The translations under genes and the position numbers were made by a program. Positions 1 through 64,000 of a stretch of 64,000 nucleotides of DNA are shown one piece after another. Under the pieces are notes generated by a model. It saw only the letters and a program-made list of their open reading frames with translations. It did no database searches and was not told the origin of the DNA. Source of the DNA: an uncultured Chlamydiae bacterium. Lineage in GTDB: Bacteria > Chlamydiota > Chlamydiia > Chlamydiales > JAJFMA01. The DNA lies in the NCBI GenBank assembly GCA_963790215.1, contig CAWBNS010000013.1, positions 54,000 through 117,999 on the forward strand, read 5' to 3'. How positions within the stretch are numbered: the first letter of the stretch is position 1; each line of letters starts with the position of its first letter.

Positions 1-2670
1 ACAGCCCTCCGCGAACTCGAAGCCGAACTACTCGGGCTAGCCTCTCAACATAAAGGACTCTCCAGACTAGATAAATTGCGAAACTTTGCTCATGAAAAAT
101 TCGCCCTCGGAAAACGAATTCAAAGCGATCGCGATCAGTTCCTATCCACGCCGAATCAAGTTGTCACCTTGCTATCGCTGGAAGGGGAGCGTCGAACCCT
201 GACCGGGGAAATTAAAAAAATCCAGCATGATGTCGCAGGCCTGAAATTCCAGATCAGCAAAAAGTCAACGATCCAGCAAAGTGCCACTTACTGGGGTGAA
301 AAGATCATTAGAGGCCTCTCCAGACGTGAAGAACTTGGAAGAAGCGCTCAAGTTCAAGATCATACCATCCCAGGCAACCCAGTGGTGGTGGTACAAATAC
401 TCCTTGATGCCTATGACGCTATCTCGAGTATCAAAAACACCATCTCCATCAAAACTCTCGAAAACCACGTTCGCAGTTTGGAAAAAATGGGCGCCGGTCG
501 GCTACAACAGATCAATGATCAACTCCACTCACGCGCACTCGAAAGACAGACGCAGAAATTTTATCAAGATCCCGCCCACATGGTTGTTACCCTCTCGCAG
601 CATCCAGATATCAGAGCTGGGCTTCTAAAAGAAGATGACCCCCTAAGCACAAATTTAAGCAATGCCCAGAAAGGAAGCATTCCTGCAATTCACTCAGTCC
701 TCCAGGACCCCACAGTTGTACGCATCTTAAGCCAAGGTAAGGATGAGCTCGATAGAATGGAGGAGGAAGGCGAATGTCAGAAGCTATTCGAAGAAAAAGA
801 GATCTTAATCAAAAATATGCGCCCCGTCATGGAGGCGAGGGCACAGCTAGCCTCCAAGAAAGAAAAAAGGATGCTAAAAGTAAACCTCTATAAAGTTGGA
901 ATCAGTTTTCACGACCTCATACAAACCACAATCGGAATCGCCCAATTAGTCACCATGGCTGAGCCAACCAAAATCTGTGCTATCTTGGTCGGAGCGCTCA
1001 AAGCAGTCGTCGTCATCCCCACCTTCCCCCTCGATGTAGCCATCATCCGCTCAAACCTAAAAGACGCAACACACTCGCTCTCCAATTTAAGCGCCATGCG
1101 AGAATCCTTCCGACTAGAAAAGACAGAGAAAGATCCTCAGCAAGCAATCGGCGGTCGTATTAAAGAATTAGAACGAACCAAAAACTTCGAATTAAAATAC
1201 GAAATGGAACAAAAAAAAGAAGAAATCAAACTACTAGACAAGGCATGGGAATTACAAAAGTCAGGAAAATTAAAAGAACTGAATAAACTAACTAGTTCAG
1301 CAAATTTGAACAAAGAAACTGAGTATCTACTCAAACCCGAACTCAAAATTATCGACCAATGGATTGGTGGAGCAGACGACGCAGACCTTGAAAATGCCCT
1401 AACAACATTACGAGAGTTAGTCGCCGACTCCGATGTAGAAACAGCCAAGGAATGCATCAAACTTTCTCATCCCAACACCAATTTTCATCACCTATTTCAA
1501 CAACTAGCCTCCATATCAAAAACCAATGACCTTTCCCTAATGCTTAAAGACCGCTATGTGCAGCTAACAATCGAAGTCAACCATCTTAACGAACAACTCA
1601 AAAACAATGACCCAACTGACGAAATCATAGATCTCCAACAAGCAGCAAAGGCTTTAGAGCAAAACAATATGCCTGTGCTCATGGAGCTCTTTGAAGGGAA
1701 AAGAGAAGATGGAAAGACACCTCTTCTGAGCCTGAAAAGCCAGCAAGCTGTTCGCCCCCATCTAAAAGCCGTGGACGATCGATTACAAGAATTTGCCGAA
1801 CGACAAGATATAGCAAAAAGCGATGGTGAAATCGCAACATTGATGCAGATCCGACGACAAATCATTACCCAAGGGAAACCAAATCCAGCAACAGTAGCCA
1901 AACTCAGCCCAGACAACCAAGCCGCTATAAAAACTGATTCTTTCGAAAATGAAATGCCCAGCGAAGCAAAAGCCGTTTTGAATAAAGGGAAGACCTTGTT
2001 TTTGGACAGCCTCGCCCCTTATATGAAACAACGACTCCGCATGAAACGGATCACAGAATGGACCCTGGTAGCCTCTGATCTTCTTATCATAGCCGCCACA
2101 ATAGCCTCCGTAGCCGGGTTTGCTTTATTAGTCACTACCGGAGTGGGAGCCATCCCCGTGTTTGCTGCAGTCGTCCTTTTACTTGTCGCTTCAGCAGCCA
2201 CCTCTTTTGGAGGCGCATTCTTTGTCGATGCAATTCTGAAAGGCCAAAAGCGCCGACGACAATTCCTCGAAGCAGTGGAGCGAGGTGAAATCAAAAAACC
2301 GAAAAACTGGAAAGAAAAAATCGATCAAGGTCTTCGCCATATAGGTCTCAAAGGAAATCTCATGGACAAACGCGATTTTTTCCCCGCCATCTTTACCCAG
2401 ATCGAAGACGAACTAAAAAATTGGGACACAATCAAAGCCAACGATCAGGTAGAAAAAACCCTAACATTTACTATGTACCATCTTATCAGAGATTATTTAC
2501 CCGAAAAACTGCCTGTTCACGTCGATCCTAAACGCTATGCCGAAATGCTCACTAGCAACGAAGGCAATGCTCGCGAGGTCTTCTATCACGCTATCAACGA
2601 TGGAATGCTCCACCACGACCTCTCAAGATTAACACCAAGAAAAATGATCCAGATCGCCAATAGGTCCTAG
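1..2670 (+). CDS. Large coiled-coil membrane protein, Inc-like, paralog A (5' partial; reading frame open to window edge)
   Basis: No stop lies between base 1 and the listed TTG at 76, so the true start is upstream of the window. The protein is coiled-coil-rich with two hydrophobic blocks: IGIAQLVTMAEPTKICAILVGALKAVVVIPTFPL, and the bilobed LLIIAATIASVAGFALLVTTGVGAIPVFAAVVLLLVASAATSFGGAFFV. The C-terminal motif NW..ND..Y.L.RDY..A.N..MLHH..RLT is shared with the next ORF. Confidence 0.6.
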   Translation, partial: TALRELEAELLGLASQHKGLSRLDKLRNFAHEKFALGKRIQSDRDQFLSTPNQVVTLLSLEGERRTLTGEIKKIQHDVAGLKFQISKKSTIQQSATYWGEKIIRGLSRREELGRSAQVQDHTIPGNPVVVVQILLDAYDAISSIKNTISIKTLENHVRSLEKMGAGRLQQINDQLHSRALERQTQKFYQDPAHMVVTLSQHPDIRAGLLKEDDPLSTNLSNAQKGSIPAIHSVLQDPTVVRILSQGKDELDRMEEEGECQKLFEEKEILIKNMRPVMEARAQLASKKEKRMLKVNLYKVGISFHDLIQTTIGIAQLVTMAEPTKICAILVGALKAVVVIPTFPLDVAIIRSNLKDATHSLSNLSAMRESFRLEKTEKDPQQAIGGRIKELERTKNFELKYEMEQKKEEIKLLDKAWELQKSGKLKELNKLTSSANLNKETEYLLKPELKIIDQWIGGADDADLENALTTLRELVADSDVETAKECIKLSHPNTNFHHLFQQLASISKTNDLSLMLKDRYVQLTIEVNHLNEQLKNNDPTDEIIDLQQAAKALEQNNMPVLMELFEGKREDGKTPLLSLKSQQAVRPHLKAVDDRLQEFAERQDIAKSDGEIATLMQIRRQIITQGKPNPATVAKLSPDNQAAIKTDSFENEMPSEAKAVLNKGKTLFLDSLAPYMKQRLRMKRITEWTLVASDLLIIAATIASVAGFALLVTTGVGAIPVFAAVVLLLVASAATSFGGAFFVDAILKGQKRRRQFLEAVERGEIKKPKNWKEKIDQGLRHIGLKGNLMDKRDFFPAIFTQIEDELKNWDTIKANDQVEKTLTFTMYHLIRDYLPEKLPVHVDPKRYAEMLTSNEGNAREVFYHAINDGMLHHDLSRLTPRKMIQIANRS

Positions 2671-2678
2671 GAGCGCTC

Positions 2679-4370
2679 ATGAACTCACCCATCGACCCAA
2701 ATCGACCCTCACAAGAACCACAAACAGAGACGACGACACCCCCCATCGTTTCCGCAGAAAACCTACCTCCGAAAGCACTAGCTAAACACATCGTAATCGA
2801 AGTCCCTCCAAAACATACCTCCCCGCTAATCGTCAAACCCGCGCCCCCACCAAGGTCTAGAGAGCTGTTAGAGAAAAAAATTGTCCTGCTAAAACAAAAA
2901 TACGATCAGATTCAAAACGAATTTGAGCGAACAGAAATCCCTCATGAGAAAATCGCCTGTTACATATCCATGAAAACAATCAAAAATCAAATTTCCTACA
3001 TCAAAGCTGAAAAAGATGCGGTAAAAGCAGAAGAGCACTCGCTCATCATGAAGACCATCTATAAAGGATTTGACAAGGCTTGCCAAATCCTAAACCCATT
3101 CGGCCAAGTGTCTCGCCCTGCCAATACGAGTGTTGCAGGGACGTTTCCGTTTAACCCACTCACCTATGCTGCAGCCCTAGCAGACACCGCTAGTTTTTTC
3201 AGCGATCTATACAAGCTCACAAAGACCACCAAGCAGCTCCAGATTATTACCAGCCTAGAAAAAAAAGGAATAGAACGACTCAGCTCCATAGGCATCAACA
3301 TTCAATCAGAACGAATTTATGGAGATTCATTAGAAGAACGCGGGGAGAGCCGTGTCGAAGCGGATAGTCGGATCCAAAAAATGGAAACAGAGCGCGAAAT
3401 TCTGTTACAATACTTGAAACCCCTAGCCGATCTAAAGAAAAAAGTAGACCCAAGCAGCGCAGGACACCGTTTAGGTGTAGGTGTAGCAAAAATGGGATTG
3501 TCCTATCTCGATGTAGCCCACGCCATCATTGGGTTTGCATCCATCTTTGTCATCGCACAAACGATGGTTGTTACTGGTTTGGCCGTCAGCAGCCTCTCAG
3601 TTCTGTTTACAGGCGCATTGGTCGCTGTAGACTTCCTCGTTACACGCGCCAACCTGAAAAACGCCGTAGCCTCTTTGCACAACCTTCAGTTTCTTTCAGT
3701 AAAGTTTCGGGCTTCTCTCGAAGAACAATGGAAAAAAGTTTCGGATGTCGAAATAAAAAAAGTATCGGAAAACAGCCTAAACCTATTTGAGAACACTGTA
3801 ACGCCCTATCTAAAACAAAAATTAGAAATCAAAATCATCGAGCAGTGGCTCATCCGTGCAAGCGATGTCTTGGTCATTGCTGCCACAGCTGCTGCCGTAG
3901 TTACAACGATTTTAGCCGTTACAACTGTCGGGGCTGTCGCCCTCCCTCTACTCCTTATCCCTATCGCCATTGGTGCCTCAGCAGCAATTCTTATTCTGTC
4001 TTCACCTTTTCTCGCTAAATGGATTGTAGAAAAACAAAATGGGAAAAAGATACCCAAACCAGAAGAATTCCAACAAACGCTATTCAAACAATTGGAAGAG
4101 GAACAAGCCAACTGGAGCGAACTCGTCAGAAACGATCTCCACTATCATACCAATACCTACGTTTTGTACAACCTAGTTAAAGATTACTACCGCGGTGGAT
4201 TATCCATGGGACCACAAGAATGGGCACAGAGCCTAGTCGGTCCCCAATCCGCTGAAGCCCGCCGAGCCTTCGACAAAGCCCTAAACCACAAAATGCTCCA
4301 TCACGAAGCACGACGACTCACTGTTCGACAGATCGAAAAAATGGAAGCGAGGGAGAAAGATAAGCGATAG
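2679..4370 (+). CDS. Coiled-coil membrane protein, Inc-like, paralog B
   Basis: ATG preceded by TAGGAG. Architecture matches the upstream ORF: hydrophobic block 1 (IIGFASIFVIAQTMVVTGLAVSSLSVLFTGALVAVDFLV followed by RANLKNAVASLHNL) and bilobed block 2 (VLVIAATAAAVVTTILAVTTVGAVALPLLLIPIAIGASAAILIL). The C-terminal end NHKMLHHEARRLTVRQ is conserved. Confidence 0.6.
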   Translation: MNSPIDPNRPSQEPQTETTTPPIVSAENLPPKALAKHIVIEVPPKHTSPLIVKPAPPPRSRELLEKKIVLLKQKYDQIQNEFERTEIPHEKIACYISMKTIKNQISYIKAEKDAVKAEEHSLIMKTIYKGFDKACQILNPFGQVSRPANTSVAGTFPFNPLTYAAALADTASFFSDLYKLTKTTKQLQIITSLEKKGIERLSSIGINIQSERIYGDSLEERGESRVEADSRIQKMETEREILLQYLKPLADLKKKVDPSSAGHRLGVGVAKMGLSYLDVAHAIIGFASIFVIAQTMVVTGLAVSSLSVLFTGALVAVDFLVTRANLKNAVASLHNLQFLSVKFRASLEEQWKKVSDVEIKKVSENSLNLFENTVTPYLKQKLEIKIIEQWLIRASDVLVIAATAAAVVTTILAVTTVGAVALPLLLIPIAIGASAAILILSSPFLAKWIVEKQNGKKIPKPEEFQQTLFKQLEEEQANWSELVRNDLHYHTNTYVLYNLVKDYYRGGLSMGPQEWAQSLVGPQSAEARRAFDKALNHKMLHHEARRLTVRQIEKMEAREKDKR

Positions 4371-4384
4371 GAAGTGATGGCGAG

Positions 4385-5022
4385 GAGCGTTTATGCCTTT
4401 TCAACACAGAGGCACAGAGGCTCACAGAGATGCTATAGAAACGCGAGTTTTGGATAAGCCAGTCTTGGAAATAGCTTAGAATAAGTTATTTGAGTTGAAA
4501 AAAACTTCACAGGTTCAGGCTAAGATAAAGTTTTTGTGATTATGCAATTGATAACAAGCTCATTACGACAGGAAGACCCTCGTAGAGGGTCTCTGAATGT
4601 AGCCCACCGTGAACCTGCGAGTGAAGCGAAGACAGGTGTAACGGTGGGAAAATACGTCGAAAACCTATTGCACCCCCGAAGGGGTGTGCCTCAAGCTATT
4701 TGTAATCAACGAGCTGAGGCACTCTCGTTCGAGAGTGCGAACCCTATTTTGCCCATATTCCCACCGTTACACCTGTCTTCGCTGACGCTCGCAGGTTCAC
4801 GGTGGGCTACATTCAGAGACCCTCTACGAGGGTCTTCCTGTCGTAATGAGCTTGTATCAATTGCATAATCACAAAAACTTATCTTAGCCTGAACCTGTGA
4901 AGTTTTTTCAACTCAAATAACTTATTCTAAGCTATTTCCAAGACTGGCTTATCCAAAACTCGCGTTTCTATAGCATCTCTGGGAATCTCTGTGTCTCTAT
5001 GTTGAAAAAAGCATAAGCGCCC
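4385..5022. repeat. Outer hairpin element of the CACAGAG type, split by insertion of the 525-bp foldback element
   Basis: 4385-4440 (..gcgtttatgccttttcaacacagaggcacagaggctcacagagatgctatagaa) is the imperfect reverse complement of 4966-5022 (ttctatagcatctctgggaatctctgtgtctctatgttgaaaaaagcataagcgc..). The two arms would abut at agaa|ttct if 4441-4965 were removed. Confidence 0.75.
4441..4965. mobile_element. Non-coding foldback (MITE-like) element, copy 1: ~208-bp inverted arms and a 111-nt loop
   Basis: 4441-4648 is the near-perfect reverse complement of 4760-4965. Termini are acgcgagttttggataagcc / ggcttatccaaaactcgcgt. A second copy lies at 10084-10607. Only palindrome-artefact ORFs are present. 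The repeat is certain; mobility is inferred. Confidence 0.65.
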
Positions 5023-5076
5023 CACACAATCACTTTCTGCTGATCGCTCATCCTGCTTCATCTTTTTTTTTATTCT

Positions 5077-5115
5077 CCATCCTTTATCCTTCATCCTTTA
5101 TCCCTCATCCCTTAT
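5077..5115. repeat. Tandem direct repeat, about three units of (c)tcatcc(t)ttat
   Basis: The sequence reads ccatcctttat / ccttcatcctttat / ccctcatcccttat. The reverse complement (ATAAAGGATGA) resembles the CAGGAT/AAGGAT unit of hairpin elements elsewhere. A related half-motif (cttcatcctttat) occurs near 29790. Confidence 0.6.
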
Positions 5116-5146
5116 AGTCGAAATCTAAACTAAGGGAGCCGTCTAT

Positions 5147-5905
5147 ATGCCATTGTGGAGAGGATTATTGCTATTGTGTCTGATGACAAGCACTATGCTC
5201 TCTGCTTACACAACCTCCAAAATATCAGGAGCCGGTATTGGTGCTGGCGCTCCTCCTCCCCCAACAACACCACCCCCGATCAATACAAAGCTCTCTCCTA
5301 ACCCAAAAAAGGTGACCCGCCCCAAGCCTAATGTCCATGCCAAATACCTAGCCAAGCCCTCCGCAGCGGTCGGTCTCGTACCTCAAAATCAATCAACCTC
5401 GACAGAAAATCTCACTGGCGTACGCCCTGACCTGCAAATTGACGTACACCTTTTCGCCCCACAAGACGAACGATTCGGTCTGACCGTCGCAAAAATGGAA
5501 GAAGTACTGCTCCACGAACTCCACCTATGCCGCATCAAAAGTGGACAAGAAGCAACCATAAACAGCAGCCAGCCAAGACCACACCTCCTCCTCGAAGCTT
5601 ACGTTCAACCAATCAATGACTACTACGCCGTTTTCATGGATATGCGCCTGATCGAAGCCGCTTGCCCTAATCGTATCACCCTCAGACCTGGAGAAGTTTT
5701 TCAGGGAATCACCTGGGAACGCAAACAATCTTTCTGCACAGAAAAATACGACATCACAGCCGTCGTTTTACAAAAAACCGAAGACATGGTGATAGAATTC
5801 TCCACTAAATACCTCAGCGATCAGCCCGCACCACCCATCCCTCCCCAAGCCGTCACAAGAATGCCCTCTAAACCCGTAAAGGCTCCCCCTCCAAAAAATC
5901 GTTAA
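5147..5905 (+). CDS. Hypothetical secreted proline-rich protein
   Basis: AAGGGAG RBS. The N-terminal signal-like segment is MPLWRGLLLLCLMTSTMLSA. Pro-rich tracts occur at both ends (APPPPTTPPP; PAPPIPP..KAPPPK). No recognisable domain. Confidence 0.55.
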   Translation: MPLWRGLLLLCLMTSTMLSAYTTSKISGAGIGAGAPPPPTTPPPINTKLSPNPKKVTRPKPNVHAKYLAKPSAAVGLVPQNQSTSTENLTGVRPDLQIDVHLFAPQDERFGLTVAKMEEVLLHELHLCRIKSGQEATINSSQPRPHLLLEAYVQPINDYYAVFMDMRLIEAACPNRITLRPGEVFQGITWERKQSFCTEKYDITAVVLQKTEDMVIEFSTKYLSDQPAPPIPPQAVTRMPSKPVKAPPPKNR

Positions 5906-5964
5906 TTTGATATTAAATAGCTATTAAATTAGAATAAACATAACTAATTAAGGAGGGTTCTGCT

Positions 5965-6702
5965 GTGGCTAAAAAACAAAAGTTTTTTACCGAGGAATCT
6001 GCAGCGATGCTCGGTGACTGGTTAAGAGACAGCCAGATCGTAGATCTACCAAAACCTGAACAGGATCAAGCAGAAGCCCGTGCTTTAAAAAAATTATTAG
6101 ACGATTATAGCGCAGCCATTTCCAAAGGTTACCATCTCGTAATGCACGAAATCGCCTCAGACCCTGTGAAAAAAAACCACCTCAACGACTTTCGTATCGA
6201 CACCAATATCATCAAACAAATGCACAATGCAGAAGATGCGAGCAAGCTACTGCAAGAGCACGGTGTCCTACAAGGCGTGCTTGGTATCTCCGGCGAAACT
6301 ATGGGAGAGATGAATCGCATTGCCTGTAACCTCTACGACCAGAAGAAATACGATCAAGCCTGCTGGATTCTTCAGTATATGCTCTTTCTGAATCCCTATG
6401 TTTGCTACCTCTGGCAAGAGCTGGGACTCTGCTGCCAAGCCTTAAATCAATGGGACGAAGCCTTCTGGGCCTATGGAGTCGCCATCAACTGCGACCCACA
6501 TGAAAAGGAAACCTATAGCCTAGCCGTAAAAGCCAGTCTAGACCTAAAAGACTATGAAAAAGCCCGCGAGTTTGTTCAGGGCGGACTCGATCGCTTCCAA
6601 CGTCAATTGCCCAATCAAAAAAACGAGATCAAAGAATTTCTTGAAGATTTAAAAGAATACATCATGGCGCATGAACACGGGAGGATAGAAAATGTCGGTT
6701 AG
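5965..6702 (+). CDS. Type III secretion class II chaperone (SycD/LcrH/Scc2-like TPR protein)
   Basis: GTG start with AAGGAGG RBS. The segment GVLGISGETMGEMNRIACNLYDQKKYDQACWILQYMLFLNPYVCYLWQELGLCCQALNQWDEAFWAYGVAINCDP follows the SycD/LcrH TPR pattern, recalled from family knowledge rather than a search. Confidence 0.7.
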   Translation: MAKKQKFFTEESAAMLGDWLRDSQIVDLPKPEQDQAEARALKKLLDDYSAAISKGYHLVMHEIASDPVKKNHLNDFRIDTNIIKQMHNAEDASKLLQEHGVLQGVLGISGETMGEMNRIACNLYDQKKYDQACWILQYMLFLNPYVCYLWQELGLCCQALNQWDEAFWAYGVAINCDPHEKETYSLAVKASLDLKDYEKAREFVQGGLDRFQRQLPNQKNEIKEFLEDLKEYIMAHEHGRIENVG

Positions 6703-7855
6703 CATCAGCGGAGGTTCGCCAGAACCATTGAAACCAGTAGGATCTAAACCTATCAACCCTGCGTTTATGGCAGAATTATCAGGCGTATTAGCGAAAAATA
6801 CAAAAAAATTAGAAGGAAAAACTAACAATCCAAATGAAGCTCTCCAGGATGTCAAAGCGCATAATCCGGAATTCTTGCATGCTGACCAAGTCTTTATCGA
6901 TGGAGCTGCCAAGGGCAACGAAAACTCAATAAAACGAACTACAACAACGTTCGCCGCCATTCAAACAGGACTCGCTAGATTACCTGGAAGGGCAGCAAGA
7001 AAGGCACGTGCTTTTAGAGCTATGGCGGGTCAAGGACTTTCAAATCTATTTTCCAAAAAAGTGACCAACTCACCAGAAGCAAGTCAGAAAACCTCCATAC
7101 TTGCATCCCTTCATTTGCCAAAGTTTGGAGGTAAAAAGAAAATCTCTGTGCCAGCAGCTATTGCCATCCCAACCCCACCATCCTTAGAACAAAAAGAGGC
7201 GAAAAAGGAGCAATTACTGATCCCTAGCGATGTTGTCAATCGGTTCCATAAAGATGGATTGATCAATAAGGACCAGCGCGAAGAGCTCAAAGCACTACTT
7301 GCCCACAAAGACTATCCAGAAACGCACACGATACTTCTTTCTTGGATCAATAATAATTCGGCTCCGGTAAAACCAGGAAACCTCGAATTACAAGATTATC
7401 CGGCGTTATTACTAGAGGAAAGAATTGGGTCATTCGAAAAGCAGGTGTCATTTGGAGATCGGATTGCCAACGATTCCAGCATTCCTCAAGCCTGGAAGAG
7501 TACTTTGGCGCATAAAGCTAAGGACTATGAGCACGCGCGTTATCTAGCTAATGATTTTGATGCCGAGATGGAGGCCCAATTTGCTAGCGCGGGAAAAGAC
7601 AGCTCGCGACTACCCAAAACTGCTACTGCAGCTTCCTATGAGGACGCCGTCAATACGGCTCTAAAAATCTATCAAGAGTATGCCAAAGCGATGGGCGTGA
7701 ACATAGAAGAGAATCCATCCCTCAAGCTAGCTAAGGATGAGTCACCCAGAGCACAGCTCTCGGCTCTCGAAGCCGTTATTCATGACAATCTAGCCGCAAA
7801 ACGAGATAAAATCGGTGAGACTCTACAAATTCTTCTCGATAACCTCGAAGAGTAA
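6692..7855 (+). CDS. Hypothetical protein translationally coupled to the T3SS chaperone (candidate T3S substrate)
   Basis: The ATG overlaps the chaperone 3' end by 11 nt and has a GGGAGGA RBS. The protein is hydrophilic, with no TM segment and no recognisable domain. Confidence 0.55.
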   Translation: MSVSISGGSPEPLKPVGSKPINPAFMAELSGVLAKNTKKLEGKTNNPNEALQDVKAHNPEFLHADQVFIDGAAKGNENSIKRTTTTFAAIQTGLARLPGRAARKARAFRAMAGQGLSNLFSKKVTNSPEASQKTSILASLHLPKFGGKKKISVPAAIAIPTPPSLEQKEAKKEQLLIPSDVVNRFHKDGLINKDQREELKALLAHKDYPETHTILLSWINNNSAPVKPGNLELQDYPALLLEERIGSFEKQVSFGDRIANDSSIPQAWKSTLAHKAKDYEHARYLANDFDAEMEAQFASAGKDSSRLPKTATAASYEDAVNTALKIYQEYAKAMGVNIEENPSLKLAKDESPRAQLSALEAVIHDNLAAKRDKIGETLQILLDNLEE

Positions 7856-8030
7856 GGATAATCAGCGTCTCTGTCCGTGTTTGAAGAAGAATTTCACCAA
7901 GGCCGTATTGTAAAGCAGCGCTGCCGGGCTCGAGTCTTTTTGAAAAGGGGGAATTCTAGCATCTTCAGGTTAGTCTCAGCCATCCGATGATTTGATAATT
8001 CAACCTAAATTCTTAGCCTGAAAGAAAAAA

Positions 8031-8333
8031 TTAAAGGAAAAGGCGATAATCAATCTTAAAAAGTTCAGCCAATCGCTTGGCAAGGCTCTTACCGATAGGT
8101 CTTTTTCCATGCTCCATAAGAGAAATATTCGCCTGTTTAAGCCCGAGCATATCTCCCAATTCCTTCTGAGTGAGATCTTCTCTATATCGAAGACCCTTTA
8201 GCATTGATGCAGCTTGGGAATCGCTTCCTCTAAGTAGGCGAATGGCCTCTTCCGCAGACATCGGAGCGTCTTCGCGGTTACAAAAACTAACATCCTTCTG
8301 CTTAATAGGGTGCTTTCTCATGTGTGCCCGCAT
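8031..8333 (-). CDS. XRE-family HTH antitoxin (HigA-like)
   Basis: HTH segment LTQKELGDMLGLKQANISLMEHGKRPIGKSLAKRLA. It lies downstream of and overlaps a RelE-like toxin gene. It is a paralog of 42015-42401. Confidence 0.7.
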   Translation of the reverse strand: MRAHMRKHPIKQKDVSFCNREDAPMSAEEAIRLLRGSDSQAASMLKGLRYREDLTQKELGDMLGLKQANISLMEHGKRPIGKSLAKRLAELFKIDYRLFL

Positions 8334-8614
8334 AATATACCTCTATTGTTTTCTCTATTTTGCTGATAATCCGCCAACAGACTACATAAGTAGGCCGACC
8401 TTTTTTTGAGATGACAGTGGTAATCTTCACTGTTCATCTTAGTATAGTTAGGCCAGTTACTTCGATACGGACCTAGGCCTGACAATTCCGCTAACAACAA
8501 ATCCAGAGCATTTCCCGCTGCGCCTTGAATAAGCCCCTTTGCTAGAGCTTTTTTCGCTTGTCCTACGAGTGTATAAGTCCACGCCTCATCCGGCATAGCT
8601 AGATTATATATCAT
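8302..8614 (-). pseudogene. RelE/ParE-superfamily toxin, frameshifted at an A7 (plus-strand T7) run
   Basis: The listed ORF 8318-8614 ends ..HCHLKKRSAYLCSLLADYQQ... Removing one A from the run at 8401-8407 gives HCHLKKGRPTYVVCWRIISKIEKTIEVYYAGTHEKAPY*. This matches the paralog 41746-42018 (HCHLKKGKPTYVACWKVIDKENQLIEVYA). Confidence 0.7.
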
Positions 8615-8815
8615 TCATTGATATATCTCAAATCTTTTTGTAGCTGTGTGCTGGGGGCAATGCAACTAAAGGCATGGTACAGGCATACGCATGTTGTGAC
8701 AAGAAAACCTCGAAGTTGTTATTGGATTTAATGGTCAGTCATCTGCCGTTTTGTCAACTGTACTAGACAAAAAATCATCAAATTTGTAAGGTGTAGTTTG
8801 CAGTCAGGAGACCCC

Positions 8816-10018
8816 ATGCTCGAAGAACTCGTTTCGATCCATCAAGAAGTTATGCTAAGAACCCCGCAAAAATTTCATCGATATCTTTTTCCTAAGATCA
8901 ACTGGAAGGCCTTGGGTCTTTGTATTTTAGGAGACCGAGGAGTGGGAAAGACAACTCTCATTTGCCAAGACCTTTTAGAACGGTATCAATCACCAGCACG
9001 GGCGCTATATTTATCAGCCGACAATATCAACGTTGTTTCTATGGGCCTGTTCAATATTGCCAAATATTATTTTTCTCATGGTGGAGAAGCTCTTTATATT
9101 GACGAAGTGCATAAATATCCAAATTGGTCCATTGAAATCAAAAATATCCTCGACACATTTAAAGACAAACAAGTGATCTTCTCAGCCAGCTCATCGGTTG
9201 ACCTGAATCAAAGCAAAGGAGATCTCTCTCGAAGAGTCGTCTACCATCGTCTATTGGGACTCTCGTTTCGGGAATATCTTCTTTTAGCTCTTAACCTTCC
9301 GCTTCCTGAACTTACCTTTGAAGACATAATAAAAAGGCATAGTTCAATTGCCTCTGAATTTAGCTCTAAACAGCTATTAAAGCACTTTCACGACTACTTA
9401 AGGCATGGTTACTATCCATTTTTCATGGAAGGAATCGAAGACTATCTGTCCAAGGTGAACAATGTGATCGAGAAGGTACTTTTTGAAGACCTTGCCGTAG
9501 TCTACAATCTACGCCAGACAACATTACCTGTTCTTAAGAAACTCCTTTGGCTTGTCGCTACATCCAATGGACTGATCCCGAATATAGATAAACTGAGTAA
9601 AAACCTTGGAATTTCTAGAGAACTTGTTTACACCAGCTTAGAATATTTAAGTCATTCAGGACTGCTAAACGATGTTTTTACTGCCGTGACTGGGAACAGT
9701 CTAGTACGTAAACCGAGCAAGATCTATCTAAACAACTCGAACTTGCTTTGCGCAATCAATGGTTCGCTAAAGCTCGAAGCCGACGTTGGAGGTATTCGAG
9801 AAACATTTTTCGTTAATCAAGTTGGTAACCTTCACAAAGTTATTCTACATGATAAGGGCGATTTCTTAGTTGATAGCCAATATGTGATCGAAGTCGGCGC
9901 TAAAGGAAAGACGACTAAGCAGATTAAAAATGAATCAAATGCCTACTTGGCTGTCGATGATATTTCAGTCGGCTTTGGCCCCAAAATCCCTCTCTACCTA
10001 TTTGGTCTGCTCTACTAG
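8816..10018 (+). CDS. AAA+ ATPase (AAA_14 / DUF4143-type)
   Basis: Walker A is LGDRGVGKTTL and Walker B-like is ALYIDEVH. Size and layout are typical of DUF4143 ATPases. ATG at 8816 is preferred over the listed TTG at 8798. Confidence 0.6.
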   Translation: MLEELVSIHQEVMLRTPQKFHRYLFPKINWKALGLCILGDRGVGKTTLICQDLLERYQSPARALYLSADNINVVSMGLFNIAKYYFSHGGEALYIDEVHKYPNWSIEIKNILDTFKDKQVIFSASSSVDLNQSKGDLSRRVVYHRLLGLSFREYLLLALNLPLPELTFEDIIKRHSSIASEFSSKQLLKHFHDYLRHGYYPFFMEGIEDYLSKVNNVIEKVLFEDLAVVYNLRQTTLPVLKKLLWLVATSNGLIPNIDKLSKNLGISRELVYTSLEYLSHSGLLNDVFTAVTGNSLVRKPSKIYLNNSNLLCAINGSLKLEADVGGIRETFFVNQVGNLHKVILHDKGDFLVDSQYVIEVGAKGKTTKQIKNESNAYLAVDDISVGFGPKIPLYLFGLLY

Positions 10019-10083
10019 AAATAAGACACAACATAACATGAATTATCAGAACTTTATAACAAAGTAGCGTCCATCCCTACCAA

Positions 10084-10607
10084 ACGCGAGTTTTGGATAA
10101 GCCAGTCTTGGAAATAGCTTAAAGTAAGTGATTTGAGTTTAAAAAACTTCACAGGTTCAGGCTAAGATAAGTTTTTGTGATTATGCAATTGATAACAAGC
10201 TCATTACGACAGGAAGACCCTCGTAGAGGGTCTCTGAATGTAGCCCACCGTGAACCTGCGAGCGAAGCGAAGACAGGTGTAACGGTGGGAAAATGCGTCG
10301 AAAACCTATTGCACCCCCGAAGGGTGTGCCTCAAGCTATTTGTAATCAACGAGCTGAGGCACTCTCGTTCGAGAGTGCGAACCCTATTTTGCCCATATTC
10401 CCACCGTTACACCTGTCTTCGCTGACGCTCGCAGGTTCACGGTGGGCTACATTCAGAGACCCTCTACGAGGGTCTTCCTGTCGTAATGAGCTTGTATCAA
10501 TTGCATAATCACAAAAACTTCACAGGTCCTGAACCTGTGAAGTTTTTTTTCAACTCAAATAACTTATTCTAAGCTATTTCCAAGACTGGCTTATCCAAAA
10601 CTCGCGT
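10084..10607. mobile_element. Non-coding foldback (MITE-like) element, copy 2
   Basis: Same termini, arms and loop as 4441-4965, in the same orientation (the asymmetric loop reads the same way). The copies differ by a few substitutions and indels. Confidence 0.65.
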
Positions 10608-10630
10608 GGATTAGCTTGGCCAGGGTAATG

Positions 10631-11482
10631 CTACCGGCTCGCACCGAAGCTTAAACGGCAATCGGGTGAAGCTTTTCCGAGCATGAGATCATGAAGTGAA
10701 ATTCCGAGCTTTTCTTGGAAGGTTGTTGTGCGTACGATGCCTGCAGCTTTTGTCGCTTCAAGCAGTAGTTCGCCACCGAAAAAGAGCATGACGTGGTCGA
10801 CGCGTGTGCGGTCAAATGGAGCGGTGAAGGCAAGGTCGCCAGGGATTAGTTCATTGGCTGATAAGGGTTGGCAATGCAGAAATTGATCGTGCGCATCTCG
10901 TGGCAAGTTCATGCCATAAACACGGTATAAGAGGTTTACCAAGCCGGAACAATCCACACCTGTATCTGCAACCTCAGGAAGGTACGGTGTACGACCACCC
11001 CAAAAATAAGGCGATCCAAGAAAGCTCAGACCTAATTGTAGAAGCGATTCACGCCAATGCGAGCGTTGCACGGCTGCCACTTCATTAGCAGAGATCCACC
11101 CACTCCGTCCGTCAGGCAGCATCACTGTCCATCCTTCTTTCACTTGTGTGACGCCACATAATCGTGTTCCTAGAAGAAGTGTGGAGCGTTGGTCATCTGT
11201 ATGTAAGCTAGCTTGTGGCACCGTCACTACAAGACTGTCTTCCACATTCCATAATACGGGACGAATGGTATCCCACGGCAACCAACCGAGATATCCGTGC
11301 CATCCCTCCGAAGTTACCTGCGGCTGCTCGAGGGCCTCAACAAAGGCCCATAGGCCTTCACGCTTATGCAGAAATACCTTTTCGGCGAAAAGAAGCTGCG
11401 TATGCTGGTGATCCGGATCATCTCCTAAAACAGGTTGACTGCGTAGGTTTACGTGCGACGGATAAATCCAATAGTTTGACAT
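10631..11482 (-). CDS. NlpC/P60 (C40) cell-wall peptidase with N-terminal SH3b-like region
   Basis: Catalytic Cys motif GVDCSGLVNLLYRVYG and downstream His (RVDHVMLF). Confidence 0.8.
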   Translation of the reverse strand: MSNYWIYPSHVNLRSQPVLGDDPDHQHTQLLFAEKVFLHKREGLWAFVEALEQPQVTSEGWHGYLGWLPWDTIRPVLWNVEDSLVVTVPQASLHTDDQRSTLLLGTRLCGVTQVKEGWTVMLPDGRSGWISANEVAAVQRSHWRESLLQLGLSFLGSPYFWGGRTPYLPEVADTGVDCSGLVNLLYRVYGMNLPRDAHDQFLHCQPLSANELIPGDLAFTAPFDRTRVDHVMLFFGGELLLEATKAAGIVRTTTFQEKLGISLHDLMLGKASPDCRLSFGASR

Positions 11483-11486
11483 GAGT

Positions 11487-12542
11487 CTAAGATCCGATTA
11501 ATTCCAGATGCGCAACCGGCTGTAACCCTTCCAGGCTGACGCCTGGGCAGTCTGTTAGATCCAATCGCTTAAGTCGCGAAAGTGTGGCCAACTTGATCAG
11601 CGCTTTGTCTGTTACACCAGAGCACTCACTCAACGAGAGAGTTTCTAAAGATCGCATTTCAGCAAGATGGACAATCCCTTGCTCGGTAAGGTGAAATAGC
11701 CCGCCCCCGAGATCTAGCTCCACTAGGCTATCCAGTAAAGGCGAAGTTGATAGGATGTGTAGGCCTTGATCGGTCAGCTTTTTGGAACCAAACAAGCGCA
11801 AGCGCTGCAGCCCCCTGCACATTTCTGAATGCGCAATAAACCCGAGTGAGGCGTCAGTAAGAAGATCTAGATGGCTCAAATCAAGACTGTGCCACTCTCT
11901 CAGGCTGTGGGCCAAGTTGGCGACTCCGCGATCGGTCACTAGCAAGCAGCCGCCAATGTTCAAGTCGACCAGATGAGTTAATTGCGTCGAATGAGCTAAA
12001 GAACTAAGTCCTTTGTCTGTAATTTCGGCGCAGAGGTGCAAATTAAGCCTCTCCAGTGCTGTCCAATCGGGCCAGCGAGCTAACATATCCAACGCTTCAT
12101 CAGTTACGTCTGTACAGCCTTCTAGGTTGAGTCGTTTAAAATCAACGGTGGGTTCTCGTTTAGGAGTGTCAAAATACGGCCGATGCGAAGATCCAAGTGG
12201 TCCATGACCGACTCTACGATGTAATTTTTCTATAATCTGATAAACATTAGCATCAGTGTGGAGTCCTAAGAGTCGCAGCTGTGCACCTAAATTATTAAGT
12301 GCCAATCGGTCGATGTTGCGGATCTCGGTTTGATGCCGTAAAAGAAAACTCTCTACCTGCTGTCCTATTTCCTCAGGGGTGGATTTGTCGTTCTTCTGCA
12401 TAGCCTCAGCTAGGTCATAGGACAAATCGGCTAGTTGACGGTGAAACTGCGACGGCATAGCCGAACTCTCAGGGTAAAGATATCTTGGTAGTAGCATGGC
12501 TGGCACGTTTTTTTCAATGGGGAAGTAAAGGCTTTGTGGCAT
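11487..12542 (-). CDS. Eukaryote-like leucine-rich repeat protein (RNI/FBXL-type LRRs)
   Basis: About 25-aa repeats, e.g. LNLEGCTDVTDEALDMLA, LNLHLCAEITDKGLSSLA, LNIGGCLLVTDRGVANLA, LSLSECSGVTDKALIKLA, LDLTDCPGVSLEGL. No clear F-box. The first 50 codons of listed ORF 11487-12692 read through a palindromic repeat. The start at ATG 12542 is tentative. Confidence 0.65.
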   Translation of the reverse strand: MPQSLYFPIEKNVPAMLLPRYLYPESSAMPSQFHRQLADLSYDLAEAMQKNDKSTPEEIGQQVESFLLRHQTEIRNIDRLALNNLGAQLRLLGLHTDANVYQIIEKLHRRVGHGPLGSSHRPYFDTPKREPTVDFKRLNLEGCTDVTDEALDMLARWPDWTALERLNLHLCAEITDKGLSSLAHSTQLTHLVDLNIGGCLLVTDRGVANLAHSLREWHSLDLSHLDLLTDASLGFIAHSEMCRGLQRLRLFGSKKLTDQGLHILSTSPLLDSLVELDLGGGLFHLTEQGIVHLAEMRSLETLSLSECSGVTDKALIKLATLSRLKRLDLTDCPGVSLEGLQPVAHLELIGS

Positions 12543-12546
12543 ACAA

Positions 12547-12649
12547 ATTCGTGCCCTTGCCCGTGTGCGTGTGCGTGCCCGATCAGCTTGATCGCTATGC
12601 GGGATAACCTTGTTGTGCAAGTTTTCCGGGCACGGGCAAGGGCACGAAT
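12547..12649. repeat. Hairpin element (GTGCCC/GTGTGC units)
   Basis: attcgtgcccttgcccgtg..cccg (from 12547) is complementary to cgggcacgggcaagggcacgaat (ending 12649). It lies in the divergent promoter region between the LRR and GH9 genes. Confidence 0.7.
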
Positions 12650-12734
12650 GTAGGCAACGCAACGATAAATTGACATGAAACAAAAATATCAATTATTCTA
12701 TTAGTGATAGATAAAACAAAATAGGACAATTACT

Positions 12735-15700
12735 ATGATGATCCTGTTTAGAACTATTTCCTTTATTTTCATTCTCTCTCTGTTTAATTTACATGCCGCC
12801 GATACTCGGCCTACGAAAACTTCCACGGTCAAGATTATGAATGCAGGGGGAACAAGTGGAGAGATTCAGGATTTCCTGTATTTGCACGACACGGACTTGC
12901 AAAAGCGAGAATATGTGGTTGGCTCTGTCTCCCTAACGGCTGGGGACCAGACGGTTAAGGATAAGGGGGATGGAACGTTTACCGGCAGTGGAACGGGCAA
13001 GTTCGACTACGTGACCGGGCAGTTTTATGTTAAGTTTACCAAAATTCCGCCAAAGAGCACTCCGATTACGTTAACATTTACTTACTATCGGACGGCTTCA
13101 ACGACGACTACAACCCCTACAACTCCTACGGCTCCTCCCTCGACTCCGACAACAACAGGGGCCACTACTGACACGTTTGTACCGGCAACAGGTCGGGATC
13201 GATTGCCGGCTGATAAACAAGGTGCTTTCCCCGTTATGATTCCTCAATACAACGGAATCAATCAGCTGCTGCTTTTGTCTAATCAGTGGGTGATTGTGGC
13301 GGTGGACCAGACGGCTGATTTAACGAAGCAGATCCAAAATTTTATAGACGCTGATTCTTCATTTAAAGGCATTGATTTAGCGGCGGCACAGGCAAAATGG
13401 CTGTCTACTTCGTTAGCCGACCAAAAGCCGGATTATACCTCCATGAAGACGAATATTTTGGCGCCGGTGAACAAATATTACGTTAAAGCGCGAGAGAAAA
13501 CGAGCGAACGGCAAATGGCCGATCCTGCTTTCTTTTCAATCACAAGCAGTGACGATCCCGATTACTCACAGGGGCAAACACCTCTGCAGGTTGCGCATTT
13601 TATCACTTCACTAGGAAGGGCTGACTGGGCAGGCAATAATGCGCCTTACTCTACTTATGCGGTTTATTCTTATCTTCAATTCCCCTTCCCTATGAAGGAT
13701 GGTAAAACTTATACAATCTCTGCAGATGACGGTAAGTCTGTTACATTCACCTATGATGAATTCCGCAGCGTATCCCGATCCATCAAAACAAACCAGATCG
13801 GCTACTTACCATCGGGTAAGAAATATGCGTATTTGGGCGGATATTTGTGGGATTCGGGTCCTATGGATTTTTCGGCTGCAAAAACGTTTCATGTGATTGA
13901 TGTGAAGACAGGTACTGAAGTGTTCTCTGGTAATATTTTGGCTAAAGGCGCCAGTGCACAATCGGGTGAAAACCTGTATGAGATGGATTTATCTGGTTTG
14001 ACGACAACGGGTGACTACTTTATTTCGATTCCTGGCGTGGGTCGTTCATGGACATTTCACGTAGGTAAGGATGCGTATGGAGAGGCCTTCTACACGATGA
14101 TTCGTGGGTTGTATATGCAGCGCAGTGGAATGGCTGTCGGGCCTCCTTACTCCAACTGGCCTCGCAAGGCATATCATAATGTACCGGTTTACGAAAACGA
14201 CATTATTGAGCTTACACCACGAAACCTTCGCAAAAGTGTAACGCCCTATACTACACCTGAGACCTGGTCAGAGATAGCCGATTTTGATGTCTCTGGTGCT
14301 AGCATCGACAAGACTAAGGTTCATCAGGATGGTACGGGTGGTTGGTATGATGCGGGCGATTATCAAAAGCGATTATTTCATTATAACAACTTAATGGCAC
14401 TTTTATATCTGTACGAATTAAAACCGCAGAATTTTTCTGACAACCAATTGAATCTGCCTGAATCGGGAGATGGAGTTCCAGATATCTTAAACGAAGCTGA
14501 GTGGGGTTTAAAGGTCTGGAGCAATAGCATGGATGAGAATGGGGGTGTTTCTTCGCGCCTGCTTTCTAATTCACACCCTGCTCCGGATGATCCTGCTTAT
14601 CCTTATTCGTATGGAAAACGAACACGGTATGCTTCGTTATCGTTTGCAGCGGCCGCAGCGCAATTTGCACGTTTAGTTAAACCGTTCAGCGCAAGCAAAT
14701 CGAGTCAATGGCAGGCTTTAGCCGAGAAGGCGTATGCCTTCGGGACTAATCCAGCAAACAAATTAACGAACTATGTGATGCATGCGAAGACAAATAGGGG
14801 AACTGGAACTGCTTATACGATGACGTACACTGAGGACGACAATTTTAATGGTCCTTTCCTGGCTGGTGCCAAGATGCAGATGTATATGCTCACCAAAGAT
14901 AAATCGTATCTAGATGGGCTGACAACGTTGCTTGCACAGATGCAATCGCCAACAAACAAAGTTCCTAAGACTGTAACACCAGGTAAATTGGAAACGCAGA
15001 ATACCGCCTTATTACCGGGAACTTGGCCTTATACAAACCGTGATTTTATTCACTGGTTATTGGCTCCTGTTATTTTGGACACTGAAATTCAAACGGCTTT
15101 AGGTGCCACTGTCACGGCTACTTGGGCGAAAACCTTTACAAATATAGCGGATGGATATTTGAAATTTTACAGTACGCATCCTTACCGCATTTCGTGGGAT
15201 CCTACTAAGAATACAGGATTGGCCTGGGGCGCTAGTGCGATGACGAATCCGGCTGTGTTCTTGATTCTGGCCTACTACACAACTAAGGACCAAAAATACC
15301 TGGATGCTGCGGTAGCTGACGCAGACTTTATGCTCGGGGCTAATCCGATGGGTATGTCATGGACCACAGGGATGGGTTTTGTCTATCCCGTAAAGAACCA
15401 CTATCGGTTCAACGATTACAATGCGTGGATGGATCCTTTCCCAGGAATCATGGTTTATGGGCCGAATGAGCTAACCTTAAAAGATTTTGATGGAATCTGG
15501 TATCCAAAAGATACAGACGGTACGGTGCATAACTTTTTGTCGGCTAAAATGCTAGGGTCGGATGGTAAGGCGAGTATTCCTGTTCTACGTCGTTGGGTCC
15601 CTCACAACTACTTCAGCGTGGGGCAGAATGAGTTCACCATCTGGGAGACAAATGCGGGTGCGATCTTTACGTATGGGTATTTGTTAGATCAGCCTTGGTC

Positions 15701-15773
15701 GCCTAGCAGCGATCTGAAGAATCGCAAACCTCGTGATGAGCGGTTGCTGTTTGGGTTGTGGTATTTGCCCTAA
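12735..15773 (+). CDS. Secreted glycoside hydrolase family 9 (endoglucanase-like) with Thr/Pro linker and Ig-like CelD-N domain
   Basis: Signal peptide MMILFRTISFIFILSLFNLHA. GH9 signatures GGWYDAGDYQKR and NEFTIWETNAG. The Ig-like N-domain pattern is IKTNQIGYLPSGKKYAYL. Confidence 0.85.
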   Translation: MMILFRTISFIFILSLFNLHAADTRPTKTSTVKIMNAGGTSGEIQDFLYLHDTDLQKREYVVGSVSLTAGDQTVKDKGDGTFTGSGTGKFDYVTGQFYVKFTKIPPKSTPITLTFTYYRTASTTTTTPTTPTAPPSTPTTTGATTDTFVPATGRDRLPADKQGAFPVMIPQYNGINQLLLLSNQWVIVAVDQTADLTKQIQNFIDADSSFKGIDLAAAQAKWLSTSLADQKPDYTSMKTNILAPVNKYYVKAREKTSERQMADPAFFSITSSDDPDYSQGQTPLQVAHFITSLGRADWAGNNAPYSTYAVYSYLQFPFPMKDGKTYTISADDGKSVTFTYDEFRSVSRSIKTNQIGYLPSGKKYAYLGGYLWDSGPMDFSAAKTFHVIDVKTGTEVFSGNILAKGASAQSGENLYEMDLSGLTTTGDYFISIPGVGRSWTFHVGKDAYGEAFYTMIRGLYMQRSGMAVGPPYSNWPRKAYHNVPVYENDIIELTPRNLRKSVTPYTTPETWSEIADFDVSGASIDKTKVHQDGTGGWYDAGDYQKRLFHYNNLMALLYLYELKPQNFSDNQLNLPESGDGVPDILNEAEWGLKVWSNSMDENGGVSSRLLSNSHPAPDDPAYPYSYGKRTRYASLSFAAAAAQFARLVKPFSASKSSQWQALAEKAYAFGTNPANKLTNYVMHAKTNRGTGTAYTMTYTEDDNFNGPFLAGAKMQMYMLTKDKSYLDGLTTLLAQMQSPTNKVPKTVTPGKLETQNTALLPGTWPYTNRDFIHWLLAPVILDTEIQTALGATVTATWAKTFTNIADGYLKFYSTHPYRISWDPTKNTGLAWGASAMTNPAVFLILAYYTTKDQKYLDAAVADADFMLGANPMGMSWTTGMGFVYPVKNHYRFNDYNAWMDPFPGIMVYGPNELTLKDFDGIWYPKDTDGTVHNFLSAKMLGSDGKASIPVLRRWVPHNYFSVGQNEFTIWETNAGAIFTYGYLLDQPWSPSSDLKNRKPRDERLLFGLWYLP

Positions 15774-15785
15774 CCAGGTTGCTTA

Positions 15786-15961
15786 GAAATCACATTATGC
15801 TGTTTTTCGACGCAAAGACGCAAAGACGCGAAGGTTCGCAAAGATAGTCTAAAAGACATAAAAATTTAAAAAACTAAAATTAGTTTGTTTGTAAAGAACC
15901 GTCTTTGCGAACCTTCGCGTCTCTGCGTCTTTGCGTCGAAAAACAACATAATGTGATTTTT
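15786..15961. repeat. Hairpin element (CGCAAAGA units), ~58-bp arms and ~57-nt spacer
   Basis: aaatcacattatgctgtttttcgacgcaaagacgcaaagacgcgaaggttcgcaaaga pairs with tctttgcgaaccttcgcgtctctgcgtctttgcgtcgaaaaacaacataatgtgattt. It lies between convergent genes. Confidence 0.85.
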
Positions 15962-15986
15962 AAAGAACCTTAACTTGAAAGTATCG

Positions 15987-17312
15987 CTAAACGGAGACCA
16001 ACTCCTGCGAGTGGGACAAACTTCGCAACACGCCGCTTTCGACTAAATAAACTTCTTCCGGCTCAATGGAGTTACAAAGATGTTTAAGACTATCACTTTG
16101 CAGCACAATAAAATCGACCTCACGCAATGATATGAGCAGCTCGACAAACTCAGGATGAGGATCCAGATCGCGCAAATAGACAACAACTGCCCAACCTTCA
16201 CGTCCTGAAAGCTGACGAAGATGTGCATACGTGTCCGCAGACAACCCATCGGCCGAATACACACCAACCACCGCCATACGCTGCCCCGAGAGAGCATGCT
16301 GCAACGCAAATAGATGCTCCTCGTCAAACACCTTATTGCTCACATCCCGCTCCAACAATCGCTGCGCTAAATCCGCAATCGACACTTGCGCGCAACCAAA
16401 ACGCTCAATCGCAATTCCCGCCGCTACGTTGGCAAGTTGCGCTCCTTCAGCTAGAGAAAGTCCACTCGCCACGGCACAGGTCAACATCGCCAATACAGTA
16501 TCGCCTGCACCAGTGACATCCTTGATCTCACGTACCTGTACAGGAAAATCCTCGCGTCGTCCCTCAGCATAAAACAAAGAAATACCTTCTTGAGAGCGAG
16601 TCACCATCAAAACCTCAGCCTTCGATGCCTCTAGCACGCGCTCCGCCACTTTCTCCAATGGTGCATCAGAAGAAAGCCCTGAAGCGGCGCGAGCCTCCGA
16701 TAGATTTGGCTTGATTACCGTAGCTCCTGCATACCTGTGAAAGTCCACCCCCTTCGGATCGACAATAATAGGAATGCCTCGAGCTCGCCCTTCCGCAATC
16801 AAACAAGTCAACAACCGCGGACTGAACATGCCTTTGCCATAATCGCTAATGGCAATGACTTTCACGTCCTGAAGCGCTTCTGGAAGCTGTGCTAGCAGAT
16901 ATTCTTCCAATTCCTGCGACAACACATGCGTCTCTTCACGGTCAACTCTGACCAATTGCTGATTGTCGGCAATAATACGATTCTTCACAGGTGTAGGATG
17001 ATTCGATTCTTCCAGAATCAACGATACATCTACACCGTCGCTATGCAAAACCTGCTTCAAAAGACGCCCTGAACTATCAGATCCGACTCGCCCTACAGCT
17101 TTCACTTGCATGCCTAGCGCGAGCAGATTCAACACCACGTTGCCAGCACCTCCTGGGCGGTGTTCCTCTCGACTGACGCGCACAACAGCAACTGGAGCTT
17201 CCGGAGAAATTCGGCTCACCTTGCCTATGGTATAGGTGTCGAGCAGAAAATCACCCGCAACGAGGACTTTTCCTGGAGAGATCCGGCTTAATTTTCCAAC
17301 TAATCTCACCAT
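15987..17312 (-). CDS. hldE: HldE/RfaE-like D-beta-D-heptose 7-phosphate kinase with a degenerate C-terminal adenylyltransferase-like domain
   Basis: pfkB kinase motifs GGAGNV and DVTGAGDT are present. The C-terminal ~105 aa align with domain II, but the HxGH motif is replaced (VGVYSADGLSADTYAHL). Confidence 0.75.
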   Translation of the reverse strand: MVRLVGKLSRISPGKVLVAGDFLLDTYTIGKVSRISPEAPVAVVRVSREEHRPGGAGNVVLNLLALGMQVKAVGRVGSDSSGRLLKQVLHSDGVDVSLILEESNHPTPVKNRIIADNQQLVRVDREETHVLSQELEEYLLAQLPEALQDVKVIAISDYGKGMFSPRLLTCLIAEGRARGIPIIVDPKGVDFHRYAGATVIKPNLSEARAASGLSSDAPLEKVAERVLEASKAEVLMVTRSQEGISLFYAEGRREDFPVQVREIKDVTGAGDTVLAMLTCAVASGLSLAEGAQLANVAAGIAIERFGCAQVSIADLAQRLLERDVSNKVFDEEHLFALQHALSGQRMAVVGVYSADGLSADTYAHLRQLSGREGWAVVVYLRDLDPHPEFVELLISLREVDFIVLQSDSLKHLCNSIEPEEVYLVESGVLRSLSHSQELVSV

Positions 17313-18271
17313 AATTTACCCGGTACTAGATAATTTTCCACATAGTCTCCCACATGTTCCTCAAGGGTACCGCACAGTGCCTGGTCACCCAATACACTCC
17401 GTGCCTTTGTCATGTCTGCGCATGTATAGTTTTGGTATTTCCCAATCAGGTCTGCAGGCATCGGCGTGTACTCAATGTGGGCAGGCTTTGCGAGCGCGCC
17501 AAAAACAGCGCGAGCAAGAGAATTCCAGGTATTAGGTACGCCAGTTCCAATGTTAAAAATGCCACCCGCAGCATTGTCTAAGAAGGCTGAGGTCATTTTT
17601 ACCGCATCCTTGACATAGAGAAAATCACGCTGCTGATCACCGTCAGCAAATCTGCTCGGTTCGGTAGATTGAAAGAGACGGATCACTCCCTCCTTCTGCA
17701 CGTTTGGCACCATCGCCGTAATGACAGACGCCATACGTCCTTTGTGCACCTCATTCGGACCAAAGACGTTAAAATACTTCAGCCCAACCACCTTATCCAA
17801 AACCCTCTGACGCTTCATCCACAGGTCGACCAAATGCTTGGAAAAGCCATACATGTTCAGAGGTTGCAGCTCGTCAAGCTGATCATGATGGTCGGTAAAA
17901 CCCAACGAACCATCTCCGTAAGTAGCTGCCGATGAAGCATAAATAAATCGGATATCGTGCTTAAGCGCCACTTCTGCAAGCTTAATCGTGTAGCGATAGT
18001 TGTTTTCTAAAAGATACGCGGCATTGCGCTCAGTGGTGCTAGAGCAAGCCCCAAGATGAATGATCGCCTCTACCCCCGTGTGATTTGCCTGCAACCACAC
18101 CAGCAACTCATCTATCGTCAGCAGCTCCAAAAACTGCTTGCCGACAAGATTCTTCCACCGCTCATCCGTCCCTAAATCATCAACAGCAATAATGCGGGTC
18201 TCCCCACGCTCATTCAGGTGTTTCACCAGGCATGATCCGATAAAGCCTGCAGCTCCCGTCACTATGATCAT
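17306..18271 (-). CDS. hldD: ADP-L-glycero-D-manno-heptose 6-epimerase
   Basis: Rossmann motif MIIVTGAAGFIGS and SDR YxxxK (YGFSKHL). It overlaps hldE by 7 nt. Confidence 0.8.
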   Translation of the reverse strand: MIIVTGAAGFIGSCLVKHLNERGETRIIAVDDLGTDERWKNLVGKQFLELLTIDELLVWLQANHTGVEAIIHLGACSSTTERNAAYLLENNYRYTIKLAEVALKHDIRFIYASSAATYGDGSLGFTDHHDQLDELQPLNMYGFSKHLVDLWMKRQRVLDKVVGLKYFNVFGPNEVHKGRMASVITAMVPNVQKEGVIRLFQSTEPSRFADGDQQRDFLYVKDAVKMTSAFLDNAAGGIFNIGTGVPNTWNSLARAVFGALAKPAHIEYTPMPADLIGKYQNYTCADMTKARSVLGDQALCGTLEEHVGDYVENYLVPGKLW

Positions 18272-18407
18272 TCTTCACTCTCCGTCTACCAATCCGGGTC
18301 TGAGGGCAGAGCTTAGCACAAAAGAGAGTCACCAAACAAGTATCAAATTTTTCTTCAAAATATAAAAATAACCAGATAAAATTTAGTTAATATAGTATTG
18401 GAGAGTA

Positions 18408-19430
18408 GTGATGATTAAAACAATAATAACGGTTGCTATTATAATGTCATCTTTCTCTTATGCTGATAATATAAGAATCAATCAAATTCAATTAAAAGGG
18501 ACACACAATAGTTATCATGTCCTAAAGCCCTATAATCCAGTGGAATGGCTCCCATGGGATCTACACATCACCGATTGGAATTACACACATGCACCTATTA
18601 CTGAACAACTTACCAATCAAGGAGTCCGGCAAGTCGAACTAGATATCCACATGGGCAAGGATGGATTCCCCGTCTATCACCTAACAGGCATCGATAATGG
18701 CAGCACCTGCAAAGATTTAACCGCCTGCCTAATAGAAGTGCGTGACTGGTCCATTGCCAACCCACACCATCAACTTTTGTGGCTCCTGATTGAACCTAAA
18801 GACACGGATGATCCCGGGAACTACTTCGGCGAATGGATCGCAGACCATTTGGATACCATTGAGGAGAACATCGAGAGTCTATTAGGGTCTGATAATATAT
18901 ACAAGCCAAGTGAGCTTCGAGGCAGTCACCCAACGATGCGGGACAGAATAGAGAAGGAAGGTTGGCCTACCTTGGACGCAACACGTGGAAAGATCACCAT
19001 TGTCTGGAATGCAATAGGTTCAAACAAAAAGGCTTATGCCAACTATAAGCCTGAGGCCTCTCAACTTCTGATGCTCCTGAAAGCAACACCTGAAGAGCTA
19101 ATAGGGGATTCTCCTTCGCCCTACGATATGGTCTACACCGAGGTGGGTGACCCCTTAAAGGGAAAGTCCTTGATCACAGAACTCGTCGAGAAAGGCTTTA
19201 TGGTGCGCACCAGGGCTGAAGAGCGCGGTCTGGATAGTAACGAAGCGAAGAAGGGAAAACGAGACCGTCCTGAAGCAGCTCTCGAAAGCGGTGCGCAGAT
19301 TATCTCAACGGATATTCCCGCCAAGGTGCCAGAAACAGACTATTTCTTTGCGATTCCCGGAGACCATGTCTCGCGGTGCAATCCGGTCAATTCCGATGCT
19401 GAGTGCAAACCGGAATTGATTGAACCGTAA
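18408..19430 (+). CDS. Secreted PLC-like phosphodiesterase (PI-PLC X-domain-like)
   Basis: N-terminal signal-like segment. The IQLKGTHNSYH motif is characteristic of the PI-PLC-like family. Confidence 0.55.
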   Translation: MMIKTIITVAIIMSSFSYADNIRINQIQLKGTHNSYHVLKPYNPVEWLPWDLHITDWNYTHAPITEQLTNQGVRQVELDIHMGKDGFPVYHLTGIDNGSTCKDLTACLIEVRDWSIANPHHQLLWLLIEPKDTDDPGNYFGEWIADHLDTIEENIESLLGSDNIYKPSELRGSHPTMRDRIEKEGWPTLDATRGKITIVWNAIGSNKKAYANYKPEASQLLMLLKATPEELIGDSPSPYDMVYTEVGDPLKGKSLITELVEKGFMVRTRAEERGLDSNEAKKGKRDRPEAALESGAQIISTDIPAKVPETDYFFAIPGDHVSRCNPVNSDAECKPELIEP

Positions 19431-19837
19431 AAAGAAAAAAACAGGATGATGAGGATCGCCTTCGCGGCAGGATGGGCAGGATATTGGTTGCTTGACTGAG
19501 TTCATGGCGGTTCAAAGTATGCTGTTTTGATTAAACGCAAAGGCGCAAAGAAGATTTTTGAAACGCTTTTTTTGAGCGGAGCTCAATAGGTCAGAACCGG
19601 CACCGGACAGCAAGGGCGGTCATAATTTTGACATCTCTGTAGCGCCCTTGCTGGTCTTGGTGCCGGTTCTCCTCAGCTTGCTTCGCAAGAACTGTATACT
19701 GTTCCCAACTCTTTCTTTGCGCCTTTGCGTTTAATCAAAACAGCATACTTTGAACCGCCATGAACTCAGTCAAGCAACCAATATCCTGCCCATCCTGCCG
19801 CCGAAGGCGATCCTCATCATCCTGTTTTTCTTTTTAA
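19428..19837. repeat. Composite nested hairpin element, ~125-bp outer arms
   Basis: Outer arms 19428-19553 and 19712-19837 contain CAGGAT units followed by CGCAAAG units. An inner inverted repeat (IR) is formed by ggtcagaaccggcaccggacagcaagggcg (about 19589-19618) and cgcccttgctggtcttggtgccggttctcc (about 19643-19672). Confidence 0.85.
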
Positions 19838-19854
19838 CCTTGAAATAACCGTCA

Positions 19855-24007
<4,153 letters not shown>

Positions 24008-24085
24008 CCCAGAAAATCCCCTGTGGCTGCGATGGTACGTTCAGAGGATAATTTTGGCAATGGGATTGAGGGGTGGCGATCTCAG

Positions 24086-24122
24086 TTTTTGGAGTGCGGT
24101 GACTTGTCACTGCACTCCAAAA
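24086..24122. repeat. Short hairpin of the TTGGAGTGCGG...CCGCACTCCAA family
   Basis: The sequence ttttggagtgcggtgacttgtcactgcactccaaaa is a near-perfect palindrome with the GACTTGTC core. Confidence 0.8.
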
Positions 24123-24162
24123 TTTAAGTAATGAGTTCCGAACCCAAAAAGTTATATTGTCT

Positions 24163-25632
24163 CTAAGCCCCCGACGCCAACTGAATCTGCCCGGGGACAA
24201 ACGCACCTGTGGACTGCATGCCTTGCATCACTTTGATGGGATCAGTGATCGATTTTAAATCGGGTTTTGAATCGAGATACTCCATCATGGAGAGGATCAC
24301 GGCTTCCCGATCGTTTGCCGGAAGCGTTTCGAGATGCCCCTTGATTTGCTTCAGTAATGGAGTTTTGAGATCGTTCTCTTTTACTTCTCGACCGGGTCTA
24401 AGACAACCGATCACCTCTTCAGCAGTTCCTCCACCAGTTTCCACCTGATAGAGCAACGCTACAGCCGTCAAGAGAAGGCCTACTTTTAATACGCTTACCC
24501 ATTGGTCAATTCGCTGCGGGCTATGCGTATCAGAGTTGTGGAGCATGACAAGTTCTTTCAAATAACCGCTATAGGCAGGATCTGAAGTCAATTTGATGAC
24601 ACGTTCAGCGTATTTTTTCGCAAATTCCAAGGTCAGCTGACCTTGGTCTACTTTCTGATCTTGCAGGGTTTCATTGGCAGCAGCATAGGGCACGGTGTTG
24701 GCCAACATCATCGCACCCATCAACAAAGCCATTAATTCCGATCCGTCTTTCAAGGATTTAGCAACAGCTGCTACCGCTAATGCCATTGCACCGTCACTAG
24801 AGGGTCGCCCCATTTTTGCACTAGGATCAGCGCTTAAACCAATCAAAACTACTCCCATCAATCCATGGATGTCATGGAAGTATTTTCCCTTTTCCTGTTC
24901 TTGAGTCCCTTTCTCAACCATCTTACCAACGTCCGAAAGAAAATTTTCAAACGCCTTGCGTGTCGCCGCCAACAGTGGTGGATTGCCCGCCAGGGCGGCA
25001 TTTTGCGATACATTGGTCAATACGCGAGCCAAAACAAACTTCACTTGCTCTTCGGTTAACTGTTCGGGAAAGTTCTCCTCCGAAACCGGTGGTTGTTCTT
25101 TCAAAGCCAGGTTCTCAAGCGTAGAAGTACTGTTCTGGGGAAGCTTTGTATTAGTCGGTGCGGCGTTTCCGAATGCAGTCACCGCAGCAGGAACTTTGCC
25201 CTGTGGCTGCGTGCCGTTTCCTAAGCCCAGAAATGGACCTTGCTCTTGTTCTGGCTGAGAAGGGGGTTGTCCTGATGGTTCCGCTGTCTCTCCCTCAGTA
25301 CCTGTACTTGGAGCGCCTACTCTCTGCGGTAATGTGCCAGCGGTCCCCAGAGAGGGTTCGTTAGCAGCCGGGTCCGGAGACGGATCAGGCTGTCCTGACT
25401 TTGGAGCGGGTAGTTCTACCGGCGAACTAGGATCTGGCACCATTCTTAGCACCGGAGCTAATTCTTTGGCAGCTGTTACGCTATCTTCCACGGTATCTTG
25501 CACTGTGGTAACAACGGTTTCCGCTGTAGCTGTGACTGTTTGCTGTGCTTGTGTTACGACATTGCCTGCCACGGGAAGTTGCGAAAGATTAGGTAGCGGA
25601 GAACTCAAATTAGTAAGGTCAGGATTGCTCAT
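24163..25632 (-). CDS. Hypothetical protein with a Pro/Thr/Gln-rich N-terminal half and a helical C-terminal half with hydrophobic segments
   Basis: ATG 25632 (MSNPDLTNLSS). Low-complexity region PSPDPAANEPS..PPSQPEQEQ. Hydrophobic stretches LMGVVLIGL, LMALLMGAMMLA and VGLLLTAVALLY. No domain recognised. Confidence 0.5.
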   Translation of the reverse strand: MSNPDLTNLSSPLPNLSQLPVAGNVVTQAQQTVTATAETVVTTVQDTVEDSVTAAKELAPVLRMVPDPSSPVELPAPKSGQPDPSPDPAANEPSLGTAGTLPQRVGAPSTGTEGETAEPSGQPPSQPEQEQGPFLGLGNGTQPQGKVPAAVTAFGNAAPTNTKLPQNSTSTLENLALKEQPPVSEENFPEQLTEEQVKFVLARVLTNVSQNAALAGNPPLLAATRKAFENFLSDVGKMVEKGTQEQEKGKYFHDIHGLMGVVLIGLSADPSAKMGRPSSDGAMALAVAAVAKSLKDGSELMALLMGAMMLANTVPYAAANETLQDQKVDQGQLTLEFAKKYAERVIKLTSDPAYSGYLKELVMLHNSDTHSPQRIDQWVSVLKVGLLLTAVALLYQVETGGGTAEEVIGCLRPGREVKENDLKTPLLKQIKGHLETLPANDREAVILSMMEYLDSKPDLKSITDPIKVMQGMQSTGAFVPGQIQLASGA

Positions 25633-25723
25633 AAAACAATTCTCTCGTTTATAACTTATCACCATTATTATAACACAAATCAAATTGATAATCTAAACAT
25701 CGCATAAAGCACGATATTTAATT

Positions 25724-25892
25724 ATTTTTCAGGATAACAGGATGAACAGGATAAAACTAAAAACGAATTGAGCTTTAAACGATAAAAACGATATAACGAT
25801 AAAAAGGATAAAATCCAATTAGCATAAGGCCGTATATTAAAAGCTAAATTCGTTTTTAGTTTTATCCTGTTCATCCTGTTATCCTGAAAAAT
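25724..25892. repeat. Hairpin element (CAGGAT units), ~45-bp arms
   Basis: atttttcaggataacaggatgaacaggataaaactaaaaacgaatt pairs with aattcgtttttagttttatcctgttcatcctgttatcctgaaaaat. Confidence 0.85.
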
Positions 25893-25990
25893 AAAAAAAA
25901 TGAATTTTGCTAAAAGCACGTTCCTGTCCCGATTTGCTACCAAATTGATCATGAGATATACTGATTCCTCAACGATCTGAGAGGAGCACT

Positions 25991-26398
25991 ATGCCGGACG
26001 AAAACAAAGGCTTGGGCGATCGCCTAAGACAGAAAAGGGAAGAGATGAAGGTTTCGCTCAAAGAGGCGGAAACGGCAACATCCATCCGAGTGAATTTTCT
26101 GCAAGCCATAGAAGAGGGTAAGATCCTTTCAGTAATCTCCCCTGTCTACGCCCAAGGATTTGTGCGACAATATGCGGCCTATTTAGGGCTGGACCCCGAG
26201 GTAATTCTGAGGGAGAATCCTGATCTCATGATTCGGTCCAGAAAAGATCCTGAATTTGCTTATGGTATCGGCACGTTGGAAATGCGTGGAAATCCCGGAT
26301 CTGGGGTCAAGTGGATTCCTAATGCTCTCTGGGTAGGGGTGATTGGCTTGGTTTTGCTCGCCGCGTGGTTTGTCGCTAAGGCGCTTGAGGTTGTCTAA
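25991..26398 (+). CDS. RodZ-like HTH protein with C-terminal TM anchor
   Basis: LGDRLRQKREEMKVSLKEAETATSIRVNFLQAIEEG matches the RodZ N-terminal HTH pattern. TM segment ALWVGVIGLVLLAAWFVA. Confidence 0.6.
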   Translation: MPDENKGLGDRLRQKREEMKVSLKEAETATSIRVNFLQAIEEGKILSVISPVYAQGFVRQYAAYLGLDPEVILRENPDLMIRSRKDPEFAYGIGTLEMRGNPGSGVKWIPNALWVGVIGLVLLAAWFVAKALEVV

Positions 26399-27598
26399 AT
26401 GACACCGAGTAAGCCTGCTCCTCAGGGTATTCGTGGCTTTTTTAAGCTAATGCTCTCCGGCATTTGTATGGGATCAGCCGATCTCATCCCGGGAGTGTCA
26501 GGTGGCACGATCTGCTTTATCCTCGGTATCTATGCCGATCTCATTGAAAGTATCCGCTCATTTAATTTTCGCGCTCTAAAGCTGCTCGCGCGCGGTCATT
26601 TTTGGCTGTTTCAAAAACAGGTTGCCTGGGAGTTTCTGCTCTCTCTCGGATCAGGGATCGTGATCGCCTTTGTCTCACTAAGTCAGCTCATTCACTATTG
26701 GCTGGAAGTTCCTTTATACCGAGGTTACCTTTACTCCGCCTTCCTTGGTCTAGTGTTTGGATCTGTCTATTTCTGTATGCGGCAAGTACGTTTATGGAAG
26801 TGGTCACGGGGTGTTGCCTTAGGGCTAGGCGCTCTTTTAGCTTTTATTTTTACGGGAGCAGATTGGCAAATCGAGTCAACAGAGCCATTATATGATGTTC
26901 GTATCGCGCTGAATACGCCTGATCCTGTCCTGAACTATGACACCGAGCGTTCGATGATTACGGATGTTCCGCAATCGACGTTGGCGGCTATGCTCGCGGG
27001 ACAAATCCTTAGCCCTGACACCATCGTCTACAGTCATAATGAGAACATCGAGGGCACGATGGCGCAGTTTGTTACACCGCGAGAAGCGAGTGTGATTGAA
27101 CCCTGGCTCATCGCCTGCGGCACGATGGCCTCTTGCGCGTTGCTGCTCCCGGGCATCTCTGGAAGCTACCTCCTAACCGCCATCGGCGTGTACCCGATGA
27201 TCATCGGAGCGCTAGTCGATTTTCTAAGCGGATTAGGCAACTTCAGACTCGATGGCCCTTCAGGATTGATTTTAGCCAACGTTTTTATCGGTATTCTCAT
27301 CGGCCTAACCTCGTTTAGTCGTGTAGTGAGCTGGCTGTTGCGGCACTATCATGATCTGACAATTGCAGCGATGACGGGAGCGATGGTAGGCGCTACGCGC
27401 GTTCTTTGGCCGTTCCACAGCTTTACCTACATGATCCAACCCTTGAAGCCTCATCACGCCCCTTCTCTTGTCCTGCTGGAGCCTCTTCCTCCCGACTTTT
27501 CGACAAGCCAGCCTTGGGTAGCTCTGCTGTATCTCTTGATCGGGTTCGCAGCAGTGATCGCTCTGGAGACGATTGCTAGGGGAAGAAAGAGGGTGTAA
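26399..27598 (+). CDS. DUF368-family polytopic membrane protein
   Basis: Duplicated motifs DLIPGVSGGTICFILGIY and LLLPGISGSYLL. An insertion of about 75 aa between the halves makes it longer than I recall for the family. Confidence 0.65.
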   Translation: MTPSKPAPQGIRGFFKLMLSGICMGSADLIPGVSGGTICFILGIYADLIESIRSFNFRALKLLARGHFWLFQKQVAWEFLLSLGSGIVIAFVSLSQLIHYWLEVPLYRGYLYSAFLGLVFGSVYFCMRQVRLWKWSRGVALGLGALLAFIFTGADWQIESTEPLYDVRIALNTPDPVLNYDTERSMITDVPQSTLAAMLAGQILSPDTIVYSHNENIEGTMAQFVTPREASVIEPWLIACGTMASCALLLPGISGSYLLTAIGVYPMIIGALVDFLSGLGNFRLDGPSGLILANVFIGILIGLTSFSRVVSWLLRHYHDLTIAAMTGAMVGATRVLWPFHSFTYMIQPLKPHHAPSLVLLEPLPPDFSTSQPWVALLYLLIGFAAVIALETIARGRKRV

Positions 27599-27600
27599 TA

Positions 27601-27690
27601 ATGGACAAATTAGAAGGCTACAGGATGGACAAGAACCTTGGTTCTGCGTTTTTGGACTAGACTCTTGTCCATTAACCGTCCATCGTCCAT
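27601..27690. repeat. Imperfect hairpin element (ATGGAC/CAGGATGGAC units)
   Basis: atggacaaattagaaggctacaggatggacaagaa pairs imperfectly with ctcttgtccattaaccgtccatcgtccat. It is weaker than the other elements. Confidence 0.4.
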
Positions 27691-27741
27691 ATCTTCTTTT
27701 TTCCCTTGCAGGTTGAGAAAAGTTCGCGATATAAGGATCTC

Positions 27742-28176
27742 ATGGGACAGACTATTTCTTTACCTCTGCTGTTGGTTTTACTGGTCGTGATGACGGTGAT
27801 GGTGATGCGTTCATTCACTAACGACACAGCGGTGCAGGCTGCTCCCGACAAGTATTTTGGCCCCAACGATATTCGCGGATCGGCCATTGTCTACAAAGGG
27901 AAACCGTATACCTTTAACTTTCTTCAACAAACCCGTTTCATCGATTTTTTGAACCGTACCATCACTGTAGGAACTCTGGAATCGCACAATACTAAGTTGC
28001 CGTTCGACAAAATCGTCATCTATTTGTTCGGTGGTAAAGAGATTGAGTTGACTCCAGTTGATCTTTCCGACGATAATATCTACTTTTCGGCGCCGGCGCT
28101 GCAGAAAGATGGATATGTGCAGGATGTCACGCAAGGGCGCCTCCTACAGCTCTTAAAAGGTACTTACGGCCCATAA
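27742..28176 (+). CDS. Hypothetical membrane-anchored protein
   Basis: ATG 27742. N-terminal TM segment LPLLLVLLVVMTVMVM. No domain recognised. Confidence 0.5.
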   Translation: MGQTISLPLLLVLLVVMTVMVMRSFTNDTAVQAAPDKYFGPNDIRGSAIVYKGKPYTFNFLQQTRFIDFLNRTITVGTLESHNTKLPFDKIVIYLFGGKEIELTPVDLSDDNIYFSAPALQKDGYVQDVTQGRLLQLLKGTYGP

Positions 28177-28180
28177 ATTT

Positions 28181-29759
28181 ATGCTACGCTCACTTCTGAT
28201 CCAAAATATCATCCTGATTGAACAGGCTGAACTCGTTTTTCAAAATGGTTTTCATGTGTTGACTGGAGAAACCGGAGCGGGGAAGTCCGCTATCCTGAAG
28301 GCACTCAGACTGGTGATCGGCGAACGCGCCGATACGCAAGCGTTGCGCAAAGGAGCCGAAAGAGGCATGGTGGAAGCACTTTTTGACGCGCCTGACCACC
28401 CTGTGCTACGCATGCTTCTCGATAAAGCACAGATCGATTGGGCTCCTGAGCTCGTTGTACGCAGAGAGATGACGGCAGCCGGGCGTAATCGCGCATTCAT
28501 CAATGACCAATTGATCTCGCTTGCATTGCTGAAGCAACTCGGCGAATATCTCATGCAGATCTGTGGGCAGCACGCGCATCAAGAACTACGCAGCCAAGAA
28601 AAGCATCGCGACCTTCTAGATACATTTTACGGACTCTATACTTTGCGCGAGTCGTTTGCAGCTGCTTGGCAACGCGAAAACGCGCTGAAACAAGAGCTAA
28701 ACAGTTTGCGAAAACAAGAGGCGCAACGCTTGCGCGAAATCGACGACGCACAGAGGCAATTCGAAGAACTCTCCGAAGCTCAACTTAAAGAAAGCGAGGA
28801 AGAAGAGCTTTTTGCTGAATATACTCTGTTGACTAGTGCCGAGGAACTCGCGACGGGAGTCGGACAGGTGTACGAATCACTCAACGAAACGGCGCAGCTA
28901 AAATTGGCGTTTAATCAGCTGGAACACCTCATTAAGTTAGATGGTACACTCCGAAGACTCAGCCCAAGCTTTACGCAATATCATCGTTGAATGCGACGAA
29001 CTTACTTACACGCTTCGCTCCTATCTTTCCGGAATAGAACACAACCCACTACGCGCTGAAGAGATTAACCGTCGCCTCTCCGTGATTACCAAGCTTAGAA
29101 AAAAGTATGGACCAGATCCCATTCAGTATTTGCAAGAGTTGAAATCGCGTCTGGAAGCTTTTGAGGATGCGGATGAGCGTGCAGATGAATTGGAAAAGTC
29201 ACTCAAAAGAGCGATTGAACAAACAGAAATTCTGGCGCATACGCTTACCCAAAAGCGCAGGGAAGGCGCTGTGTTGCTAGAAGAAGAGCTCACTAAGCAG
29301 CTAAAGACCTTAAACATGCCTGCCGTCGAATTTGAAGTACGCCTCACGCCGCAAGCTCGGCACCTGCATGGCGATGATCAGGTCGAGTTCCTGTTTGCAC
29401 CCAACATCGGTGAGCGACTCATTGCAATCTCCGACTGCGCCAGCGGCGGGGAGCTGTCGCGCCTTATGCTAGCCTTACAGGCTCTTTTAGCCGGCAAAAG
29501 CCGCGTACCTACGCTAGTCTTCGACGAAGTTGATGCGAATATTGGTGGAGAAACGGCCACTGTGGTCGGACAAAAACTCGCAGAGATCGGAAGAAATATA
29601 CAAGTGCTCTGCGTCAGCCATTTTCCCCAAGTCGCCCGCTTCGCTCATCATCACTACCAAGTGGCCAAACGCACCTCAGACCAACGCACCACTACTCACG
29701 TCGCTACCTTAGCTGGACCCGAGCGCGAAAAAGAGCTGCTGCGTATGGTGGGCGGATAG
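28181..29759 (+). pseudogene. recN: DNA repair protein RecN, split by a +1 frameshift near 28951-28952
   Basis: The N-terminal ORF has Walker A GETGAGKSAIL. The C-terminal ORF has SGGELSRLMLAL and LVFDEVDANIGG. The two ORFs overlap at 28941-28990 in different frames. Joining at ctc|c|gaa gives ..LIKLDGTL-EDSAQALRN... Confidence 0.8.
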
Positions 29760-29860
29760 ACTAAAGGGGCGCGAAGCGCTTTGCACCCTATTCCTCCTTC
29801 ATCCTTTATTTAAAACTTCTTCTGCGTTAAACTAGCTTGCCAAATACATTTAGGCATGAA

Positions 29861-30505
29861 ATGACACTTAATTTAATTGAACTGTTCCAGAGTGTACAAG
29901 GAGAAACAAGCTTCGCCGGATTACCGACAACCTTCATCCGACTAGCTACTTGCAACCTCAGATGCACCTGGTGTGACACTGCCTATTCGTTTGGGCGAGG
30001 TACACCTCATTCCTTAGCTGAAATCATGTCGCAAACGAAGAGTTTTGGTCATCGAAATGTTTGTGTTACAGGTGGCGAACCACTCCTACAGTCAGCTGTA
30101 GAGCCTCTTCTCCAGACATTATGCGACGAAGGATTTGTTGTCAGCTTAGAAACAGGCGGCTCGCTATCCACCGAAAACGTAGACCCTCGCGTTAGCACAA
30201 TCCTCGACATCAAATGCCCAGGCAGTGGGATGCACGAAAAAAATCATTGGCAGAACATGAGTCGACTCCGCAAACATGATGAAGTCAAATTCGTGCTCGC
30301 TCATCACGACGACTACCTCTACGCTAAAGAAATCTGCCACCAGTATAACCTGTCTGACCGAGTAAACGAGGTGTTGTTCTCACCCGTGTTTGAACAACTC
30401 GATGCAAAGGATTTGGTGGGTTGGATTCTCGCTGATCGTTTATCCGTACGCCTCAATCTGCAAACACACAAATTCATCTGGCCACCTGCGACAAAGGGAG
30501 TGTAA
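29861..30505 (+). CDS. queE: 7-carboxy-7-deazaguanine synthase (radical SAM)
   Basis: Motifs CNLRCTWCDT and ELFQSVQGE. ATG 29861 preferred. Confidence 0.8.
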   Translation: MTLNLIELFQSVQGETSFAGLPTTFIRLATCNLRCTWCDTAYSFGRGTPHSLAEIMSQTKSFGHRNVCVTGGEPLLQSAVEPLLQTLCDEGFVVSLETGGSLSTENVDPRVSTILDIKCPGSGMHEKNHWQNMSRLRKHDEVKFVLAHHDDYLYAKEICHQYNLSDRVNEVLFSPVFEQLDAKDLVGWILADRLSVRLNLQTHKFIWPPATKGV

Positions 30506-30509
30506 TTGT

Positions 30510-31184
30510 ATGACCTCTAAAAGAGCTATTATCCTATTCAGTGGCGGCCTTGACTCGACGATCATGCTTGCAAAGGCACTCTACGCGGGCAGAGAGTGTC
30601 TCGCCATTACATTTGATTATAAGCAACGTCATCATGTTGAAATCGCGGCGGCAAAACAGATCGTGAGCCATTATGGCATTCTTCATAAGATCATCTCGCT
30701 TGACCCTCGATCTTTTTCACGCTCCTCGTTGATCTCGGATGCCAATGTACCAAAAGAGAATCGTAATGCCATGCAGATCCGCGAAGGGGGGATTCCTCCA
30801 CCTACGTGCCAGGAAGAAATACTCTGTTTTTAGCCTATGCCGTAGGCCACGCTGAAACATTTGAAGCACAGGAGATCGACCTAGGAGTTAACAGCACGGA
30901 TTCCGATCCTATCCAGATTGTCGTCTAGCCTATATTCAAGCGTACCAAATGGTGATCAATCTGGCTACGCAACAAGCGGTAGAAGGACGCGCGCCCAAAA
31001 TCATCACACCTCACATAGAATTGACGAAAGACCAAATTATCCATGAAGGCGTTCGCTTTAATGCTCCCACTGGAAATGAACATTCAGCTGCTAGGATCCT
31101 CCAGAAGAAGGCGTTCATTGCGGACGTTGCGATGCATGCTAACGATTAAGAAAAGAGGGCTTTCGCCCGCGCTGGGATGACTGA
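30510..31184 (+). pseudogene. queC: 7-cyano-7-deazaguanine synthase, multiply disrupted
   Basis: The N-terminus is intact (ILFSGGLDSTIMLA..FDYKQRHHVEI). After about 30800 the QueC-like sequence continues only by switching frames ([22 protein letters not shown]..; PKIITPHIELTKDQII..). The C-terminal Cys cluster frame reads FSC*DPPEEGVHCGRCDAC*RLRKEGF, with in-frame TAG at 31092 and TAA at 31140. Confidence 0.8.
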
Positions 31185-31639
31185 CCCGTCACATTACGAA
31201 ATGCATGGATTACCGCTGCAAGCAGGTATTTTGGATGAACGATAGTGACTAATTTAATTCCAAAAACTGATCTCTCCAATAATACCGGTCCAACAAACCA
31301 GAAGTATCCCTTCGTAACAACGGAATAGGAGGCATATAGCGCTTCAATTGACGCAAGCCCTCTCCTGGATCTGGGCAATCATCTTGCCGTCGAGGATAGG
31401 CCGTGCGCAAAGTGTCCGGCAAACTGCGCCTCACCGCTCTAACCAAAGCGGACTCCGCCGCCTTTCCGATTACCCCAGCATAGCGCCACGTCGCATCGTA
31501 AAGTAAAAACCCCTCGATCCGCATCCGCGACTGATAACACAGGAGCGTCCTTATCCATCACGAATACGATGTAGTCATCCATCACAGGTAGTTCCTGCTT
31601 AGGATAGGTCAAGAACCGCATATCGGGTCGACTTTCCAA
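31139..31639 (-). pseudogene. Possible decayed gene of unknown function (three overlapping ORF fragments in three frames)
   Basis: Minus-strand ORFs 31439-31639, 31249-31524 and 31139-31378 tile the region in successive frames. I could not assign a family. Confidence 0.3.
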
Positions 31640-31767
31640 GCCCGATAGTGAACATTTTCTAAGATTTTCTTTCCTGTGCCGCCAAATAATGGTGGGGGAA
31701 AGGGTTGCTTTATTTCCAACAGATTAGTAACCTTTGGGTTTTCACTCCAACTAAGGGAGCCTTTATT

Positions 31768-32294
31768 ATGCGAAATTGGACTACAATTATCATGATTGCT
31801 GGGATTCTCGGCAATGTCTCCTTATTGACTGCAGACAATCAACCTGTGAATGCCCTTAAGGGAACAGAGCGTGTCCCTTCTCGCCCGCTTTCGACACGAA
31901 AGCCTCTGCAATGGGAAACTGACTACAAAGTGCCTTGAAAAAGGCAAAAACGTCAAATAAAACTATCTTCCTCTTTTTTACCGGATCCGATTGGTGTACA
32001 TGGTGCACTAAAATGGAGAAAGAAATTTTGGAGGCTAAAGAATTCGCAAGTACCGTCGGCGATCAGTTTCTCTTCGTGAAAGTGGACCTTCCTCGCAAAA
32101 CGCAATTGGCCCCAGCTTTAGCAGAGCAAAATCAAGCGCTAGCTAGTCGCTTCAGCGTACGCAATTTCCCCTCCGTGGTCATCCTGACACCAAATGAAGA
32201 GTTAGTTTGGCAGGGCTCCGGTACCCCTAAATTGACAGCTCAACGCTACGCCGAAGACCTGGTCGAGCTGGTGAAGCAGAAGACAGGGAAATAA
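31768..32294 (+). pseudogene. Periplasmic thioredoxin-fold protein (thioredoxin_7-like, CxxC), with signal peptide separated from the domain by a frameshift
   Basis: ORF1 (ATG 31768, AAGGGAG RBS) encodes a signal/TM segment and ends ..LQWETDYKVP*. ORF2 encodes KKAKTSNKTIFLFFTGSDWCTWC. Adding one A to the AAA at 31927-31929 yields a continuous LQWETDYKSALKKAKTSNK... Confidence 0.7.
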
Positions 32295-32295
32295 C

Positions 32296-32344
32296 GCGCT
32301 TCCGCGCGCGTGGGCGCCTACGACGCCCACGCGCGGAAGGGCGC
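32296..32344. terminator. GC-rich hairpin between convergent genes (candidate bidirectional terminator)
   Basis: cttccgcgcgcgtgggcg cctacga cgcccacgcgcggaag. It lies directly after the stop at 32294 and abuts the stop of the minus-strand gene. Confidence 0.5.
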
Positions 32345-32994
32345 TAAACCTTCAGAGATGGTTCCTTACTTTCATTCAGATCCTTCACAATGTAGTAAAT
32401 GATCGCACTGATGATTGCAGCAAAGAAGCACCAAACAGACGTAAACGTGTGCCAGTAAAAAAAGAACGTAATTATAAATGAAATTGCACCTACAAAGGCG
32501 CACAGATATCCATAGCGGCTCGAAGAGATCGCCCAGGGCATACTAACAAGGATCAGATAGAGGGGACCTTCTTTGGGAAGCGTATTGGTGTACTGAATAC
32601 TGTGTTCTACAATACGAGCCCCCATGCCTTGATTGAACAGGTAGAAAAAGTTAAAGACGCTTAAGCCTAAACCTGCAAGTACGAATCCGTAAAGGACACG
32701 CTTACGTTGTCGATTGTGTTCTACCTGTGACAACGCAAAGGGAAACAACCAAGGCCAAGTACAAAAGGCTAAAATTAGAAAGGCGTATCTTGCAACACAT
32801 TCGATGCCACAGCCTGTCCAGTTATTGGTAAGCCCTATCCACAAAATCCCTTCGGAAGCCTGTTGCAAGGCGAATAGAAGCGGGAGAGCAGCTAACCAAT
32901 ACTGGGAGCGCTCCCTCACCTGCATGGCCGTTGCTACGCCTATTCCCGTCAAAATTATGGCTGCACCAAAACTCACTTCTGCCGAATAGCACAT
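32344..32994 (-). CDS. Polytopic integral membrane protein, unknown function
   Basis: Six or more hydrophobic segments. ATG 32994 (MCYSAEVSFGAAIIL) is preferred over the listed 33048. Confidence 0.5.
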   Translation of the reverse strand: MCYSAEVSFGAAIILTGIGVATAMQVRERSQYWLAALPLLFALQQASEGILWIGLTNNWTGCGIECVARYAFLILAFCTWPWLFPFALSQVEHNRQRKRVLYGFVLAGLGLSVFNFFYLFNQGMGARIVEHSIQYTNTLPKEGPLYLILVSMPWAISSSRYGYLCAFVGAISFIITFFFYWHTFTSVWCFFAAIISAIIYYIVKDLNESKEPSLKV

Positions 32995-33082
32995 AAATCC
33001 TCTCCTATATTGAATTCTCAACTTGCGCGAAAAGACGATCGCTGTCAAGTTTTCTGGTTAAGTTTATAGGAGTGAACGGTAA

Positions 33083-34445
33083 ATGAAAAAACGAAAACTT
33101 TTTCTGCTCGTACTTACATTTAGTTTTTTGCTTCTTCTGTCTGGAGGGGCTTTTCTTGCTTTTCGATACCGCGTGGCACCGACAGCCTATGTTTCGGTAA
33201 CCGAGGCCATCTTAGCCGAGTATCCGGAGGACCCTACGCCTCGCAGCGCTTTGTCTAATCGTTATATGGGCCGCAATCTATGGGTAGCACAAAAGGATGC
33301 GCATCACTTTGACCTAGCTTTTGAAGCGCAAGACGATGCTCATGTCGCGACCATTGTTCTCAAAGATATCGAGTTAGAACTTCTGGTGCCCACCATTCCT
33401 CACTGGATTATGGGCGAGAACGAGTTGGAAAAAATCGCATTAGCTGAACGTGGTTGGAATCGTCAGCATGTGATTTTTTCTCCCAATTCCGCCCATTCTA
33501 GAAATTGTGGGTGGAGATGGAGTAGAGCGCAATCAACTCACGGCAGCTCATCTGATTTGTAATGGGTTGCCGGCCGGAGAGTGGGCGCTAGAGCTGTATA
33601 CGACAGAAAATGGCCAGCCCTCGCTCTACTATCGTGGTTGGTTCTCTTTACCGTTAGGTCGTTATAAGGATTTATTCGAAAAAGTGAATGGCACCTCCTA
33701 CTGGTGGCATAGACAACGGTTGGAAAGATGGGCGGATCTTTCAGGTACACACATAGACGTGACTCAGTTACGCACGATGATTGCTGAAGTAGAGCCTCGC
33801 TGTGAATGCCCTCTCGATGAGGCGATACTAGTGGGAGGAGAACAGGCGAACAAATTGAAATTACTCAATACAATAAATTTATTCAGCTGGAAAGATCTCA
33901 GGGAACATCCGCAATCTTTACGGTTTGCGCGCTTTGTTTCACCAGGTCGATATACTGCTGCTGAATGGCAAGGTCACGAACTCTATCGTATCGCTAATTT
34001 TGACCGCGCCTTCGTGCGCAGAGTGCGCGGCATAGGAAGTAGGGAGATAGCACATGAACTCGAATTGGTCTTTCGCGCATCTGACAAGGAAGCTTCCTTA
34101 CATCGATTGCTGATAAGCGGAATCGATGTGCAGGCCTTGCCGCAATTGCGAGCAAAAGACTATCACCGCGGATGGCAAATGCCTCTTGGTATCAGCGTAG
34201 CACCATCGGCACAAACTTATGAACAACTGAAAGACCAACCCGCTCATCTTTCTTCCTACTTCAGTCTTTTGTTAGATGAAAACGGTTTGTGGGTAGATCA
34301 TCGAAAAGCGGGTATCGACGGTATTGTTCTTCATCGCGACGCCTCTGATGAAACAGTTCTGCACGCGCATCTTCTCGGATATGAACGTCAAGCAGCTGTC
34401 GGCCACTATGTCATCTTCCTAGGAACTAAAGTCGTGCGACAATGA
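33083..34445 (+). pseudogene. Membrane-anchored hypothetical protein split by a frameshift in a T6 run
   Basis: ORFs 33083-33562 and 33507-34445 overlap. Removing one T from tttttt at 33474-33479 gives a continuous ..RQHVIFLPIPPILEIVGGDGVERNQLTAAHLICNGL... Confidence 0.6.
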
Positions 34446-34816
34446 TACGCCCTGAAAAAGTAGCTGAACTAAAAGCACGCATGGAGCGTTTATTCATTCA
34501 AGAAAACGACCTCACCGAGAAATTCATTACAGGAAGTGGATCTGGTGGCCAAAAAATCAACAAAACCAGTTCGTGCGTCTACCTCAAGCATGAACCGACC
34601 GGGTTCGAAGTCAAATGCCAAAAAGAGCGGTCACGCGAACTGAATCGTTTCCTTGCACGCAGAGAACTCTGTGACAAAATCGAATCACAAATTCATGGGA
34701 TCAAAACGAAAAAAGAATTGGCTGCAGATAAAATTCGCAAGCAGAAGAAGCGACGTCGTGCTAAGGTAAAAAAAATAGTCCTACAGGAGACTCCCCATGA
34801 AAGCAGCGATCATTGA
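34442..34816 (+). CDS. RF-1-domain GGQ protein (ArfB/peptidyl-tRNA hydrolase-like)
   Basis: GSGSGGQKINKTSSCVYLKH GGQ motif and a basic C-terminal tail KIRKQKKRRRAKVKK. Confidence 0.7.
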   Translation: MIRPEKVAELKARMERLFIQENDLTEKFITGSGSGGQKINKTSSCVYLKHEPTGFEVKCQKERSRELNRFLARRELCDKIESQIHGIKTKKELAADKIRKQKKRRRAKVKKIVLQETPHESSDH

Positions 34817-35744
34817 AGCATTCGGCGATTTAGATAAAGTCATGCTCAAGGATATCCCTGAACCTATTCCTGGCGATGAGGAAGTACTGATTTCCCTGTC
34901 CTATGCAGGAGTCAATCCTGTTGATGGGAAGATTGTAAAAGGGTTACTTAAAGATCGCATGCCGTACCAATTCCCCATCGTACTAGGTTGGGATGGTGCT
35001 GGCGAAGTGACAGCCGTAGGCAAGGCAGTGACAAACATAAAACCTGGTGACAAAGTGCATGCCTATTTTCGCAAACCAGAAATCCGTTGGGGAACATTCT
35101 GTGAACGCGCAACTTGCTTGGCAAAAGATGTGGCGGTAGTTCCCGCAAAACTTAGTATGCAAGAAGCTGCTGTCATCCCGTTGTCAGCACTCACAGCTTG
35201 GCAGGCTCTCTTCGACACAGCACACCTAAAGGCTGGTGAAACAATTCTCATCCACGCTGGGGCCGGCGGCGTCGGAGGCTATGCGATTCAGTTAGCGAAA
35301 AACGCAGGCGCGAAAGTTTATACCACCGCAACAGGAGCTAACCACTCTTACGTTACTAAACTCGGCGCTGATGTCGCAATCGACTACACCAAAGAATCCG
35401 TGACGCAGAGAATAAAAAAAGATCACCCAGAAGGAGTCGATGTCGTTTTCGATACCCTCGGAGGAACCGCCTATAAAGAAGCCTTCGAACAGGTAACGCC
35501 TCAAGGACGGATCGTGAGCCTCCTCGCCCACCCAGATCCAGCACTAATCAAAAATCGACAAATCAGCGCCTCCTACGTATTCGTAACCCCTAACGGAAAA
35601 CAACTCGCCGAAATAGATCAGCTGATCAATAGTGGTAAACTCGTTCCACCACATGTCGAGGTTTTACCCCTAGAGGACGTAACCGAGGCCATGAGAAAGG
35701 TCGAAGAAGGACACGTCAGAGGTAAGATAGCGTTAAGAATCTAG
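34797..35744 (+). CDS. Zinc-type alcohol dehydrogenase / NADPH:quinone oxidoreductase family protein
   Basis: MDR fold with GVNPVDGK and the nucleotide-binding motif IHAGAGGVGGYAIQLAK. Confidence 0.75.
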   Translation: MKAAIIEAFGDLDKVMLKDIPEPIPGDEEVLISLSYAGVNPVDGKIVKGLLKDRMPYQFPIVLGWDGAGEVTAVGKAVTNIKPGDKVHAYFRKPEIRWGTFCERATCLAKDVAVVPAKLSMQEAAVIPLSALTAWQALFDTAHLKAGETILIHAGAGGVGGYAIQLAKNAGAKVYTTATGANHSYVTKLGADVAIDYTKESVTQRIKKDHPEGVDVVFDTLGGTAYKEAFEQVTPQGRIVSLLAHPDPALIKNRQISASYVFVTPNGKQLAEIDQLINSGKLVPPHVEVLPLEDVTEAMRKVEEGHVRGKIALRI

Positions 35745-35829
35745 AGGCGTCTACGGCGCAAGTTTTTGTGAGACTAACTATGGACTAGCTGGACAGGGTA
35801 TGCCTTACCTGCGCGCGGGAGCGCGCTAC

Positions 35830-35867
35830 AAAAAAAGGGTTCTCTCTCCCAGTCGGTTTGAGAACCC
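35830..35867 (-). terminator. Intrinsic terminator for the DUF4383 gene
   Basis: On the minus strand, gggttctc-(15 nt)-gagaaccc is followed by TTTTTTT, about 30 nt after the stop at 35896. Confidence 0.6.
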
Positions 35868-35895
35868 AAAAGATCGGACAGAAATGAGCGAGCTG

Positions 35896-36264
35896 CTAAG
35901 CTCGATGGCACTTCCAGCAAAAGCCAAGATAAAGAGCAGCCGCACCAGTAACGAGGTGCAATATTGTATCGGCAAAATTATTCGCGATCATCCCCATTAG
36001 CATTGCGTCACCTGAGTAAAAACCCATGGCAGCAACTAGTAAGTAAACAATACCAAATATGCGCAGGAAAAGTGCTGGCCAGTAAGAATCTGCAAACCCA
36101 GCAAGAATCCCTGCCACCCCAGTAAACAGGTGAATCATGTTATGCATATGGTTTACAGCAAAAATTCCTAAAAGCTTTCCATCGTGAATCGCTGCCGGTA
36201 CAAAACCAAGAATACCTATGGCTAGGAAGACAAAGCCAAATATATACGCCCATGTTTTGACCAT
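35896..36264 (-). CDS. DUF4383-like small membrane protein
   Basis: MVKTWAYIFGFVFLAIGILGFVP with four hydrophobic helices. Confidence 0.55.
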   Translation of the reverse strand: MVKTWAYIFGFVFLAIGILGFVPAAIHDGKLLGIFAVNHMHNMIHLFTGVAGILAGFADSYWPALFLRIFGIVYLLVAAMGFYSGDAMLMGMIANNFADTILHLVTGAAALYLGFCWKCHRA

Positions 36265-36416
36265 TTATTCCTCCTTAATTTAATTAGGTTAATAATCTTG
36301 CAAATCTCCACACTCATTTTATGAAATTAAAAGATTAAATTACAATTAATTAATAATCAACAGCTTAACATATTCAACAATTTTCAAAAACCAAGCCGCA
36401 GGACTCCTAAATAACC

Positions 36417-36516
36417 AATCATGAGCGTCTCTGTGCACTCTGTGGTGATTAATTTTTCAATAGTGTTTCAAAATTTTACCACAGGGATCACAGAGTGCAC
36501 AGAGACGCTCATGATT
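36417..36516. repeat. Hairpin element (CACAGAG units), ~30-39-bp arms
   Basis: aatcatgagcgtctctgtgcactctgtggt pairs with accacagggatcacagagtgcacagagacgctcatgatt. It uses the same unit type as the outer element at 4385-5022. Confidence 0.8.
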
Positions 36517-36645
36517 TTCTTACTTTTTGTTATTTTTACCATTTAAAGGTACTCGGTGGTGACGAAAGAACTGTCCCCCTTCTTACTTGCGGATATTCCA
36601 GGGGGCCAACTATATTCCGTTTGATGTTCAACAGGAGATTTTGCA

Positions 36646-37647
36646 ATGACTAGAGGTGTTGTGAGAGTAGCGGTCACGGGTGGAGCGGGGCAAATTGCCT
36701 ATAATTTGCTGTTTCGTATTGCTGCAGGAGAGATGTTTGGCCCAGATCAACCGGTAGCGCTGCATATTCTAGAACTTCCCGAGGTGATTAACGCACTGGA
36801 AGGGGTTAAAATGGAGCTAGAGGATTGCGCATTTCCCCTGCTTCAAGAGGTGCGCATAGGTTCTGACCCAATGGAAATTTTCCGTGATGTCGACTACGCA
36901 CTCCTGGTGGGCGCTAAGCCACGCGGGCCTGGAATGGAACGAGGCGATCTTTTGAATGAAAACGGCAAGATCTTTGTCGCCCAGGGAAAAGCGATCGACG
37001 CGGTCGCAAGCCCCAATGTAAAGGTTTTGGTCGTGGGAAATCCGTGCAATACCAACGCCTTGATTGCCTTGCATCAGGCAAAGCGGATTCCCAGAAATCA
37101 CTTTTTTGCCATGACACGCCTGGATGAAAATCGCGCAAAAGCACAGCTTTCGCAGAAGGCGAAAAAGCCTGTAGGCGAAGTCTCCAATCTCGCCATATGG
37201 GGCAACCACTCCGCCACACAGGTACCCGCCTATCATCATGGTAAAGTTGGCAACCAACTTGTAACGGACCTAATTCACGATCAGAAATGGTTGCAGGACG
37301 ATTTTTTTTCCTCTGTACAAAAGCGCGGAGCAAAAATTATCGAAGCGCGTGGCAAATCTTCGGCCGCCTCAGCAGCACACGCGGTGATTGACACCATAAA
37401 GTCGCTTACGCAACCTACAAAGCCGGGCGACTGGTTTTCTGTTGGTGTATACAGCAGCGGCAATCCCTATTCGATCGATCCTGATCTGGTTTTTTCGTTC
37501 CCCTGTCGCCTGAATAGCCGTGGAGATGTGGAAATCGTATCTGGCCTGAACTGGGATCCGTTTTTGACGGAGAAAATTAAAGCTTCTGAGCGCGAATTGC
37601 TAGAAGAACGAAAGATCATCTTGGGCTCAACATCCGTAGGGGTATAA
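36646..37647 (+). CDS. mdh: Malate dehydrogenase (LDH-like type 2)
   Basis: Motifs [38 protein letters not shown] and IWGNHS. Confidence 0.9.
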
Positions 37648-37649
37648 CC

Positions 37650-38813
37650 ATGGCAAAGGTTTTGATGGAAATCACTGACGAACATCTAGAAACAGGAATG
37701 CGAGGATACCCTGTAGGTTATTGTTCTACCTCCACAGTAGATCCAGAGAAGGGATTATATTATGCTGGCCGACCCTTGACTGAAATGACCGATTGGCAGC
37801 CGGAACAAGTGATCTATCTACTCTATTTCGGAAAAGAGGGCACCAAAGAAGAGGTCGCCCAATTCTCGCGCGAGTTAAAGCGTCGGATGCCCTGTGATCC
37901 TGGTACTTTAGAACATATCTACAAGCTGCCTCGCAAAGGTCATCCGATGAATATGCTGTGTGCAGCGCTGCTGATTGAAGGGGCGCTAGAATGCACAGAT
38001 GACTATCGAGAAGACTGCCTCAATGCGATTGCGCGCATCCCTGAAATCGCGGCGGCTGTGATCAATCATCACGCTGGCTGGGGGGAAAATAATCCATCAA
38101 AACCTGAGCTTGGCTACATGGAAAATTTCACCCAAATGCTGCGTGTACCTAACGCTAAACATGACGAGCTCACAGAAGCTTTCCGTCTTTTTAACGTGTT
38201 GCACTATGATCATGGCGGGGGCAACCTCTCTGCATTTGTAGGAAAAGCAGTTGCCTCTGGCTTGGAAGACATGTACGGCTGCCTAGCCGCAGCTATGGCA
38301 GCACTCGCAGGTCCACGGCATGGAAGAGCCAACCAGGACTGTTTAGAAATGGTTGAAGAAGCCTTGCATGATGTTGGCCCAGAAGCAACCGCCGAGCAAG
38401 TGGAGGCTTGGGTACGCGCTCGGCTTGCTCAAGAAAAACTCATCTTCGGCTTTGGCCACGCCGTATTGCGCGTGGAAGACCCTCGCGCCACCGTCCTCAG
38501 AACTGTTGCACAAAAGAAATTCTCCTCACACCCCTACGTCAAGATGGTCACGCACTTGCGTGAAATGGGCGAAAAAGTTCTCAGTGAAAATCCTAAAATA
38601 TCCAATCCACATGTAAACGTAGACTCGGTTTCAGGCGCCTTTTTGTATGTAGCAGGATTCCCTTATCCCGAGTATTTTACGGTGCTATTTGGATTAGCGC
38701 GCGTGGTTGGAATCTCCATCCAAATCGTATACGAACGAGTAGACGCGCGAGGGGGAAAAGGCACGCCGATCGTAAGACCGAAATATTTGTATAAACCTAG
38801 AGAAGCAAAATGA
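37650..38813 (+). CDS. Citrate synthase family protein
   Basis: Motifs GFGHAVLRVEDPR and LHYDHGGGNLS. I cannot distinguish citrate from 2-methylcitrate specificity. Confidence 0.8.
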   Translation: MAKVLMEITDEHLETGMRGYPVGYCSTSTVDPEKGLYYAGRPLTEMTDWQPEQVIYLLYFGKEGTKEEVAQFSRELKRRMPCDPGTLEHIYKLPRKGHPMNMLCAALLIEGALECTDDYREDCLNAIARIPEIAAAVINHHAGWGENNPSKPELGYMENFTQMLRVPNAKHDELTEAFRLFNVLHYDHGGGNLSAFVGKAVASGLEDMYGCLAAAMAALAGPRHGRANQDCLEMVEEALHDVGPEATAEQVEAWVRARLAQEKLIFGFGHAVLRVEDPRATVLRTVAQKKFSSHPYVKMVTHLREMGEKVLSENPKISNPHVNVDSVSGAFLYVAGFPYPEYFTVLFGLARVVGISIQIVYERVDARGGKGTPIVRPKYLYKPREAK

Positions 38814-39646
38814 ATTGGACCGACCTACAGCGTATATTTGACCGCGCAATCCTTCTAACAATGAATCTGAAGAAACTTCTTTTCGCCTGCTGTGTGCTTG
38901 TTTTGGCTGGCTTATTGGTGGTATTTTTCCGCGGTATGGCTGTTGAAGCCGGCAACTGGGCGACGCAGAGCCTCACGTTTATGGCGATCTTCCTTTGTGC
39001 GGCGATCGTCATGGCGGGTGGAATTGTGCTCATACGTGTGTATCATGACGAGGTCAAACACAAGCCTGTGAGCTACCGGCAGATCGTCATGCGCTCCTGG
39101 CATTTGCAAGTAGGCGCAGCCTATTTTACCGTGCCCATTATTCTAGCGTACATCGTATTGTGGACGCTTTTAGGCTTTTTCTCTCTTTTAAACAGCCTGC
39201 CAGGGATCGGTGGTTTTTTTGCCGTTGTCTTAGCGCCCGCGCCATTTTTGATTCACCTTGGCGCCGTCTTGTTGTGCGTATTGACGGTGGGCATTCTCTT
39301 TTATGTTACCCCCATTGTCGCGCTGCGAGGCATCAATCATCTCCGTGTTTCACGCTTACTAGTCGAACGTCTCAAAACCGATATTTTGGGTAATCTCGCA
39401 ATGCTGTTGCTAGCATCTGCCCCTTTACTCCTGATTTTTGCCCTGTTGTCTATCGCAGGTGAACTAACTGGTTCTGCCGGATTCACAAGCCATGACCCTC
39501 TGCAGAATGTCATGCAGTGGTTCTTTATTATGCTTCCCTATGTCGCTCTGGTATCCCCAGGGGTCGTGTTTTTCTTTAATTTTGCCGCCGAAGCGCACGT
39601 TTATTTCCAACGTCATGGGCGACATGAAGAGGGTTCTACAATATGA
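38810..39646 (+). CDS. Polytopic membrane protein, unknown function
   Basis: ATGA overlap with the upstream gene and multiple hydrophobic helices. Confidence 0.5.
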   Translation: MNWTDLQRIFDRAILLTMNLKKLLFACCVLVLAGLLVVFFRGMAVEAGNWATQSLTFMAIFLCAAIVMAGGIVLIRVYHDEVKHKPVSYRQIVMRSWHLQVGAAYFTVPIILAYIVLWTLLGFFSLLNSLPGIGGFFAVVLAPAPFLIHLGAVLLCVLTVGILFYVTPIVALRGINHLRVSRLLVERLKTDILGNLAMLLLASAPLLLIFALLSIAGELTGSAGFTSHDPLQNVMQWFFIMLPYVALVSPGVVFFFNFAAEAHVYFQRHGRHEEGSTI

Positions 39647-41640
39647 AAAAAACCAGCGCCCATGATCTGTTTAAGTTTCGTATTGTTTTCGATCCGCAGC
39701 TATCACCTGACGGTAAACGCGTGTTGTTCACACACAGACAAATTGGCGCAAACAACCGTTACCTGATCAATCTGTGGATCACCTCTGTAGACAATCCAGA
39801 ACCACGCGAATTTACCACAGGATTCAACGACACCCAACCACGGTGGGCCCCAGACGGAACTAAGATCGCTTTTGTCCGGAAAGATGAAAACAGCTGCGGA
39901 CAGCTCTACCAGATCGCTTTCGATGGTGGTGAAGCAATCCCTCTTACAACCTTCCCTGAAGGGCGTATTGTCAGTTACAAATGGTCCCCTAATAATCGTT
40001 GGATCGCTGTAAGTTTTCGCGCAAAAGCCGCAGGTTGGACCGAACGCGATCGAAAAACTCGTCAAGAGTTAGGTCTGAGTGACCCACCCTATGTATTGGA
40101 AAGCCTCTGGTATCGTTATGACGGTGACGGCTATTTTGGCTCCGAAAGACCTACTCTTTACCTCGTTGACGCAACCACCGGTGCCTCAAAGCAAATTTTC
40201 GACTGGGATGTCTTGGGAGGATTTAACTTTGATTTCTCTCCTGATTCTAAAAAATTAGCCATTTCCACGAATCTTGACCCAAAAGCCTTTATTAAACCTT
40301 GGGCCGATCAGATCCTAATCTATGATATTGCGACAGAGCAGAGCGAGCAACTTCCAAATCAATTAACTGGTCGTAAGCTGCGTGTGAGTTGGTCTCCTGA
40401 TGGAAAAAGCCTTGCCTATGCTGGAGCTCCTGGTGAAGAACCGCGCTACACACCAGAGAATATCGAGCTTTGGCTCTATGATTTGTCTTCTCACGAAACG
40501 CGTAGCCTAACCCACGATGCTGACGTATGCCTCACAGCCGCCATTATCGGTGACGTAGCAGACATGAGCGTTGACCCTCACTTTGTCTGGGCGCCGGATA
40601 GCAAGCAGATCTACACCGTCATAGGGCGTGAAGGCCAGAGACACATTGCCTCGGTTAATGTAACCGGAAAGCCAGAACTTAAATACCAAACCTCAGGCAA
40701 TTGGGCCTATGACCTCGGAAACCTAAGCGCAGATGGAACCCGTTGGGCCGCCATACGCCAAAGCCCTACACAACTACCTGAGATGGTCGTTAGCACTCAA
40801 GGCAACGTTAAAGCAATTACTGCGTTGAATCAAGCGGTTATGCAAGAACTCGAGTTAGTCGAACCGCAGATGCATTGGGTAACCTCAGCTGATGGAACAA
40901 AAGTACAAACGTGGGTGATGTCATCGAATGCCGGCAAAGGGCCTGCTGTTCTGCTCGTCCATGGAGGACCACATCTGCAATATGGCATGTCCTTTTTTCA
41001 CGAAGCGCAATTGTTGGCTGCAGAAGGCTTTACCGTGGTGTTTTCCAATCCAAGAGGAAGCAAGGGCTACGGACGCGAATTCTCTTCCGCGATACGTGGT
41101 CGCTGGGGTGTTAAAGACTGGGAAGATCTACAAGCCGTTGCAGGCTTTATGCAATCGCATCCTAACATCGATCCCAACGCCATAGCCATCTCTGGAGGTA
41201 GCTACGGAGGCTATTTAGTCAATTGGGCAATCGGACACTCGGACCTATTCGTGGCCGCCATTTCTGAACGATCAGTCTGCAACTGGCTTAGCCAGTACGG
41301 AACCATGGATGCACCACCTTCGCCTCACAACTATTGGAAAGATGCACCTTGGGAAAACGGCGAAATTTTGTGGAATCAAAGTCCATTAAAATACTTATCC
41401 AAAGCCAAAACACCCACATTGATCATTCATAGTGAAGGCGATTTGCGAGTACCCATAAGCGAAAGCGATCAGCTGTTTACTGCATTGCGCATGCAAGGAA
41501 TACCCGCTCGCTACATTCGCTACCCCGCAACCACCAGCCACCTCCTCTACCGCAGCGGCCCGCCCGATTTGCGCCTGCATCGGCTGGAGCAAATTGTCAT
41601 GTGGCTACGGACATATGTTGGTGCAAACAGCGAAGATTAA
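39643..41640 (+). CDS. S9-family serine peptidase (prolyl oligopeptidase / acylaminoacyl-peptidase-like)
   Basis: A propeller-like N-terminal half, and a C-terminal hydrolase half with the GGSYGGY nucleophile elbow and HSEGDLRV. Confidence 0.85.
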   Translation: MKKTSAHDLFKFRIVFDPQLSPDGKRVLFTHRQIGANNRYLINLWITSVDNPEPREFTTGFNDTQPRWAPDGTKIAFVRKDENSCGQLYQIAFDGGEAIPLTTFPEGRIVSYKWSPNNRWIAVSFRAKAAGWTERDRKTRQELGLSDPPYVLESLWYRYDGDGYFGSERPTLYLVDATTGASKQIFDWDVLGGFNFDFSPDSKKLAISTNLDPKAFIKPWADQILIYDIATEQSEQLPNQLTGRKLRVSWSPDGKSLAYAGAPGEEPRYTPENIELWLYDLSSHETRSLTHDADVCLTAAIIGDVADMSVDPHFVWAPDSKQIYTVIGREGQRHIASVNVTGKPELKYQTSGNWAYDLGNLSADGTRWAAIRQSPTQLPEMVVSTQGNVKAITALNQAVMQELELVEPQMHWVTSADGTKVQTWVMSSNAGKGPAVLLVHGGPHLQYGMSFFHEAQLLAAEGFTVVFSNPRGSKGYGREFSSAIRGRWGVKDWEDLQAVAGFMQSHPNIDPNAIAISGGSYGGYLVNWAIGHSDLFVAAISERSVCNWLSQYGTMDAPPSPHNYWKDAPWENGEILWNQSPLKYLSKAKTPTLIIHSEGDLRVPISESDQLFTALRMQGIPARYIRYPATTSHLLYRSGPPDLRLHRLEQIVMWLRTYVGANSED

Positions 41641-41695
41641 AAGCAAATAAAAGAACGGTGGGTAGTGCCACGCTGTTAGCCTCTCATTTTTTATT

Positions 41696-41723
41696 TTGAC
41701 ATATGTCTTTTTTCTGTTATAAT
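41696..41723 (+). promoter_or_regulatory. Sigma70-like promoter TTGACA-16-TATAAT with an overlapping 10-bp palindrome
   Basis: TTGACA at 41696-41701 and TATAAT at 41718-41723. The palindrome gacatatgtc (41698-41707) is a candidate operator. The site is 23 nt upstream of the toxin ATG. Confidence 0.55.
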
Positions 41724-41745
41724 CAAGGTTATTAATAGGTTGAAG

Positions 41746-42018
41746 ATGTCGCGAAATTGGACTGTAGCGCTTAGTCGAGATGCTGTGAAGCAATACAACA
41801 AACTAAAGCGCAATGGCTCGAAACCAACCATAACCGATGTCATCAACTTACTCATCATAGAAATGGTAAAACAAGGTCCCTATCGAAATAATTGGCCAAA
41901 TTATGGACCCCTAGATGAGGATGAGTTTCACTGTCACCTTAAGAAGGGAAAACCTACTTATGTGGCTTGCTGGAAAGTCATTGATAAAGAGAATCAACTG
42001 ATTGAGGTTTACGCATGA
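41746..42018 (+). CDS. RelE/ParE-superfamily toxin (paralog of 8302-8614)
   Basis: NWPNYGPLDEDEFHCHLKKGKPTYVACWKVIDKENQLIEVYA. It ends about 9 aa earlier than the frameshift-corrected paralog (..IEVYYAGTHEKAPY). ATGA overlap with the antitoxin. Confidence 0.65.
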   Translation: MSRNWTVALSRDAVKQYNKLKRNGSKPTITDVINLLIIEMVKQGPYRNNWPNYGPLDEDEFHCHLKKGKPTYVACWKVIDKENQLIEVYA

Positions 42019-42401
42019 AAGCGCACCATACTAAAGAGAACGCCTGCGAAATCGTCGTAAAGATGCCAGGGGAAAAAGGTGTACTTTCCTACATACCAAC
42101 TAAATTTGTCGGTCATCTCGAAGCCTTTCTCAACAAATACGCAGAACCTGAATCTGTTGATTGGAAAGTTGTTGCTAAAGATCGTATTGCTAAACACAAA
42201 CAAGCAGGAATGGTTCTGCGTGGTGCTCGATTTCGGGAAAGCATATCTCAAAAAGAGCTTGCAAAACTCAGTGGAGTTAGTCAAGACAACATCTCTCGAA
42301 TTGAAAACGGAAAGCGTAAAATTGGGGAAAAAGTAGCGAAGAGGTTAGCCAAGCCTTTAAAAATCAATTATCTCCTGCTGCTAGAAGATAACATCTCTTA
42401 G
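42015..42401 (+). CDS. XRE-family HTH antitoxin
   Basis: HTH segment ISQKELAKLSGVSQDNISRIENGKRKIGEKVAKRLA. The N-terminus MKAHHTKE parallels MRAHMRKH of 8031-8333. Confidence 0.7.
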   Translation: MKAHHTKENACEIVVKMPGEKGVLSYIPTKFVGHLEAFLNKYAEPESVDWKVVAKDRIAKHKQAGMVLRGARFRESISQKELAKLSGVSQDNISRIENGKRKIGEKVAKRLAKPLKINYLLLLEDNIS

Positions 42402-42490
42402 ACGAGGCTTTTGAGCCATAAATCTACGTCTTTTAACCCGAAGCACCCACCAGCCACTCTGCAGCAAATGGGCACTTCGTCTAAATTTTT

Positions 42491-43099
42491 TTATTGCAGC
42501 GTAGGCGTAGTTCTCATTGAAGCATTACTCATACCTTGAGAAAGCCCCTCGGCATGACCTGCAGAATGTCCTTGAGAGTATCCCACAGAACGACCTGCAG
42601 AAAGTCCTTCGTCATATCCGACTTTGTAACCCTCGGCAGACCCTTCCTTACGAACATCGTAGAAAAAGTTATCTAGAAACTCCGATGGCTGCATAGAAAT
42701 GGCAAACAAAATCTGACCATTTTTTGAGTTGTATAGTAAGTGAGTACACTGTCTAAGAACTTTTTCATTCTTAGCATTGGCTAGATCTACTTCAAGGTGA
42801 TCATTTTTTGAAAAGACCTGTATTTCTGCACCTGTGTACCAATCACTCGGAACGCATTCATAATGTTCTGGAATTAGAGAAGCGCTGTTCCACCACTCCG
42901 AAAGCGTTCTCGTTCTTTTCACAAACGTAATCACTTTCCAAAAACTCACGTCCGATAAAATGAAATATCCGTTCGAATTTTTCAGAATTGCTTTTGACGC
43001 AAGAGTCTCAACTCTTTGTAGTTCGCTGGCATTACAAACTGAACAATTCATCGTAATCAGCATTGCAAAAAATACGATTGTCTTGTTTACAAGTTTCAC
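42491..43099 (-). CDS. Hypothetical secreted protein with a Gly-rich periodic C-terminal tail
   Basis: Signal peptide MKLVNKTIVFFAMLITMNCSVCNA. The tail is EGYKVGYDEGLSAGRSVGYSQGHSAGHAEGLSQG. Confidence 0.5.
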   Translation of the reverse strand: MKLVNKTIVFFAMLITMNCSVCNASELQRVETLASKAILKNSNGYFILSDVSFWKVITFVKRTRTLSEWWNSASLIPEHYECVPSDWYTGAEIQVFSKNDHLEVDLANAKNEKVLRQCTHLLYNSKNGQILFAISMQPSEFLDNFFYDVRKEGSAEGYKVGYDEGLSAGRSVGYSQGHSAGHAEGLSQGMSNASMRTTPTLQ

Positions 43100-43268
43100 T
43101 TTTTACCTCCAATTTTTCGGATTAAGTTTACATGTAGCATTCATATATATAGCAAGTTATTCTATCATAAAATTACTTTAAAGTCCAGTTTAATTTTTCT
43201 TTTGACGGATTTACTCATAAAAATTACAGTGTTTAGAATTCCACAAAACCCAAATATGAGGCATAGAA

Positions 43269-43973
43269 ATGAACGTTAACAATAACAATCCACAATACGC
43301 TCCATCAATGAATAATTCGGACTTCTATAAACATGCTTTAACACTACGAAAAGGGCTTGAAGACCGTGTACTACAACTAGATGGCGTGAAAGACGTTAGT
43401 TTAGTTACTATATCAATTCCCCAAGGTAACAAGGGGGAGGTATCTCTCATGGTTGTTGCATCGAGTAATGTTAACGCAGTGTATCTAGAATCGAAAAAGG
43501 ACCGTCAAACCATTCACAAACTTAAAATTGACTTTACATATTCCGATCAAGTTAAGATAACTAAATCTGTACCAGGAAGTAACAAGGTAGCTGAATATGT
43601 TTCTTTATCTGAAAGATGGGAAAATCGATTACTAGCAGCCTCTGAATTTGTTGAAGAAAGCAAAATATTTATCGTAGATTATTCTAGTTTGATTTCAAAA
43701 TTAACTGACTGCTTACTTAAATTCGACTATCAAAGTGAAAATTATTTCATAGAAAAACCCGATCCATCAAGTAATGGATTACTTGTGACAAAAGTGACTG
43801 AGTTTGGGAAGTCGAAGGGGTTTACCTTGAACCTAACACAGTTTAATCGACTTTCTAGTGATTTGCCCTTAATATATCAGAGCTCAGACCCTAGATCCTC
43901 ACCATACAGCTCCGAACTGTCATCTCAGGAGAAGGGGCTAATCAAGGCGATCAACGATAAATTTCTCTTGTAG
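43269..43973 (+). CDS. Hypothetical protein (AT-rich gene)
   Basis: Long ORF with an Asn-rich N-terminus. No domain recognised. Confidence 0.45.
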   Translation: MNVNNNNPQYAPSMNNSDFYKHALTLRKGLEDRVLQLDGVKDVSLVTISIPQGNKGEVSLMVVASSNVNAVYLESKKDRQTIHKLKIDFTYSDQVKITKSVPGSNKVAEYVSLSERWENRLLAASEFVEESKIFIVDYSSLISKLTDCLLKFDYQSENYFIEKPDPSSNGLLVTKVTEFGKSKGFTLNLTQFNRLSSDLPLIYQSSDPRSSPYSSELSSQEKGLIKAINDKFLL

Positions 43974-44113
43974 TGGGTTTTATCCAGATCGAATGTCAAA
44001 TGCACCGCGTGGGTCTGAGCCCTCGCGGCCCCCCCCTCTCCTATTTTTTGTAGGAATTCTGGTCAAAGCAATCAACTTCTAGCAAAATACCCAGTTGACA
44101 AAATTTATCTAAG

Positions 44114-44130
44114 ATGTCAATATTTGACAT
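44114..44130. promoter_or_regulatory. Perfect 17-bp palindrome abutting the toxin start codon (candidate operator)
   Basis: ATGTCAAtatTTGACAT at 44114-44130. A TTGACA hexamer sits at 44095-44100. Confidence 0.45.
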
Positions 44131-44439
44131 ATGAAGAGAACGAAGAAACTACAAGATGTTATGGCATTAGCCAAAAATCTAATGCAAAAAGGAGCCTATG
44201 CGATTAGTGAGCACGCAACACTAAGGCAAGCTCAGCGTTGCTTCACTATTGGAGATATAAAAAACATCATTTATACGGGCTACCACGAGAAAAGAAAAGA
44301 CGAGTATAAAGACGAGCATGCCGATTGGAATTATGCAATCAGAGGGCAAACTCTAGATGATGAACAGGCTAGAGTCTGCATTGCCTTTATTGAAGAAAGT
44401 CATTTAATCGTGATCACCATAATTCGATTGGAGGTTTAG
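44131..44439 (+). CDS. DUF4258-like toxin-type small protein
   Basis: YAISEHATLRQAQRCFTIGDIKNIIYTGY resembles the DUF4258 N-terminal pattern. It lies 1 nt upstream of an HTH gene. Confidence 0.5.
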   Translation: MKRTKKLQDVMALAKNLMQKGAYAISEHATLRQAQRCFTIGDIKNIIYTGYHEKRKDEYKDEHADWNYAIRGQTLDDEQARVCIAFIEESHLIVITIIRLEV

Positions 44440-44440
44440 A

Positions 44441-44857
44441 ATGAAAAAAATAAAATATAACGGATTGGGTTTTCCAATGAATTTGACGGGCGTGAAAACT
44501 CGTGAATTTCGCGGAGAGACCCTACCCGATATCAATCACCGAGAACTCGAAGACCAAGTGTTTAAGACTCTTCTGTGGCTTCCTGCTCATTTTTCAGGAG
44601 CACATCTCTCTTTTGTTCGAGGTTACATGGGATTATCTCAAAAAAAATTAGCCACACTATTGAGATTAAAAACTCACGCCACAATTTCAGGATGGGAACG
44701 CAAAGACAACAGAGCTACAGGAATGCCGGGAACAACTGAGGTAGTAATCCGATTAGTTATGGCCGAGTTCATTAAAGAAGACTGCTTTGCCTCACATTTC
44801 AGAGAATTTCTGGAAGTCACTCATCCTCCAAAAAACCTGGAAATGAAAGTGGCTTGA
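44441..44857 (+). CDS. HTH (XRE/MqsA-like) putative antitoxin
   Basis: RGYMGLSQKKLATLLRLKTHATISGWERKDN. Confidence 0.5.
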   Translation: MKKIKYNGLGFPMNLTGVKTREFRGETLPDINHRELEDQVFKTLLWLPAHFSGAHLSFVRGYMGLSQKKLATLLRLKTHATISGWERKDNRATGMPGTTEVVIRLVMAEFIKEDCFASHFREFLEVTHPPKNLEMKVA

Positions 44858-44923
44858 TTAAGCAACGAATTTGAACTGCCTCCATACTAAAAAAATTATT
44901 GACTGCATAGTCCTCCTCTCGCT

Positions 44924-45304
44924 ATGAACGCAACAGGGGGACCTGCTGTGTCGGACTTTTTCTCTGTGTATGTCTACTTTGGTTTAGTTGCGTTCATCAC
45001 AGCTGTCACGCTGCTGTTATCGAACCTTATTTCGTCCAAGAAGATGGTCAAAGAGAAGTATATGCCTTACGAATCAGGCATCCGTACGCAGACGCATCTT
45101 CTTCAACAGCGTTTTCCCCTTCGGCACTATCTGGTTGCGTTGATTTTTTTGATCTTCGACATTGAGGTGATTTTTCTTTATCCCTGGGCTGTGGTAGGAA
45201 AAGATATCGGCGCCTTCGCTTTTTATGAGATGGCGTTCTTTCTCGTCGCGCTACTTGTTGGATTCGCCTACGTATGGCGCAAAGGAGGACTGCAGTGGGA
45301 ATGA
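44924..45304 (+). CDS. nuoA: NADH-quinone oxidoreductase subunit A
   Basis: [21 protein letters not shown]. Confidence 0.9.
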
Positions 45305-45759
45305 CTCCGAAAGAGAAAACTCCATTTCTCTATGGTCCGTTAGATAAGCTCATCAGATGGGCACAAGAAAGTTCTCTTTGGCCGGCGCAGTTTGGTTTGG
45401 CTTGTTGTGCGATTGAGATGATGTCTACGGCTGCCAGTCGTTATGATATGTCTCGTTTTGGGATGGAGGTCTACCGCGCATCACCTCGCCAAAGCGATGT
45501 GATGATCGTTGCTGGCCGCGTCAGTCAAAAGATGGCTCCTGTCTTGCAAATGGTCTACGACCAGATGCTTGATCCTAAGTGGGTGGTCTCCATGGGCGAC
45601 TGCGCTTCCTGCGGAGGCGTATTCAACAACTACGCTGTCGTGCCTGTTGATCAACTTGTTCCTGTCGATGTGTACATCGCCGGTTGTCCTCCCCGTCCAG
45701 AAGCACTCCTGCACGGTCTCATGGCGCTTCAAGAGAAGGTCAAACATGCACCCCGTTGA
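45301..45759 (+). CDS. nuoB: NADH-quinone oxidoreductase subunit B
   Basis: Motifs [14 protein letters not shown] and GCPPRPE. The ATG at 45301 overlaps the nuoA stop (ATGA). Confidence 0.9.
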
Positions 45760-46261
45760 ACAGCTGAAATCACAACTCCCCAACGCAATCCTCGACGAAG
45801 TTGTCTTCGCCGGTGAAACGAGTTTGCAAATTCGAACCTCGCAATTAAAAGAGGTGCTTCGGTTGCTTCAGCCATCCTATCAGGTACTCATGGATCTGAC
45901 TGGTGTCGATTTCCTAGAACCGGAAGTACGCACAAAAATCGTTTACTGGCTGCATGATCCCACCTCCCTAGAGCGCTTACGCGTTTTCATTTATGTCGCA
46001 CGTGGAGAGGTTATCCCCTCTGTAACAGGCATCTGGGAAGGTTGTAACTGGTACGAGAGAGAATTGTACGATTTGTTCGGTGTGCATTTTGAAGGCCACC
46101 CAGATATGAAACGTATCTTGATGCCTGACGATTGGAAAGGGCATCCGCTACAGCGGGACTATCCGTTGACTGAAGTGCCCGTAGAATTTAAACACGGTGT
46201 AAAACCTAAAGTACCATCGGAAATTATTCCTTATGTCCAGGCTGACCGCACAAGAACTTGA
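45746..46261 (+). CDS. nuoC: NADH-quinone oxidoreductase subunit C
   Basis: [25 protein letters not shown]. The true start is ATG 45746; the listed 45509 start runs through nuoB out of frame. Confidence 0.9.
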
Positions 46262-47441
46262 AGAGCTCGCTAAGTCTGGCGATGTGATGGAGCTCAATCT
46301 TGGGCCTCAGCACCCGTCTACGCATGGCGTTTTAAGAATTAAACTTCGCCTTGAAGGCGAAATTGTGATCTCTGCCGAACCTGTAATTGGATACTTGCAT
46401 ACCGGCATCGAGAAAACTTGCGAAACACGTACTTACCATCAAGTCTTCACTCTCGTCGACCGCATCGACTATCTCTCAGGTCCAGCAGAAGAGCAGGCCT
46501 ACGCTGGAGCGGTTGAGCGACTCATGAACCTCGAAGTTCCTCAGCGCGCACAAACGATACGAATCATCGTCTTGGAGCTGTCTCGTATTGAAAGCCATCT
46601 TGTTTGGCTTGGGACGAGCGCGCTCGAACTCAATATGTCCTCTGTGTTCATGTATTGCATGGCCGAGCGCGAAAAGATTTTGGACCTGTTCGAAGGGTGG
46701 TCGGGAGCGCGCATGTTTCCCTCTTTTTGGCGTATCGGAGGGATTGCTAAGGATCTCAATCCGGAATTCGAAGACGATTGCCGAGCGTTTTTGAAAGCCT
46801 TTCCGAGCACGCTGAAGGATCTCAATAACCTTTTGATGGACAATTATGTTTGGGTTGAGCGTCTGCAAGGAATTGCGTTGATTGACGAAGAAACGTGCAA
46901 ACAGTACGCCTGCACAGGACCCATTTTAAGAGCTGCTGGCGTTGCTTACGATATCAGAAAGGCCTACCCCTACCTCGGCTATGAAAACTACAACTTCGAC
47001 GTTCCTACACGCACTGAGGGCGATTCTTATGCACGCTATCTAGTACGCATGGACGAGATCGAACAAAGTCTCTCCATTATCGATCAAGCACTCTCAAAAT
47101 TAGCCCCTGGGCCGATCATCACCAGTGACCGCAAAGCGGCCTTGCCACCGCGGCCGGAGCTTGCCCGTAGCATGGAAGCGGTGATTCATCAGTTCAAGCT
47201 TGTCAGTGAAGGGTTACACCCACCTGTAGGGGAAGTGTACAACTGCGTGGAATCGGCACGTGGGGAGATCGGTCATTATTTAGTCAGCGATGGCAGCAAC
47301 CGCCCCTATCGTTTGCGCGTGCGTTCGCCCTCGTTCCCACATGTGCATGTATTGCAAAAGGTCTTGCCTGGCTATATGCTGTCAGACGTCGTCGTCGCGA
47401 TTGCCAGCGTAGACCCTATTCTGGGAGATGTAGATCGCTGA
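46233..47441 (+). CDS. nuoD: NADH-quinone oxidoreductase subunit D
   Basis: LNLGPQHPSTHGVLR and a C-terminal DVDR. Confidence 0.9.
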   Translation: MSRLTAQELEELAKSGDVMELNLGPQHPSTHGVLRIKLRLEGEIVISAEPVIGYLHTGIEKTCETRTYHQVFTLVDRIDYLSGPAEEQAYAGAVERLMNLEVPQRAQTIRIIVLELSRIESHLVWLGTSALELNMSSVFMYCMAEREKILDLFEGWSGARMFPSFWRIGGIAKDLNPEFEDDCRAFLKAFPSTLKDLNNLLMDNYVWVERLQGIALIDEETCKQYACTGPILRAAGVAYDIRKAYPYLGYENYNFDVPTRTEGDSYARYLVRMDEIEQSLSIIDQALSKLAPGPIITSDRKAALPPRPELARSMEAVIHQFKLVSEGLHPPVGEVYNCVESARGEIGHYLVSDGSNRPYRLRVRSPSFPHVHVLQKVLPGYMLSDVVVAIASVDPILGDVDR

Positions 47442-47908
47442 TGCTTACGGATAAAACACGACAAGCCATTCTCGAATTGCAGAAAAAATATCCACAAAAA
47501 CGTTCTGCACTGATTCCTGCGCTGCATATCGCACAAACTGAAGTCGGCTACCTTCCAGCAGAAACACAGGAAGAGGTCGCCGAGCTGTTCGATATCGATC
47601 CAAATGAGGTCAACTCGGTCGTCAGTTTCTATGATATGTTTCACGAAAAACCCGTCGGAAAACATATTCTGCATGTATGCAAAAATGTTTCGTGCATGCT
47701 CCGAGGTGGAGATGAGCTGCTGGGAAAAATTTGTCAGCACCTTCAGGTCAAACCCGGAGAAACGACCGTTGATGGTCAATTCACCGTTATCCCGTCAGAA
47801 TGCCTCGCCGCCTGCGACCGAGCACCTATGATGATCGTTGATGATAAAGTCGTCGGCCCCATCGAAGAAAGCGATGTCGAAAAGATTCTGAAGGAGGTGG
47901 GAAAATGA
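47441..47908 (+). CDS. nuoE: NADH-quinone oxidoreductase subunit E
   Basis: 2Fe-2S cysteines: CKNVSC..C..CLAACDRAP. Confidence 0.9.
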   Translation: MLTDKTRQAILELQKKYPQKRSALIPALHIAQTEVGYLPAETQEEVAELFDIDPNEVNSVVSFYDMFHEKPVGKHILHVCKNVSCMLRGGDELLGKICQHLQVKPGETTVDGQFTVIPSECLAACDRAPMMIVDDKVVGPIEESDVEKILKEVGK

Positions 47909-47916
47909 GGTTTGTA

Positions 47917-47997
47917 AAAGGACAGCAGGGACGACAGGGACATCAGGGACTATGTGCGACGTCCTTGCAGTCCCTGATGTCCCTGCAGTCCCTTTTG
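47917..47997. repeat. Hairpin element (CAGGGAC units) in the nuoE-nuoF spacer
   Basis: cagggacatcagggact (47935-47951) pairs with agtccctgatgtccctg (47969-47985). Outer arms are imperfect: aaaaggac / gtcccttt. Confidence 0.75.
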
Positions 47998-48007
47998 GAG
48001 GTCTCCT

Positions 48008-49273
48008 ATGCCTGAGCAACGCATATTGATGGCCTTTATGGACAATGACGATCAGCGCAATGTCTCCACCTATGAAAAAAACGGCGGCTATCAGGCCATC
48101 AAAAAAGCCATCCCTGCTATAGCTCCAGCGACTCTAATCGATATGGTGAAACAATCCGGCTTGCGCGGCAGGGGTGGTGCTGGTTTTCCTACAGGGATGA
48201 AATGGGGCTTTGTCCCGCAGACGATTTCTCCGCGTTATCTGGTCTGTAACTGCGACGAAAGCGAACCGGGCACTTTCAAGGACCGACTCATCATTGAGCG
48301 CGATCCACACCAGCTCATCGAAGGGATGATTCTCGCCAGCTACGCGATCGGTGCAGAAAAGGCCTTCATCTACTGCCGTGGAGAGTTTTTTGAAGGGTTA
48401 GAAATCCTACAAAAAGCAGTCGACCAAGCAAAAGAAAAAGGTCATCTGGGCAAATTGGACATCATCGTGCATCCAGGCGCTGGCGCCTACATCGCCGGAG
48501 AAGAAACCGCACTGCTAAATTCCCTCGAAGGGTTCCGCGCTACACCACGACTTAAACCACCTTTTCCGGCTGTAGCAGGCCTGTATAGCAAACCTACTGT
48601 TGTCAATAACGTAGAAACGCTCTGCAATGTCGTACATATCGTAAATCGTGGCGTAGAGTGGTTCCTAACTATTGGCAAACCAAAAAATACCGGAACTAAA
48701 ATCTACCAAGTCAGTGGTCACGTGCAAAAGCCGGGATGCTATGAATTTCCCCTTGGAATATCTCTACGAGACCTTTTAGAAACTGCAGGTGGGATGCGCC
48801 ATGGACGTACATTCAAAGCCTGTTATCCTGGTGGTTCTTCCTGCTCGCTGCTCACCGACTTAGATGCAGCCATGGATTTCGAGTCCCTAGCGACGTATAA
48901 AACCGCACTAGGTACTGCCTCGGTTATTGTGATGGACGATTCGGCCGATATGGTTAAAGTGGCCAATCGTCTGATGCAGTTTTATCAAAACGAATCCTGC
49001 GGTAAATGCACACCTTGCCGTGAGGGTACGCGCTGGATCACACAAATGCTTACACGCATCGAAAATGGTGGAGGAACCTACCAAGATTTAGATGTAATCC
49101 TCGACGCCTGCCGTGAGATGGCTGCCAACTCATTCTGTCCGCTCGCCGTTGGCGCAGCACCGCCTGTCGTCAGCGCCATCCAGCTATTTCGAAGCGAATT
49201 CGAAGCCTACATTCGACGCAATCCCAATGCAGAAGGACATCCACAAATGAAGGTAGCGTATCCATATGCTTAG
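48008..49273 (+). CDS. nuoF: NADH-quinone oxidoreductase subunit F
   Basis: Motifs GRGGAGFPTGMKW and ESCGKCTPCREG. Confidence 0.9.
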   Translation: MPEQRILMAFMDNDDQRNVSTYEKNGGYQAIKKAIPAIAPATLIDMVKQSGLRGRGGAGFPTGMKWGFVPQTISPRYLVCNCDESEPGTFKDRLIIERDPHQLIEGMILASYAIGAEKAFIYCRGEFFEGLEILQKAVDQAKEKGHLGKLDIIVHPGAGAYIAGEETALLNSLEGFRATPRLKPPFPAVAGLYSKPTVVNNVETLCNVVHIVNRGVEWFLTIGKPKNTGTKIYQVSGHVQKPGCYEFPLGISLRDLLETAGGMRHGRTFKACYPGGSSCSLLTDLDAAMDFESLATYKTALGTASVIVMDDSADMVKVANRLMQFYQNESCGKCTPCREGTRWITQMLTRIENGGGTYQDLDVILDACREMAANSFCPLAVGAAPPVVSAIQLFRSEFEAYIRRNPNAEGHPQMKVAYPYA

Positions 49274-49289
49274 TACAAAGATAGAAATT

Positions 49290-49395
49290 AAAAAAAATCA
49301 GGATAAGCAGGGTCGCAAGCGGCAGGATAGGCAGGATAAAGTTTTTTATCCTGCCTATCCTGCCGCTTGCGACCCTGCTTATCCTGATTTTTTTT
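49290..49395. repeat. Perfect 51-bp-stem hairpin (CAGGAT units) flanked by A8 and T8, in the nuoF-nuoG spacer
   Basis: aaaaaaaatcaggataagcagggtcgcaagcggcaggataggcaggataaa, a gttt loop, then the exact reverse complement. Confidence 0.9.
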
Positions 49396-49468
49396 ACACA
49401 ACTCATCTTCTTCTTAAAAGTTTTATTGTTTTTCGTGTTTTTGTGTTTAAGAAAATGGCAGGTCTCAT

Positions 49469-51652
49469 ATGACGCAGGAACTGGAACTGATCCAATTCAC
49501 TATCGACGGTCAGTCACTCACTGTTCCTAAGGGAACCACCGTCTATAATGCCGCTCGAAGTCTGAATATCGACATTCCTATCTTTTGCTATCACGACCGC
49601 ATGCCGCCATTTGGCGCCTGCCGCATGTGCTTGGTTGAGGTAGAAAAAATGCCCAAGCTGCAAACCTCCTGCACGCTCGAAGCGACCGAAGGCATGATCG
49701 TTCACACACAGGCTGAAAATGCCGTCAAAGGACGAGAAGGCATCCTAGAGTTTCTGCTCATCAACCACCCTCTAGATTGCCCCATCTGCGATCGCGGTGG
49801 AGAGTGCCCCTTACAAGACCAGACAGTCAAATTTGGGCCCGGAAACAGCCGTTTCTACGAAGAAAAGCGTCACTTTAAAAAGCCGATTCCCCTAGGGCCT
49901 GTTTTGATGCTCGATCGTGAACGCTGCATCGTCTGTGCACGCTGCACACGCTTTGGAGACGTTGTCGCAGGCGACCACGCCCTAGAATTCATCGACCGCG
50001 GATTTAAGACAGAAGTGGGCACACCCGACGGTGGGCCAGCCGATTCCAAATTCATCGGAAACACCATCATGATCTGCCCTGTGGGGGCGCTCACCAGTAA
50101 CGTGTATCGCTTCCGCGCACGTCCATGGGACAACAAACATACACCAACAACTTGTCCGTTGTGTCCAGTGGGCTGCAGCATGATCCTCGACGAACGCGAC
50201 GGTGAAATCATGCGTACACGCTCGCATGAAAACAAAGCAGTGAACGATGTATGGCTATGCGATAAGGGTTGGTTTGGATATGAATTCTCCTACCATCCTG
50301 ACAGACTAAAAGAACCGCTTATCCGCCGCTCAGGTACTTTACAGCCTGCATCCTGGGAAGAAGCACTGACACTTGTCGCACAAAAAATGCAACAAGCCGA
50401 GACCGTCGCAGCATGGGGCGGAAACAACCTCACCGCAGAAGAAAATGTGCTGCTGCAAGATCTCATACGCAACGGTGTAGGAAGCAATAACGTCGATCAT
50501 CGTGTCGGTCAACCCATTCTACCACTAGCTGAAGAAGGAATCCCCCCAGGCATGGAGATGTCCATCGGCGCTTGCGAAGAACTCTCCTTCGCTCTGCTTC
50601 TAGGCCTAGATATCACCGAAGAATTTCCCGTCGTATGGCTGCGTTTAAAGCAAGCCATCAACCGCGGTGCAGAGATCACCTACATCGGACATTACGCACC
50701 TGAAATCGCACCGCACCTCGCCAAAACCGTCGTACATGCACCTGGGGATGAACTCGAAATCATAAAGAAGCAAATCAATGCACTTCCTAATAAAAAGGGA
50801 GCGATCTTCATCGGGTCGCAGTACCTCGCCTCACCTCATCGTCGAGCCATTTTAGCCGAACTTAAAAAGCTCGATCTACCGTTAAATATCATGGAAGGCC
50901 GTGAAAATAGCATGGGGGCACGGATGGCGGGAATGCATCCAGAAATGGGCGCACAACCAGGTTTAAGCATTCTTCAAGTTTTAGAAGCATCAACATGGGA
51001 TTTCCTCTATGTTGTCGGAGCTAACCCTGCGCAACTACCTAAGGTTAATTTCTTAGTCGTGCAGGATCTGTTTCTTACACCCGCAGCCCAACAAGCTGAT
51101 GTAGTTCTTCCTACACTCTGTTTTGTAGAAAAAGAAGGTTCCTTCATCAACATCGAAGGCCGTATACAGCAAATACGTCCAGGAAAACCTCGCCCAGAAA
51201 ATCTCATGAGTGATGCAGAGATTTTCCGGCGCCTTGCAGAGAAAATCCAATTCACACTGACAGAAACAGAAATCGAATCGTTGCAACTACAACGACCCAA
51301 AGAAATTTCCACGAGAAGCTCCCCACGCATAGCGCAAAATGGTTCTCTTGCGGCTACTTTCGCGCCTGCATTATTCAACGGTGGCCAGCGCATGCAACAT
51401 AATCCACATGTAACGCAACTGGTAAAAGAACCGCGACTCAGACTGCACCCTACAGATGGTTTAAAACGAGGATTGCAAGATGGTGATGTTGCTACGATAA
51501 CCGCAAATGGAAATTCTCTGTCAGCAAAAGTAAAACTCGATTCTAAAGTGGCCAGCGGATGCATCGTGCTTCCGCTAGGCTTTGACGAAGTACCCGTTCA
51601 TAAACTGAGCCAAAATCTGATCAACGGGTTTCCAGTCGAGGTGCGAAAATGA
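49469..51652 (+). CDS. nuoG: NADH-quinone oxidoreductase subunit G
   Basis: Motifs CYHDRMPPFGACRMC, HPLDCPICDRGGECPLQD and CIVCARCTRF. Confidence 0.9.
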   Translation: MTQELELIQFTIDGQSLTVPKGTTVYNAARSLNIDIPIFCYHDRMPPFGACRMCLVEVEKMPKLQTSCTLEATEGMIVHTQAENAVKGREGILEFLLINHPLDCPICDRGGECPLQDQTVKFGPGNSRFYEEKRHFKKPIPLGPVLMLDRERCIVCARCTRFGDVVAGDHALEFIDRGFKTEVGTPDGGPADSKFIGNTIMICPVGALTSNVYRFRARPWDNKHTPTTCPLCPVGCSMILDERDGEIMRTRSHENKAVNDVWLCDKGWFGYEFSYHPDRLKEPLIRRSGTLQPASWEEALTLVAQKMQQAETVAAWGGNNLTAEENVLLQDLIRNGVGSNNVDHRVGQPILPLAEEGIPPGMEMSIGACEELSFALLLGLDITEEFPVVWLRLKQAINRGAEITYIGHYAPEIAPHLAKTVVHAPGDELEIIKKQINALPNKKGAIFIGSQYLASPHRRAILAELKKLDLPLNIMEGRENSMGARMAGMHPEMGAQPGLSILQVLEASTWDFLYVVGANPAQLPKVNFLVVQDLFLTPAAQQADVVLPTLCFVEKEGSFINIEGRIQQIRPGKPRPENLMSDAEIFRRLAEKIQFTLTETEIESLQLQRPKEISTRSSPRIAQNGSLAATFAPALFNGGQRMQHNPHVTQLVKEPRLRLHPTDGLKRGLQDGDVATITANGNSLSAKVKLDSKVASGCIVLPLGFDEVPVHKLSQNLINGFPVEVRK

Positions 51653-51658
51653 GATACG

Positions 51659-51761
51659 CCTTGGAGTGCGGTGACTTGTTTGTCAACATAGGCGCTTTGC
51701 GCCATTTCAGAGACTTATGTTTTAGGATAACAAGTCGCCGCACTCCAAAGCGCTTCGCGCC
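51659..51761. repeat. Hairpin element of the TTGGAGTGCGG family in the nuoG-nuoH spacer
   Basis: ccttggagtgcggtgacttgtt pairs with aacaagtcgccgcactccaaag. It is followed by cgcttcgcgcc, which shares a 16-mer with 29768 in the opposite orientation. Confidence 0.8.
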
Positions 51762-51800
51762 GGTATTCTTAAATTTCCATAAGATGAGGGCCTCTTTCCC

Positions 51801-52778
51801 ATGCTAGAAGCCATATTAGGAGTTCTCCTCAAAGGCATCATCACGATTCTTATTCTCATGGGCTTTGCTGCCTATATGACACTGCTAGAGCGCGTGCTTA
51901 TGGCTCGCATGCAACTGCGCCTCGGACCCAATCGCGTCGGCCCTTGGGGCCTTTTACAACCCATTGCCGACGGGATTAAACTGGTCAACAAAGAACGATT
52001 CCAACCCGCTGGCGTCGCCAAATTCACCTATTGGCTGGCTCCAAGCATTTCACTTTTTATCGCTCTCTTTATCTTTGTTCTCATTCCCGTAGGGCCTCCA
52101 GTAACTCTATTCGGGCATGAAGTGCGTTTACAAATCGCAGACGTCAATGCAGGCATCGTCTTTCTACTCGCATTTTCTTCCCTTGCCGTCTACGGAGTCG
52201 TCTTAGCTGGTTGGTCCTCAAACAACCGCTACTCACTTCTTGGTGGACTACGCGGAACCGCCCAGCTCATCAGCTACGAAGTGCCTATGGGCCTATCCCT
52301 GCTCACAGTGGTTCTAGCAGCAGGCACGCTCAGTCTATCCGAAATCGTCGAAGCACAGCGCAACCATTGGTTTATCTGGTCTAATCCCATCAGTTTCCTC
52401 ATCTATCTCATCACCGCGTTCGCCGAGACAAACCGTGCCCCATTTGACCTTCCTGAAGCCGAACACGAGCTTACAGGCGGCTATCACACAGAATACGGCG
52501 GTCTCAAATTCGCCATCTTTTTTCTAGCCGAATACGTTAACATCCTCGCGGTCTCTTCCATTGCGGTAACGCTATTTATGGGTGGATGGCTCGGACCGGG
52601 CGATCTTCCTGTAATCTGGTTCCTAGCTAAATTAGCCGTCTTCGTCTTCTTCTTTATGTGGGTGCGCGCAACCATGGCGCGGTTTCGTTATGACCAACTC
52701 ATGAACTTCGGCTGGAAGGTGTTAGTTCCCTTAGCAACCCTGAATTTAATCGTAACTGCTTACTTTACTTTGGTGTGA
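51801..52778 (+). CDS. nuoH: NADH-quinone oxidoreductase subunit H
   Basis: [17 protein letters not shown] and [14 protein letters not shown]. Confidence 0.9.
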
Positions 52779-52779
52779 A

Positions 52780-53253
52780 ATGAAACAACAGTTGAAACGA
52801 GTTTGGTCTGTCATTGCCGGTCTTTGGATCGTGCTCAAATACGCCTTCAAAAAGCCAACAACCATCCGGTATCCCGAAGAAAGACGCAAACTACCCGACC
52901 GCTCACGTGGACGCCACTACCTCACCAAATGGGAAGATGGTAAGGAGCGTTGCGTAGGATGCGAACTATGCGCCATCGTTTGCCCTTCACAGGCAATCTA
53001 TGTAAAACCTGCTCAAAATAACCCAGAAGCACCCCATTCACACGGAGAACGCTACGCCGCCGATTTTCAAATCAACATGCTGCGCTGCATCTTCTGCGGT
53101 TACTGCGAAGAAGCATGCCCCACCGGAGCGATCATTCTCGGCAATGAATATGAATTAGCGGGATACGATCGAGAATCTTTGATCTATACCAAAGAGATGC
53201 TCACAGAAGTGCATCCTGGCGACTCCGGACGCGATCCACGGAGAGAAATATGA
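52780..53253 (+). CDS. nuoI: NADH-quinone oxidoreductase subunit I
   Basis: Two 4Fe-4S motifs: CVGCELCAIVCP and CIFCGYCEEACP. Confidence 0.9.
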   Translation: MKQQLKRVWSVIAGLWIVLKYAFKKPTTIRYPEERRKLPDRSRGRHYLTKWEDGKERCVGCELCAIVCPSQAIYVKPAQNNPEAPHSHGERYAADFQINMLRCIFCGYCEEACPTGAIILGNEYELAGYDRESLIYTKEMLTEVHPGDSGRDPRREI

Positions 53254-53744
53254 TCGTTGATTATATCCTCGGTACCATTCTCATTTTCTCTTCGCTGGGC
53301 GTGCTGCTGTTCCGCAAACCCGTGCACGCAAGCCTTTCTTTTTTGCTGACATTGCTTGCACTTGCCGCTCTCTATTTGCAACTCTCCGCCGAATTCATCG
53401 CCGTGATGCAAGTCCTTGTCTACGCAGGGGCTATCTTAGTTATTTTCATGTTCGTGATCGTTCTCTTCCAAGACGCTCATCAGCAGATCGAAAAATATGA
53501 AAGCCAAAGCGCACCCGTGTTGTTGATCGGTGCTGCCTCCGCCCTCGTCATTACACTCTTATTTCTTGGACACAGACTACTTGGCTTAACAACACCACGC
53601 GCACAACTACCTGAGGGATACGGAAGTGTACAGTCACTTGGACATGCGCTCTATCTGGATTTCTTCTTCCCTTTTGAAGCAGTCATCCTGATGTTTCTCG
53701 TCGCGGTCGTAGGAGCGCTATACATTGGAAAAAAGGTGAAATGA
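53250..53744 (+). CDS. nuoJ: NADH-quinone oxidoreductase subunit J
   Basis: Position in the operon, a hydrophobic protein, and VYAGAILVIFMFVI. Confidence 0.85.
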   Translation: MIVDYILGTILIFSSLGVLLFRKPVHASLSFLLTLLALAALYLQLSAEFIAVMQVLVYAGAILVIFMFVIVLFQDAHQQIEKYESQSAPVLLIGAASALVITLLFLGHRLLGLTTPRAQLPEGYGSVQSLGHALYLDFFFPFEAVILMFLVAVVGALYIGKKVK

Positions 53745-54043
53745 TGGATATATCGCTCTTCGTCTTTGTCAGCATGGCTATGTTCGCCATAGGAATCATC
53801 GGTGTATTAGCTAAACGCAATGCGCTGATTTTGTTTCTCTCCATCGAACTCATGCTCAACGCTGCAAATCTGCTGTTTGTCACGTTTGCACGCCAATGGG
53901 GCAATCAGACCGGGCTTGTTTGGGTATTCTTTGTTCTCGTTGTTGCCGCCGCAGAAGCCGCAGTAGGCCTCGCGATTATCATCAATCTGTTCCGCTCAAA
54001 ACAGGTTGTCGATGTAGATCAATACAATGTTTTGAAGGGGTAA
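53741..54043 (+). CDS. nuoK: NADH-quinone oxidoreductase subunit K
   Basis: 100 aa with SIELMLNAANL and AAAEAAVGLAI. Confidence 0.9.
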   Translation: MMDISLFVFVSMAMFAIGIIGVLAKRNALILFLSIELMLNAANLLFVTFARQWGNQTGLVWVFFVLVVAAAEAAVGLAIIINLFRSKQVVDVDQYNVLKG

Positions 54044-54063
54044 CCAATACGATGATACGAGAA

Positions 54064-54179
54064 TTTTTGGAGTGCGGCGACTTGTCGCCGCTTTTATACA
54101 GCTCGACTTGTCGAGCTGCCAGAGGCATCGACAAGTCGATGCCTTTGAAAGCGGCGACAAGTCGCCGCACTCCAAAAAA
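54064..54179. repeat. Compound hairpin element with four CGAC(TT/AA)GTCG palindromic cores, in the nuoK-nuoL spacer
   Basis: The outer arms are ttttggagtgcggcgacttgtcgccgcttt and aaagcggcgacaagtcgccgcactccaaaa. Inside are agctcgacttgtcgagct and ggcatcgacaagtcgatgcc. Confidence 0.9.
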
Positions 54180-54197
54180 TAACACCCAGGAGACATC

Positions 54198-56061
54198 ATG
54201 CAACACCTAGCCTGGACCGGTCTTTTCTTACCTTTGTTGGGCTTCCTCATCATTTTGGCCTCATCACATTGCATCTCACGCCGTGTATGCAACTTCATCG
54301 CATGTGCCACAATAGGCCTTGCCTTCCTTTGCTTTGCCGCTATCGTCGCTTACGGCGACCATACTTACAACTTCACCCTCTTTTCCTGGATCCCCGTTAA
54401 AGGAATCAGTGCCGACTTTGCGATTCATCTCGATCATCTTTGTTGCTAATGACCATGATTATTACCGGAATAGGCTTTCTGATTCATGTTTATTCCACTG
54501 GATATATGGAACATGACGAAGACTACGCACGCTTTTTTGCCTGCATGAATTTTTTCGTCTTCAACATGCTTCTGTTGGTACTCGCAAGCAACTTGTTGCT
54601 GCTATTTGTGGGTTGGGAAGGCGTCGGCTTAGCGTCCTATCTCCTGATCGGTTACTACTACCATCGCCCAACCGCCGCACAAGCCGCTACAAAAGCCTTT
54701 GTCATCAACCGTATCGGGGACTGGGGACTACTTGTCGGTCTTCTACTGACCTTCCAAACTTTCGGCACAAGCGACATGTTAGCAGTTAACCAGCGTGCAG
54801 GACAAATCTTCGCAAATACAGCGCCGATCATCAGCTTGATCAGCCTCCTTTACTTCATTGGTGCCTCAGGGAAATCCGCACAACTACCGCTACACACATG
54901 GCTGCCCGATGCGATGGAAGGCCCCACACCCGTCTCCGCCCTGATCCACGCCGCAACCATGGTTACTGCAGGAGTATACCTAGTTGTACGCATGCACTCC
55001 GTCTTCTTTAAACGCACCTGAAGTTCTCTACTACATCGGTTGTGTCGGAGCCGCAACAGCCCTTTTTGCCTCCCTCTGCGCTATGGCACAACCTGATCTC
55101 AAACGTGTGTTGGCCTATTCCACCGTAAGCCAGCTTGGGTACATGTTCCTTGCCTGTGGCTCGGCGTTTCTATGCAGCTATGTTCCACCTCACCACACAC
55201 GCTTTTGTGAAGGCCCTACTCTTCCTCTCTGCCGGAAATGTCGTACACATGATGCAAGGCACCACCAACATGGAAGTGATGGGCGGTCTCTGGAAAAAAT
55301 TCCCCAAAACACACATCCTCTTCGCCATCGGCGCTCTTGCTATGTCGGGAATTCCCCCTCTAGCCATCTTCTTTTCGAAAGATCTCATCTTGGAAATAGA
55401 ATACACCGCCGGCTATCACGTGCTTTTTGGAGTTGGTGTTCTCGCAGCCGTGTTAACAGCCTTCTACCTCGCACGCGCTTACTGCCTCACTTTCCTAGGC
55501 AAGCCACGCGTCGAAGAAAAAATCTTCAAAACCATCAAAGAAGCACCAAGGCGCATGCTAGTGCCTGTCACTATACTTGCAATCCTCTCCCTTTGCGGCG
55601 GCTTTTTAGGATTCGGATTCGGCAAAATTCCACTGCTAGAACATTTCCTTCTGTCAGATGACCCCACACTAGAACCTATTGGAACCGGCGAGCTCGAGTT
55701 CTCCATAGACACATGGATCTCCATCGCTGCAGGCATCCTTGGCGTACTCATAGGCACACTCATGTATACACGATACTACGAGAAGCTCGGACCGCGCGTA
55801 CAGGTTTTACGAGAAGCGTTTTACCTCGACCAAATCTACTGGACACTAATCGCCAGACCAATCAGAGCCCTCGCTAAATTCATCTCTGTCTACGTAGAAC
55901 CTAATCTGTTCGACAGCTCCATACGTCTAGCCGTTAACGCCACACAACGCGACTCTGTGCGCTTACAACGCATGCAAAGCGGGCAAATCCGCTCCTATGT
56001 TGCATGGATGCTAATCGGATCCGTTCTCTTGATCGCGTACCTCACAGTGAAGGGGGCCTAA
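54198..56061 (+). pseudogene. nuoL: NADH-quinone oxidoreductase subunit L, interrupted by three frameshifts
   Basis: NuoL sequence continues across four ORFs in different frames. The junctions are near 54441 (LDHL|LLLMTMIITG), 55007-55012 ([16 protein letters not shown]) and 55167-55169 ([30 protein letters not shown]). Confidence 0.8.
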
Positions 56062-57422
56062 TGTCCATCACCAAGTCTATCGCCACCATACTCAGTCTCA
56101 TTCCGCTCGCCCTCCTTCTGTATGGACAACAAAGTTGGTTAGGCGCAGAACTCGACTACCTCTGGTTTCCTTCTCTTTCTATCCACTTTCACCTAGCTGT
56201 GGATGGTCTCTCCTTGGTTTTTCTCTATTTGACAGCCGTAATCATTCCCATCTCTATCCTCGCTTTTCCCAACACGGAAGATCGACAACCCGTTCTTTTT
56301 TATGGGCTGGTGCTTGTGCTAGAACTTCTCTTAATTGGATTTTTCACCGCGCGCGATCTGGCCTTTTTCACCTTCTTTTGGGAAGCGATGCTGTTGCCTC
56401 TCTACTTCATCATTAGTCTGTGGGGCGGACCACAACGCCAAGCCGCAGCGATGAAGTTTCTCGTCTACATGATCGCCGGCTCAGCCCTTATGGTCGCCGC
56501 CGTGTTGTTTCTGTACCTAGCTGGCAACACTTTCGATATAACAGCTCTTTCCAAAATCGCTGGCGGCCTTAAACAAGCGCCTTGGATCTGTGGAATCTTC
56601 CTTCTCGCTTTCGCCGTAAAAACGCCTCTTTTCCCATTTCACGCATGGCTCTCAGATGCCTACACCCAAGCACCCACTTCTGGAACAATTCTTCTCTCCG
56701 CTCTTCTCTCTAAGGCCGGCATCTACGGAATCGTGCGCATCGCCTTAGATTTCTTCCCGCATCTCATGATCGACTGGGCTCCCTTCTTACTTAGCTTCGC
56801 CGTCGCGGGTGTCTTCTACGGAGGCCTCGCCGCTTGGCGTCAAAAAGACTTCAAACGGCTCATCGCCTACAGCAGCTTCTCGCATGTGAATTTCATTCTG
56901 GTCGGACTCTTCGTCTACAGCCAAGTCGCACATACTGGCGCCATCTTGCAGGCACTAAACCATGGCATCACAATTACAGGACTGTTTCTCGTTGCGTGGT
57001 GGTTGGAAGAGCGCCTCGGCACAACTGCACTTGGGCAAGTACATGGCCTCGCCAAATTTCTCCCACACCTTTGTTGGCTCACGCTCTTTTTCGTTCTCTC
57101 CTCGGTAGCACTCCCAGGCACCAACAGCTTTGTAGGAGAACTCCTCATCCTCTTTGGTCTCTTCGGACATAACGCTTACCTCGCGGCGTTTCTCGCCCTC
57201 TCAGTCATTCTTTCTGTGCTTTACATGCTCCGCTTCATGCAAGAGGTCTACTTCCAAGCCCCCACTTTCTTTCAACCACGATGGGTCGACATCCAAACCA
57301 AGCAGTTCTTCCTCGCACTGCCACTCGTCGCCCTAATCCTCTGGATCGGTATCTATCCCAAACCAGTACTAGAACAAATTCAAAATCACGTTGAAGCCTA
57401 CCACACGGAGAACATCACATGA
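56061..57422 (+). CDS. nuoM: NADH-quinone oxidoreductase subunit M
   Basis: ATG 56061 overlaps the nuoL stop (TAATG). The protein is typical of NuoM, with FPFHAWLSDAY. Confidence 0.9.
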   Translation: MSITKSIATILSLIPLALLLYGQQSWLGAELDYLWFPSLSIHFHLAVDGLSLVFLYLTAVIIPISILAFPNTEDRQPVLFYGLVLVLELLLIGFFTARDLAFFTFFWEAMLLPLYFIISLWGGPQRQAAAMKFLVYMIAGSALMVAAVLFLYLAGNTFDITALSKIAGGLKQAPWICGIFLLAFAVKTPLFPFHAWLSDAYTQAPTSGTILLSALLSKAGIYGIVRIALDFFPHLMIDWAPFLLSFAVAGVFYGGLAAWRQKDFKRLIAYSSFSHVNFILVGLFVYSQVAHTGAILQALNHGITITGLFLVAWWLEERLGTTALGQVHGLAKFLPHLCWLTLFFVLSSVALPGTNSFVGELLILFGLFGHNAYLAAFLALSVILSVLYMLRFMQEVYFQAPTFFQPRWVDIQTKQFFLALPLVALILWIGIYPKPVLEQIQNHVEAYHTENIT

Positions 57423-58861
57423 CCGCCGCTCTATCCACGACGGACCTATACGCCCTTAGCCCCCTCCTCATCGTATTAGGAACAGCCCTCTTGATTCTAC
57501 TGCTAGAGAGCTTCACCGTAGAATTCGCAAAAAAATACTCCTCCACCCTTGTTATGCTAGGCTTAACCAGCGCCATCATCGCCAACTGGTATGCTCCTGC
57601 AAGCACAAACCCCTTACTCACCCCATGGCTAAAATTCGATCACCTCACCCAACTATTCACCCTCTTTTTTCTTGTGATCGGTCTCGCCACAACCTTACTC
57701 TCCGCAGCTTTCTTTCAACGCTACGAGGCCACACACGGTGAATACTATTTCCTACTTCTCTCCGCACTGTTTGGATTAATCCTGATCGGTGCCTCAGCCG
57801 ATTTCCTCACTCTCTTTCTCGGATTAGAAACCCTCTCCATCGCTCTCTACGTACTTTGTGGCTACATGAAAGCTTGGGAACTATCGCATGAATCATCGAT
57901 GAAGTATTTCCTAATGGGAGCCATCGCCGCTGCCTGCCTACTCTACGGTATCGCCCTCATCTATGGCGCTGTCGGTACGACCCGCTTCGACGCACTCCTG
58001 AGCGGATATCAAAGCCTGCAGACTAGCTCAGCGCAAGCTCTCTTCATGAGTGGCATCGCATTGGTTACTTTGGGACTCGCCTTTAAAGCAGCCATCGTAC
58101 CTTTTCACGTGTGGGCGCCAGACGTCTATGAAGGCGCTCCCACACCCGTCACAGCTTTTATGGCCGTTGGGACCAAGGTAGGCGCTTTCGCCGCATTTAT
58201 TCGCGTTTTTCTTCTCGCGTTGCCGCAATTTAGTCCAGTATGGAACGAAGCCATCAGCTTCCTGGCCTATCCGACTCTTATCTATGCCAATTTCGTCGCT
58301 CTCCGACAAGTGCAACTCAGACGCTTCTTTGCTTATTCAGGCATATCTCACGCAGGCTTTTTGCTGATTCCTCTCGCTGCCGGAACCACTGAAGCTCTTT
58401 CTGCCATGCTATTCTACCTTGTTGTCTACGCCATAGCCACGCTGGGGGCCTTCTCAGTCCTCGCCTTCGTCGATCAACGCAAACAAGGCGCCATCTTGCA
58501 CGACCTTACCGGGCTCATGCATCGCTCGCCTCTACTAGCAGGCATCCTGGCCCTCTGCCTCCTAACCCTTGCTGGAATCCCACCTACCGCAGGCTTTTTC
58601 GCTAAATTCTACCTCTTCAAAGTCGCTTTCGATGCCGGCTTCTACGCCCTTGTCATCGTTGGACTCCTCACCACCATCCTCTCCGCCTACTACTACCTCC
58701 GCATCATCGGCGTCATGCTCGCCAATACCTCTGAGGAGCCAGCAGAAACCCATCGCTTCTACCCCGCCACTACCCTAGCCCTCATCTGCTTCGCCGCCAT
58801 CCTACTCGTCTCCATCTTCCCCACACCACTCCTCAAATGGACTGAATTTAGAGTCGGCTAA
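57419..58861 (+). CDS. nuoN: NADH-quinone oxidoreductase subunit N
   Basis: ATGA overlap with nuoM, and VPFHVWAPDVYEGAPTPVTAF. Confidence 0.9.
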   Translation: MTAALSTTDLYALSPLLIVLGTALLILLLESFTVEFAKKYSSTLVMLGLTSAIIANWYAPASTNPLLTPWLKFDHLTQLFTLFFLVIGLATTLLSAAFFQRYEATHGEYYFLLLSALFGLILIGASADFLTLFLGLETLSIALYVLCGYMKAWELSHESSMKYFLMGAIAAACLLYGIALIYGAVGTTRFDALLSGYQSLQTSSAQALFMSGIALVTLGLAFKAAIVPFHVWAPDVYEGAPTPVTAFMAVGTKVGAFAAFIRVFLLALPQFSPVWNEAISFLAYPTLIYANFVALRQVQLRRFFAYSGISHAGFLLIPLAAGTTEALSAMLFYLVVYAIATLGAFSVLAFVDQRKQGAILHDLTGLMHRSPLLAGILALCLLTLAGIPPTAGFFAKFYLFKVAFDAGFYALVIVGLLTTILSAYYYLRIIGVMLANTSEEPAETHRFYPATTLALICFAAILLVSIFPTPLLKWTEFRVG

Positions 58862-58904
58862 TATCTTGAATCGCTGCCGCCAAGGTGAGCGAGCTGCGAG
58901 CTCC

Positions 58905-58941
58905 CTGGAGTGCGGCGCTCCGCGCCGCCTTGTTCTTGTTA
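58905..58941 (+). terminator. Truncated TGGAGTGCGG-type hairpin after nuoN (possible operon terminator)
   Basis: ctggagt gcggcgc tcc gcgccgc, followed by the T-rich cttgttcttgtta. It has only a left-hand family terminus. Confidence 0.35.
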
Positions 58942-59109
58942 TGGATAGGCAATAATCATGGTAAATTGGCCTCACGCGCCACCACACCAGTTACCGAGTG
59001 TGACACTATTTCTCCAAAAAATTCACTAAGGAATTTCTCCATAAGGCATCGGCCTTTAAAACCCGTGCCAGAGGGCTTAGCGATAAGCCTCTTCCTAAAC
59101 CGACACGAA

Positions 59110-62022
59110 TCACCGCAAACCCGAAATTTTACCAGAGACGTTGAGCAAAACATCGGCCATTAAGGTTCTTGACAATGAGCTACGTAAATCCAGATCTAAA
59201 ATTAACGCGCGAGAATTACCTTGCGAGTACGACGTTGACATTGGGGCGAGTAAGATCATTGGAACATACCAATCCAATTCAAAATCCAAAGTAATATCAC
59301 CTTTACTAATATGAAGCCGATCGAACTTTCTTGCAGTATTCCAAAAAGAATAAATGGAAACTGATTCCAGTGCAAGACGAATACCCGCTTTATTTAGACT
59401 ATCTGGACTAAAAACACTGACAGAATCATCCAATAAAAAGGCGGCGACGGCAAAATCGACGCAGCTATTGGCGGAAAGTACCAATCCCGGTCTTCCTAAA
59501 GCCATAGTGCGAGCTTCCCAATCTGCGGCTCCATATAGATCCTTAATGAAGTTGATTTTAGCAACCATTGTCTCTCTCAACTGTTTCTTGGACTCTAAAC
59601 GTAGTTCTATGGAATCAAATGCTGCATCTATCTCCTCTTGCTTCATGATGATCTTTTCAACTTCCTTTAATTGAACTACCTGATCAAATAATCCTTTTAC
59701 TTCACTCAAAGCTTGCTCAATTAGCTGCTCAATTACTTGATTCTCTGCATTAAAACGAGCATTGTTCGACTTGATATACCCAACCAACTTATAGATACCT
59801 AGGGGAATTCCGATAGGTAGGGCGAGTCCTAACGTTGCCCAAGATCCGAGTTCAAAGCTTTTTACCACAGAATTTCCCGCAGCTTCCCTTGCCTGTCTTA
59901 GTTGGGCTTCAAGGTTTATCCATTCCTGATCGGCTTCTTCGGATTTCTCGCCTAACAGATGTCCTAACCCCTTCAAACCCATAATATAGTTTTTAAGACG
60001 TACAGTCTCTGTTTCTAGCTGCTTACTACTTTTATACTTAGGAAACCGCGTTAAAACCATCTGAATCGTGGAAATTTGCAGCTCAGCTATAATTCCTTCG
60101 ATGTAATTAACAATACAGTTTTCCACAACTTTTCTACTGTATCCTCTTACTAACCGGGCATTCATTTCTGGAAGATGTAAAAACTCTCCGATCTGCGGTG
60201 CCCACGGCGTTATCGCCTTTATGAGACTAGTATCAAGGACTCGCTGCCTAAATTTTTTGTTATCCTCGAAATCGAGGTGGTAACCTTTTTTAGACTCAAG
60301 TTCCTCTCTAAGATTGTGCTGAAACCGCTGCTCCAACAGCCTTTCGTCACTTATTTCCAATGATAACTCATGATTGACCAGAACCTTTCCTACAGGCAAC
60401 TCTGACAGTGCTTGGATACAAGTCGCTAAACTATCTTCCATCTCCAAATGCGCAAATCGAGCAAGGTGGGTCAGCCCTATCTGCGTTAACAATTGATTTT
60501 CTATTTCTTGAATCGCACGCCTCAGCTCTATCTTCTCTTCCGTATCCGGCAAGTTCCCAAGGGAAAATTGTGTCCTTGCGCGCTGGAGGTCAGCAAACTT
60601 TTCCCTCTTCTGATTTAGTTGAACCTCTAGACTCGGCATCTGCAAGACAAGCGTCTCAAGCAATGCAATCTCAGCTTCTAGAGTAATTTCCTCTTTCGAC
60701 GGAGCTGATAACTCCATTCTTTGCTGCGCTTCAATACTTTCAAGCCGTACGAAGTCAGAATTTTGTACGTATTTTGTAATTCCTAAAACACAGTGATCCT
60801 TGTTTGCTAGCAAACGGCTAAGCCTAGCTCCTAAACGTGCTGCAGTCGCATAACGATCCTCAACGTTGGTGATCGATTCAAGAACAATCACCTTAGGACC
60901 ATACCTCTTGATCAAAAAGATTAACGCCAATTCCATCCCTAATCCAACAAGCGGACCGCTAGAATCATCAAATCCCGCAAGGTCCCCAATGATTCTCCGG
61001 TCGGATACTGTCTCAATATTTGGCAAAAAGGTGCAAGAAATCGCCTTCTCGTTGCCGATAATCCCGCCCATGTCGCCTTGAGAAGCATAACAGGACCCCT
61101 GACGCTCCATCTTATCCCCTCTAAGAAAAGACAAAGTGGTTGATTTCCCCGCTCCAGAGCCCCCTATAAGAAAGGTAATCTCACAATCTTTCCAATTGGC
61201 AGGCATAGCCTCCTTGACTTTCTTAATGATCGCAGCTCTCGTTTCCAAAACGATCCGCGAAATCTCAGAGAAAGAAATTTGTTCACAAGCCTCGATCCGA
61301 GCATTACGATTCGGAAGCGCTCTCATGGTGATCAAATGCAGATAAAGAGAGAGAAAACCATTGTCCAAAATTTCATTTAGATAGGCCGGGTAGTTTTTAA
61401 AATCTCCCTGCTGTAACTTTACGAGCTCAACTTTTTCATCTTCGACCGTACGCCTTCTTTCTCGATCTTCAATCAGCAGCTTCCTCTTTTGTTCAATCAC
61501 TTTAGTAAGTCGTTCATTAAGATCTGACCCAAGCAAAGACGCGACATCATGATTGAATTGCTCCTCGGATCGACAGAAGGGGATCATAAACGCAATTCTA
61601 GCTTTATCGCCTTCGCTAAAATCTCTTCGTAACGCTGCAAATGCCACATCAAACCCACAACTTTCAACAAAATTCTGCAAATGATAGACGGATAGAATAT
61701 CCTCGAATTTTCTTAACTTTGGCTTTTCCACCAAAACGGCCTGCACCTTTTCAATCACCTTGCTTAATGGCATAGAAGTGGTGATTGAGAAGCTGGACTC
61801 ATCTCGAAGCGCAGCGTCGAGCGAGCAATAAATTTGATTAATATCCTCCACATCATGCCAACAGAGGATCGGTTTGGTTAGAATTTTTATAAATAGCTCC
61901 ATTATTGAATTGTCAATCGGAACAGCTGGTCTAAACGGAGTACGCTTCCCGTTGATTTGACTGCAATAACTCGATTTAACCTCTAGAGGTTGTAATCGTA
62001 CATAACTCTTAACATCCATCAT
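59110..62022 (-). CDS. Large (970 aa) P-loop GTPase-like coiled-coil protein with a predicted membrane hairpin
   Basis: G1 is FLIGGSGAGKSTTL, G3-like is IGDLAGFDD, and a possible degenerate G4 is GITKYV. There are extensive coiled-coil regions. The hydrophobic hairpin SWATLGLALPIGIPLGIYKLVGYI lies about 455 aa after the P-loop. The start ATG directly abuts the upstream stop. Confidence 0.5.
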   Translation of the reverse strand: MMDVKSYVRLQPLEVKSSYCSQINGKRTPFRPAVPIDNSIMELFIKILTKPILCWHDVEDINQIYCSLDAALRDESSFSITTSMPLSKVIEKVQAVLVEKPKLRKFEDILSVYHLQNFVESCGFDVAFAALRRDFSEGDKARIAFMIPFCRSEEQFNHDVASLLGSDLNERLTKVIEQKRKLLIEDRERRRTVEDEKVELVKLQQGDFKNYPAYLNEILDNGFLSLYLHLITMRALPNRNARIEACEQISFSEISRIVLETRAAIIKKVKEAMPANWKDCEITFLIGGSGAGKSTTLSFLRGDKMERQGSCYASQGDMGGIIGNEKAISCTFLPNIETVSDRRIIGDLAGFDDSSGPLVGLGMELALIFLIKRYGPKVIVLESITNVEDRYATAARLGARLSRLLANKDHCVLGITKYVQNSDFVRLESIEAQQRMELSAPSKEEITLEAEIALLETLVLQMPSLEVQLNQKREKFADLQRARTQFSLGNLPDTEEKIELRRAIQEIENQLLTQIGLTHLARFAHLEMEDSLATCIQALSELPVGKVLVNHELSLEISDERLLEQRFQHNLREELESKKGYHLDFEDNKKFRQRVLDTSLIKAITPWAPQIGEFLHLPEMNARLVRGYSRKVVENCIVNYIEGIIAELQISTIQMVLTRFPKYKSSKQLETETVRLKNYIMGLKGLGHLLGEKSEEADQEWINLEAQLRQAREAAGNSVVKSFELGSWATLGLALPIGIPLGIYKLVGYIKSNNARFNAENQVIEQLIEQALSEVKGLFDQVVQLKEVEKIIMKQEEIDAAFDSIELRLESKKQLRETMVAKINFIKDLYGAADWEARTMALGRPGLVLSANSCVDFAVAAFLLDDSVSVFSPDSLNKAGIRLALESVSIYSFWNTARKFDRLHISKGDITLDFELDWYVPMILLAPMSTSYSQGNSRALILDLDLRSSLSRTLMADVLLNVSGKISGLR

Positions 62023-64000: not shown

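Follow-up and report, generated by a model that had tools for sequence, protein, structure and literature searches.

A stretch of 64,000 nucleotides of chlamydial DNA (referred to throughout as the window) contains two copies of a 525-bp foldback element that is very probably a non-autonomous DNA transposon (MITE) derived from an insertion sequence (IS) of the IS982 family, cluster II. The two copies, identified by direct reading of the sequence and by a repeat search of the window, lie in the same orientation, 5.6 kb apart, at 4441-4965 and 10084-10607, and differ at 17 alignment columns (96.8 % identity in BLAST). Each is a near-perfect palindrome with arms of about 208 nt around a centre of 111 nt, bounded by terminal inverted repeats. 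The features of the two copies and of the hairpin that encloses copy 1 are as follows.

4398..4440, plus strand: left arm of an older, outer hairpin that encloses copy 1, with three CACAGAG motifs
4441..4965, no strand: copy 1, the whole foldback MITE, 525 bp, a near-perfect palindrome
4441..4460, plus strand: left terminal inverted repeat of copy 1, ACGCGAGTTTTGGATAAGCC, assigned to the IS982 cluster II type; AA precedes it at 4439-4440
4441..4648, plus strand: left arm of copy 1, 208 nt, 97.1 % complementary to 4760-4965
4649..4759, no strand: centre of copy 1, 111 nt, asymmetric, a degraded palindrome with two local hairpins
4670-4689: central hairpin GCACCCCCGAAGGGGTGTGC, inside the centre of copy 1
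4719-4738: central hairpin GCACTCTCGTTCGAGAGTGC, inside the centre of copy 1
4760..4965, minus strand: right arm of copy 1, 206 nt
4946..4965, minus strand: right terminal inverted repeat of copy 1, the exact reverse complement of the left repeat
4966..5008, minus strand: right arm of the outer hairpin, 88 % complementary to 4398-4440
10084..10607, no strand: copy 2 of the MITE, 524 bp, in the same orientation as copy 1
10084..10103, plus strand: left terminal inverted repeat of copy 2
10518..10542, plus strand: templated (quasi-palindrome) mutation, present only in copy 2, in its right arm
10588..10607, minus strand: right terminal inverted repeat of copy 2

The arms of copy 1 pair with 203 matches, 2 mismatches and 4 gap columns (97.1 %), and those of copy 2 (10084-10289 and 10400-10607) with 92.5 %. 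Folded as RNA, copy 1 has an MFE of -428.6 kcal/mol, against -133.7 +/- 6.3 kcal/mol for shuffled sequences (z = -47), and its fold is thus far beyond chance; the MFE of copy 2 is -402.8 kcal/mol. A palindromic character, though decayed, extends through the 111-nt centre as well (66-75 % self-complementary), as far as a 14-nt core, and two paired C:G-to-T:A changes distinguish its two small hairpins. In the right arm of copy 2, the 10518-10542 patch, where CACAGGTC replaces ATCTTAGC, creates a perfect local hairpin, CTTCACAGGT-CCTGA-ACCTGTGAAG. Tandem Repeats Finder detected no repeats within 4441-4965, and the arms contain no tandem sub-repeats. An earlier note on this DNA, made from the sequence alone, had described two near-identical copies with arms that are near-perfect reverse complements, and had given the termini and both short hairpins; all of this was borne out. 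The asymmetric 111-nt spacer that it reported has the length and the hairpins described, and is palindromic too, in degraded form.

Judged by sequence, the termini of the element are IS982-family cluster II inverted repeats, given that they match the ends of named cluster II elements, of annotated IS982 copies and of an IS found in a metagenome. The terminal 20 nt, ACGCGAGTTTTGGATAAGCC, are identical at 16 of 20 positions to the left end ACCTGAGTTCGGGATAAGCC shared by the cluster II elements IS1599 and ISNeu1 (ISfinder sequences printed in Fayad 2020, Fig. S1). Ends of the form AC[CG][TC]GAGTT..GATAAG, with target-site duplications (TSDs) of 6-8 bp (TATGTA, TGATGGTA, TAACCTA, TATTTA), are found in five annotated plasmid copies of IS982 elements, which come from Nostoc, Actinobacillus (IS1592), Cyanobacterium, Piscirickettsia and Leptospira. 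A perfect match (20/20) was found at the right end of an IS982 element in metagenomic locus L012, where the exact 20-mer occupies positions 1641-1660, at a distance of 20 nt from the stop codon that ends an ORF of 298 aa. The product of this ORF scores 247 bits against the NCBIfam profile NF033520 (IS982 transposase; cut-off 130) and also matches Pfam DDE_Tnp_1_3. Together with a degenerate left repeat 991 bp from the 20-mer, this transposase identifies a complete IS982-family insertion sequence of about 991 bp, the sole autonomous element with an identical end that we found. Its closest named relatives are from Ktedonobacterales, not Chlamydiota. IS982-family elements are about 1 kb long, with 5'-AC ends (kept in 57 of the 69 ISfinder members) and direct repeats that measure 2-10 bp if there are any; three members, ISPasp1-3, have been recorded from Parachlamydia sp. 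(Fayad 2020). Thus, the element, which the earlier note had left unrecognised, has the termini of a described IS family, an outcome that the note itself had listed as refuting its reading.

The element lacks coding capacity. ORFs inside it have no match in Pfam, and tblastn with six IS982 transposases against the element gave only E > 0.05, so that the arms show no transposase remnant; apart from L012, no IS982 transposase was found in the 64-kb window or at the other loci. Homology to the sampled IS982 elements does not extend beyond the first 20-25 nt. At gathering thresholds, Rfam yielded no match anywhere in the window, and at E <= 1 only two sub-threshold matches to miRNA hairpins (19.6 and 16.5 bits, with cut-offs of 70 and 60), which are chance matches. 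Distant-mode blastn of the element against plasmid and phage records also returned nothing. The length of the element, 525 bp, is near the top of the size range for MITEs. The earlier view of this DNA as a mobile foldback element that is non-coding and has two or more copies is supported.

When JGI metagenomes were scanned for the terminal 20-mer ACGCGAGTTTTGGATAAGCC, 14 loci emerged, and elements with the same ends were identified on 13 other metagenome contigs. In other loci, inverted pairs of the 20-mer bound short, wholly palindromic elements of four size classes.

57 bp: palindromic relative, locus L015
83-86 bp: palindromic relatives, loci L011, L013 and L014
113 bp: palindromic relative, locus L005
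164-167 bp: palindromic relatives, loci L002, L003, L009 and L010

These relatives have only the first 20-25 nt in common with the window element. Perfect direct repeats of 6-7 bp (TTAAAA, TAGAATA, TATGTA, TTTTTA, TTCTTA) directly adjoin the ends of five of the nine complete short elements; the probability of a chance 6-mer match being about 1/4096 per element, these repeats are genuine footprints of IS982-type transposition. The short relatives are of modular build: comparison of L010, in which the terminal repeats close three hairpins, with L005, in which they close two, reveals a palindromic expansion seeded at GGATAAGCC. The contig of L009, the one for which the host taxon was tested, is chlamydial, as its glycogen phosphorylase has 65-70 % identity with proteins named Chlamydiales or Chlamydiia. 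L015 encodes a MurC-Ddl fusion, an arrangement typical of chlamydiae. L004 contains a further MITE, whose ends resemble those of ISPasp1/2 (ACCTGAGTTTTGGGTTT) and which has a duplication of 5 bp, TATTA.

The exact 28-mer end had no match among genome contigs and viral contigs, nor did the 20-mer among viral contigs. A degenerate IS982-end pattern, used on viral contigs as a specificity check only, gave 33 matches, most of them cut by contig ends; in five cases, a match to an IS982 transposase lies no more than about 100-210 nt away, and one match, in the putatively viral (IMG/VR) contig L041, belongs to an ordinary, non-palindromic, 164-bp IS982-ended MITE.

The window is a segment of a bacterial chromosome, with genes for LigA, GlgB, the nuo operon, malate dehydrogenase and citrate synthase and a GC content of 47 %; no tRNA genes were found in it. 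LigA has about 60 % identity with proteins that bear the names Parachlamydia acanthamoebae, Parachlamydiaceae and 'Chlamydiae bacterium', which places the host among the uncultured Chlamydiota. The stop codon of ORF 2679-4370 lies 70 nt ahead of copy 1, and copy 2 takes up almost all of the space between two convergent stop codons, at 10018 and 10631. Both copies are thus located just 3' of gene ends, where insertions would do the least harm. The palindrome at copy 1 extends 43 nt past the ends given in the earlier note, into the outer hairpin (4398-4440 and 4966-5008), which begins 27 nt past the stop codon of the same ORF, and the element occupies the apex, that is, the exact symmetry centre, of this older intergenic hairpin. 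A repeat search with the outer hairpin, aimed at a family that could supply an empty site, showed it to be unique in the window, with only the CACAGAG motif recurring, at 36417-36516. The nearest genomes are the MAG CAYUJS01 (L001 and L054; 74-77 % amino-acid identity) and JAHZTO01 (L057; 80 %). In both, synteny breaks exactly at the elements, leaving no orthologous empty site for comparison.

Neither copy in the window is abutted by a TSD when the flanks are read directly, as the earlier note had correctly reported. Copy 2 is flanked by CTACCAA on the left and GGATTAG on the right. Copy 1 has the self-complementary CTATAG 2 nt outside each end; its flanks are inverted rather than direct repeats because it sits at the symmetry centre of the older hairpin. 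If the AA/TT are counted within the element, CTATAG would fit, and may represent, a 6-bp duplication of the hairpin apex. Four of the nine short relatives likewise lack a clean duplication, and some IS982 members in ISfinder are listed without a direct repeat (Fayad 2020). An exchange of flanks by inversion between the two copies was considered as the cause of the missing TSDs and rejected, as the observed flanks differ from those that it predicts.

Two arm asymmetries, GATAACAAG versus GAT-ACAAG and G-AAGCG versus GTCAGCG, are common to both copies, which therefore descend from a single ancestor that was already palindromic. Arm identity within a copy (97.1 % and 92.5 %) is not above the identity between copies (94.8-96.2 %), and none of the 17 copy-to-copy differences is compensated across the arms. 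In this comparison of two copies, the pattern points, if weakly, to neutral decay rather than maintenance of the stem. The paired differences in the small central hairpins can be explained by templated mutation without selection on RNA. The earlier note had proposed either recent mobilisation or selection for the structure. The latter finds no support in the uncompensated differences and in the drop of arm pairing in copy 2; the former holds in a relative sense only, the copies being already about 3 % apart.

Several other explanations of the element were weighed against a MITE origin. One is that the structure itself is selected, as RNA (a bidirectional terminator, an mRNA-stabilising stem or an RNase III/dsRNA substrate) or as a DNA cruciform, with the transposon-like ends being secondary. 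The extreme stability of the fold, the position of both copies directly 3' of genes (copy 2 exactly between convergent stop codons), the paired C:G-to-T:A changes in the central hairpins and the many other intergenic hairpins of this genome, those in the nuo operon included, all speak for this explanation. However, the lack of compensation across the arms (0 of 17 differences), with pairing in copy 2 reduced to 92.5 %, speaks against it, and beyond the 20-nt ends, the interior is not conserved at any other locus. Rfam produced no match even at E <= 1 besides the chance miRNA hairpins, and template switching, seen directly in copy 2, also yields 'compensatory' changes in DNA palindromes. We therefore regard selection for structure as unlikely. 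Mobility of the REP/RAYT or IS200/IS605 (PATE) type, in which an HUH tyrosine transposase moves a hairpin as single-stranded DNA and leaves no TSD, would account for the missing duplications, for an element that is entirely one hairpin and for the insertion of copy 1 at the apex of another hairpin. Yet the element has true terminal inverted repeats that match IS982, not subterminal hairpins; its same-ended relatives carry TSDs of 6-7 bp; no HUH transposase was seen near any copy; and no conserved tetra- or pentanucleotide is confined to one flank. This mode of transposition is accordingly highly improbable.

The two copies, in the same orientation and 5.6 kb apart, could also form the ends of a composite, MITE-flanked transposon carrying the 5.1-kb segment 4966-10083, for which MITE-flanked cassettes in Acinetobacter integrons offer a precedent. 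This segment holds accessory-type genes (a toxin-antitoxin-like pair, an AAA_14 ATPase, a TPR protein and others), and GC content falls to 0.40 at 8.5-10 kb. The outer flanks, TATAGAA and GGATTAG, share no direct repeat, however, no second instance of the 5.1-kb segment was found, and a chance arrangement or a local hop is also compatible with the findings, so that we consider a composite transposon very unlikely. An assembly or chimeric-read artefact, in the form of an inverted duplication made in vitro, was raised in the earlier note, and in its favour, independent short-read (Logan) contigs from the same sample stop at copy 2 and at the 19431-19835 palindrome, which indicates that short reads do not bridge these structures. 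Against it, both copies are internal to the contig and have unique flanks; they share the two arm asymmetries and the asymmetric centre, yet each carries private mutations; and the same architecture and termini recur in several independent JGI metagenomes. An artefactual origin has, in our assessment, almost no likelihood.

For the favoured explanation, a MITE derived from an IS982 element, the following scenario can be proposed. An IS982-type DDE transposase encoded elsewhere in the chlamydial genome would bind both ends and move the element in trans. Movement would not require the 208-nt arms, since the relatives that share these ends measure only 57-167 bp. The arms would have arisen by inverted duplication (foldback or template switch) of one IS or MITE end and some 260 bp of DNA next to it, with IR-X-X'-IR' as the resulting arrangement. 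Inverted duplication of one end is the most likely source of the long arms, in line with the templated patch in copy 2 and the expansions in the short relatives. An IS interior is only a possible source of the arms, the resemblance to any sampled IS982 element being confined to the first 20-25 nt. Degradation of the centre would then have made the palindrome tolerable to the cell; in E. coli, central asymmetry stabilises long palindromes. Since the two copies parted, their arms would have decayed independently, leaving the long stem as a historical by-product. The element may also affect transcripts, through termination or RNase III cleavage. With just two copies, 5.6 kb apart, copy 2 may be of segmental or recombinational origin.

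The element shares the 5'-AC end and the cluster II pattern with IS1599, ISNeu1 and IS1592 and with ISPasp1/2 of Parachlamydia sp., and its relatives have the short, variable TSDs of the IS982 family. It differs from IS982 insertion sequences in lacking a transposase gene, in its length (525 bp instead of about 1 kb), in the absence of a clear TSD at the window copies and, above all, in an inverted repeat of about 208 nt compared to 11-32 nt, so that the arms are about ten times the normal length. IS982-derived MITEs of about 240 bp, MITECca01 and MITECca02, have been described in the Cardinium endosymbiont of Oedothorax gibbosus, where mobilisation by the intact parental IS was inferred (PMC9769881). 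Like the window element, they are gene-less, have IS982-type inverted repeats and reside in an intracellular bacterium. The Cardinium MITEs, however, keep short pieces of their parent, ISCca4, beside the repeats, with no full-length hairpin described (PMC9769881), whereas the interior of the window element is one long palindrome unrelated to any sampled IS; the left end of ISCca4, ACGTGAGTTCGATTAGAC, also differs from that of the window element. In the searchable literature, we found no description of a family of IS982-ended palindromic MITEs in Chlamydiota. IS982-derived MITEs and the presence of IS982 elements in Parachlamydia are thus already known; what is unusual here is the length of the arms.

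Other bacterial elements bear a more general resemblance to this one. The Correia elements of Neisseria, RUP, ERIC and Nezha are short, gene-less, intergenic and multi-copy, with terminal inverted repeats and TSDs, and can form stem-loops in transcripts, the RNA hairpins of Correia elements being substrates of RNase III. They are, however, 100-160 bp long, with repeats of about 25 bp and imperfect stems, and belong to other IS lineages; to our knowledge, none of them has near-perfect arms of 200 nt. Eukaryotic foldback (FB) transposons also consist of two long inverted arms and a short centre. The likeness is architectural only: FB elements use a different transposase, and their arms are made of tandem sub-repeats, which the window element lacks.

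At least eight further long palindromes, all of them intergenic and without IS982 ends, are present in the window.

15776-15970: palindrome
19431-19835: palindrome of 405 bp, arms about 122 nt, -297 kcal/mol
25717-25899: palindrome
36417-36516: palindrome
47927-47993: palindrome
49289-49396: palindrome
51657-51752: palindrome
54064-54178: palindrome

Because these structures lack IS982 ends, a genome-wide process other than IS982 transposition may create or maintain them. Intergenic hairpins occur even inside the nuo operon. In loci L002, L003, L011 and L015, other nested palindromes are found within about 20-300 bp of the MITE. There is, then, a broader tendency in these genomes to the formation, tolerance or co-localisation of palindromes. 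A more speculative extension, which we consider possible but doubtful, is that some environmental chlamydiae harbour a diversifying population of wholly palindromic IS982-ended elements, 57-525 bp long, that grow by palindromisation and home to hairpin apices. In such a population, palindromisation may proceed by repeated inverted duplication instead of internal deletion of an IS, and the elements may prefer the apices of existing intergenic hairpins, which would produce nested palindromes.

In practical terms, the element can be annotated as an IS982-type MITE, which prevents spurious ORF calls inside it, and its structure explains the breaks in short-read assemblies at these sites in this organism. 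No new biological mechanism is indicated. The series of elements from 57 to 525 bp with identical ends can be used to study the origin of MITEs by palindromisation and the tolerance of long palindromes by bacteria. In E. coli, surveillance of the SbcCD type, which cleaves hairpins, renders long palindromes unstable. If some environmental chlamydiae do maintain a population of palindromic elements, the survival of near-perfect arms of 200 nt, and of eight or more further long palindromes within 64 kb, would mean that such surveillance is absent from this lineage or is evaded by it.

The window contains a second long foldback, unrelated to the 525-bp MITE, together with several shorter palindromes:

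19431-19835, foldback of 405 bp, with arms of ~122 nt (~99 % complementary) and a centre of 160 nt
15776-15970, 25717-25899, 36417-36516, 47927-47993 and 49289-49396, five intergenic palindromes
51657-51752 and 54064-54178, a pair of palindromes in intergenic regions of the nuo operon

The 405-bp foldback (MFE -297 kcal/mol) lacks the IS982-type ends and is flanked by the stop codons of two convergent genes, ORF 18408-19430 and LigA. A Logan short-read contig from the same sample terminates within it. The five intergenic palindromes, two of which are contained in the nuo operon, have arms of 25-69 nt with 92-100 % complementarity and are made up of reiterated short motifs (GCAAAGAC, CAGGATA, CACAGAG and CAGGGAC). 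They are frequently flanked by A-runs and T-runs, a bracketing that resembles bidirectional terminators. The core common to the nuo pair, GGAGTGCGG(C/T)GACTTGT, suggests a separate, putative REP-like repeat family.

The short relatives with IS982-type ends, detected on JGI metagenome loci by scanning with the terminal 20-mer of the MITE, are modular, with several hairpins each (as in L010 and L005), and further nested palindromes are present on four of the loci:

L010 1989-2155, three internal hairpins, the structure being closed by the terminal repeats
L005 1513-1625, two internal hairpins, likewise closed by the terminal repeats
L002 4512-4675, L003 6453-6633, L011 965-1127 and L015 3192-3366, other nested palindromes

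The L010 element looks like the L005 element with a palindromic expansion seeded at GGATAAGCC. The nested palindromes lie ~20-300 bp from the IS982-ended MITEs; thus, palindromic elements co-cluster in the same intergenic regions. Within the window, the right arm of MITE copy 2 carries, within 10518-10542, an 8-nt replacement that creates a perfect 10-bp local hairpin, a textbook quasi-palindrome (template-switch) mutation.

A different MITE and solo copies of the 20-nt window-type end were also identified on these loci, with both represented on L004:

L004 3753-3914, MITE of 162 bp, with arms of 40 nt and a 5-bp TSD, TATTA
L004 10080-10099, solo end, preceding the gene for a 1158-aa ankyrin-repeat protein, with 34 nt between it and the start codon
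L008 445-464, solo end, in which a 516-aa ORF terminates, contributing its final seven codons plus the stop

The ends of the 162-bp MITE, ACCTGAGTTTTGGGTTT, are similar to those of ISPasp1/2, insertion sequences of Parachlamydia.

The following features lie near the two MITE copies in the window:

5069-5115, tandem array with a 7/14-nt unit (ATCCTTT / TTTATCCTTCATCC; 3.4-5.3 copies)
8031-8333, HTH_3 protein, overlapped by a 98-aa ORF (8318-8614) in a toxin-antitoxin-like pair
8798-10018, AAA_14/DUF4143 ATPase

Copy 1 is closely followed by this array, which precedes ORF 5147-5905. The toxin-antitoxin-like pair and the ATPase lie between copies 1 and 2; in this region (8031-10018), which looks like accessory DNA, GC drops to ~0.40. 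Copy 2 adjoins an LRR protein, whose homologue on a Logan contig bears LRR_FBXL15 (F-box-type family), followed by a 1012-aa GH9 cellulase-like protein (both genes within 11487-15773). The LRR and GH9 cellulase-like proteins fit a eukaryote-associated, amoeba-symbiont-like lifestyle.

Follow-up and report, generated by a model that had tools for sequence, protein, structure and literature searches.

Two probably separate insertions of a foldback repeat around type III secretion chaperone genes of an uncultured Chlamydiae bacterium

Two copies of a self-complementary repeat bracket 5.1 kb of DNA in the 64-kb stretch that we analyzed (the window) from an uncultured Chlamydiae bacterium. In the first-pass annotation this arrangement was taken to resemble a composite mobile unit with a host-interaction cassette as its content. 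The question is whether the repeats move the genes between them or were inserted around them independently. We favor, with a probability of about 0.72, two separate insertions of a foldback repeat that is non-coding and non-autonomous, in which case the 5.1 kb between them is no unit at all.

Copy 1 lies at 4441–4965 on the forward strand (525 bp, with an asymmetric center at 4625–4783), after the stop codon of a 563-aa gene. Copy 2 lies at 10084–10607 on the same strand (524 bp), where the ATPase and NlpC/P60 genes converge. That these are two copies of about 525 bp in direct orientation, as the first-pass annotation had it, was borne out by alignment and folding. The copies are 96.8% identical in direct orientation (global alignment, 529 columns, 17 differences), against 89.3% to the reverse complement, so the asymmetric center is the same way round in both. 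Each copy makes an almost perfect hairpin about 525 nt long, with self-complementarity of 90% in copy 1 and 87% in copy 2. In copy 1 the two arms are perfectly complementary over 64 nt at their outer ends and 68 nt at their inner ends, and the copy folds as one hairpin with a dG of -274 kcal/mol (z = -53 vs shuffles). Copy 2 has four to five private changes in its left outer arm and an 8-nt template-switch-like patch in its right arm. We counted four occurrences of the terminal 22-mer in the window, one per arm, where none is expected, and these two are the only copies in the 64 kb. An independent assembly (run ERR12037361) has one contig for the interval (5159 nt) and one for the right flank (5234 nt), and both stop 14–30 nt into the repeat, as would be expected of a real repeat.

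Evidence for separate insertion comes from the flanks of copy 1. The sequence at 4359–4440, which takes in the stop codon of the 563-aa gene, is complementary to 4966–5052, and when the flanks are joined they form a 160-nt hairpin (dG -53, z about -11). The insertion point of copy 1 is precisely the apex of this older hairpin, with no target duplication. Since both halves of the older hairpin surround one copy, copy 1 was inserted separately. These outer layers are absent at both ends of copy 2, so the repeating unit is the 525 bp. The joined flanks of copy 2 give no significant hairpin (z -1.3 to -2.1), and insertion at an apex is documented for copy 1 only. We found no direct repeats or target duplication flanking copy 1, copy 2 or the whole 6.2-kb pair.

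The genes on either side of copy 1 appear to belong together. At the left edge of the window is a large protein (76–2670, forward strand), probably cut by the window end, which had no match in Pfam or NCBIfam searches and is an ortholog of a 1031-aa protein in the related genome L002 (44% identity over 910 aa by tblastn). The last gene before copy 1 (2679–4370, forward) encodes its 563-aa tandem paralog, which has hydrophobic segments and is 25% identical to the C-terminal part of the same L002 protein. Past copy 1, and also on the forward strand, come a 252-aa Pro-rich protein with a signal-peptide-like N-terminus (5147–5905), a SycD/LcrH-like (class II) type III secretion chaperone (5965–6702) and a fast-evolving 387-aa partner ORF (6692–7855), which shares 11 nt with the end of the chaperone gene. 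In L002 the 1031-aa ortholog is followed by 100 bp without a foldback, a 244-aa protein, the chaperone and the partner. L089 has the ortholog of the 252-aa protein and then the chaperone, and L003 has the chaperone and then the partner. The first-pass annotation had named conserved gene order without the repeats as what would refute a mobile unit, and at the left boundary this order was found in L002, with parts of it in L089 and L003. On these comparisons, which cover the left boundary only and use a few distant relatives (chaperone 60–78% identical), synteny is seen to continue over the site of copy 1. The absence of the repeat in the relatives dates the insertion while still allowing a later movement of the pair. 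A 'GDISIKQG' gene, missing from the window, comes next after the partner in both L002 and L003, and neither of these relatives has the toxin-antitoxin-like pair or the ATPase.

The 252-aa protein matched no family in profile searches; its orthologs in L002 (55%) and L089 (73% over 133 aa) each have the chaperone directly downstream. The chaperone is like the SycD/LcrH/Scc class II proteins in having a TPR region over nearly the whole of TIGR02552 (positions 2–132 of 136, E 1.9e-18), TPR matches in Pfam, matches to the solved SycD, PcrH and AcrH chains in the PDB, and a fast-evolving partner directly downstream. It differs in its score (66.5 bits, short of the curated cut-off of 104.8 bits), its N-terminal extension of ~95 aa and a partner without obvious translocator-like hydrophobic segments. 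Only three relatives were found in 5.8 billion proteins. Homologs of the partner lie directly 3' of the chaperone in L002 (27%) and L003 (26% over the full length, E 1e-26), and profile searches gave it no family match; we infer that it is a candidate secretion substrate.

The right part of the interval has, first, two genes on the reverse strand. One encodes an antitoxin-like XRE-type HTH protein (8031–8261; 76 aa from the ATG at 8261, with the longest ORF reaching 8333), which matches HTH_3 (E 8e-9) and, weakly and below cut-offs, HipB/HigA models of NCBIfam. The other is a small toxin-like gene (8302–8614, annotated as ORF 8318–8614) with a frameshift at the A7 run at 8401–8407. When frame-corrected, its 103-aa product matches phrog_32175, of unknown function, to the profile end (E 3e-16), and it has no match in Pfam, NCBIfam, PADLOC or the PDB; its structure model has low confidence. 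The ATPase (8816–10018, forward) matches the PADLOC candidate defense family PDC-S01 (E 4e-24) and AAA_14 and DUF4143 of Pfam. It resembles PDC-S01 in this model match, in joining an ATPase to a PD-(D/E)XK-type DUF4143 domain, and in standing as a single gene in varied surroundings; for most PDC candidates defense activity is still unvalidated (PMC12988326). Upstream is a leader (8752–8806, forward) that is conserved at the DNA level where other flanks are unrelated, with 80–86% identity to the upstream regions in L084, L085 and L086, and DNA homology of the module ends 5' of the leader and at the ATPase stop codon. The ATPase has thousands of homologs at 60–77% identity and turns up by itself in many unrelated settings: neighbors differ in L084, L086, L087 and 80 metagenome loci, and none of these has the toxin-antitoxin-like genes or the foldback. 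It is the lowest-GC gene in the interval (0.405, z -2.1), and GC content falls from 0.456 in the left part to 0.411 in the right. Past copy 2 the first gene is an NlpC/P60 peptidoglycan hydrolase (10631–11482, reverse; Pfam NLPC_P60 E 6e-16). The interval is a mosaic of ancestral genes (5147–7855) and accessory genes (7856–10083). Among the earlier gene calls, those of the chaperone, partner, ATPase and XRE protein stand, whereas the 'toxin' is a frameshifted ORF without a toxin family match.

The repeat itself belongs to a wider family. Alignment with a foldback of L002 revealed a conserved two-hairpin core common to both, which in the left arm of copy 1 occupies 4576–4648 (forward). It consists of the hairpin GACCCTC-GTA-GAGGGTC, then TAGCCCACCGT, ~30 nt, and then ACGGTGGG, with mirror-image modules at ~4760–4833, 10217–10289 and 10400–10473. 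Among 83 loci the core motif occurs in the window (four times) and L002 (twice) only, where positions 3228–3861 are a nested foldback with the same core. Between the window and L002, the only two lineages available, there are compensatory changes in two stem pairs of the core hairpin. The family is present on at least seven other contigs; spurious ORFs called across copies reveal members on contigs of 65, 105, 124, 494 and 40 kb, and one of them has two modules ~165 nt apart. This is a small non-coding foldback family of an ordinary, MITE/REP-like kind.

Bacterial MITEs such as Correia/NEMIS, RUP, ERIC and Nezha are usually 70–300 bp long with 15–30-bp termini, and REP/BIME units are 20–40 bp with loops of 2–20 nt, are associated with RAYT transposases and include GTAG-tagged REPs (PMC3733652). 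Like MITEs, the repeat is non-coding, intergenic and multi-copy, has inverted termini and a strong hairpin, and is presumably moved in trans; unlike them it is 525 bp long, is self-complementary almost throughout, lacks target duplication at both copies and has no cognate insertion sequence that we could find. Like REP/BIME units, it is hairpin-based, clustered and downstream of genes, without target duplications, and its window copies have GTAG ahead of the CCCACCGT stem. It differs in that this stem encloses ~30 nt as one module of a 525-bp foldback and that the tag in L002 is TTAG; there is no RAYT gene in the window. Insertion sequences of the IS1397/ISKpn1 type target hairpin loops of REP units. 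These and the palindrome-associated elements derived from IS200/IS605 share with copy 1 insertion at hairpin tips, nested palindromes and no or minimal duplication, but they are coding, or short derivatives with known transposases, and we identified no mobilizing enzyme for the repeat here.

Two separate insertions would fit these observations as follows. The foldback repeat was presumably mobilized by an enzyme encoded elsewhere, and may spread by a hairpin- or single-strand-dependent mechanism that favors hairpin tips, although no hairpin target was seen at copy 2. The left half would be part of an ancestral type III secretion chaperone/substrate cluster that continues past copy 1, and the right half a decayed toxin-antitoxin-like pair together with a widely transferred PDC-S01 ATPase with its own conserved leader. 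The closeness of the copies, which are 5.6 kb apart, may reflect local spread or clustering. By our own estimate, N(N-1) x 5.6 kb / 2.5 Mb with both N and genome size assumed, ~0.2 such close pairs would arise by chance for 10 copies and 0.85 for 20. In L003 a different MITE-like repeat likewise brackets the chaperone-partner pair, which could hint at a non-random association.

A stretch of 199 bp is identical between the copies, so that homologous recombination between them is plausible, as had been proposed. The earlier emphasis on direct repeats was right as to orientation but too strong, since the arms of the two copies are also 96–100% complementary to each other over 64–113 nt, and inversion is as feasible as deletion. 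Either event is possible, judging from the sequences.

An unlikely alternative is that the locus is a rearrangement scar. Recombination between foldbacks, in either orientation given their palindromic arms, would have swapped the ancestral downstream genes for the right block, and copy 2 would be a breakpoint mark rather than a fresh insertion. Synteny with L002 and L003 does stop after the partner gene, the complementary arms make inversions feasible, and copy 2 has no recognizable hairpin target. However, the break falls at ~7855–8031, 2 kb from copy 2, with no repeat remnant there, and the right block is heterogeneous, the ATPase and its leader being a separate module.

We consider it improbable that the hairpins are kept by the host to end or process transcripts or to insulate neighbors, a role that can be compatible with a selfish origin. 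The nine large palindromes of the window all fall between genes, copy 1 comes after a stop codon, copy 2 separates convergent genes, T-runs follow stems within the arms, and the compensatory changes preserve the core hairpin. Those changes come from two lineages only, though; Rfam has no match to the repeat, a scan for terminators showed nothing special where the element ends, and the orthologous intergenic region of L002 does without the element.

The composite unit, with foldback copies acting as transposon-like ends that move six genes together, is already largely refuted, and we give it very little credence. In its favor are two 97% identical direct copies around genes, as in Tn5 and Tn10, the foreign-looking composition of the right part, and a toxin-antitoxin-like pair and defense-type ATPase that are typical cargo. 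Unlike in those transposons, the copies carry no transposase, the outer ends have no duplication, some of the cargo is ancestral at the locus, and the two copies differ in insertion context. The two sides of copy 1 pair into a hairpin, repeat-free relatives have three of the six genes in synteny with the gene family that lies outside the copies here, and the copy-genes-copy block was not found elsewhere in our searches. Of the 48 window ORFs that are 150 aa or longer, 46 showed no transposase or integrase domain (the remaining two run antisense within larger genes), and there is no tRNA in the window. An assembly artifact, meaning spurious inverted or duplicated long-read sequence, is scarcely credible: the window does have frameshifted genes typical of long-read errors (nuoL in three ORFs, a split SMC-like gene, the toxin-like ORF), but the independent assembly breaks exactly at the repeat edges, related copies exist on other contigs and in another genome, and the two copies differ at 17 positions.

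On our preferred reading each copy entered an older secretion-system gene cluster on its own, and the bracketed genes are not a mobile cassette. The repeats would affect them only by exposing them to RecA-type deletion or inversion and, possibly, by ending or processing transcripts at the hairpins. What is new is limited to the repeat family itself, and is mild; it belongs to genomes that contain many unrelated intergenic palindromes and are unusually rich in them, with 9 per 64 kb in the window compared with 21 per 590 kb at unrelated loci.

The 525-bp foldback repeat occurs twice in the window, as copy 1 at 4441-4965 (525 bp) and copy 2 at 10084-10607 (524 bp). In a global alignment of 529 columns with 17 differences, the copies are 96.8% identical directly and 89.3% identical to the reverse complement. 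This places the asymmetric centre the same way round in both, and they are direct repeats, as the first-pass annotation had described them. Copy 1 folds into one hairpin (-274 kcal/mol, z = -53), with terminal inverted repeats that are perfect over 64 nt. The terminal 22-mer, for which no occurrence is expected, is found four times in the 64-kb window, once per arm and nowhere else. The only ORFs within the copies are by-products of the palindrome with no family match, and we see no credible gene there. Counts from a promoter scan were no better than those from shuffled sequences, and a terminator scan gave nothing notable at the element ends. In the right arm of copy 2, an 8-nt patch at 10520-10527 changes CTTATCTTAGCCTGAACCTGTGAAG to the locally perfect palindrome CTTCACAGGTCCTGAACCTGTGAAG, the kind of change produced by template switching within a hairpin.

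In an independent assembly of run ERR12037361, the DNA between the copies forms a 5159-nt contig and the right flank a 5234-nt contig, and both end 14-30 nt within the repeat. Real repeats break k-mer assemblers in this way, which means that the source assembly did not create the repeat; an artefact is excluded by these breaks, by the 17 positions at which the two copies differ and by the existence of related copies on other contigs.

The first-pass annotation had also likened the geometry of the two copies to a composite mobile unit, with a 5.1-kb host-interaction cassette between them. This was not borne out: the flanks of copy 1 pair with each other, there is no duplication and no transposase, and synteny runs across the copy-1 site. 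The flanks in question are 4359-4440 and 4966-5052, which are complementary. Removing copy 1 in silico joins them into a 160-nt hairpin (dG -53 kcal/mol, z about -11), and the insertion point of copy 1 is the exact apex of that hairpin (GCTATAGAA^TTCTATAGC). The hairpin formed by the joined flanks of copy 2 is not significant (z -1.3 to -2.1), and the outer hairpin layers of copy 1 are missing symmetrically at both ends of copy 2. Because copy 2 lacks these layers, the repeating unit is the 525 bp, and the outer hairpin is the target of a single-copy insertion. A composite element would have unrelated inner and outer flanks at one end, so the pairing around copy 1 argues against one.

Two hallmarks of a composite transposon are missing as well. 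Ends that code for a transposase do not fit near-perfect hairpins without coding capacity in a window without a transposase; of the 48 window ORFs of at least 150 aa, 46 lack any transposase or integrase domain, and the other two are antisense ORFs inside larger genes. An outer target duplication does not fit either, since the outer flanks of the whole unit differ (...GCTATAGAA on the left, GGATTAGCT... on the right) and it is the flanks of copy 1 that pair instead. A search for direct duplications around each copy and around the whole 6.2 kb found none. Target-site duplications at each copy were absent under three choices of boundary, save for CTATAG at copy 1, a possible case that has no support from copy 2. 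A tRNA scan of the window found none.

The gene order of relatives points the same way. The chaperone encoded at 5965-6702 has only three relatives among 5.8 billion proteins, in loci that we call L002, L003 and L089. L002 has an ortholog of the gene at 76-2670 (+) (44% over 910 aa), a 100-bp gap without any foldback, and then orthologs of the 252-aa protein gene (5147-5905), the chaperone and its 387-aa partner (6692-7855), with identities to the window of 55%, 63% and 27%. The 563-aa gene to the left of copy 1 (2679-4370) is a paralog of the family to which the 76-2670 gene and its L002 ortholog belong (25%). In L089 the 252-aa ortholog (73%) lies immediately 5' of the chaperone (78%), and in L003 a partner homolog of full length (26%, E 1e-26) comes next after the chaperone (60%). 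Synteny thus crosses the copy-1 site, which means that copy 1 split an older gene cluster. The same gene order without repeats in relatives had been set beforehand as the refutation of the composite unit, and we found it in L002, with parts of it in L089 and L003. Movement of the cargo as a block is not supported either, because L002 keeps the genes for the 252-aa protein, the chaperone and the partner in synteny with the family outside the copies, and no repeat intervenes. A tempting false lead is thereby removed: the T3SS chaperone cluster is not carried on a transposon here.

L003 has a different, MITE-like foldback of about 150 nt, located at 1-110 upstream of the chaperone and at about 2040-2200 downstream of the partner. 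The two share 81% identity in direct orientation, and the left one is cut by the start of the contig. The chaperone-partner pair is thus bracketed by another repeat family in L003.

Synteny with the relatives ends near 7855. The next gene after the partner in both L002 and L003, which begins '...GDISIKQG...', has no counterpart anywhere in the window, and the toxin-antitoxin (TA)-like pair and ATPase that follow the partner in the window are absent in L002 and L003. GC falls from 0.456 in 4966-7855 to 0.411 in 7856-10083. The interval between the copies is a mosaic. It is possible that the repeats mark the scar of a rearrangement, but the synteny break is 2 kb away from copy 2 and has no repeat remnant.

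Within the syntenic part, the first-pass annotation had named a SycD/LcrH-like chaperone. The protein aligns with TIGR02552 over positions 2-132 of 136 (E 1.9e-18; 66.5 bits, below the curated cut-off of 104.8), and solved SycD, PcrH and AcrH chains match it at 1e-5 to 3e-7. On these sequence matches, assignment to the SycD/LcrH type is reasonable. The partner (6692-7855) is 26-27% identical to its counterparts at L002 10726-11868 and L003 899-2035, compared with 60-63% for the chaperones. This divergence is unusually fast, as is often seen for secreted substrates.

The pair in the other part of the interval had been called HigBA-like. The downstream gene (8031-8261, -) encodes a clear XRE HTH, antitoxin-like protein and is adjacent to the toxin-like gene (8302-8614, -), but the toxin matches no RelE/ParE/HigB family and its gene is frameshifted. 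No toxin family was found for the 98-aa upstream ORF in Pfam, NCBIfam, PADLOC or PDB. The frameshift is at an A7 run (8401-8407), beyond which the other frame goes on as GRPTYVVCWRIISKIEKTIEVYYAGTHEKAPY and then stops. The frame-corrected 103-aa product matches phrog_32175 (function unknown) through the profile end at E 3e-16 and has no Pfam, NCBIfam or PDB relative; our toxin search, which covered Pfam at E up to 10, NCBIfam, PADLOC, PDB sequences and an AlphaFold model with Foldseek, returned nothing significant. The single-sequence model (pLDDT 48) has the order helix-helix-strand-strand-strand and matches no known fold significantly; HigB2 comes up at a probability of just 0.16. Two other genes in the window are split, nuoL into three overlapping ORFs (54440-56061) and an SMC/RecN-like gene into two (28181-29759), which suggests assembly indel errors, or gene decay. 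Since these splits point to indel errors, the frameshift at 8401-8407 is possibly not biological, and it may reflect either a pseudogene or a homopolymer sequencing error. We regard the pair as TA-like, with an interrupted toxin gene and a putative, unproven toxin.

The call of a DUF4143 ATPase at 8816-10018 was confirmed by matches to AAA_14 (E 4e-22) and DUF4143 (E 5e-4, below the DUF4143 cut-off), together with a match to the PADLOC candidate defence family PDC-S01 (PDLC04789, E 4.4e-24). PDC-S01 is a very common single-gene candidate combining an ATPase with PD-(D/E)XK, and validation of a defence role is pending for most such candidates (PMC12988326). At 0.405, the GC of the ATPase gene is 2.1 sd under the average for 42 genes of the window. 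Homologs of the ATPase at 60-77% identity number in the thousands, and some carry the names of Chlamydiota or Verrucomicrobiota MAGs. In three assembly loci (L084, L086 and L087) and 80 metagenome loci, the ATPase stands alone amid unrelated neighbours with no TA-like genes or foldback nearby, and we therefore rejected a general tie between this family and foldbacks or the TA-like pair. L084 has an unrelated 83-bp palindrome directly 3' of the ATPase gene.

About 55 nt ahead of the ATPase start (8752-8806) are 80-86% conserved in three other genomes in which the farther flanks are unrelated, and homology of the gene to those genomes ends at the stop codon. This leader, which includes a short inverted motif TGTC...GACA, is possibly a promoter or operator carried along with the gene. 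The ATPase gene travels or persists with its own leader, independent of its present neighbours. The interval is an example of a decayed TA-like pair and a PDC-S01 ATPase lodging beside host-interaction genes.

As for the repeat itself, Rfam at a permissive threshold over 4000-11000 gave no repeat match, only one chance-level match at 7199-7270 inside the 387-aa partner gene. The element had no match in plasmid and phage records in sensitive mode. The terminal 22-mer had one chance match among 185,579 species genomes (the source genome is not among them), which falls within coding sequence of an Elusimicrobiales MAG at a site that lacks a foldback, and a core 22-mer had none among metagenome and viral contigs. 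Family members were found instead by searching protein databases with the spurious ORF that spans the element, which recovered ORFs called across other copies. P0001 corresponds to a full diverged copy, P0002 and P0131 to fragments, P0130 to two modules about 165 nt apart, and P0132 to a member of the L002 type; the contigs that hold them measure 65, 124, 105, 494 and 40 kb. In all, related copies or fragments occur on at least seven other contigs, besides the two in the window.

The L002 member is a 630-bp nested foldback (3228-3861) whose arms share a core of two local hairpins with the window element: ACCCNCG-NA-GNGGGT, then TAGCCCACCGT, about 30 nt, and ACGGTGGG. Of 83 loci, just two contain this core motif, the window with four occurrences and L002 with two. 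Between these two, the first stem has two pairs with compensatory changes and the second is invariant; as a comparison of two lineages only, the compensatory changes are suggestive. The outer arms differ between the genomes. Those of L002 recur as a separate 130-bp foldback (5664-5795), and the centre of its foldback is a further palindrome built from GGGACCTAAG repeats. This nested, 'Russian doll' arrangement, in which the window-like core is the middle layer, involves L002 3228-3861, 5664-5795 and 16619-16730. The picture is one of modular, nested palindromes.

The repeat resembles a MITE in being short and non-coding with terminal inverted repeats (525 bp; 64 nt perfect in copy 1; no Rfam family), but it exceeds the 70-300 bp that are usual for MITEs (PMC3733652) and the window copies have no target-site duplication of fixed length. 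GTAG-type REPs are 20-40-bp stem-loops with a GTAG tag, a stem of 5-13 bp and a loop of 2-20 nt (PMC3733652). The window has GTAG with CCCACCGT, about 30 nt, and then ACGGTGGG, so that the 8-bp stem fits this type and the loop is too long, while the L002 foldback has TTAG in the tag position. No RAYT (Y1 transposase) gene lies within the 64-kb window. The repeat is a new MITE/REP-like member with an unusual length, near-total self-complementarity, no duplication and a position at a hairpin tip.

Nine palindromes of 60 bp or more, every one of them intergenic, lie in the window, or one per 7 kb. Unrelated loci totalling 590 kb have one per 28 kb, and the density in the window is roughly fourfold that of unrelated metagenome loci. 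Apart from the two copies, these are seven large palindromes unrelated to the 525-bp family (15776-15970, 19428-19836, 25722-25894, 36417-36516, 47927-47993, 49289-49396 and 54064-54178). Outer arms of CAGGAT-type short tandem repeats are common to 19428-19836 and 49289-49396, and the termini of 54064-54178 are found again at 24086-24108 and 51730-51749. What is left over is a small, lineage-restricted family of long foldbacks in genomes unusually rich in intergenic palindromes.

Nearby genes encode an F-box-type LRR protein (11487-12692, -), a family 9 glycoside hydrolase that is cellulase-like (12735-15773, +) and a PI-specific phospholipase C (18408-19430, +), a set suggestive of a bacterium of a eukaryotic host such as an amoeba. 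In this analysis, an affinity to Chlamydiota was suggested solely by the secretion chaperones, the F-box-like LRR proteins and the names that some ATPase homologs carry. The window genes of lowest GC are 42491-43099 (-) (0.40, z -2.1), whose C-terminus weakly resembles FliH, a feature typical of secretion ATPase regulators, and 43269-43973 (+) (0.37, z -3.2), which has no match.

We have, then, a non-coding unit whose inverted termini are long and whose hairpin core is conserved, with one duplication-free insertion into the tip of a hairpin. A selected regulatory role for the hairpins would be compatible with the hairpin positions. The boldest reading, to which we give roughly a one-in-four chance, is that the 525-bp foldback represents an undescribed mobile family of a chlamydia-like lineage, inserted at hairpin tips without duplication by a hairpin- or single-strand-specific enzyme that recognises the core. 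Apart from that reading, the repeat would presumably be moved in trans, through an enzyme recognising hairpins or single strands. By analogy, drawn in part from PMC3733652, the candidates are enzymes of the Y1/RAYT or IS110 type, or one that targets loops as IS1397 does.

Local spread or clustering would have given the two copies 5.6 kb apart, and P0130 has two modules side by side elsewhere. The copies may also recombine with each other. Their longest identical stretch is 199 bp and their arms are 96-100% complementary over 64-113 nt, so both deletion and inversion of the interval are conceivable, and judged from the sequences either is a possibility. By our own arithmetic, N(N-1) x 5.6 kb / 2.5 Mb for N random copies in a 2.5-Mb genome, the expected number of close pairs is about 0.2 at N = ten and 0.85 at N = twenty, so the bracketing is unremarkable if the family is moderately abundant.

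If the mobile-family reading is true, insertion at tips would build nested palindromes, and copies flanking secretion-substrate loci, as the different repeat does in L003, would promote the shuffling of those loci. An element that is truly mobile and seeks out tips would offer a useful example from nature of transposition aimed at hairpins, in a bacterium that is uncultured and probably host-associated. In such genomes it would also serve as a practical marker for breaks in the assembly and for hot spots of rearrangement.

Follow-up and report, generated by a model that had tools for sequence, protein, structure and literature searches.

What are the hairpins that occupy gaps between genes in this stretch of chlamydial DNA, and how did they come to be there? 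The question reaches beyond the window (the whole 64,000-nucleotide stretch analyzed here), because dispersed palindromes fill gene gaps in environmental chlamydiae, nest in one another and break genome assemblies.

Results

Inverted repeats were located by two scans, a repeat finder and our own scan, and both recovered the intergenic hairpins reported by the first-pass annotation, apart from two sites described below. The census gave 11 merged regions of long inverted repeats in the window, against a mean of 0.13 and a maximum of 1 in 30 block-shuffled windows, and all 11 are intergenic. Tandem units of 6 to 9 nt make up the arms in most of these regions, as TRF and periodicity scoring confirm, which bears out the initial view of one modular family with unit-array arms. 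DNA folding of the hairpins in the window, which derives from an environmental chlamydia, gives z-scores between -6 and -32.

A composite palindrome of 630 nt spans positions 4388 to 5018. CACAGAGnn arrays form its outer arms (4405-4429 paired to ~4975-5000; roughly 85 to 95% complementary), and its exact centre is the first copy of a 525-nt palindrome (4439-4965; GCTATAG / insert / CTATAGC). The 4405 array had been listed as an element in the range 12547 to 54179; it falls outside that range and is part of the composite. The second copy of the 525-nt nested palindrome, at 10082 to 10607, is 98% identical to the first, and its arms hold a GTAG-type REP-like core (ATGTAGCCCACCGTG...CGGTGGG). 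In this copy a clustered change of 6 of 7 nt at ~10522-10528 (ATCTTAG to CACAGGT) creates a perfect local hairpin at 10513-10547, the signature of a template switch. Adjoining the composite is an unpaired pyrimidine-strand array (5069-5115; TTTATCCTTCATCC, 3.4 copies), which is the complement of AGGAT-type units.

Elements in which the pyrimidine-rich arm comes first are the GTGCCC/GTGTGC...GGGCAC hairpin at 12547-12565/12631-12649 (z -6.9) and the CTCTGTG...CACAGAG hairpin at 36417-36444/36489-36516 (z -12), both between divergent genes. A CGCAAAG-array hairpin (15776-15844/15902-15970; 69-nt arms, 93%), with the mini-palindrome GCGAAGGTTCGC in its arms, fills the convergent spacer between a GH9 gene and a pfkB gene. 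The palindrome at 19437 to 19829 (z -32; inverted-repeat arms 19464-19552/19713-19801, 89 nt, 100%) has three shells: an outer CAGGAT-module doublet (19437-19478/19787-19829; outer inverted-repeat arms 19437-19464/19802-19829), a middle shell that ends in CGCAAAG units (19479-19552/19713-19786) and an inner hairpin (19589-19673). When aligned with the 15776 element, the middle shell shares with it the CGCAAAG array and the sequence immediately 5' of the array (ATGCTGTTTT..ACGCAAAG), at a mean column identity of 62%. A single REP-like palindrome, TTTTGGAGTGCGGTGAC-TT-GTCACTGCACTCCAAAA, lies at 24087 to 24122 (z -7.5). Divergent genes also flank the hairpin at 25717-25779/25837-25899, which carries three copies of CAGGATAA and whose T-run/A-run polarity is the reverse of a terminator's. 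At 27598-27706 the ATGGAC/GTCCAT hairpin (27603-27690) is weak and imperfect (z -2.8). At 29760-29836 there is no long hairpin (z +0.2); the site has a single mini-hairpin and a pyrimidine array that does not pair.

Spacers of the nuo operon are occupied as well. The nuoE-nuoF spacer holds an AGGGACnnn x3 hairpin (47916-47995; arms 47927-47951/47969-47993; z -6.4) whose right arm adjoins the ribosome-binding site of nuoF, and the nuoF-nuoG spacer holds a CAGGAT-module doublet with A8/T8 flanks (49289-49340/49345-49396; 52-nt arms, 100%; 4-nt loop; z -21). An inverted pair of GGAGTGCGGYGACTTGT with the mini-hairpin GCGCGAAGCGC follows in the nuoG-nuoH spacer (51657-51761; arms at 51657 and 51729; z -8.4). 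The 16-mer GGCGCGAAGCGCTTTG, a mini-hairpin that stands alone at 29768-29783 (+), recurs here in the opposite orientation at 51746-51761 (-), as first noted, with 0 such matches expected by chance. At 54064 to 54178 lies a branched palindrome (arms at 54064 and 54148; z -17.5) with GGCGACTTGTCGCC and TCGACTTGTCGA mini-hairpins in GGAGTGC arms.

The first-pass annotation took the hairpins to differ in sequence and to have only a construction rule in common, a view that needs changing. An nhmmer profile from 146 metagenomic CAGGAT modules matches the arms at 19435 and 19832 (E 1e-9 and 5e-11) and both arms at 49292 and 49393 (E 1.4e-10). Judged by these matches, the 19437 and 49289 hairpins are members of one sequence family; the 25717-25899 hairpin, which is without a mini-hairpin, matches weakly (E 0.28). 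The best-defined module reads A-rich run, TAA, CAGGATrrGCAGGAT, CG-NN-loop-NN-CG, GCAGGATrrGCAGGAT, with the 3- to 4-bp mini-hairpin set between CAGGAT units. Modules are present at more than 120 metagenome loci in almost entirely different gene contexts, and in genomes whose NuoF proteins are only 62 to 78% identical. Some stand alone, and others form inverted doublets, which come in both orientations (77 arms in one orientation, 37 in the opposite and 42 internal singlets). A 201-nt element has five copies in one metagenome that are 79 to 94% identical and have unrelated flanks.

The stem of the mini-hairpin varies in a compensated manner (CGCC/GGCG, CGGC/GCCG, CGAC/GTCG, CGTG/CACG and CGCT/AGCG), and of 41 distinct centres 28 have a Watson-Crick outer pair, where 20.5 would be expected and the highest count among 2000 shuffles was 28. 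Template switching can by itself yield compensated palindromes without selection. The two arms of one element may hold different mini-hairpins, each self-paired, which agrees with the "clover" fold in which REPINs have been proposed to be recognized (PMC3116915). Modules often sit at the centre or in the loop of other palindromes, giving onion-like arms. Modules are combined in one arm, as had been claimed; the mosaic look of the arms is explained by palindromes that lie inside the loops of others. Unit counts vary between arms and between copies, and L132 and L155 carry one loop in opposite orientations.

Inverted pairs of CAGGAT, CACAGAG, CGCA[AG]AG, GGGCAC and GGGAC arrays are found again in many other chlamydial genomes. 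The window's own unit arrays form inverted pairs in L002, L006, L008, L009, L012, L026, L030, L043, L046, L056, L060, L065 and L068 and in none of 12 non-chlamydial loci; the suggestion that the elements extend to other PVC genomes is upheld. For the CACAGAG, CGCAAAG, GGGCAC and GGGAC families the similarity shown across genomes is at the level of the unit, not of a full module. The nuoF-G and nuoG-H spacers measure 5 to 60 nt in most genomes, and the repeat family that occupies them varies from genome to genome. Literature searches found no published description of these chlamydial hairpins, in agreement with the initial statement that no named family was known, and the palindromic repeats appear to be undescribed so far in chlamydiae.

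The candidate enzyme is a PF01797 Y1 transposase whose HUH motif and tyrosine align to IS608 TnpA. It has 3411 homologues, most of them from one contig each, and some belong to named Chlamydiales, Verrucomicrobia and Planctomycetes. Inverted copies of AGCCGYGnnnrCGGCGRCAGRRA bracket 6 of 7 Y1 transposase genes, and next to a Y1 transposase gene REP parts are tandemly amplified, an 18-nt part x10 and a 66-nt part x6.3. The NCBIfam RayT model gives the candidate 31 bits against a cut-off of 80, and the protein is closer to IS200/IS608 TnpA. The MAG that includes L002 has one Y1 transposase gene. There is none in the 64-kb window and none in L001-L200 except on the L098 contig, which also carries a CAGGAT module; by a rough estimate, this single co-occurrence among ~120 loci is not above chance. 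The longest matches between transposase flanks and arrays were not above those of shuffles, one 17-mer excepted, and the CAGGAT profile matched the L204 bracket at E 2.7 only. The IS200-like Y1 transposase of related genomes is a candidate mobilizer whose link to the arrays is weak and statistically unestablished.

Discussion

We give about even credence to the reading that the hairpins are non-coding, non-autonomous palindromic repeats organized like REPINs and possibly moved in trans by a Y1 transposase. The basic module is directional, an A-rich run followed by an array of 6- to 9-nt units that is often split by a mini-hairpin of 3 to 4 bp, and the REPIN-like unit would be an inverted doublet of this short REP-like module. 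Spread into exposed loops would proceed through single strands and depend on hairpins, with the single-copy IS200-like Y1 (HUH) transposase, which in relatives is bracketed by inverted REP-like hairpins, presumably acting in trans. Unit number would shift by slippage and possibly also when identical units are cut and joined to one another, and intrastrand template switching may keep or make the complementarity of the arms.

The REP/RAYT system is reportedly the subject of work by Nunvar et al. in 2010 and of structural work on the E. coli RAYT. REPs and REPINs as set out by Bertels and Rainey (2011, PMC3116915) resemble the chlamydial repeats in being short, non-coding extragenic modules, each with its own small hairpin, that occur as singlets and mostly as inverted doublets forming a long hairpin, and that cluster by insertion into or beside one another. 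Both are without target duplication, both allow the alternative "clover" fold in which modules fold singly, and in relatives a single-copy Y1/HUH transposase lies between inverted REP-like hairpins. The chlamydial elements differ in that their arms are tandem arrays of 6- to 9-nt units, their mini-hairpin stems have 3 to 4 bp, their array modules are without the GTAG that defines classical REPs and at least five unit families coexist, nested several shells deep; the host is chlamydial, and the candidate enzyme scores with IS200-like proteins rather than with the curated RayT family. A match to a known REP/BIME-like family with its RAYT had been named at the outset as a refutation, and the findings go part of the way: REP/REPIN organization and a RAYT-like gene in relatives, but no described family and an unproven transposase link.

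Mutation in place, without any transposase, is a possible though rather doubtful source of the same structures: slippage would make the arrays, fold-back template switching the palindromes, and copy-choice would spread and nest them. The signatures of template switching and loop inversion are directly seen, unit numbers are unequal between arms and copies, target duplication is absent, and fold-back on either strand would yield both doublet orientations. Xanthomonas, moreover, has heptamer arrays in inverted pairs for which slippage is the proposed cause (PMC4692102), and such pairs also occur in the NC10 loci L066, L069 and L072. Such mutation does not readily account for a 45- to 50-nt module with fixed unit order, fixed boundaries (A-rich run and TAA) and a maintained mini-hairpin, repeated at more than 100 unrelated sites across genomes as diverged in NuoF as these, and it leaves the 201-nt copies in unrelated flanks unexplained. 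Host selection for RNA structure, with long stems useful as bidirectional intrinsic terminators or as stabilizers or processing sites of mRNA 3' ends, seems improbable as the general cause. In its favor, a long inverted repeat is present in 22 of the 41 convergent spacers, compared with 36 of the 173 tandem spacers and 11 of the 58 divergent ones, so the asserted preference for convergent and operon spacers stands as a tendency, with the divergent-gene elements 12547, 25717 and 36417 against it; and some copies have the textbook form of a bidirectional terminator (49289-49396 with its A8/T8, 19437 and those in L026 and L043). Yet a 5' A-run with a 3' T-run accompanies only 4 of 28 array hairpins and the reverse polarity 5 of 28, copies lie within the nuo operon as well as between divergent genes, and it is sequence and intra-arm mini-hairpins that are conserved, not the stem alone. 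The hairpins as a class are not canonical terminators. Under the REPIN-like reading, any influence on transcripts, be it termination, RNase III cleavage or 3'-end protection, would be incidental and differ from copy to copy.

It is very unlikely that the hairpins are MITEs of the ordinary kind, which rely on a DDE transposase and are marked by terminal inverted repeats and a target duplication of fixed length. Some non-array palindromes of the same genomes do have direct flanking repeats of 7 to 11 bp, among them L024, L033, L148, L200 and the element in L132/L155 with its 10-bp and 8-bp duplications, and flanking repeats of at least 7 bp were found in 8 cases, against ~0.85 expected. Array hairpins, however, show no target duplication, either in the window or in related loci; their modules take both relative orientations and also occur as singlets, and no DDE transposase recurs nearby. 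Artefacts of assembly or amplification (fold-back chimeras) are scarcely credible. Short-read contigs of the same strain terminate at or inside several hairpins, and assemblers therefore have trouble with them, but the same families turn up in dozens of independent assemblies from various projects and technologies, always in intergenic, gene-respecting positions and with conserved modules.

Cyanobacterial STRR heptamers are said to have been described by Mazel et al. in 1990. Intergenic heptamer arrays occur in Xanthomonas (GGGAATC) and Nostoc (GGGGAYT), and about three-quarters of the Xanthomonas sites are convergent inverted pairs capable of forming stem-loops (Rehm et al. 2015, PMC4692102). 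Like the chlamydial arrays, these are lineage-specific short tandem units, almost exclusively intergenic, with a similar proportion of inverted pairs. Each of those genera has a single G-rich unit, which has been studied for its ability to form G-quadruplexes, whereas the chlamydial units are several, mostly quadruplex-incapable, joined with mini-hairpins and A-rich boundaries and nested in shells.

In enterobacterial BIMEs, as in the chlamydial elements, palindromic units alternate in orientation and are joined by characteristic linkers. They too are mosaic palindromic units between genes and within operons, built of 35- to 40-nt REPs where the chlamydial elements have arrays of 8- to 9-nt units, and we know of no description of deep palindrome nesting within their loops. 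Foldback (FB) transposons of Drosophila and other eukaryotes likewise have long inverted arms of short tandem subrepeats in variable copy number; being eukaryotic, kilobase-scale and accompanied by target duplications, they are alike in form only, with no homology implied. The small dispersed repeats (SDR) of cyanobacteria, inserts of 21 to 27 nt, were reportedly described by Elhai et al. in 2008. SDRs, also mentioned in PMC3116915, are very small mobile repeats that nest in one another and are embedded in tandem heptamer arrays; they differ from the array-armed palindromes in sequence, host and their form as 21- to 27-nt inserts.

Array-armed hairpins are dispersed, intergenic elements

The inverted repeats that the first-pass annotation had claimed in the window were recovered at the listed sites by a repeat search and an independent scan, and many of them far exceed ordinary stem-loops in length and perfection. 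The 89-nt arms at 19464-19552 and 19713-19801 are 100% complementary, the hairpin at 49289-49396 has 52-nt arms (100%) around a 4-nt loop, and that at 15776-15970 has 69-nt arms that are 93% complementary. After merging, the window contains 11 long inverted-repeat regions, whereas block-shuffled copies average 0.13; all 11 are intergenic, and single-strand folding gave z-scores of -6 to -32 for the window hairpins. Two of the listed sites are weak: 27598-27706 has a z-score of only -2.8, and at 29760-29836 there is no hairpin at all. The tandem 6-9-nt units within the arms were found in agreement by TRF and by a periodicity score, and the 16-mer described as common to two sites is exact at 29768 (plus strand) and 51746 (minus strand). 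Three window elements lie between divergent genes and three inside the nuo operon. The window, from an environmental chlamydia, has a G+C content of ~47%, and its NuoF shares 85% identity with that of an uncultured MAG and 72-78% with those of Chlamydiales and Parachlamydiaceae MAGs. Scans of the window with Rfam (at gathering score) and for tRNA and tmRNA genes gave 0 matches and 0 genes, respectively.

The unit families recur in other genomes. Among 80 nuoF loci from species-representative genomes, in most chlamydial genomes 5-60 nt separate the genes at nuoE-F, F-G, and G-H, and in some these spacers are expanded by long hairpins of differing families. In these comparison loci the family is CGCAAAG in L002, CACAGAG in L006 and L008 (the latter with a second family, GGAGTGCG), CAGGAT in L009, GGGCAC in L012, CGCAAAG enclosing GGGAC in L026, and CACTGAG in L043. 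For each unit type, ~60-85% of its arrays in 1.1 Mb of chlamydial sequence are paired with an inverted copy no more than 450 nt away, and no inverted pairs of these unit types were found in 12 non-chlamydial loci. Array-armed hairpins with lineage-specific units occur outside chlamydiae too, at three NC10/Methylomirabilota loci (L066 14772-14878; L069 3448-3527 and 6978-7070; L072 60-131), where the heptamers are AACCGAC, GGCAATC, CCAATGG/CCAATGA, and CGTGAAA.

The CAGGAT module is the most fully sampled family. One scan of metagenome contigs found it at 120 or more loci, which have almost no genes in common and are therefore different sites; the count stands at no fewer than 191 arms in at least 125 loci, with every copy intergenic. 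In a single metagenome, different contigs carry at least 5 complete copies as well as additional arms, and five 201-nt copies from one metagenome share 79-94% mutual identity within unrelated flanks. A profile built from 146 metagenome modules matches the window arms at 19435/19832 and 49292/49393 with E values of 1e-9 to 5e-11 and also matches L003, L006, L009, L026, and L068; the arms at 25730 match it weakly (E of 0.28). No recurrent transposase was found beside the CAGGAT loci. An Rpn/YhgA-like ORF, identified by eye from the sequence, recurs at three of them.

The module has a direction and a recognizable grammar. The sequence upstream of the first CAGGAT unit is A-rich and ends in TAA, with A at position -1 in 92% of copies, and a further CAGGAT unit follows downstream as a rule. 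The units are separated by a palindrome of the form CG-NN-loop-NN-CG with a stem of 3-4 bp. When centers that are themselves further CAGGAT-type units are excluded, both inner pairs are Watson-Crick in 12 of the 18 distinct 7-nt centers, which yield the stems CGCC/GGCG, CGGC/GCCG, CGAC/GTCG, and CGTG/CACG; a fifth stem, CGCT/AGCG, comes from a 6-nt center. Of 41 centers, 28 have a Watson-Crick outer pair, compared with 20.5 in shuffles. In several elements (L068, L097, L134, and L136) the mini-hairpin of one arm differs from that of the other and each pairs with itself, so that local pairing is kept where arm-to-arm pairing has been lost. Paired arms number 114, with the partner downstream for 77 and upstream for 37; 42 more are internal singlets, and a further 27 lie at contig ends, where pairing is not assessable. 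A reading of CAGGAT as a CsrA-binding motif was rejected because every copy of the motif is locked in a perfect duplex and the remaining unit types do not suit such a reading.

Palindromes are nested in the centers of other palindromes

The arms had been described as mosaics of different modules. Modules do share one arm, and the cause is the nesting of palindromes, as seen in 19437-19829 and 4405-5000. The element at 19437-19829 consists of three shells. Its outer shell is a CAGGAT hairpin homologous to the compact one at 49289-49396, which encloses only a 4-nt loop. The middle shell, a 308-nt palindrome that ends in CGCAAAG units, occupies the loop of the CAGGAT hairpin and has in common with 15776-15970 the CGCAAAG array and its immediate 5' flank (mean column identity of 62% in the alignment), and a third hairpin, at 19589-19673, forms the inner shell. 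In the CACAGAG hairpin at 4405-5000, a 525-nt palindrome lies exactly centrally, in the arrangement GCTATAG/insert/CTATAGC. A second copy of this 525-nt element, at 10082-10607, is 98% identical, stands in another context, and has no flanking direct repeat. Related loci are layered in the same onion-like way but differ in which shells they have: the CGCAAAG arms of L135 directly surround a CAGGAT element, an additional shell separates the two in L081, and L026, L006, and L114 are further cases. Single-linkage clustering of hairpin halves yielded one large cluster, which reflects this mosaicism, and did not help to define element ends. Together, these observations show that the hairpins are dispersed, multicopy, noncoding palindromic elements built of directional modules and nested in each other's centers.

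Two palindromes, L060 2915-3544 and L190 6759-7130, have direct copies of an array on both sides (CGCAAAGGCGCA in L060 and GTGTGCGTGCCC in L190). We rejected these 12-bp "duplications" as target duplications; they are the arrays themselves, flanking an inserted palindrome, and arrays may themselves serve as insertion targets.

Palindrome turnover and breaks in assemblies

In the second copy of the 525-nt element, 6 of 7 adjacent nucleotides differ from the first (ATCTTAG to CACAGGT, 10513-10547 compared with 4879-4908), while the remaining ~520 alignment columns have a mean identity of 98%. The clustered change breaks long-range pairing and turns a quasipalindrome into a perfect 15-bp local hairpin, AAAAACTTCACAGGT-CCTGA-ACCTGTGAAGTTTTT. 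Clustered changes that create a perfect hairpin are the classical signature of intrastrand template switching (quasipalindrome correction), and the cluster in copy 2 is a textbook template-switch mutation.

A target duplication scan of the window and related loci found none at the array hairpins. Direct flanking repeats of 7-11 bp accompany a minority of the non-array palindromes (8 observed against ~0.85 expected). One such ~240-nt palindromic, MITE-like element occurs at L132 2254-2336 and L155 6387-6469 in unrelated flanks, with direct repeats of 10 bp (CGAAATCCAG) and 8 bp (AAATTTTG) and with a 21-nt central loop that is inverted between the copies ("flip-flop").

Short-read contigs from the same strain (Logan, ERR12037361) end at or inside the hairpins at ~15970-15978, 19431-19493, 25865, and 49318, and many metagenome matches to CAGGAT lie at contig ends. 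These repeats therefore fragment assemblies and are probably underrepresented in MAGs.

The hairpins as a class are not terminators

A Rho-independent terminator combines a G+C-rich stem-loop with a T/U tract directly 3' of it and lies where a transcription unit ends, and the array hairpins could be unrelated ordinary terminators of this kind. Long inverted repeats are indeed found in 22 of 41 convergent spacers, compared with 36 of 173 tandem and 11 of 58 divergent ones, and this enrichment at convergent ends is equally expected of tolerated selfish insertions. An A-run before the stem together with a T-run after it is present in 4 of 28 array hairpins, and the reverse polarity in 5 of 28. 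With this lack of polarity, and with copies between divergent genes and inside the nuo operon, the array hairpins as a class are not Rho-independent terminators, even if individual copies such as 49289-49396 fit the description. Such long stems escape a consensus terminator scan, and its result has no bearing here. Individual copies, 49289-49396 above all, should terminate transcription or be cut by RNase III.

Comparison with known repeat systems

In the searchable literature, neither sequence strings nor topics led to an account of these chlamydial elements; they are apparently undescribed so far, with an organization that matches known REP/REPIN-RAYT systems in most respects. The first-pass annotation had raised a match to a REP/BIME-like family with a known RAYT. 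As in REP/REPIN systems, the CAGGAT module is a short extragenic sequence with an internal imperfect palindrome, here with compensated mini-hairpin variants, and is present in many copies; inverted doublets predominate and singlets are the minority (114 paired arms against 42 internal singlets). That much of the match stands, and it breaks down at the GTAG motif and at the curated RayT family. The conserved GTAG at the 5' foot of REP hairpins is absent from the CAGGAT, CACAGAG, CGCAAAG, GGGCAC, and GGGAC modules; the only places with a GTAG are the 525-nt element's core and REPs that adjoin transposase genes. Unlike classical REPINs, CAGGAT doublets occur in both relative orientations. The MITEs of DDE transposases have terminal inverted repeats between direct target-site duplications of fixed length; the array hairpins have no such duplication, whereas certain other palindromes from these genomes do. 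The resemblance to eukaryotic Foldback elements is one of form only. Among published repeats, the Xanthomonas GGGAATC repeat (PMC4692102) comes closest to the array-armed inverted pairs. The chlamydial elements, too, are intergenic arrays, here of tandem 6-9-nt units, often in convergent inverted pairs. A G-rich unit able to form G-quadruplexes, as in the Xanthomonas type, is not general among them: judged from sequence, G3 runs are confined to the GGGCAC and GGGAC units and do not occur in CAGGAT, CACAGAG, or CGCAAAG.

When all ORFs were screened for motifs, a single Y1 (HUH) transposase emerged, on L098, and a strong CAGGAT module lies on the same contig. The protein is a PF01797 match and scores 70.4 bits against the NCBIfam model transpos_IS200 (cutoff of 55) and 31.4 bits against REP_Tyr_transpos (RayT), below the cutoff of 80, and thus falls outside the curated RAYT family. 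Its HUH motif and catalytic Tyr align to IS608 TnpA, and its nearest solved structures are IS608 and ISDra2 TnpA; the E. coli RAYT was not among the structure matches. There are 3,411 homologues at E values up to 1e-20, mostly of 154 aa and mostly seen on one contig each. The few with a source name include Chlamydiales, Verrucomicrobia, and Planctomycetes, and one of the homologues, L201, is from the same MAG as L002. Among relatives, a Y1 gene bracketed by inverted REP-like hairpins was found in L201, and also in L098 and L202 to L207. An inverted AGCCGYGnnnrCGGCGRCAGRRA brackets the Y1 gene in 6 of 7 loci, and GTAG-type REPs (AGCATGTAGCC-stem-GTGA-stem) adjoin it. Parts of these REPs are amplified in tandem beside the gene, as an 18-nt hairpin unit repeated 10 times (L206 2970-3149) and a 66-nt two-hairpin unit repeated 6.3 times (L204 2584-2999). 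At L098, the 3' end of the Y1 gene and the REP-like hairpins downstream are duplicated ~950 nt upstream (1562-1744 and 2395-2947), and an unrelated 274-aa ORF separates the duplicate from the intact gene.

Some features of these loci recall the palindromes. The arms of the 525-nt element hold a core that resembles the Y1-adjacent REPs (ATGTAGCCCACCGTG...CGGTGGG, at 4597 and 10238), and the L204 bracket, CAGGAA-GCCGTGAAACGGC-GGCAGGATAAAG, has the same grammar as the CAGGAT module, with a stretch of 14-17 nt and no more in common. The longest exact matches between Y1 flanks and arrays are not above those of shuffled sequences, one 17-mer excepted, and the CAGGAT profile matches the L204 bracket in nhmmer at an E value of 2.7. 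Because neither test is significant, we report the link between Y1 and the arrays as a lead only. By a rough estimate, the co-occurrence of Y1 and CAGGAT on one contig, 1 in ~120 loci, is not above chance. The window has no Y1 transposase gene, and none of the 20 window proteins scanned with Pfam proved to be a transposase. We thus treat the Y1 enzyme as a candidate mobilizer rather than a finding. We make no claim from the by-eye likeness of other units to the Y1-flanking REPs (CGCGAAG to hairpin A, GACAGAG to the tail, and GCTCAC/GGGCAC to hairpin B).

Possible routes of spread and their significance

We infer that modules or doublets would move by a route that uses single strands and depends on hairpins, and would enter DNA exposed as single strands, for example in hairpin loops. 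An IS200-like Y1 transposase acting in trans would be the probable catalyst and would recognize the mini-hairpin ("clover") fold, as has been proposed for REPINs (PMC3116915). Unit numbers would drift by slippage, perhaps also by cleavage and rejoining between identical units. Arm complementarity would be made and repaired by fold-back synthesis and template switching, which would account for both doublet orientations and for the perfect arms. The main rival is that the same replication errors act without any enzyme. A more speculative proposal, which we consider unlikely, is that the arrays are written by the repeat system itself rather than by passive slippage. A Y1/HUH enzyme could cleave and rejoin repeatedly between identical 6-9-nt sites beside a mini-hairpin, or template switching without an enzyme could place copies of one hairpin in the loop of another. 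Either would be a previously unrecognized way to build self-nesting, "foldback-like" bacterial palindromes, one that PVC phyla would have in common and that chlamydiae may pass to one another within amoebae.

Environmental chlamydiae are obligate intracellular bacteria that are usually regarded as poor in mobile DNA. If our reading of the hairpins as REPIN-like elements is right, they carry a large, apparently undescribed population of selfish palindromes with an unusual architecture of arrays and mini-hairpins, several shells deep. Short-read assemblies break exactly at gene ends through these elements, which helps explain why chlamydial MAGs are fragmented and means that the repeats are undercounted. 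The very stable hairpins in the nuoE/F, nuoF/G, and nuoG/H spacers of an essential operon are expected to alter where transcripts end, how RNase III processes them, or how stable the mRNA is. The elements would also offer a natural system in which to follow the expansion of REP-like modules, the upkeep of arm complementarity in palindromes, and the coevolution of repeats with domesticated IS200-like transposases outside Proteobacteria. In practice, they matter when chlamydial genomes are assembled and when hairpins within operons are interpreted, and the unit families could serve as strain or lineage markers.

Other features of the window

A separate REP-like family, (GCGCGAAGCGC)-TTTGGAGTGC-GGCGAC-TT-GTCGCC, occurs in the window at 24087-24122, 51657-51761, and 54064-54178 and in L003, L008, L022, L050, L054, and L145. 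One of its frames reads SGDKSPHSK, and its layout of mini-hairpin, linker, and hairpin is that of the REPs beside Y1 transposase genes. The family is widespread in PVC and soil-bacterial genomes. The segment 42000-44000, with a G+C content of 38% compared with about 47-50% elsewhere, carries small ORFs with HTH_3 domains and ORFs without Pfam matches and may be a foreign island. At 29837-30833, two ORFs overlap on the same strand (29837-30505 and 30390-30833), and the second matches the QueC profile over its first 90 positions only; the pair may be a frameshifted or split queC.
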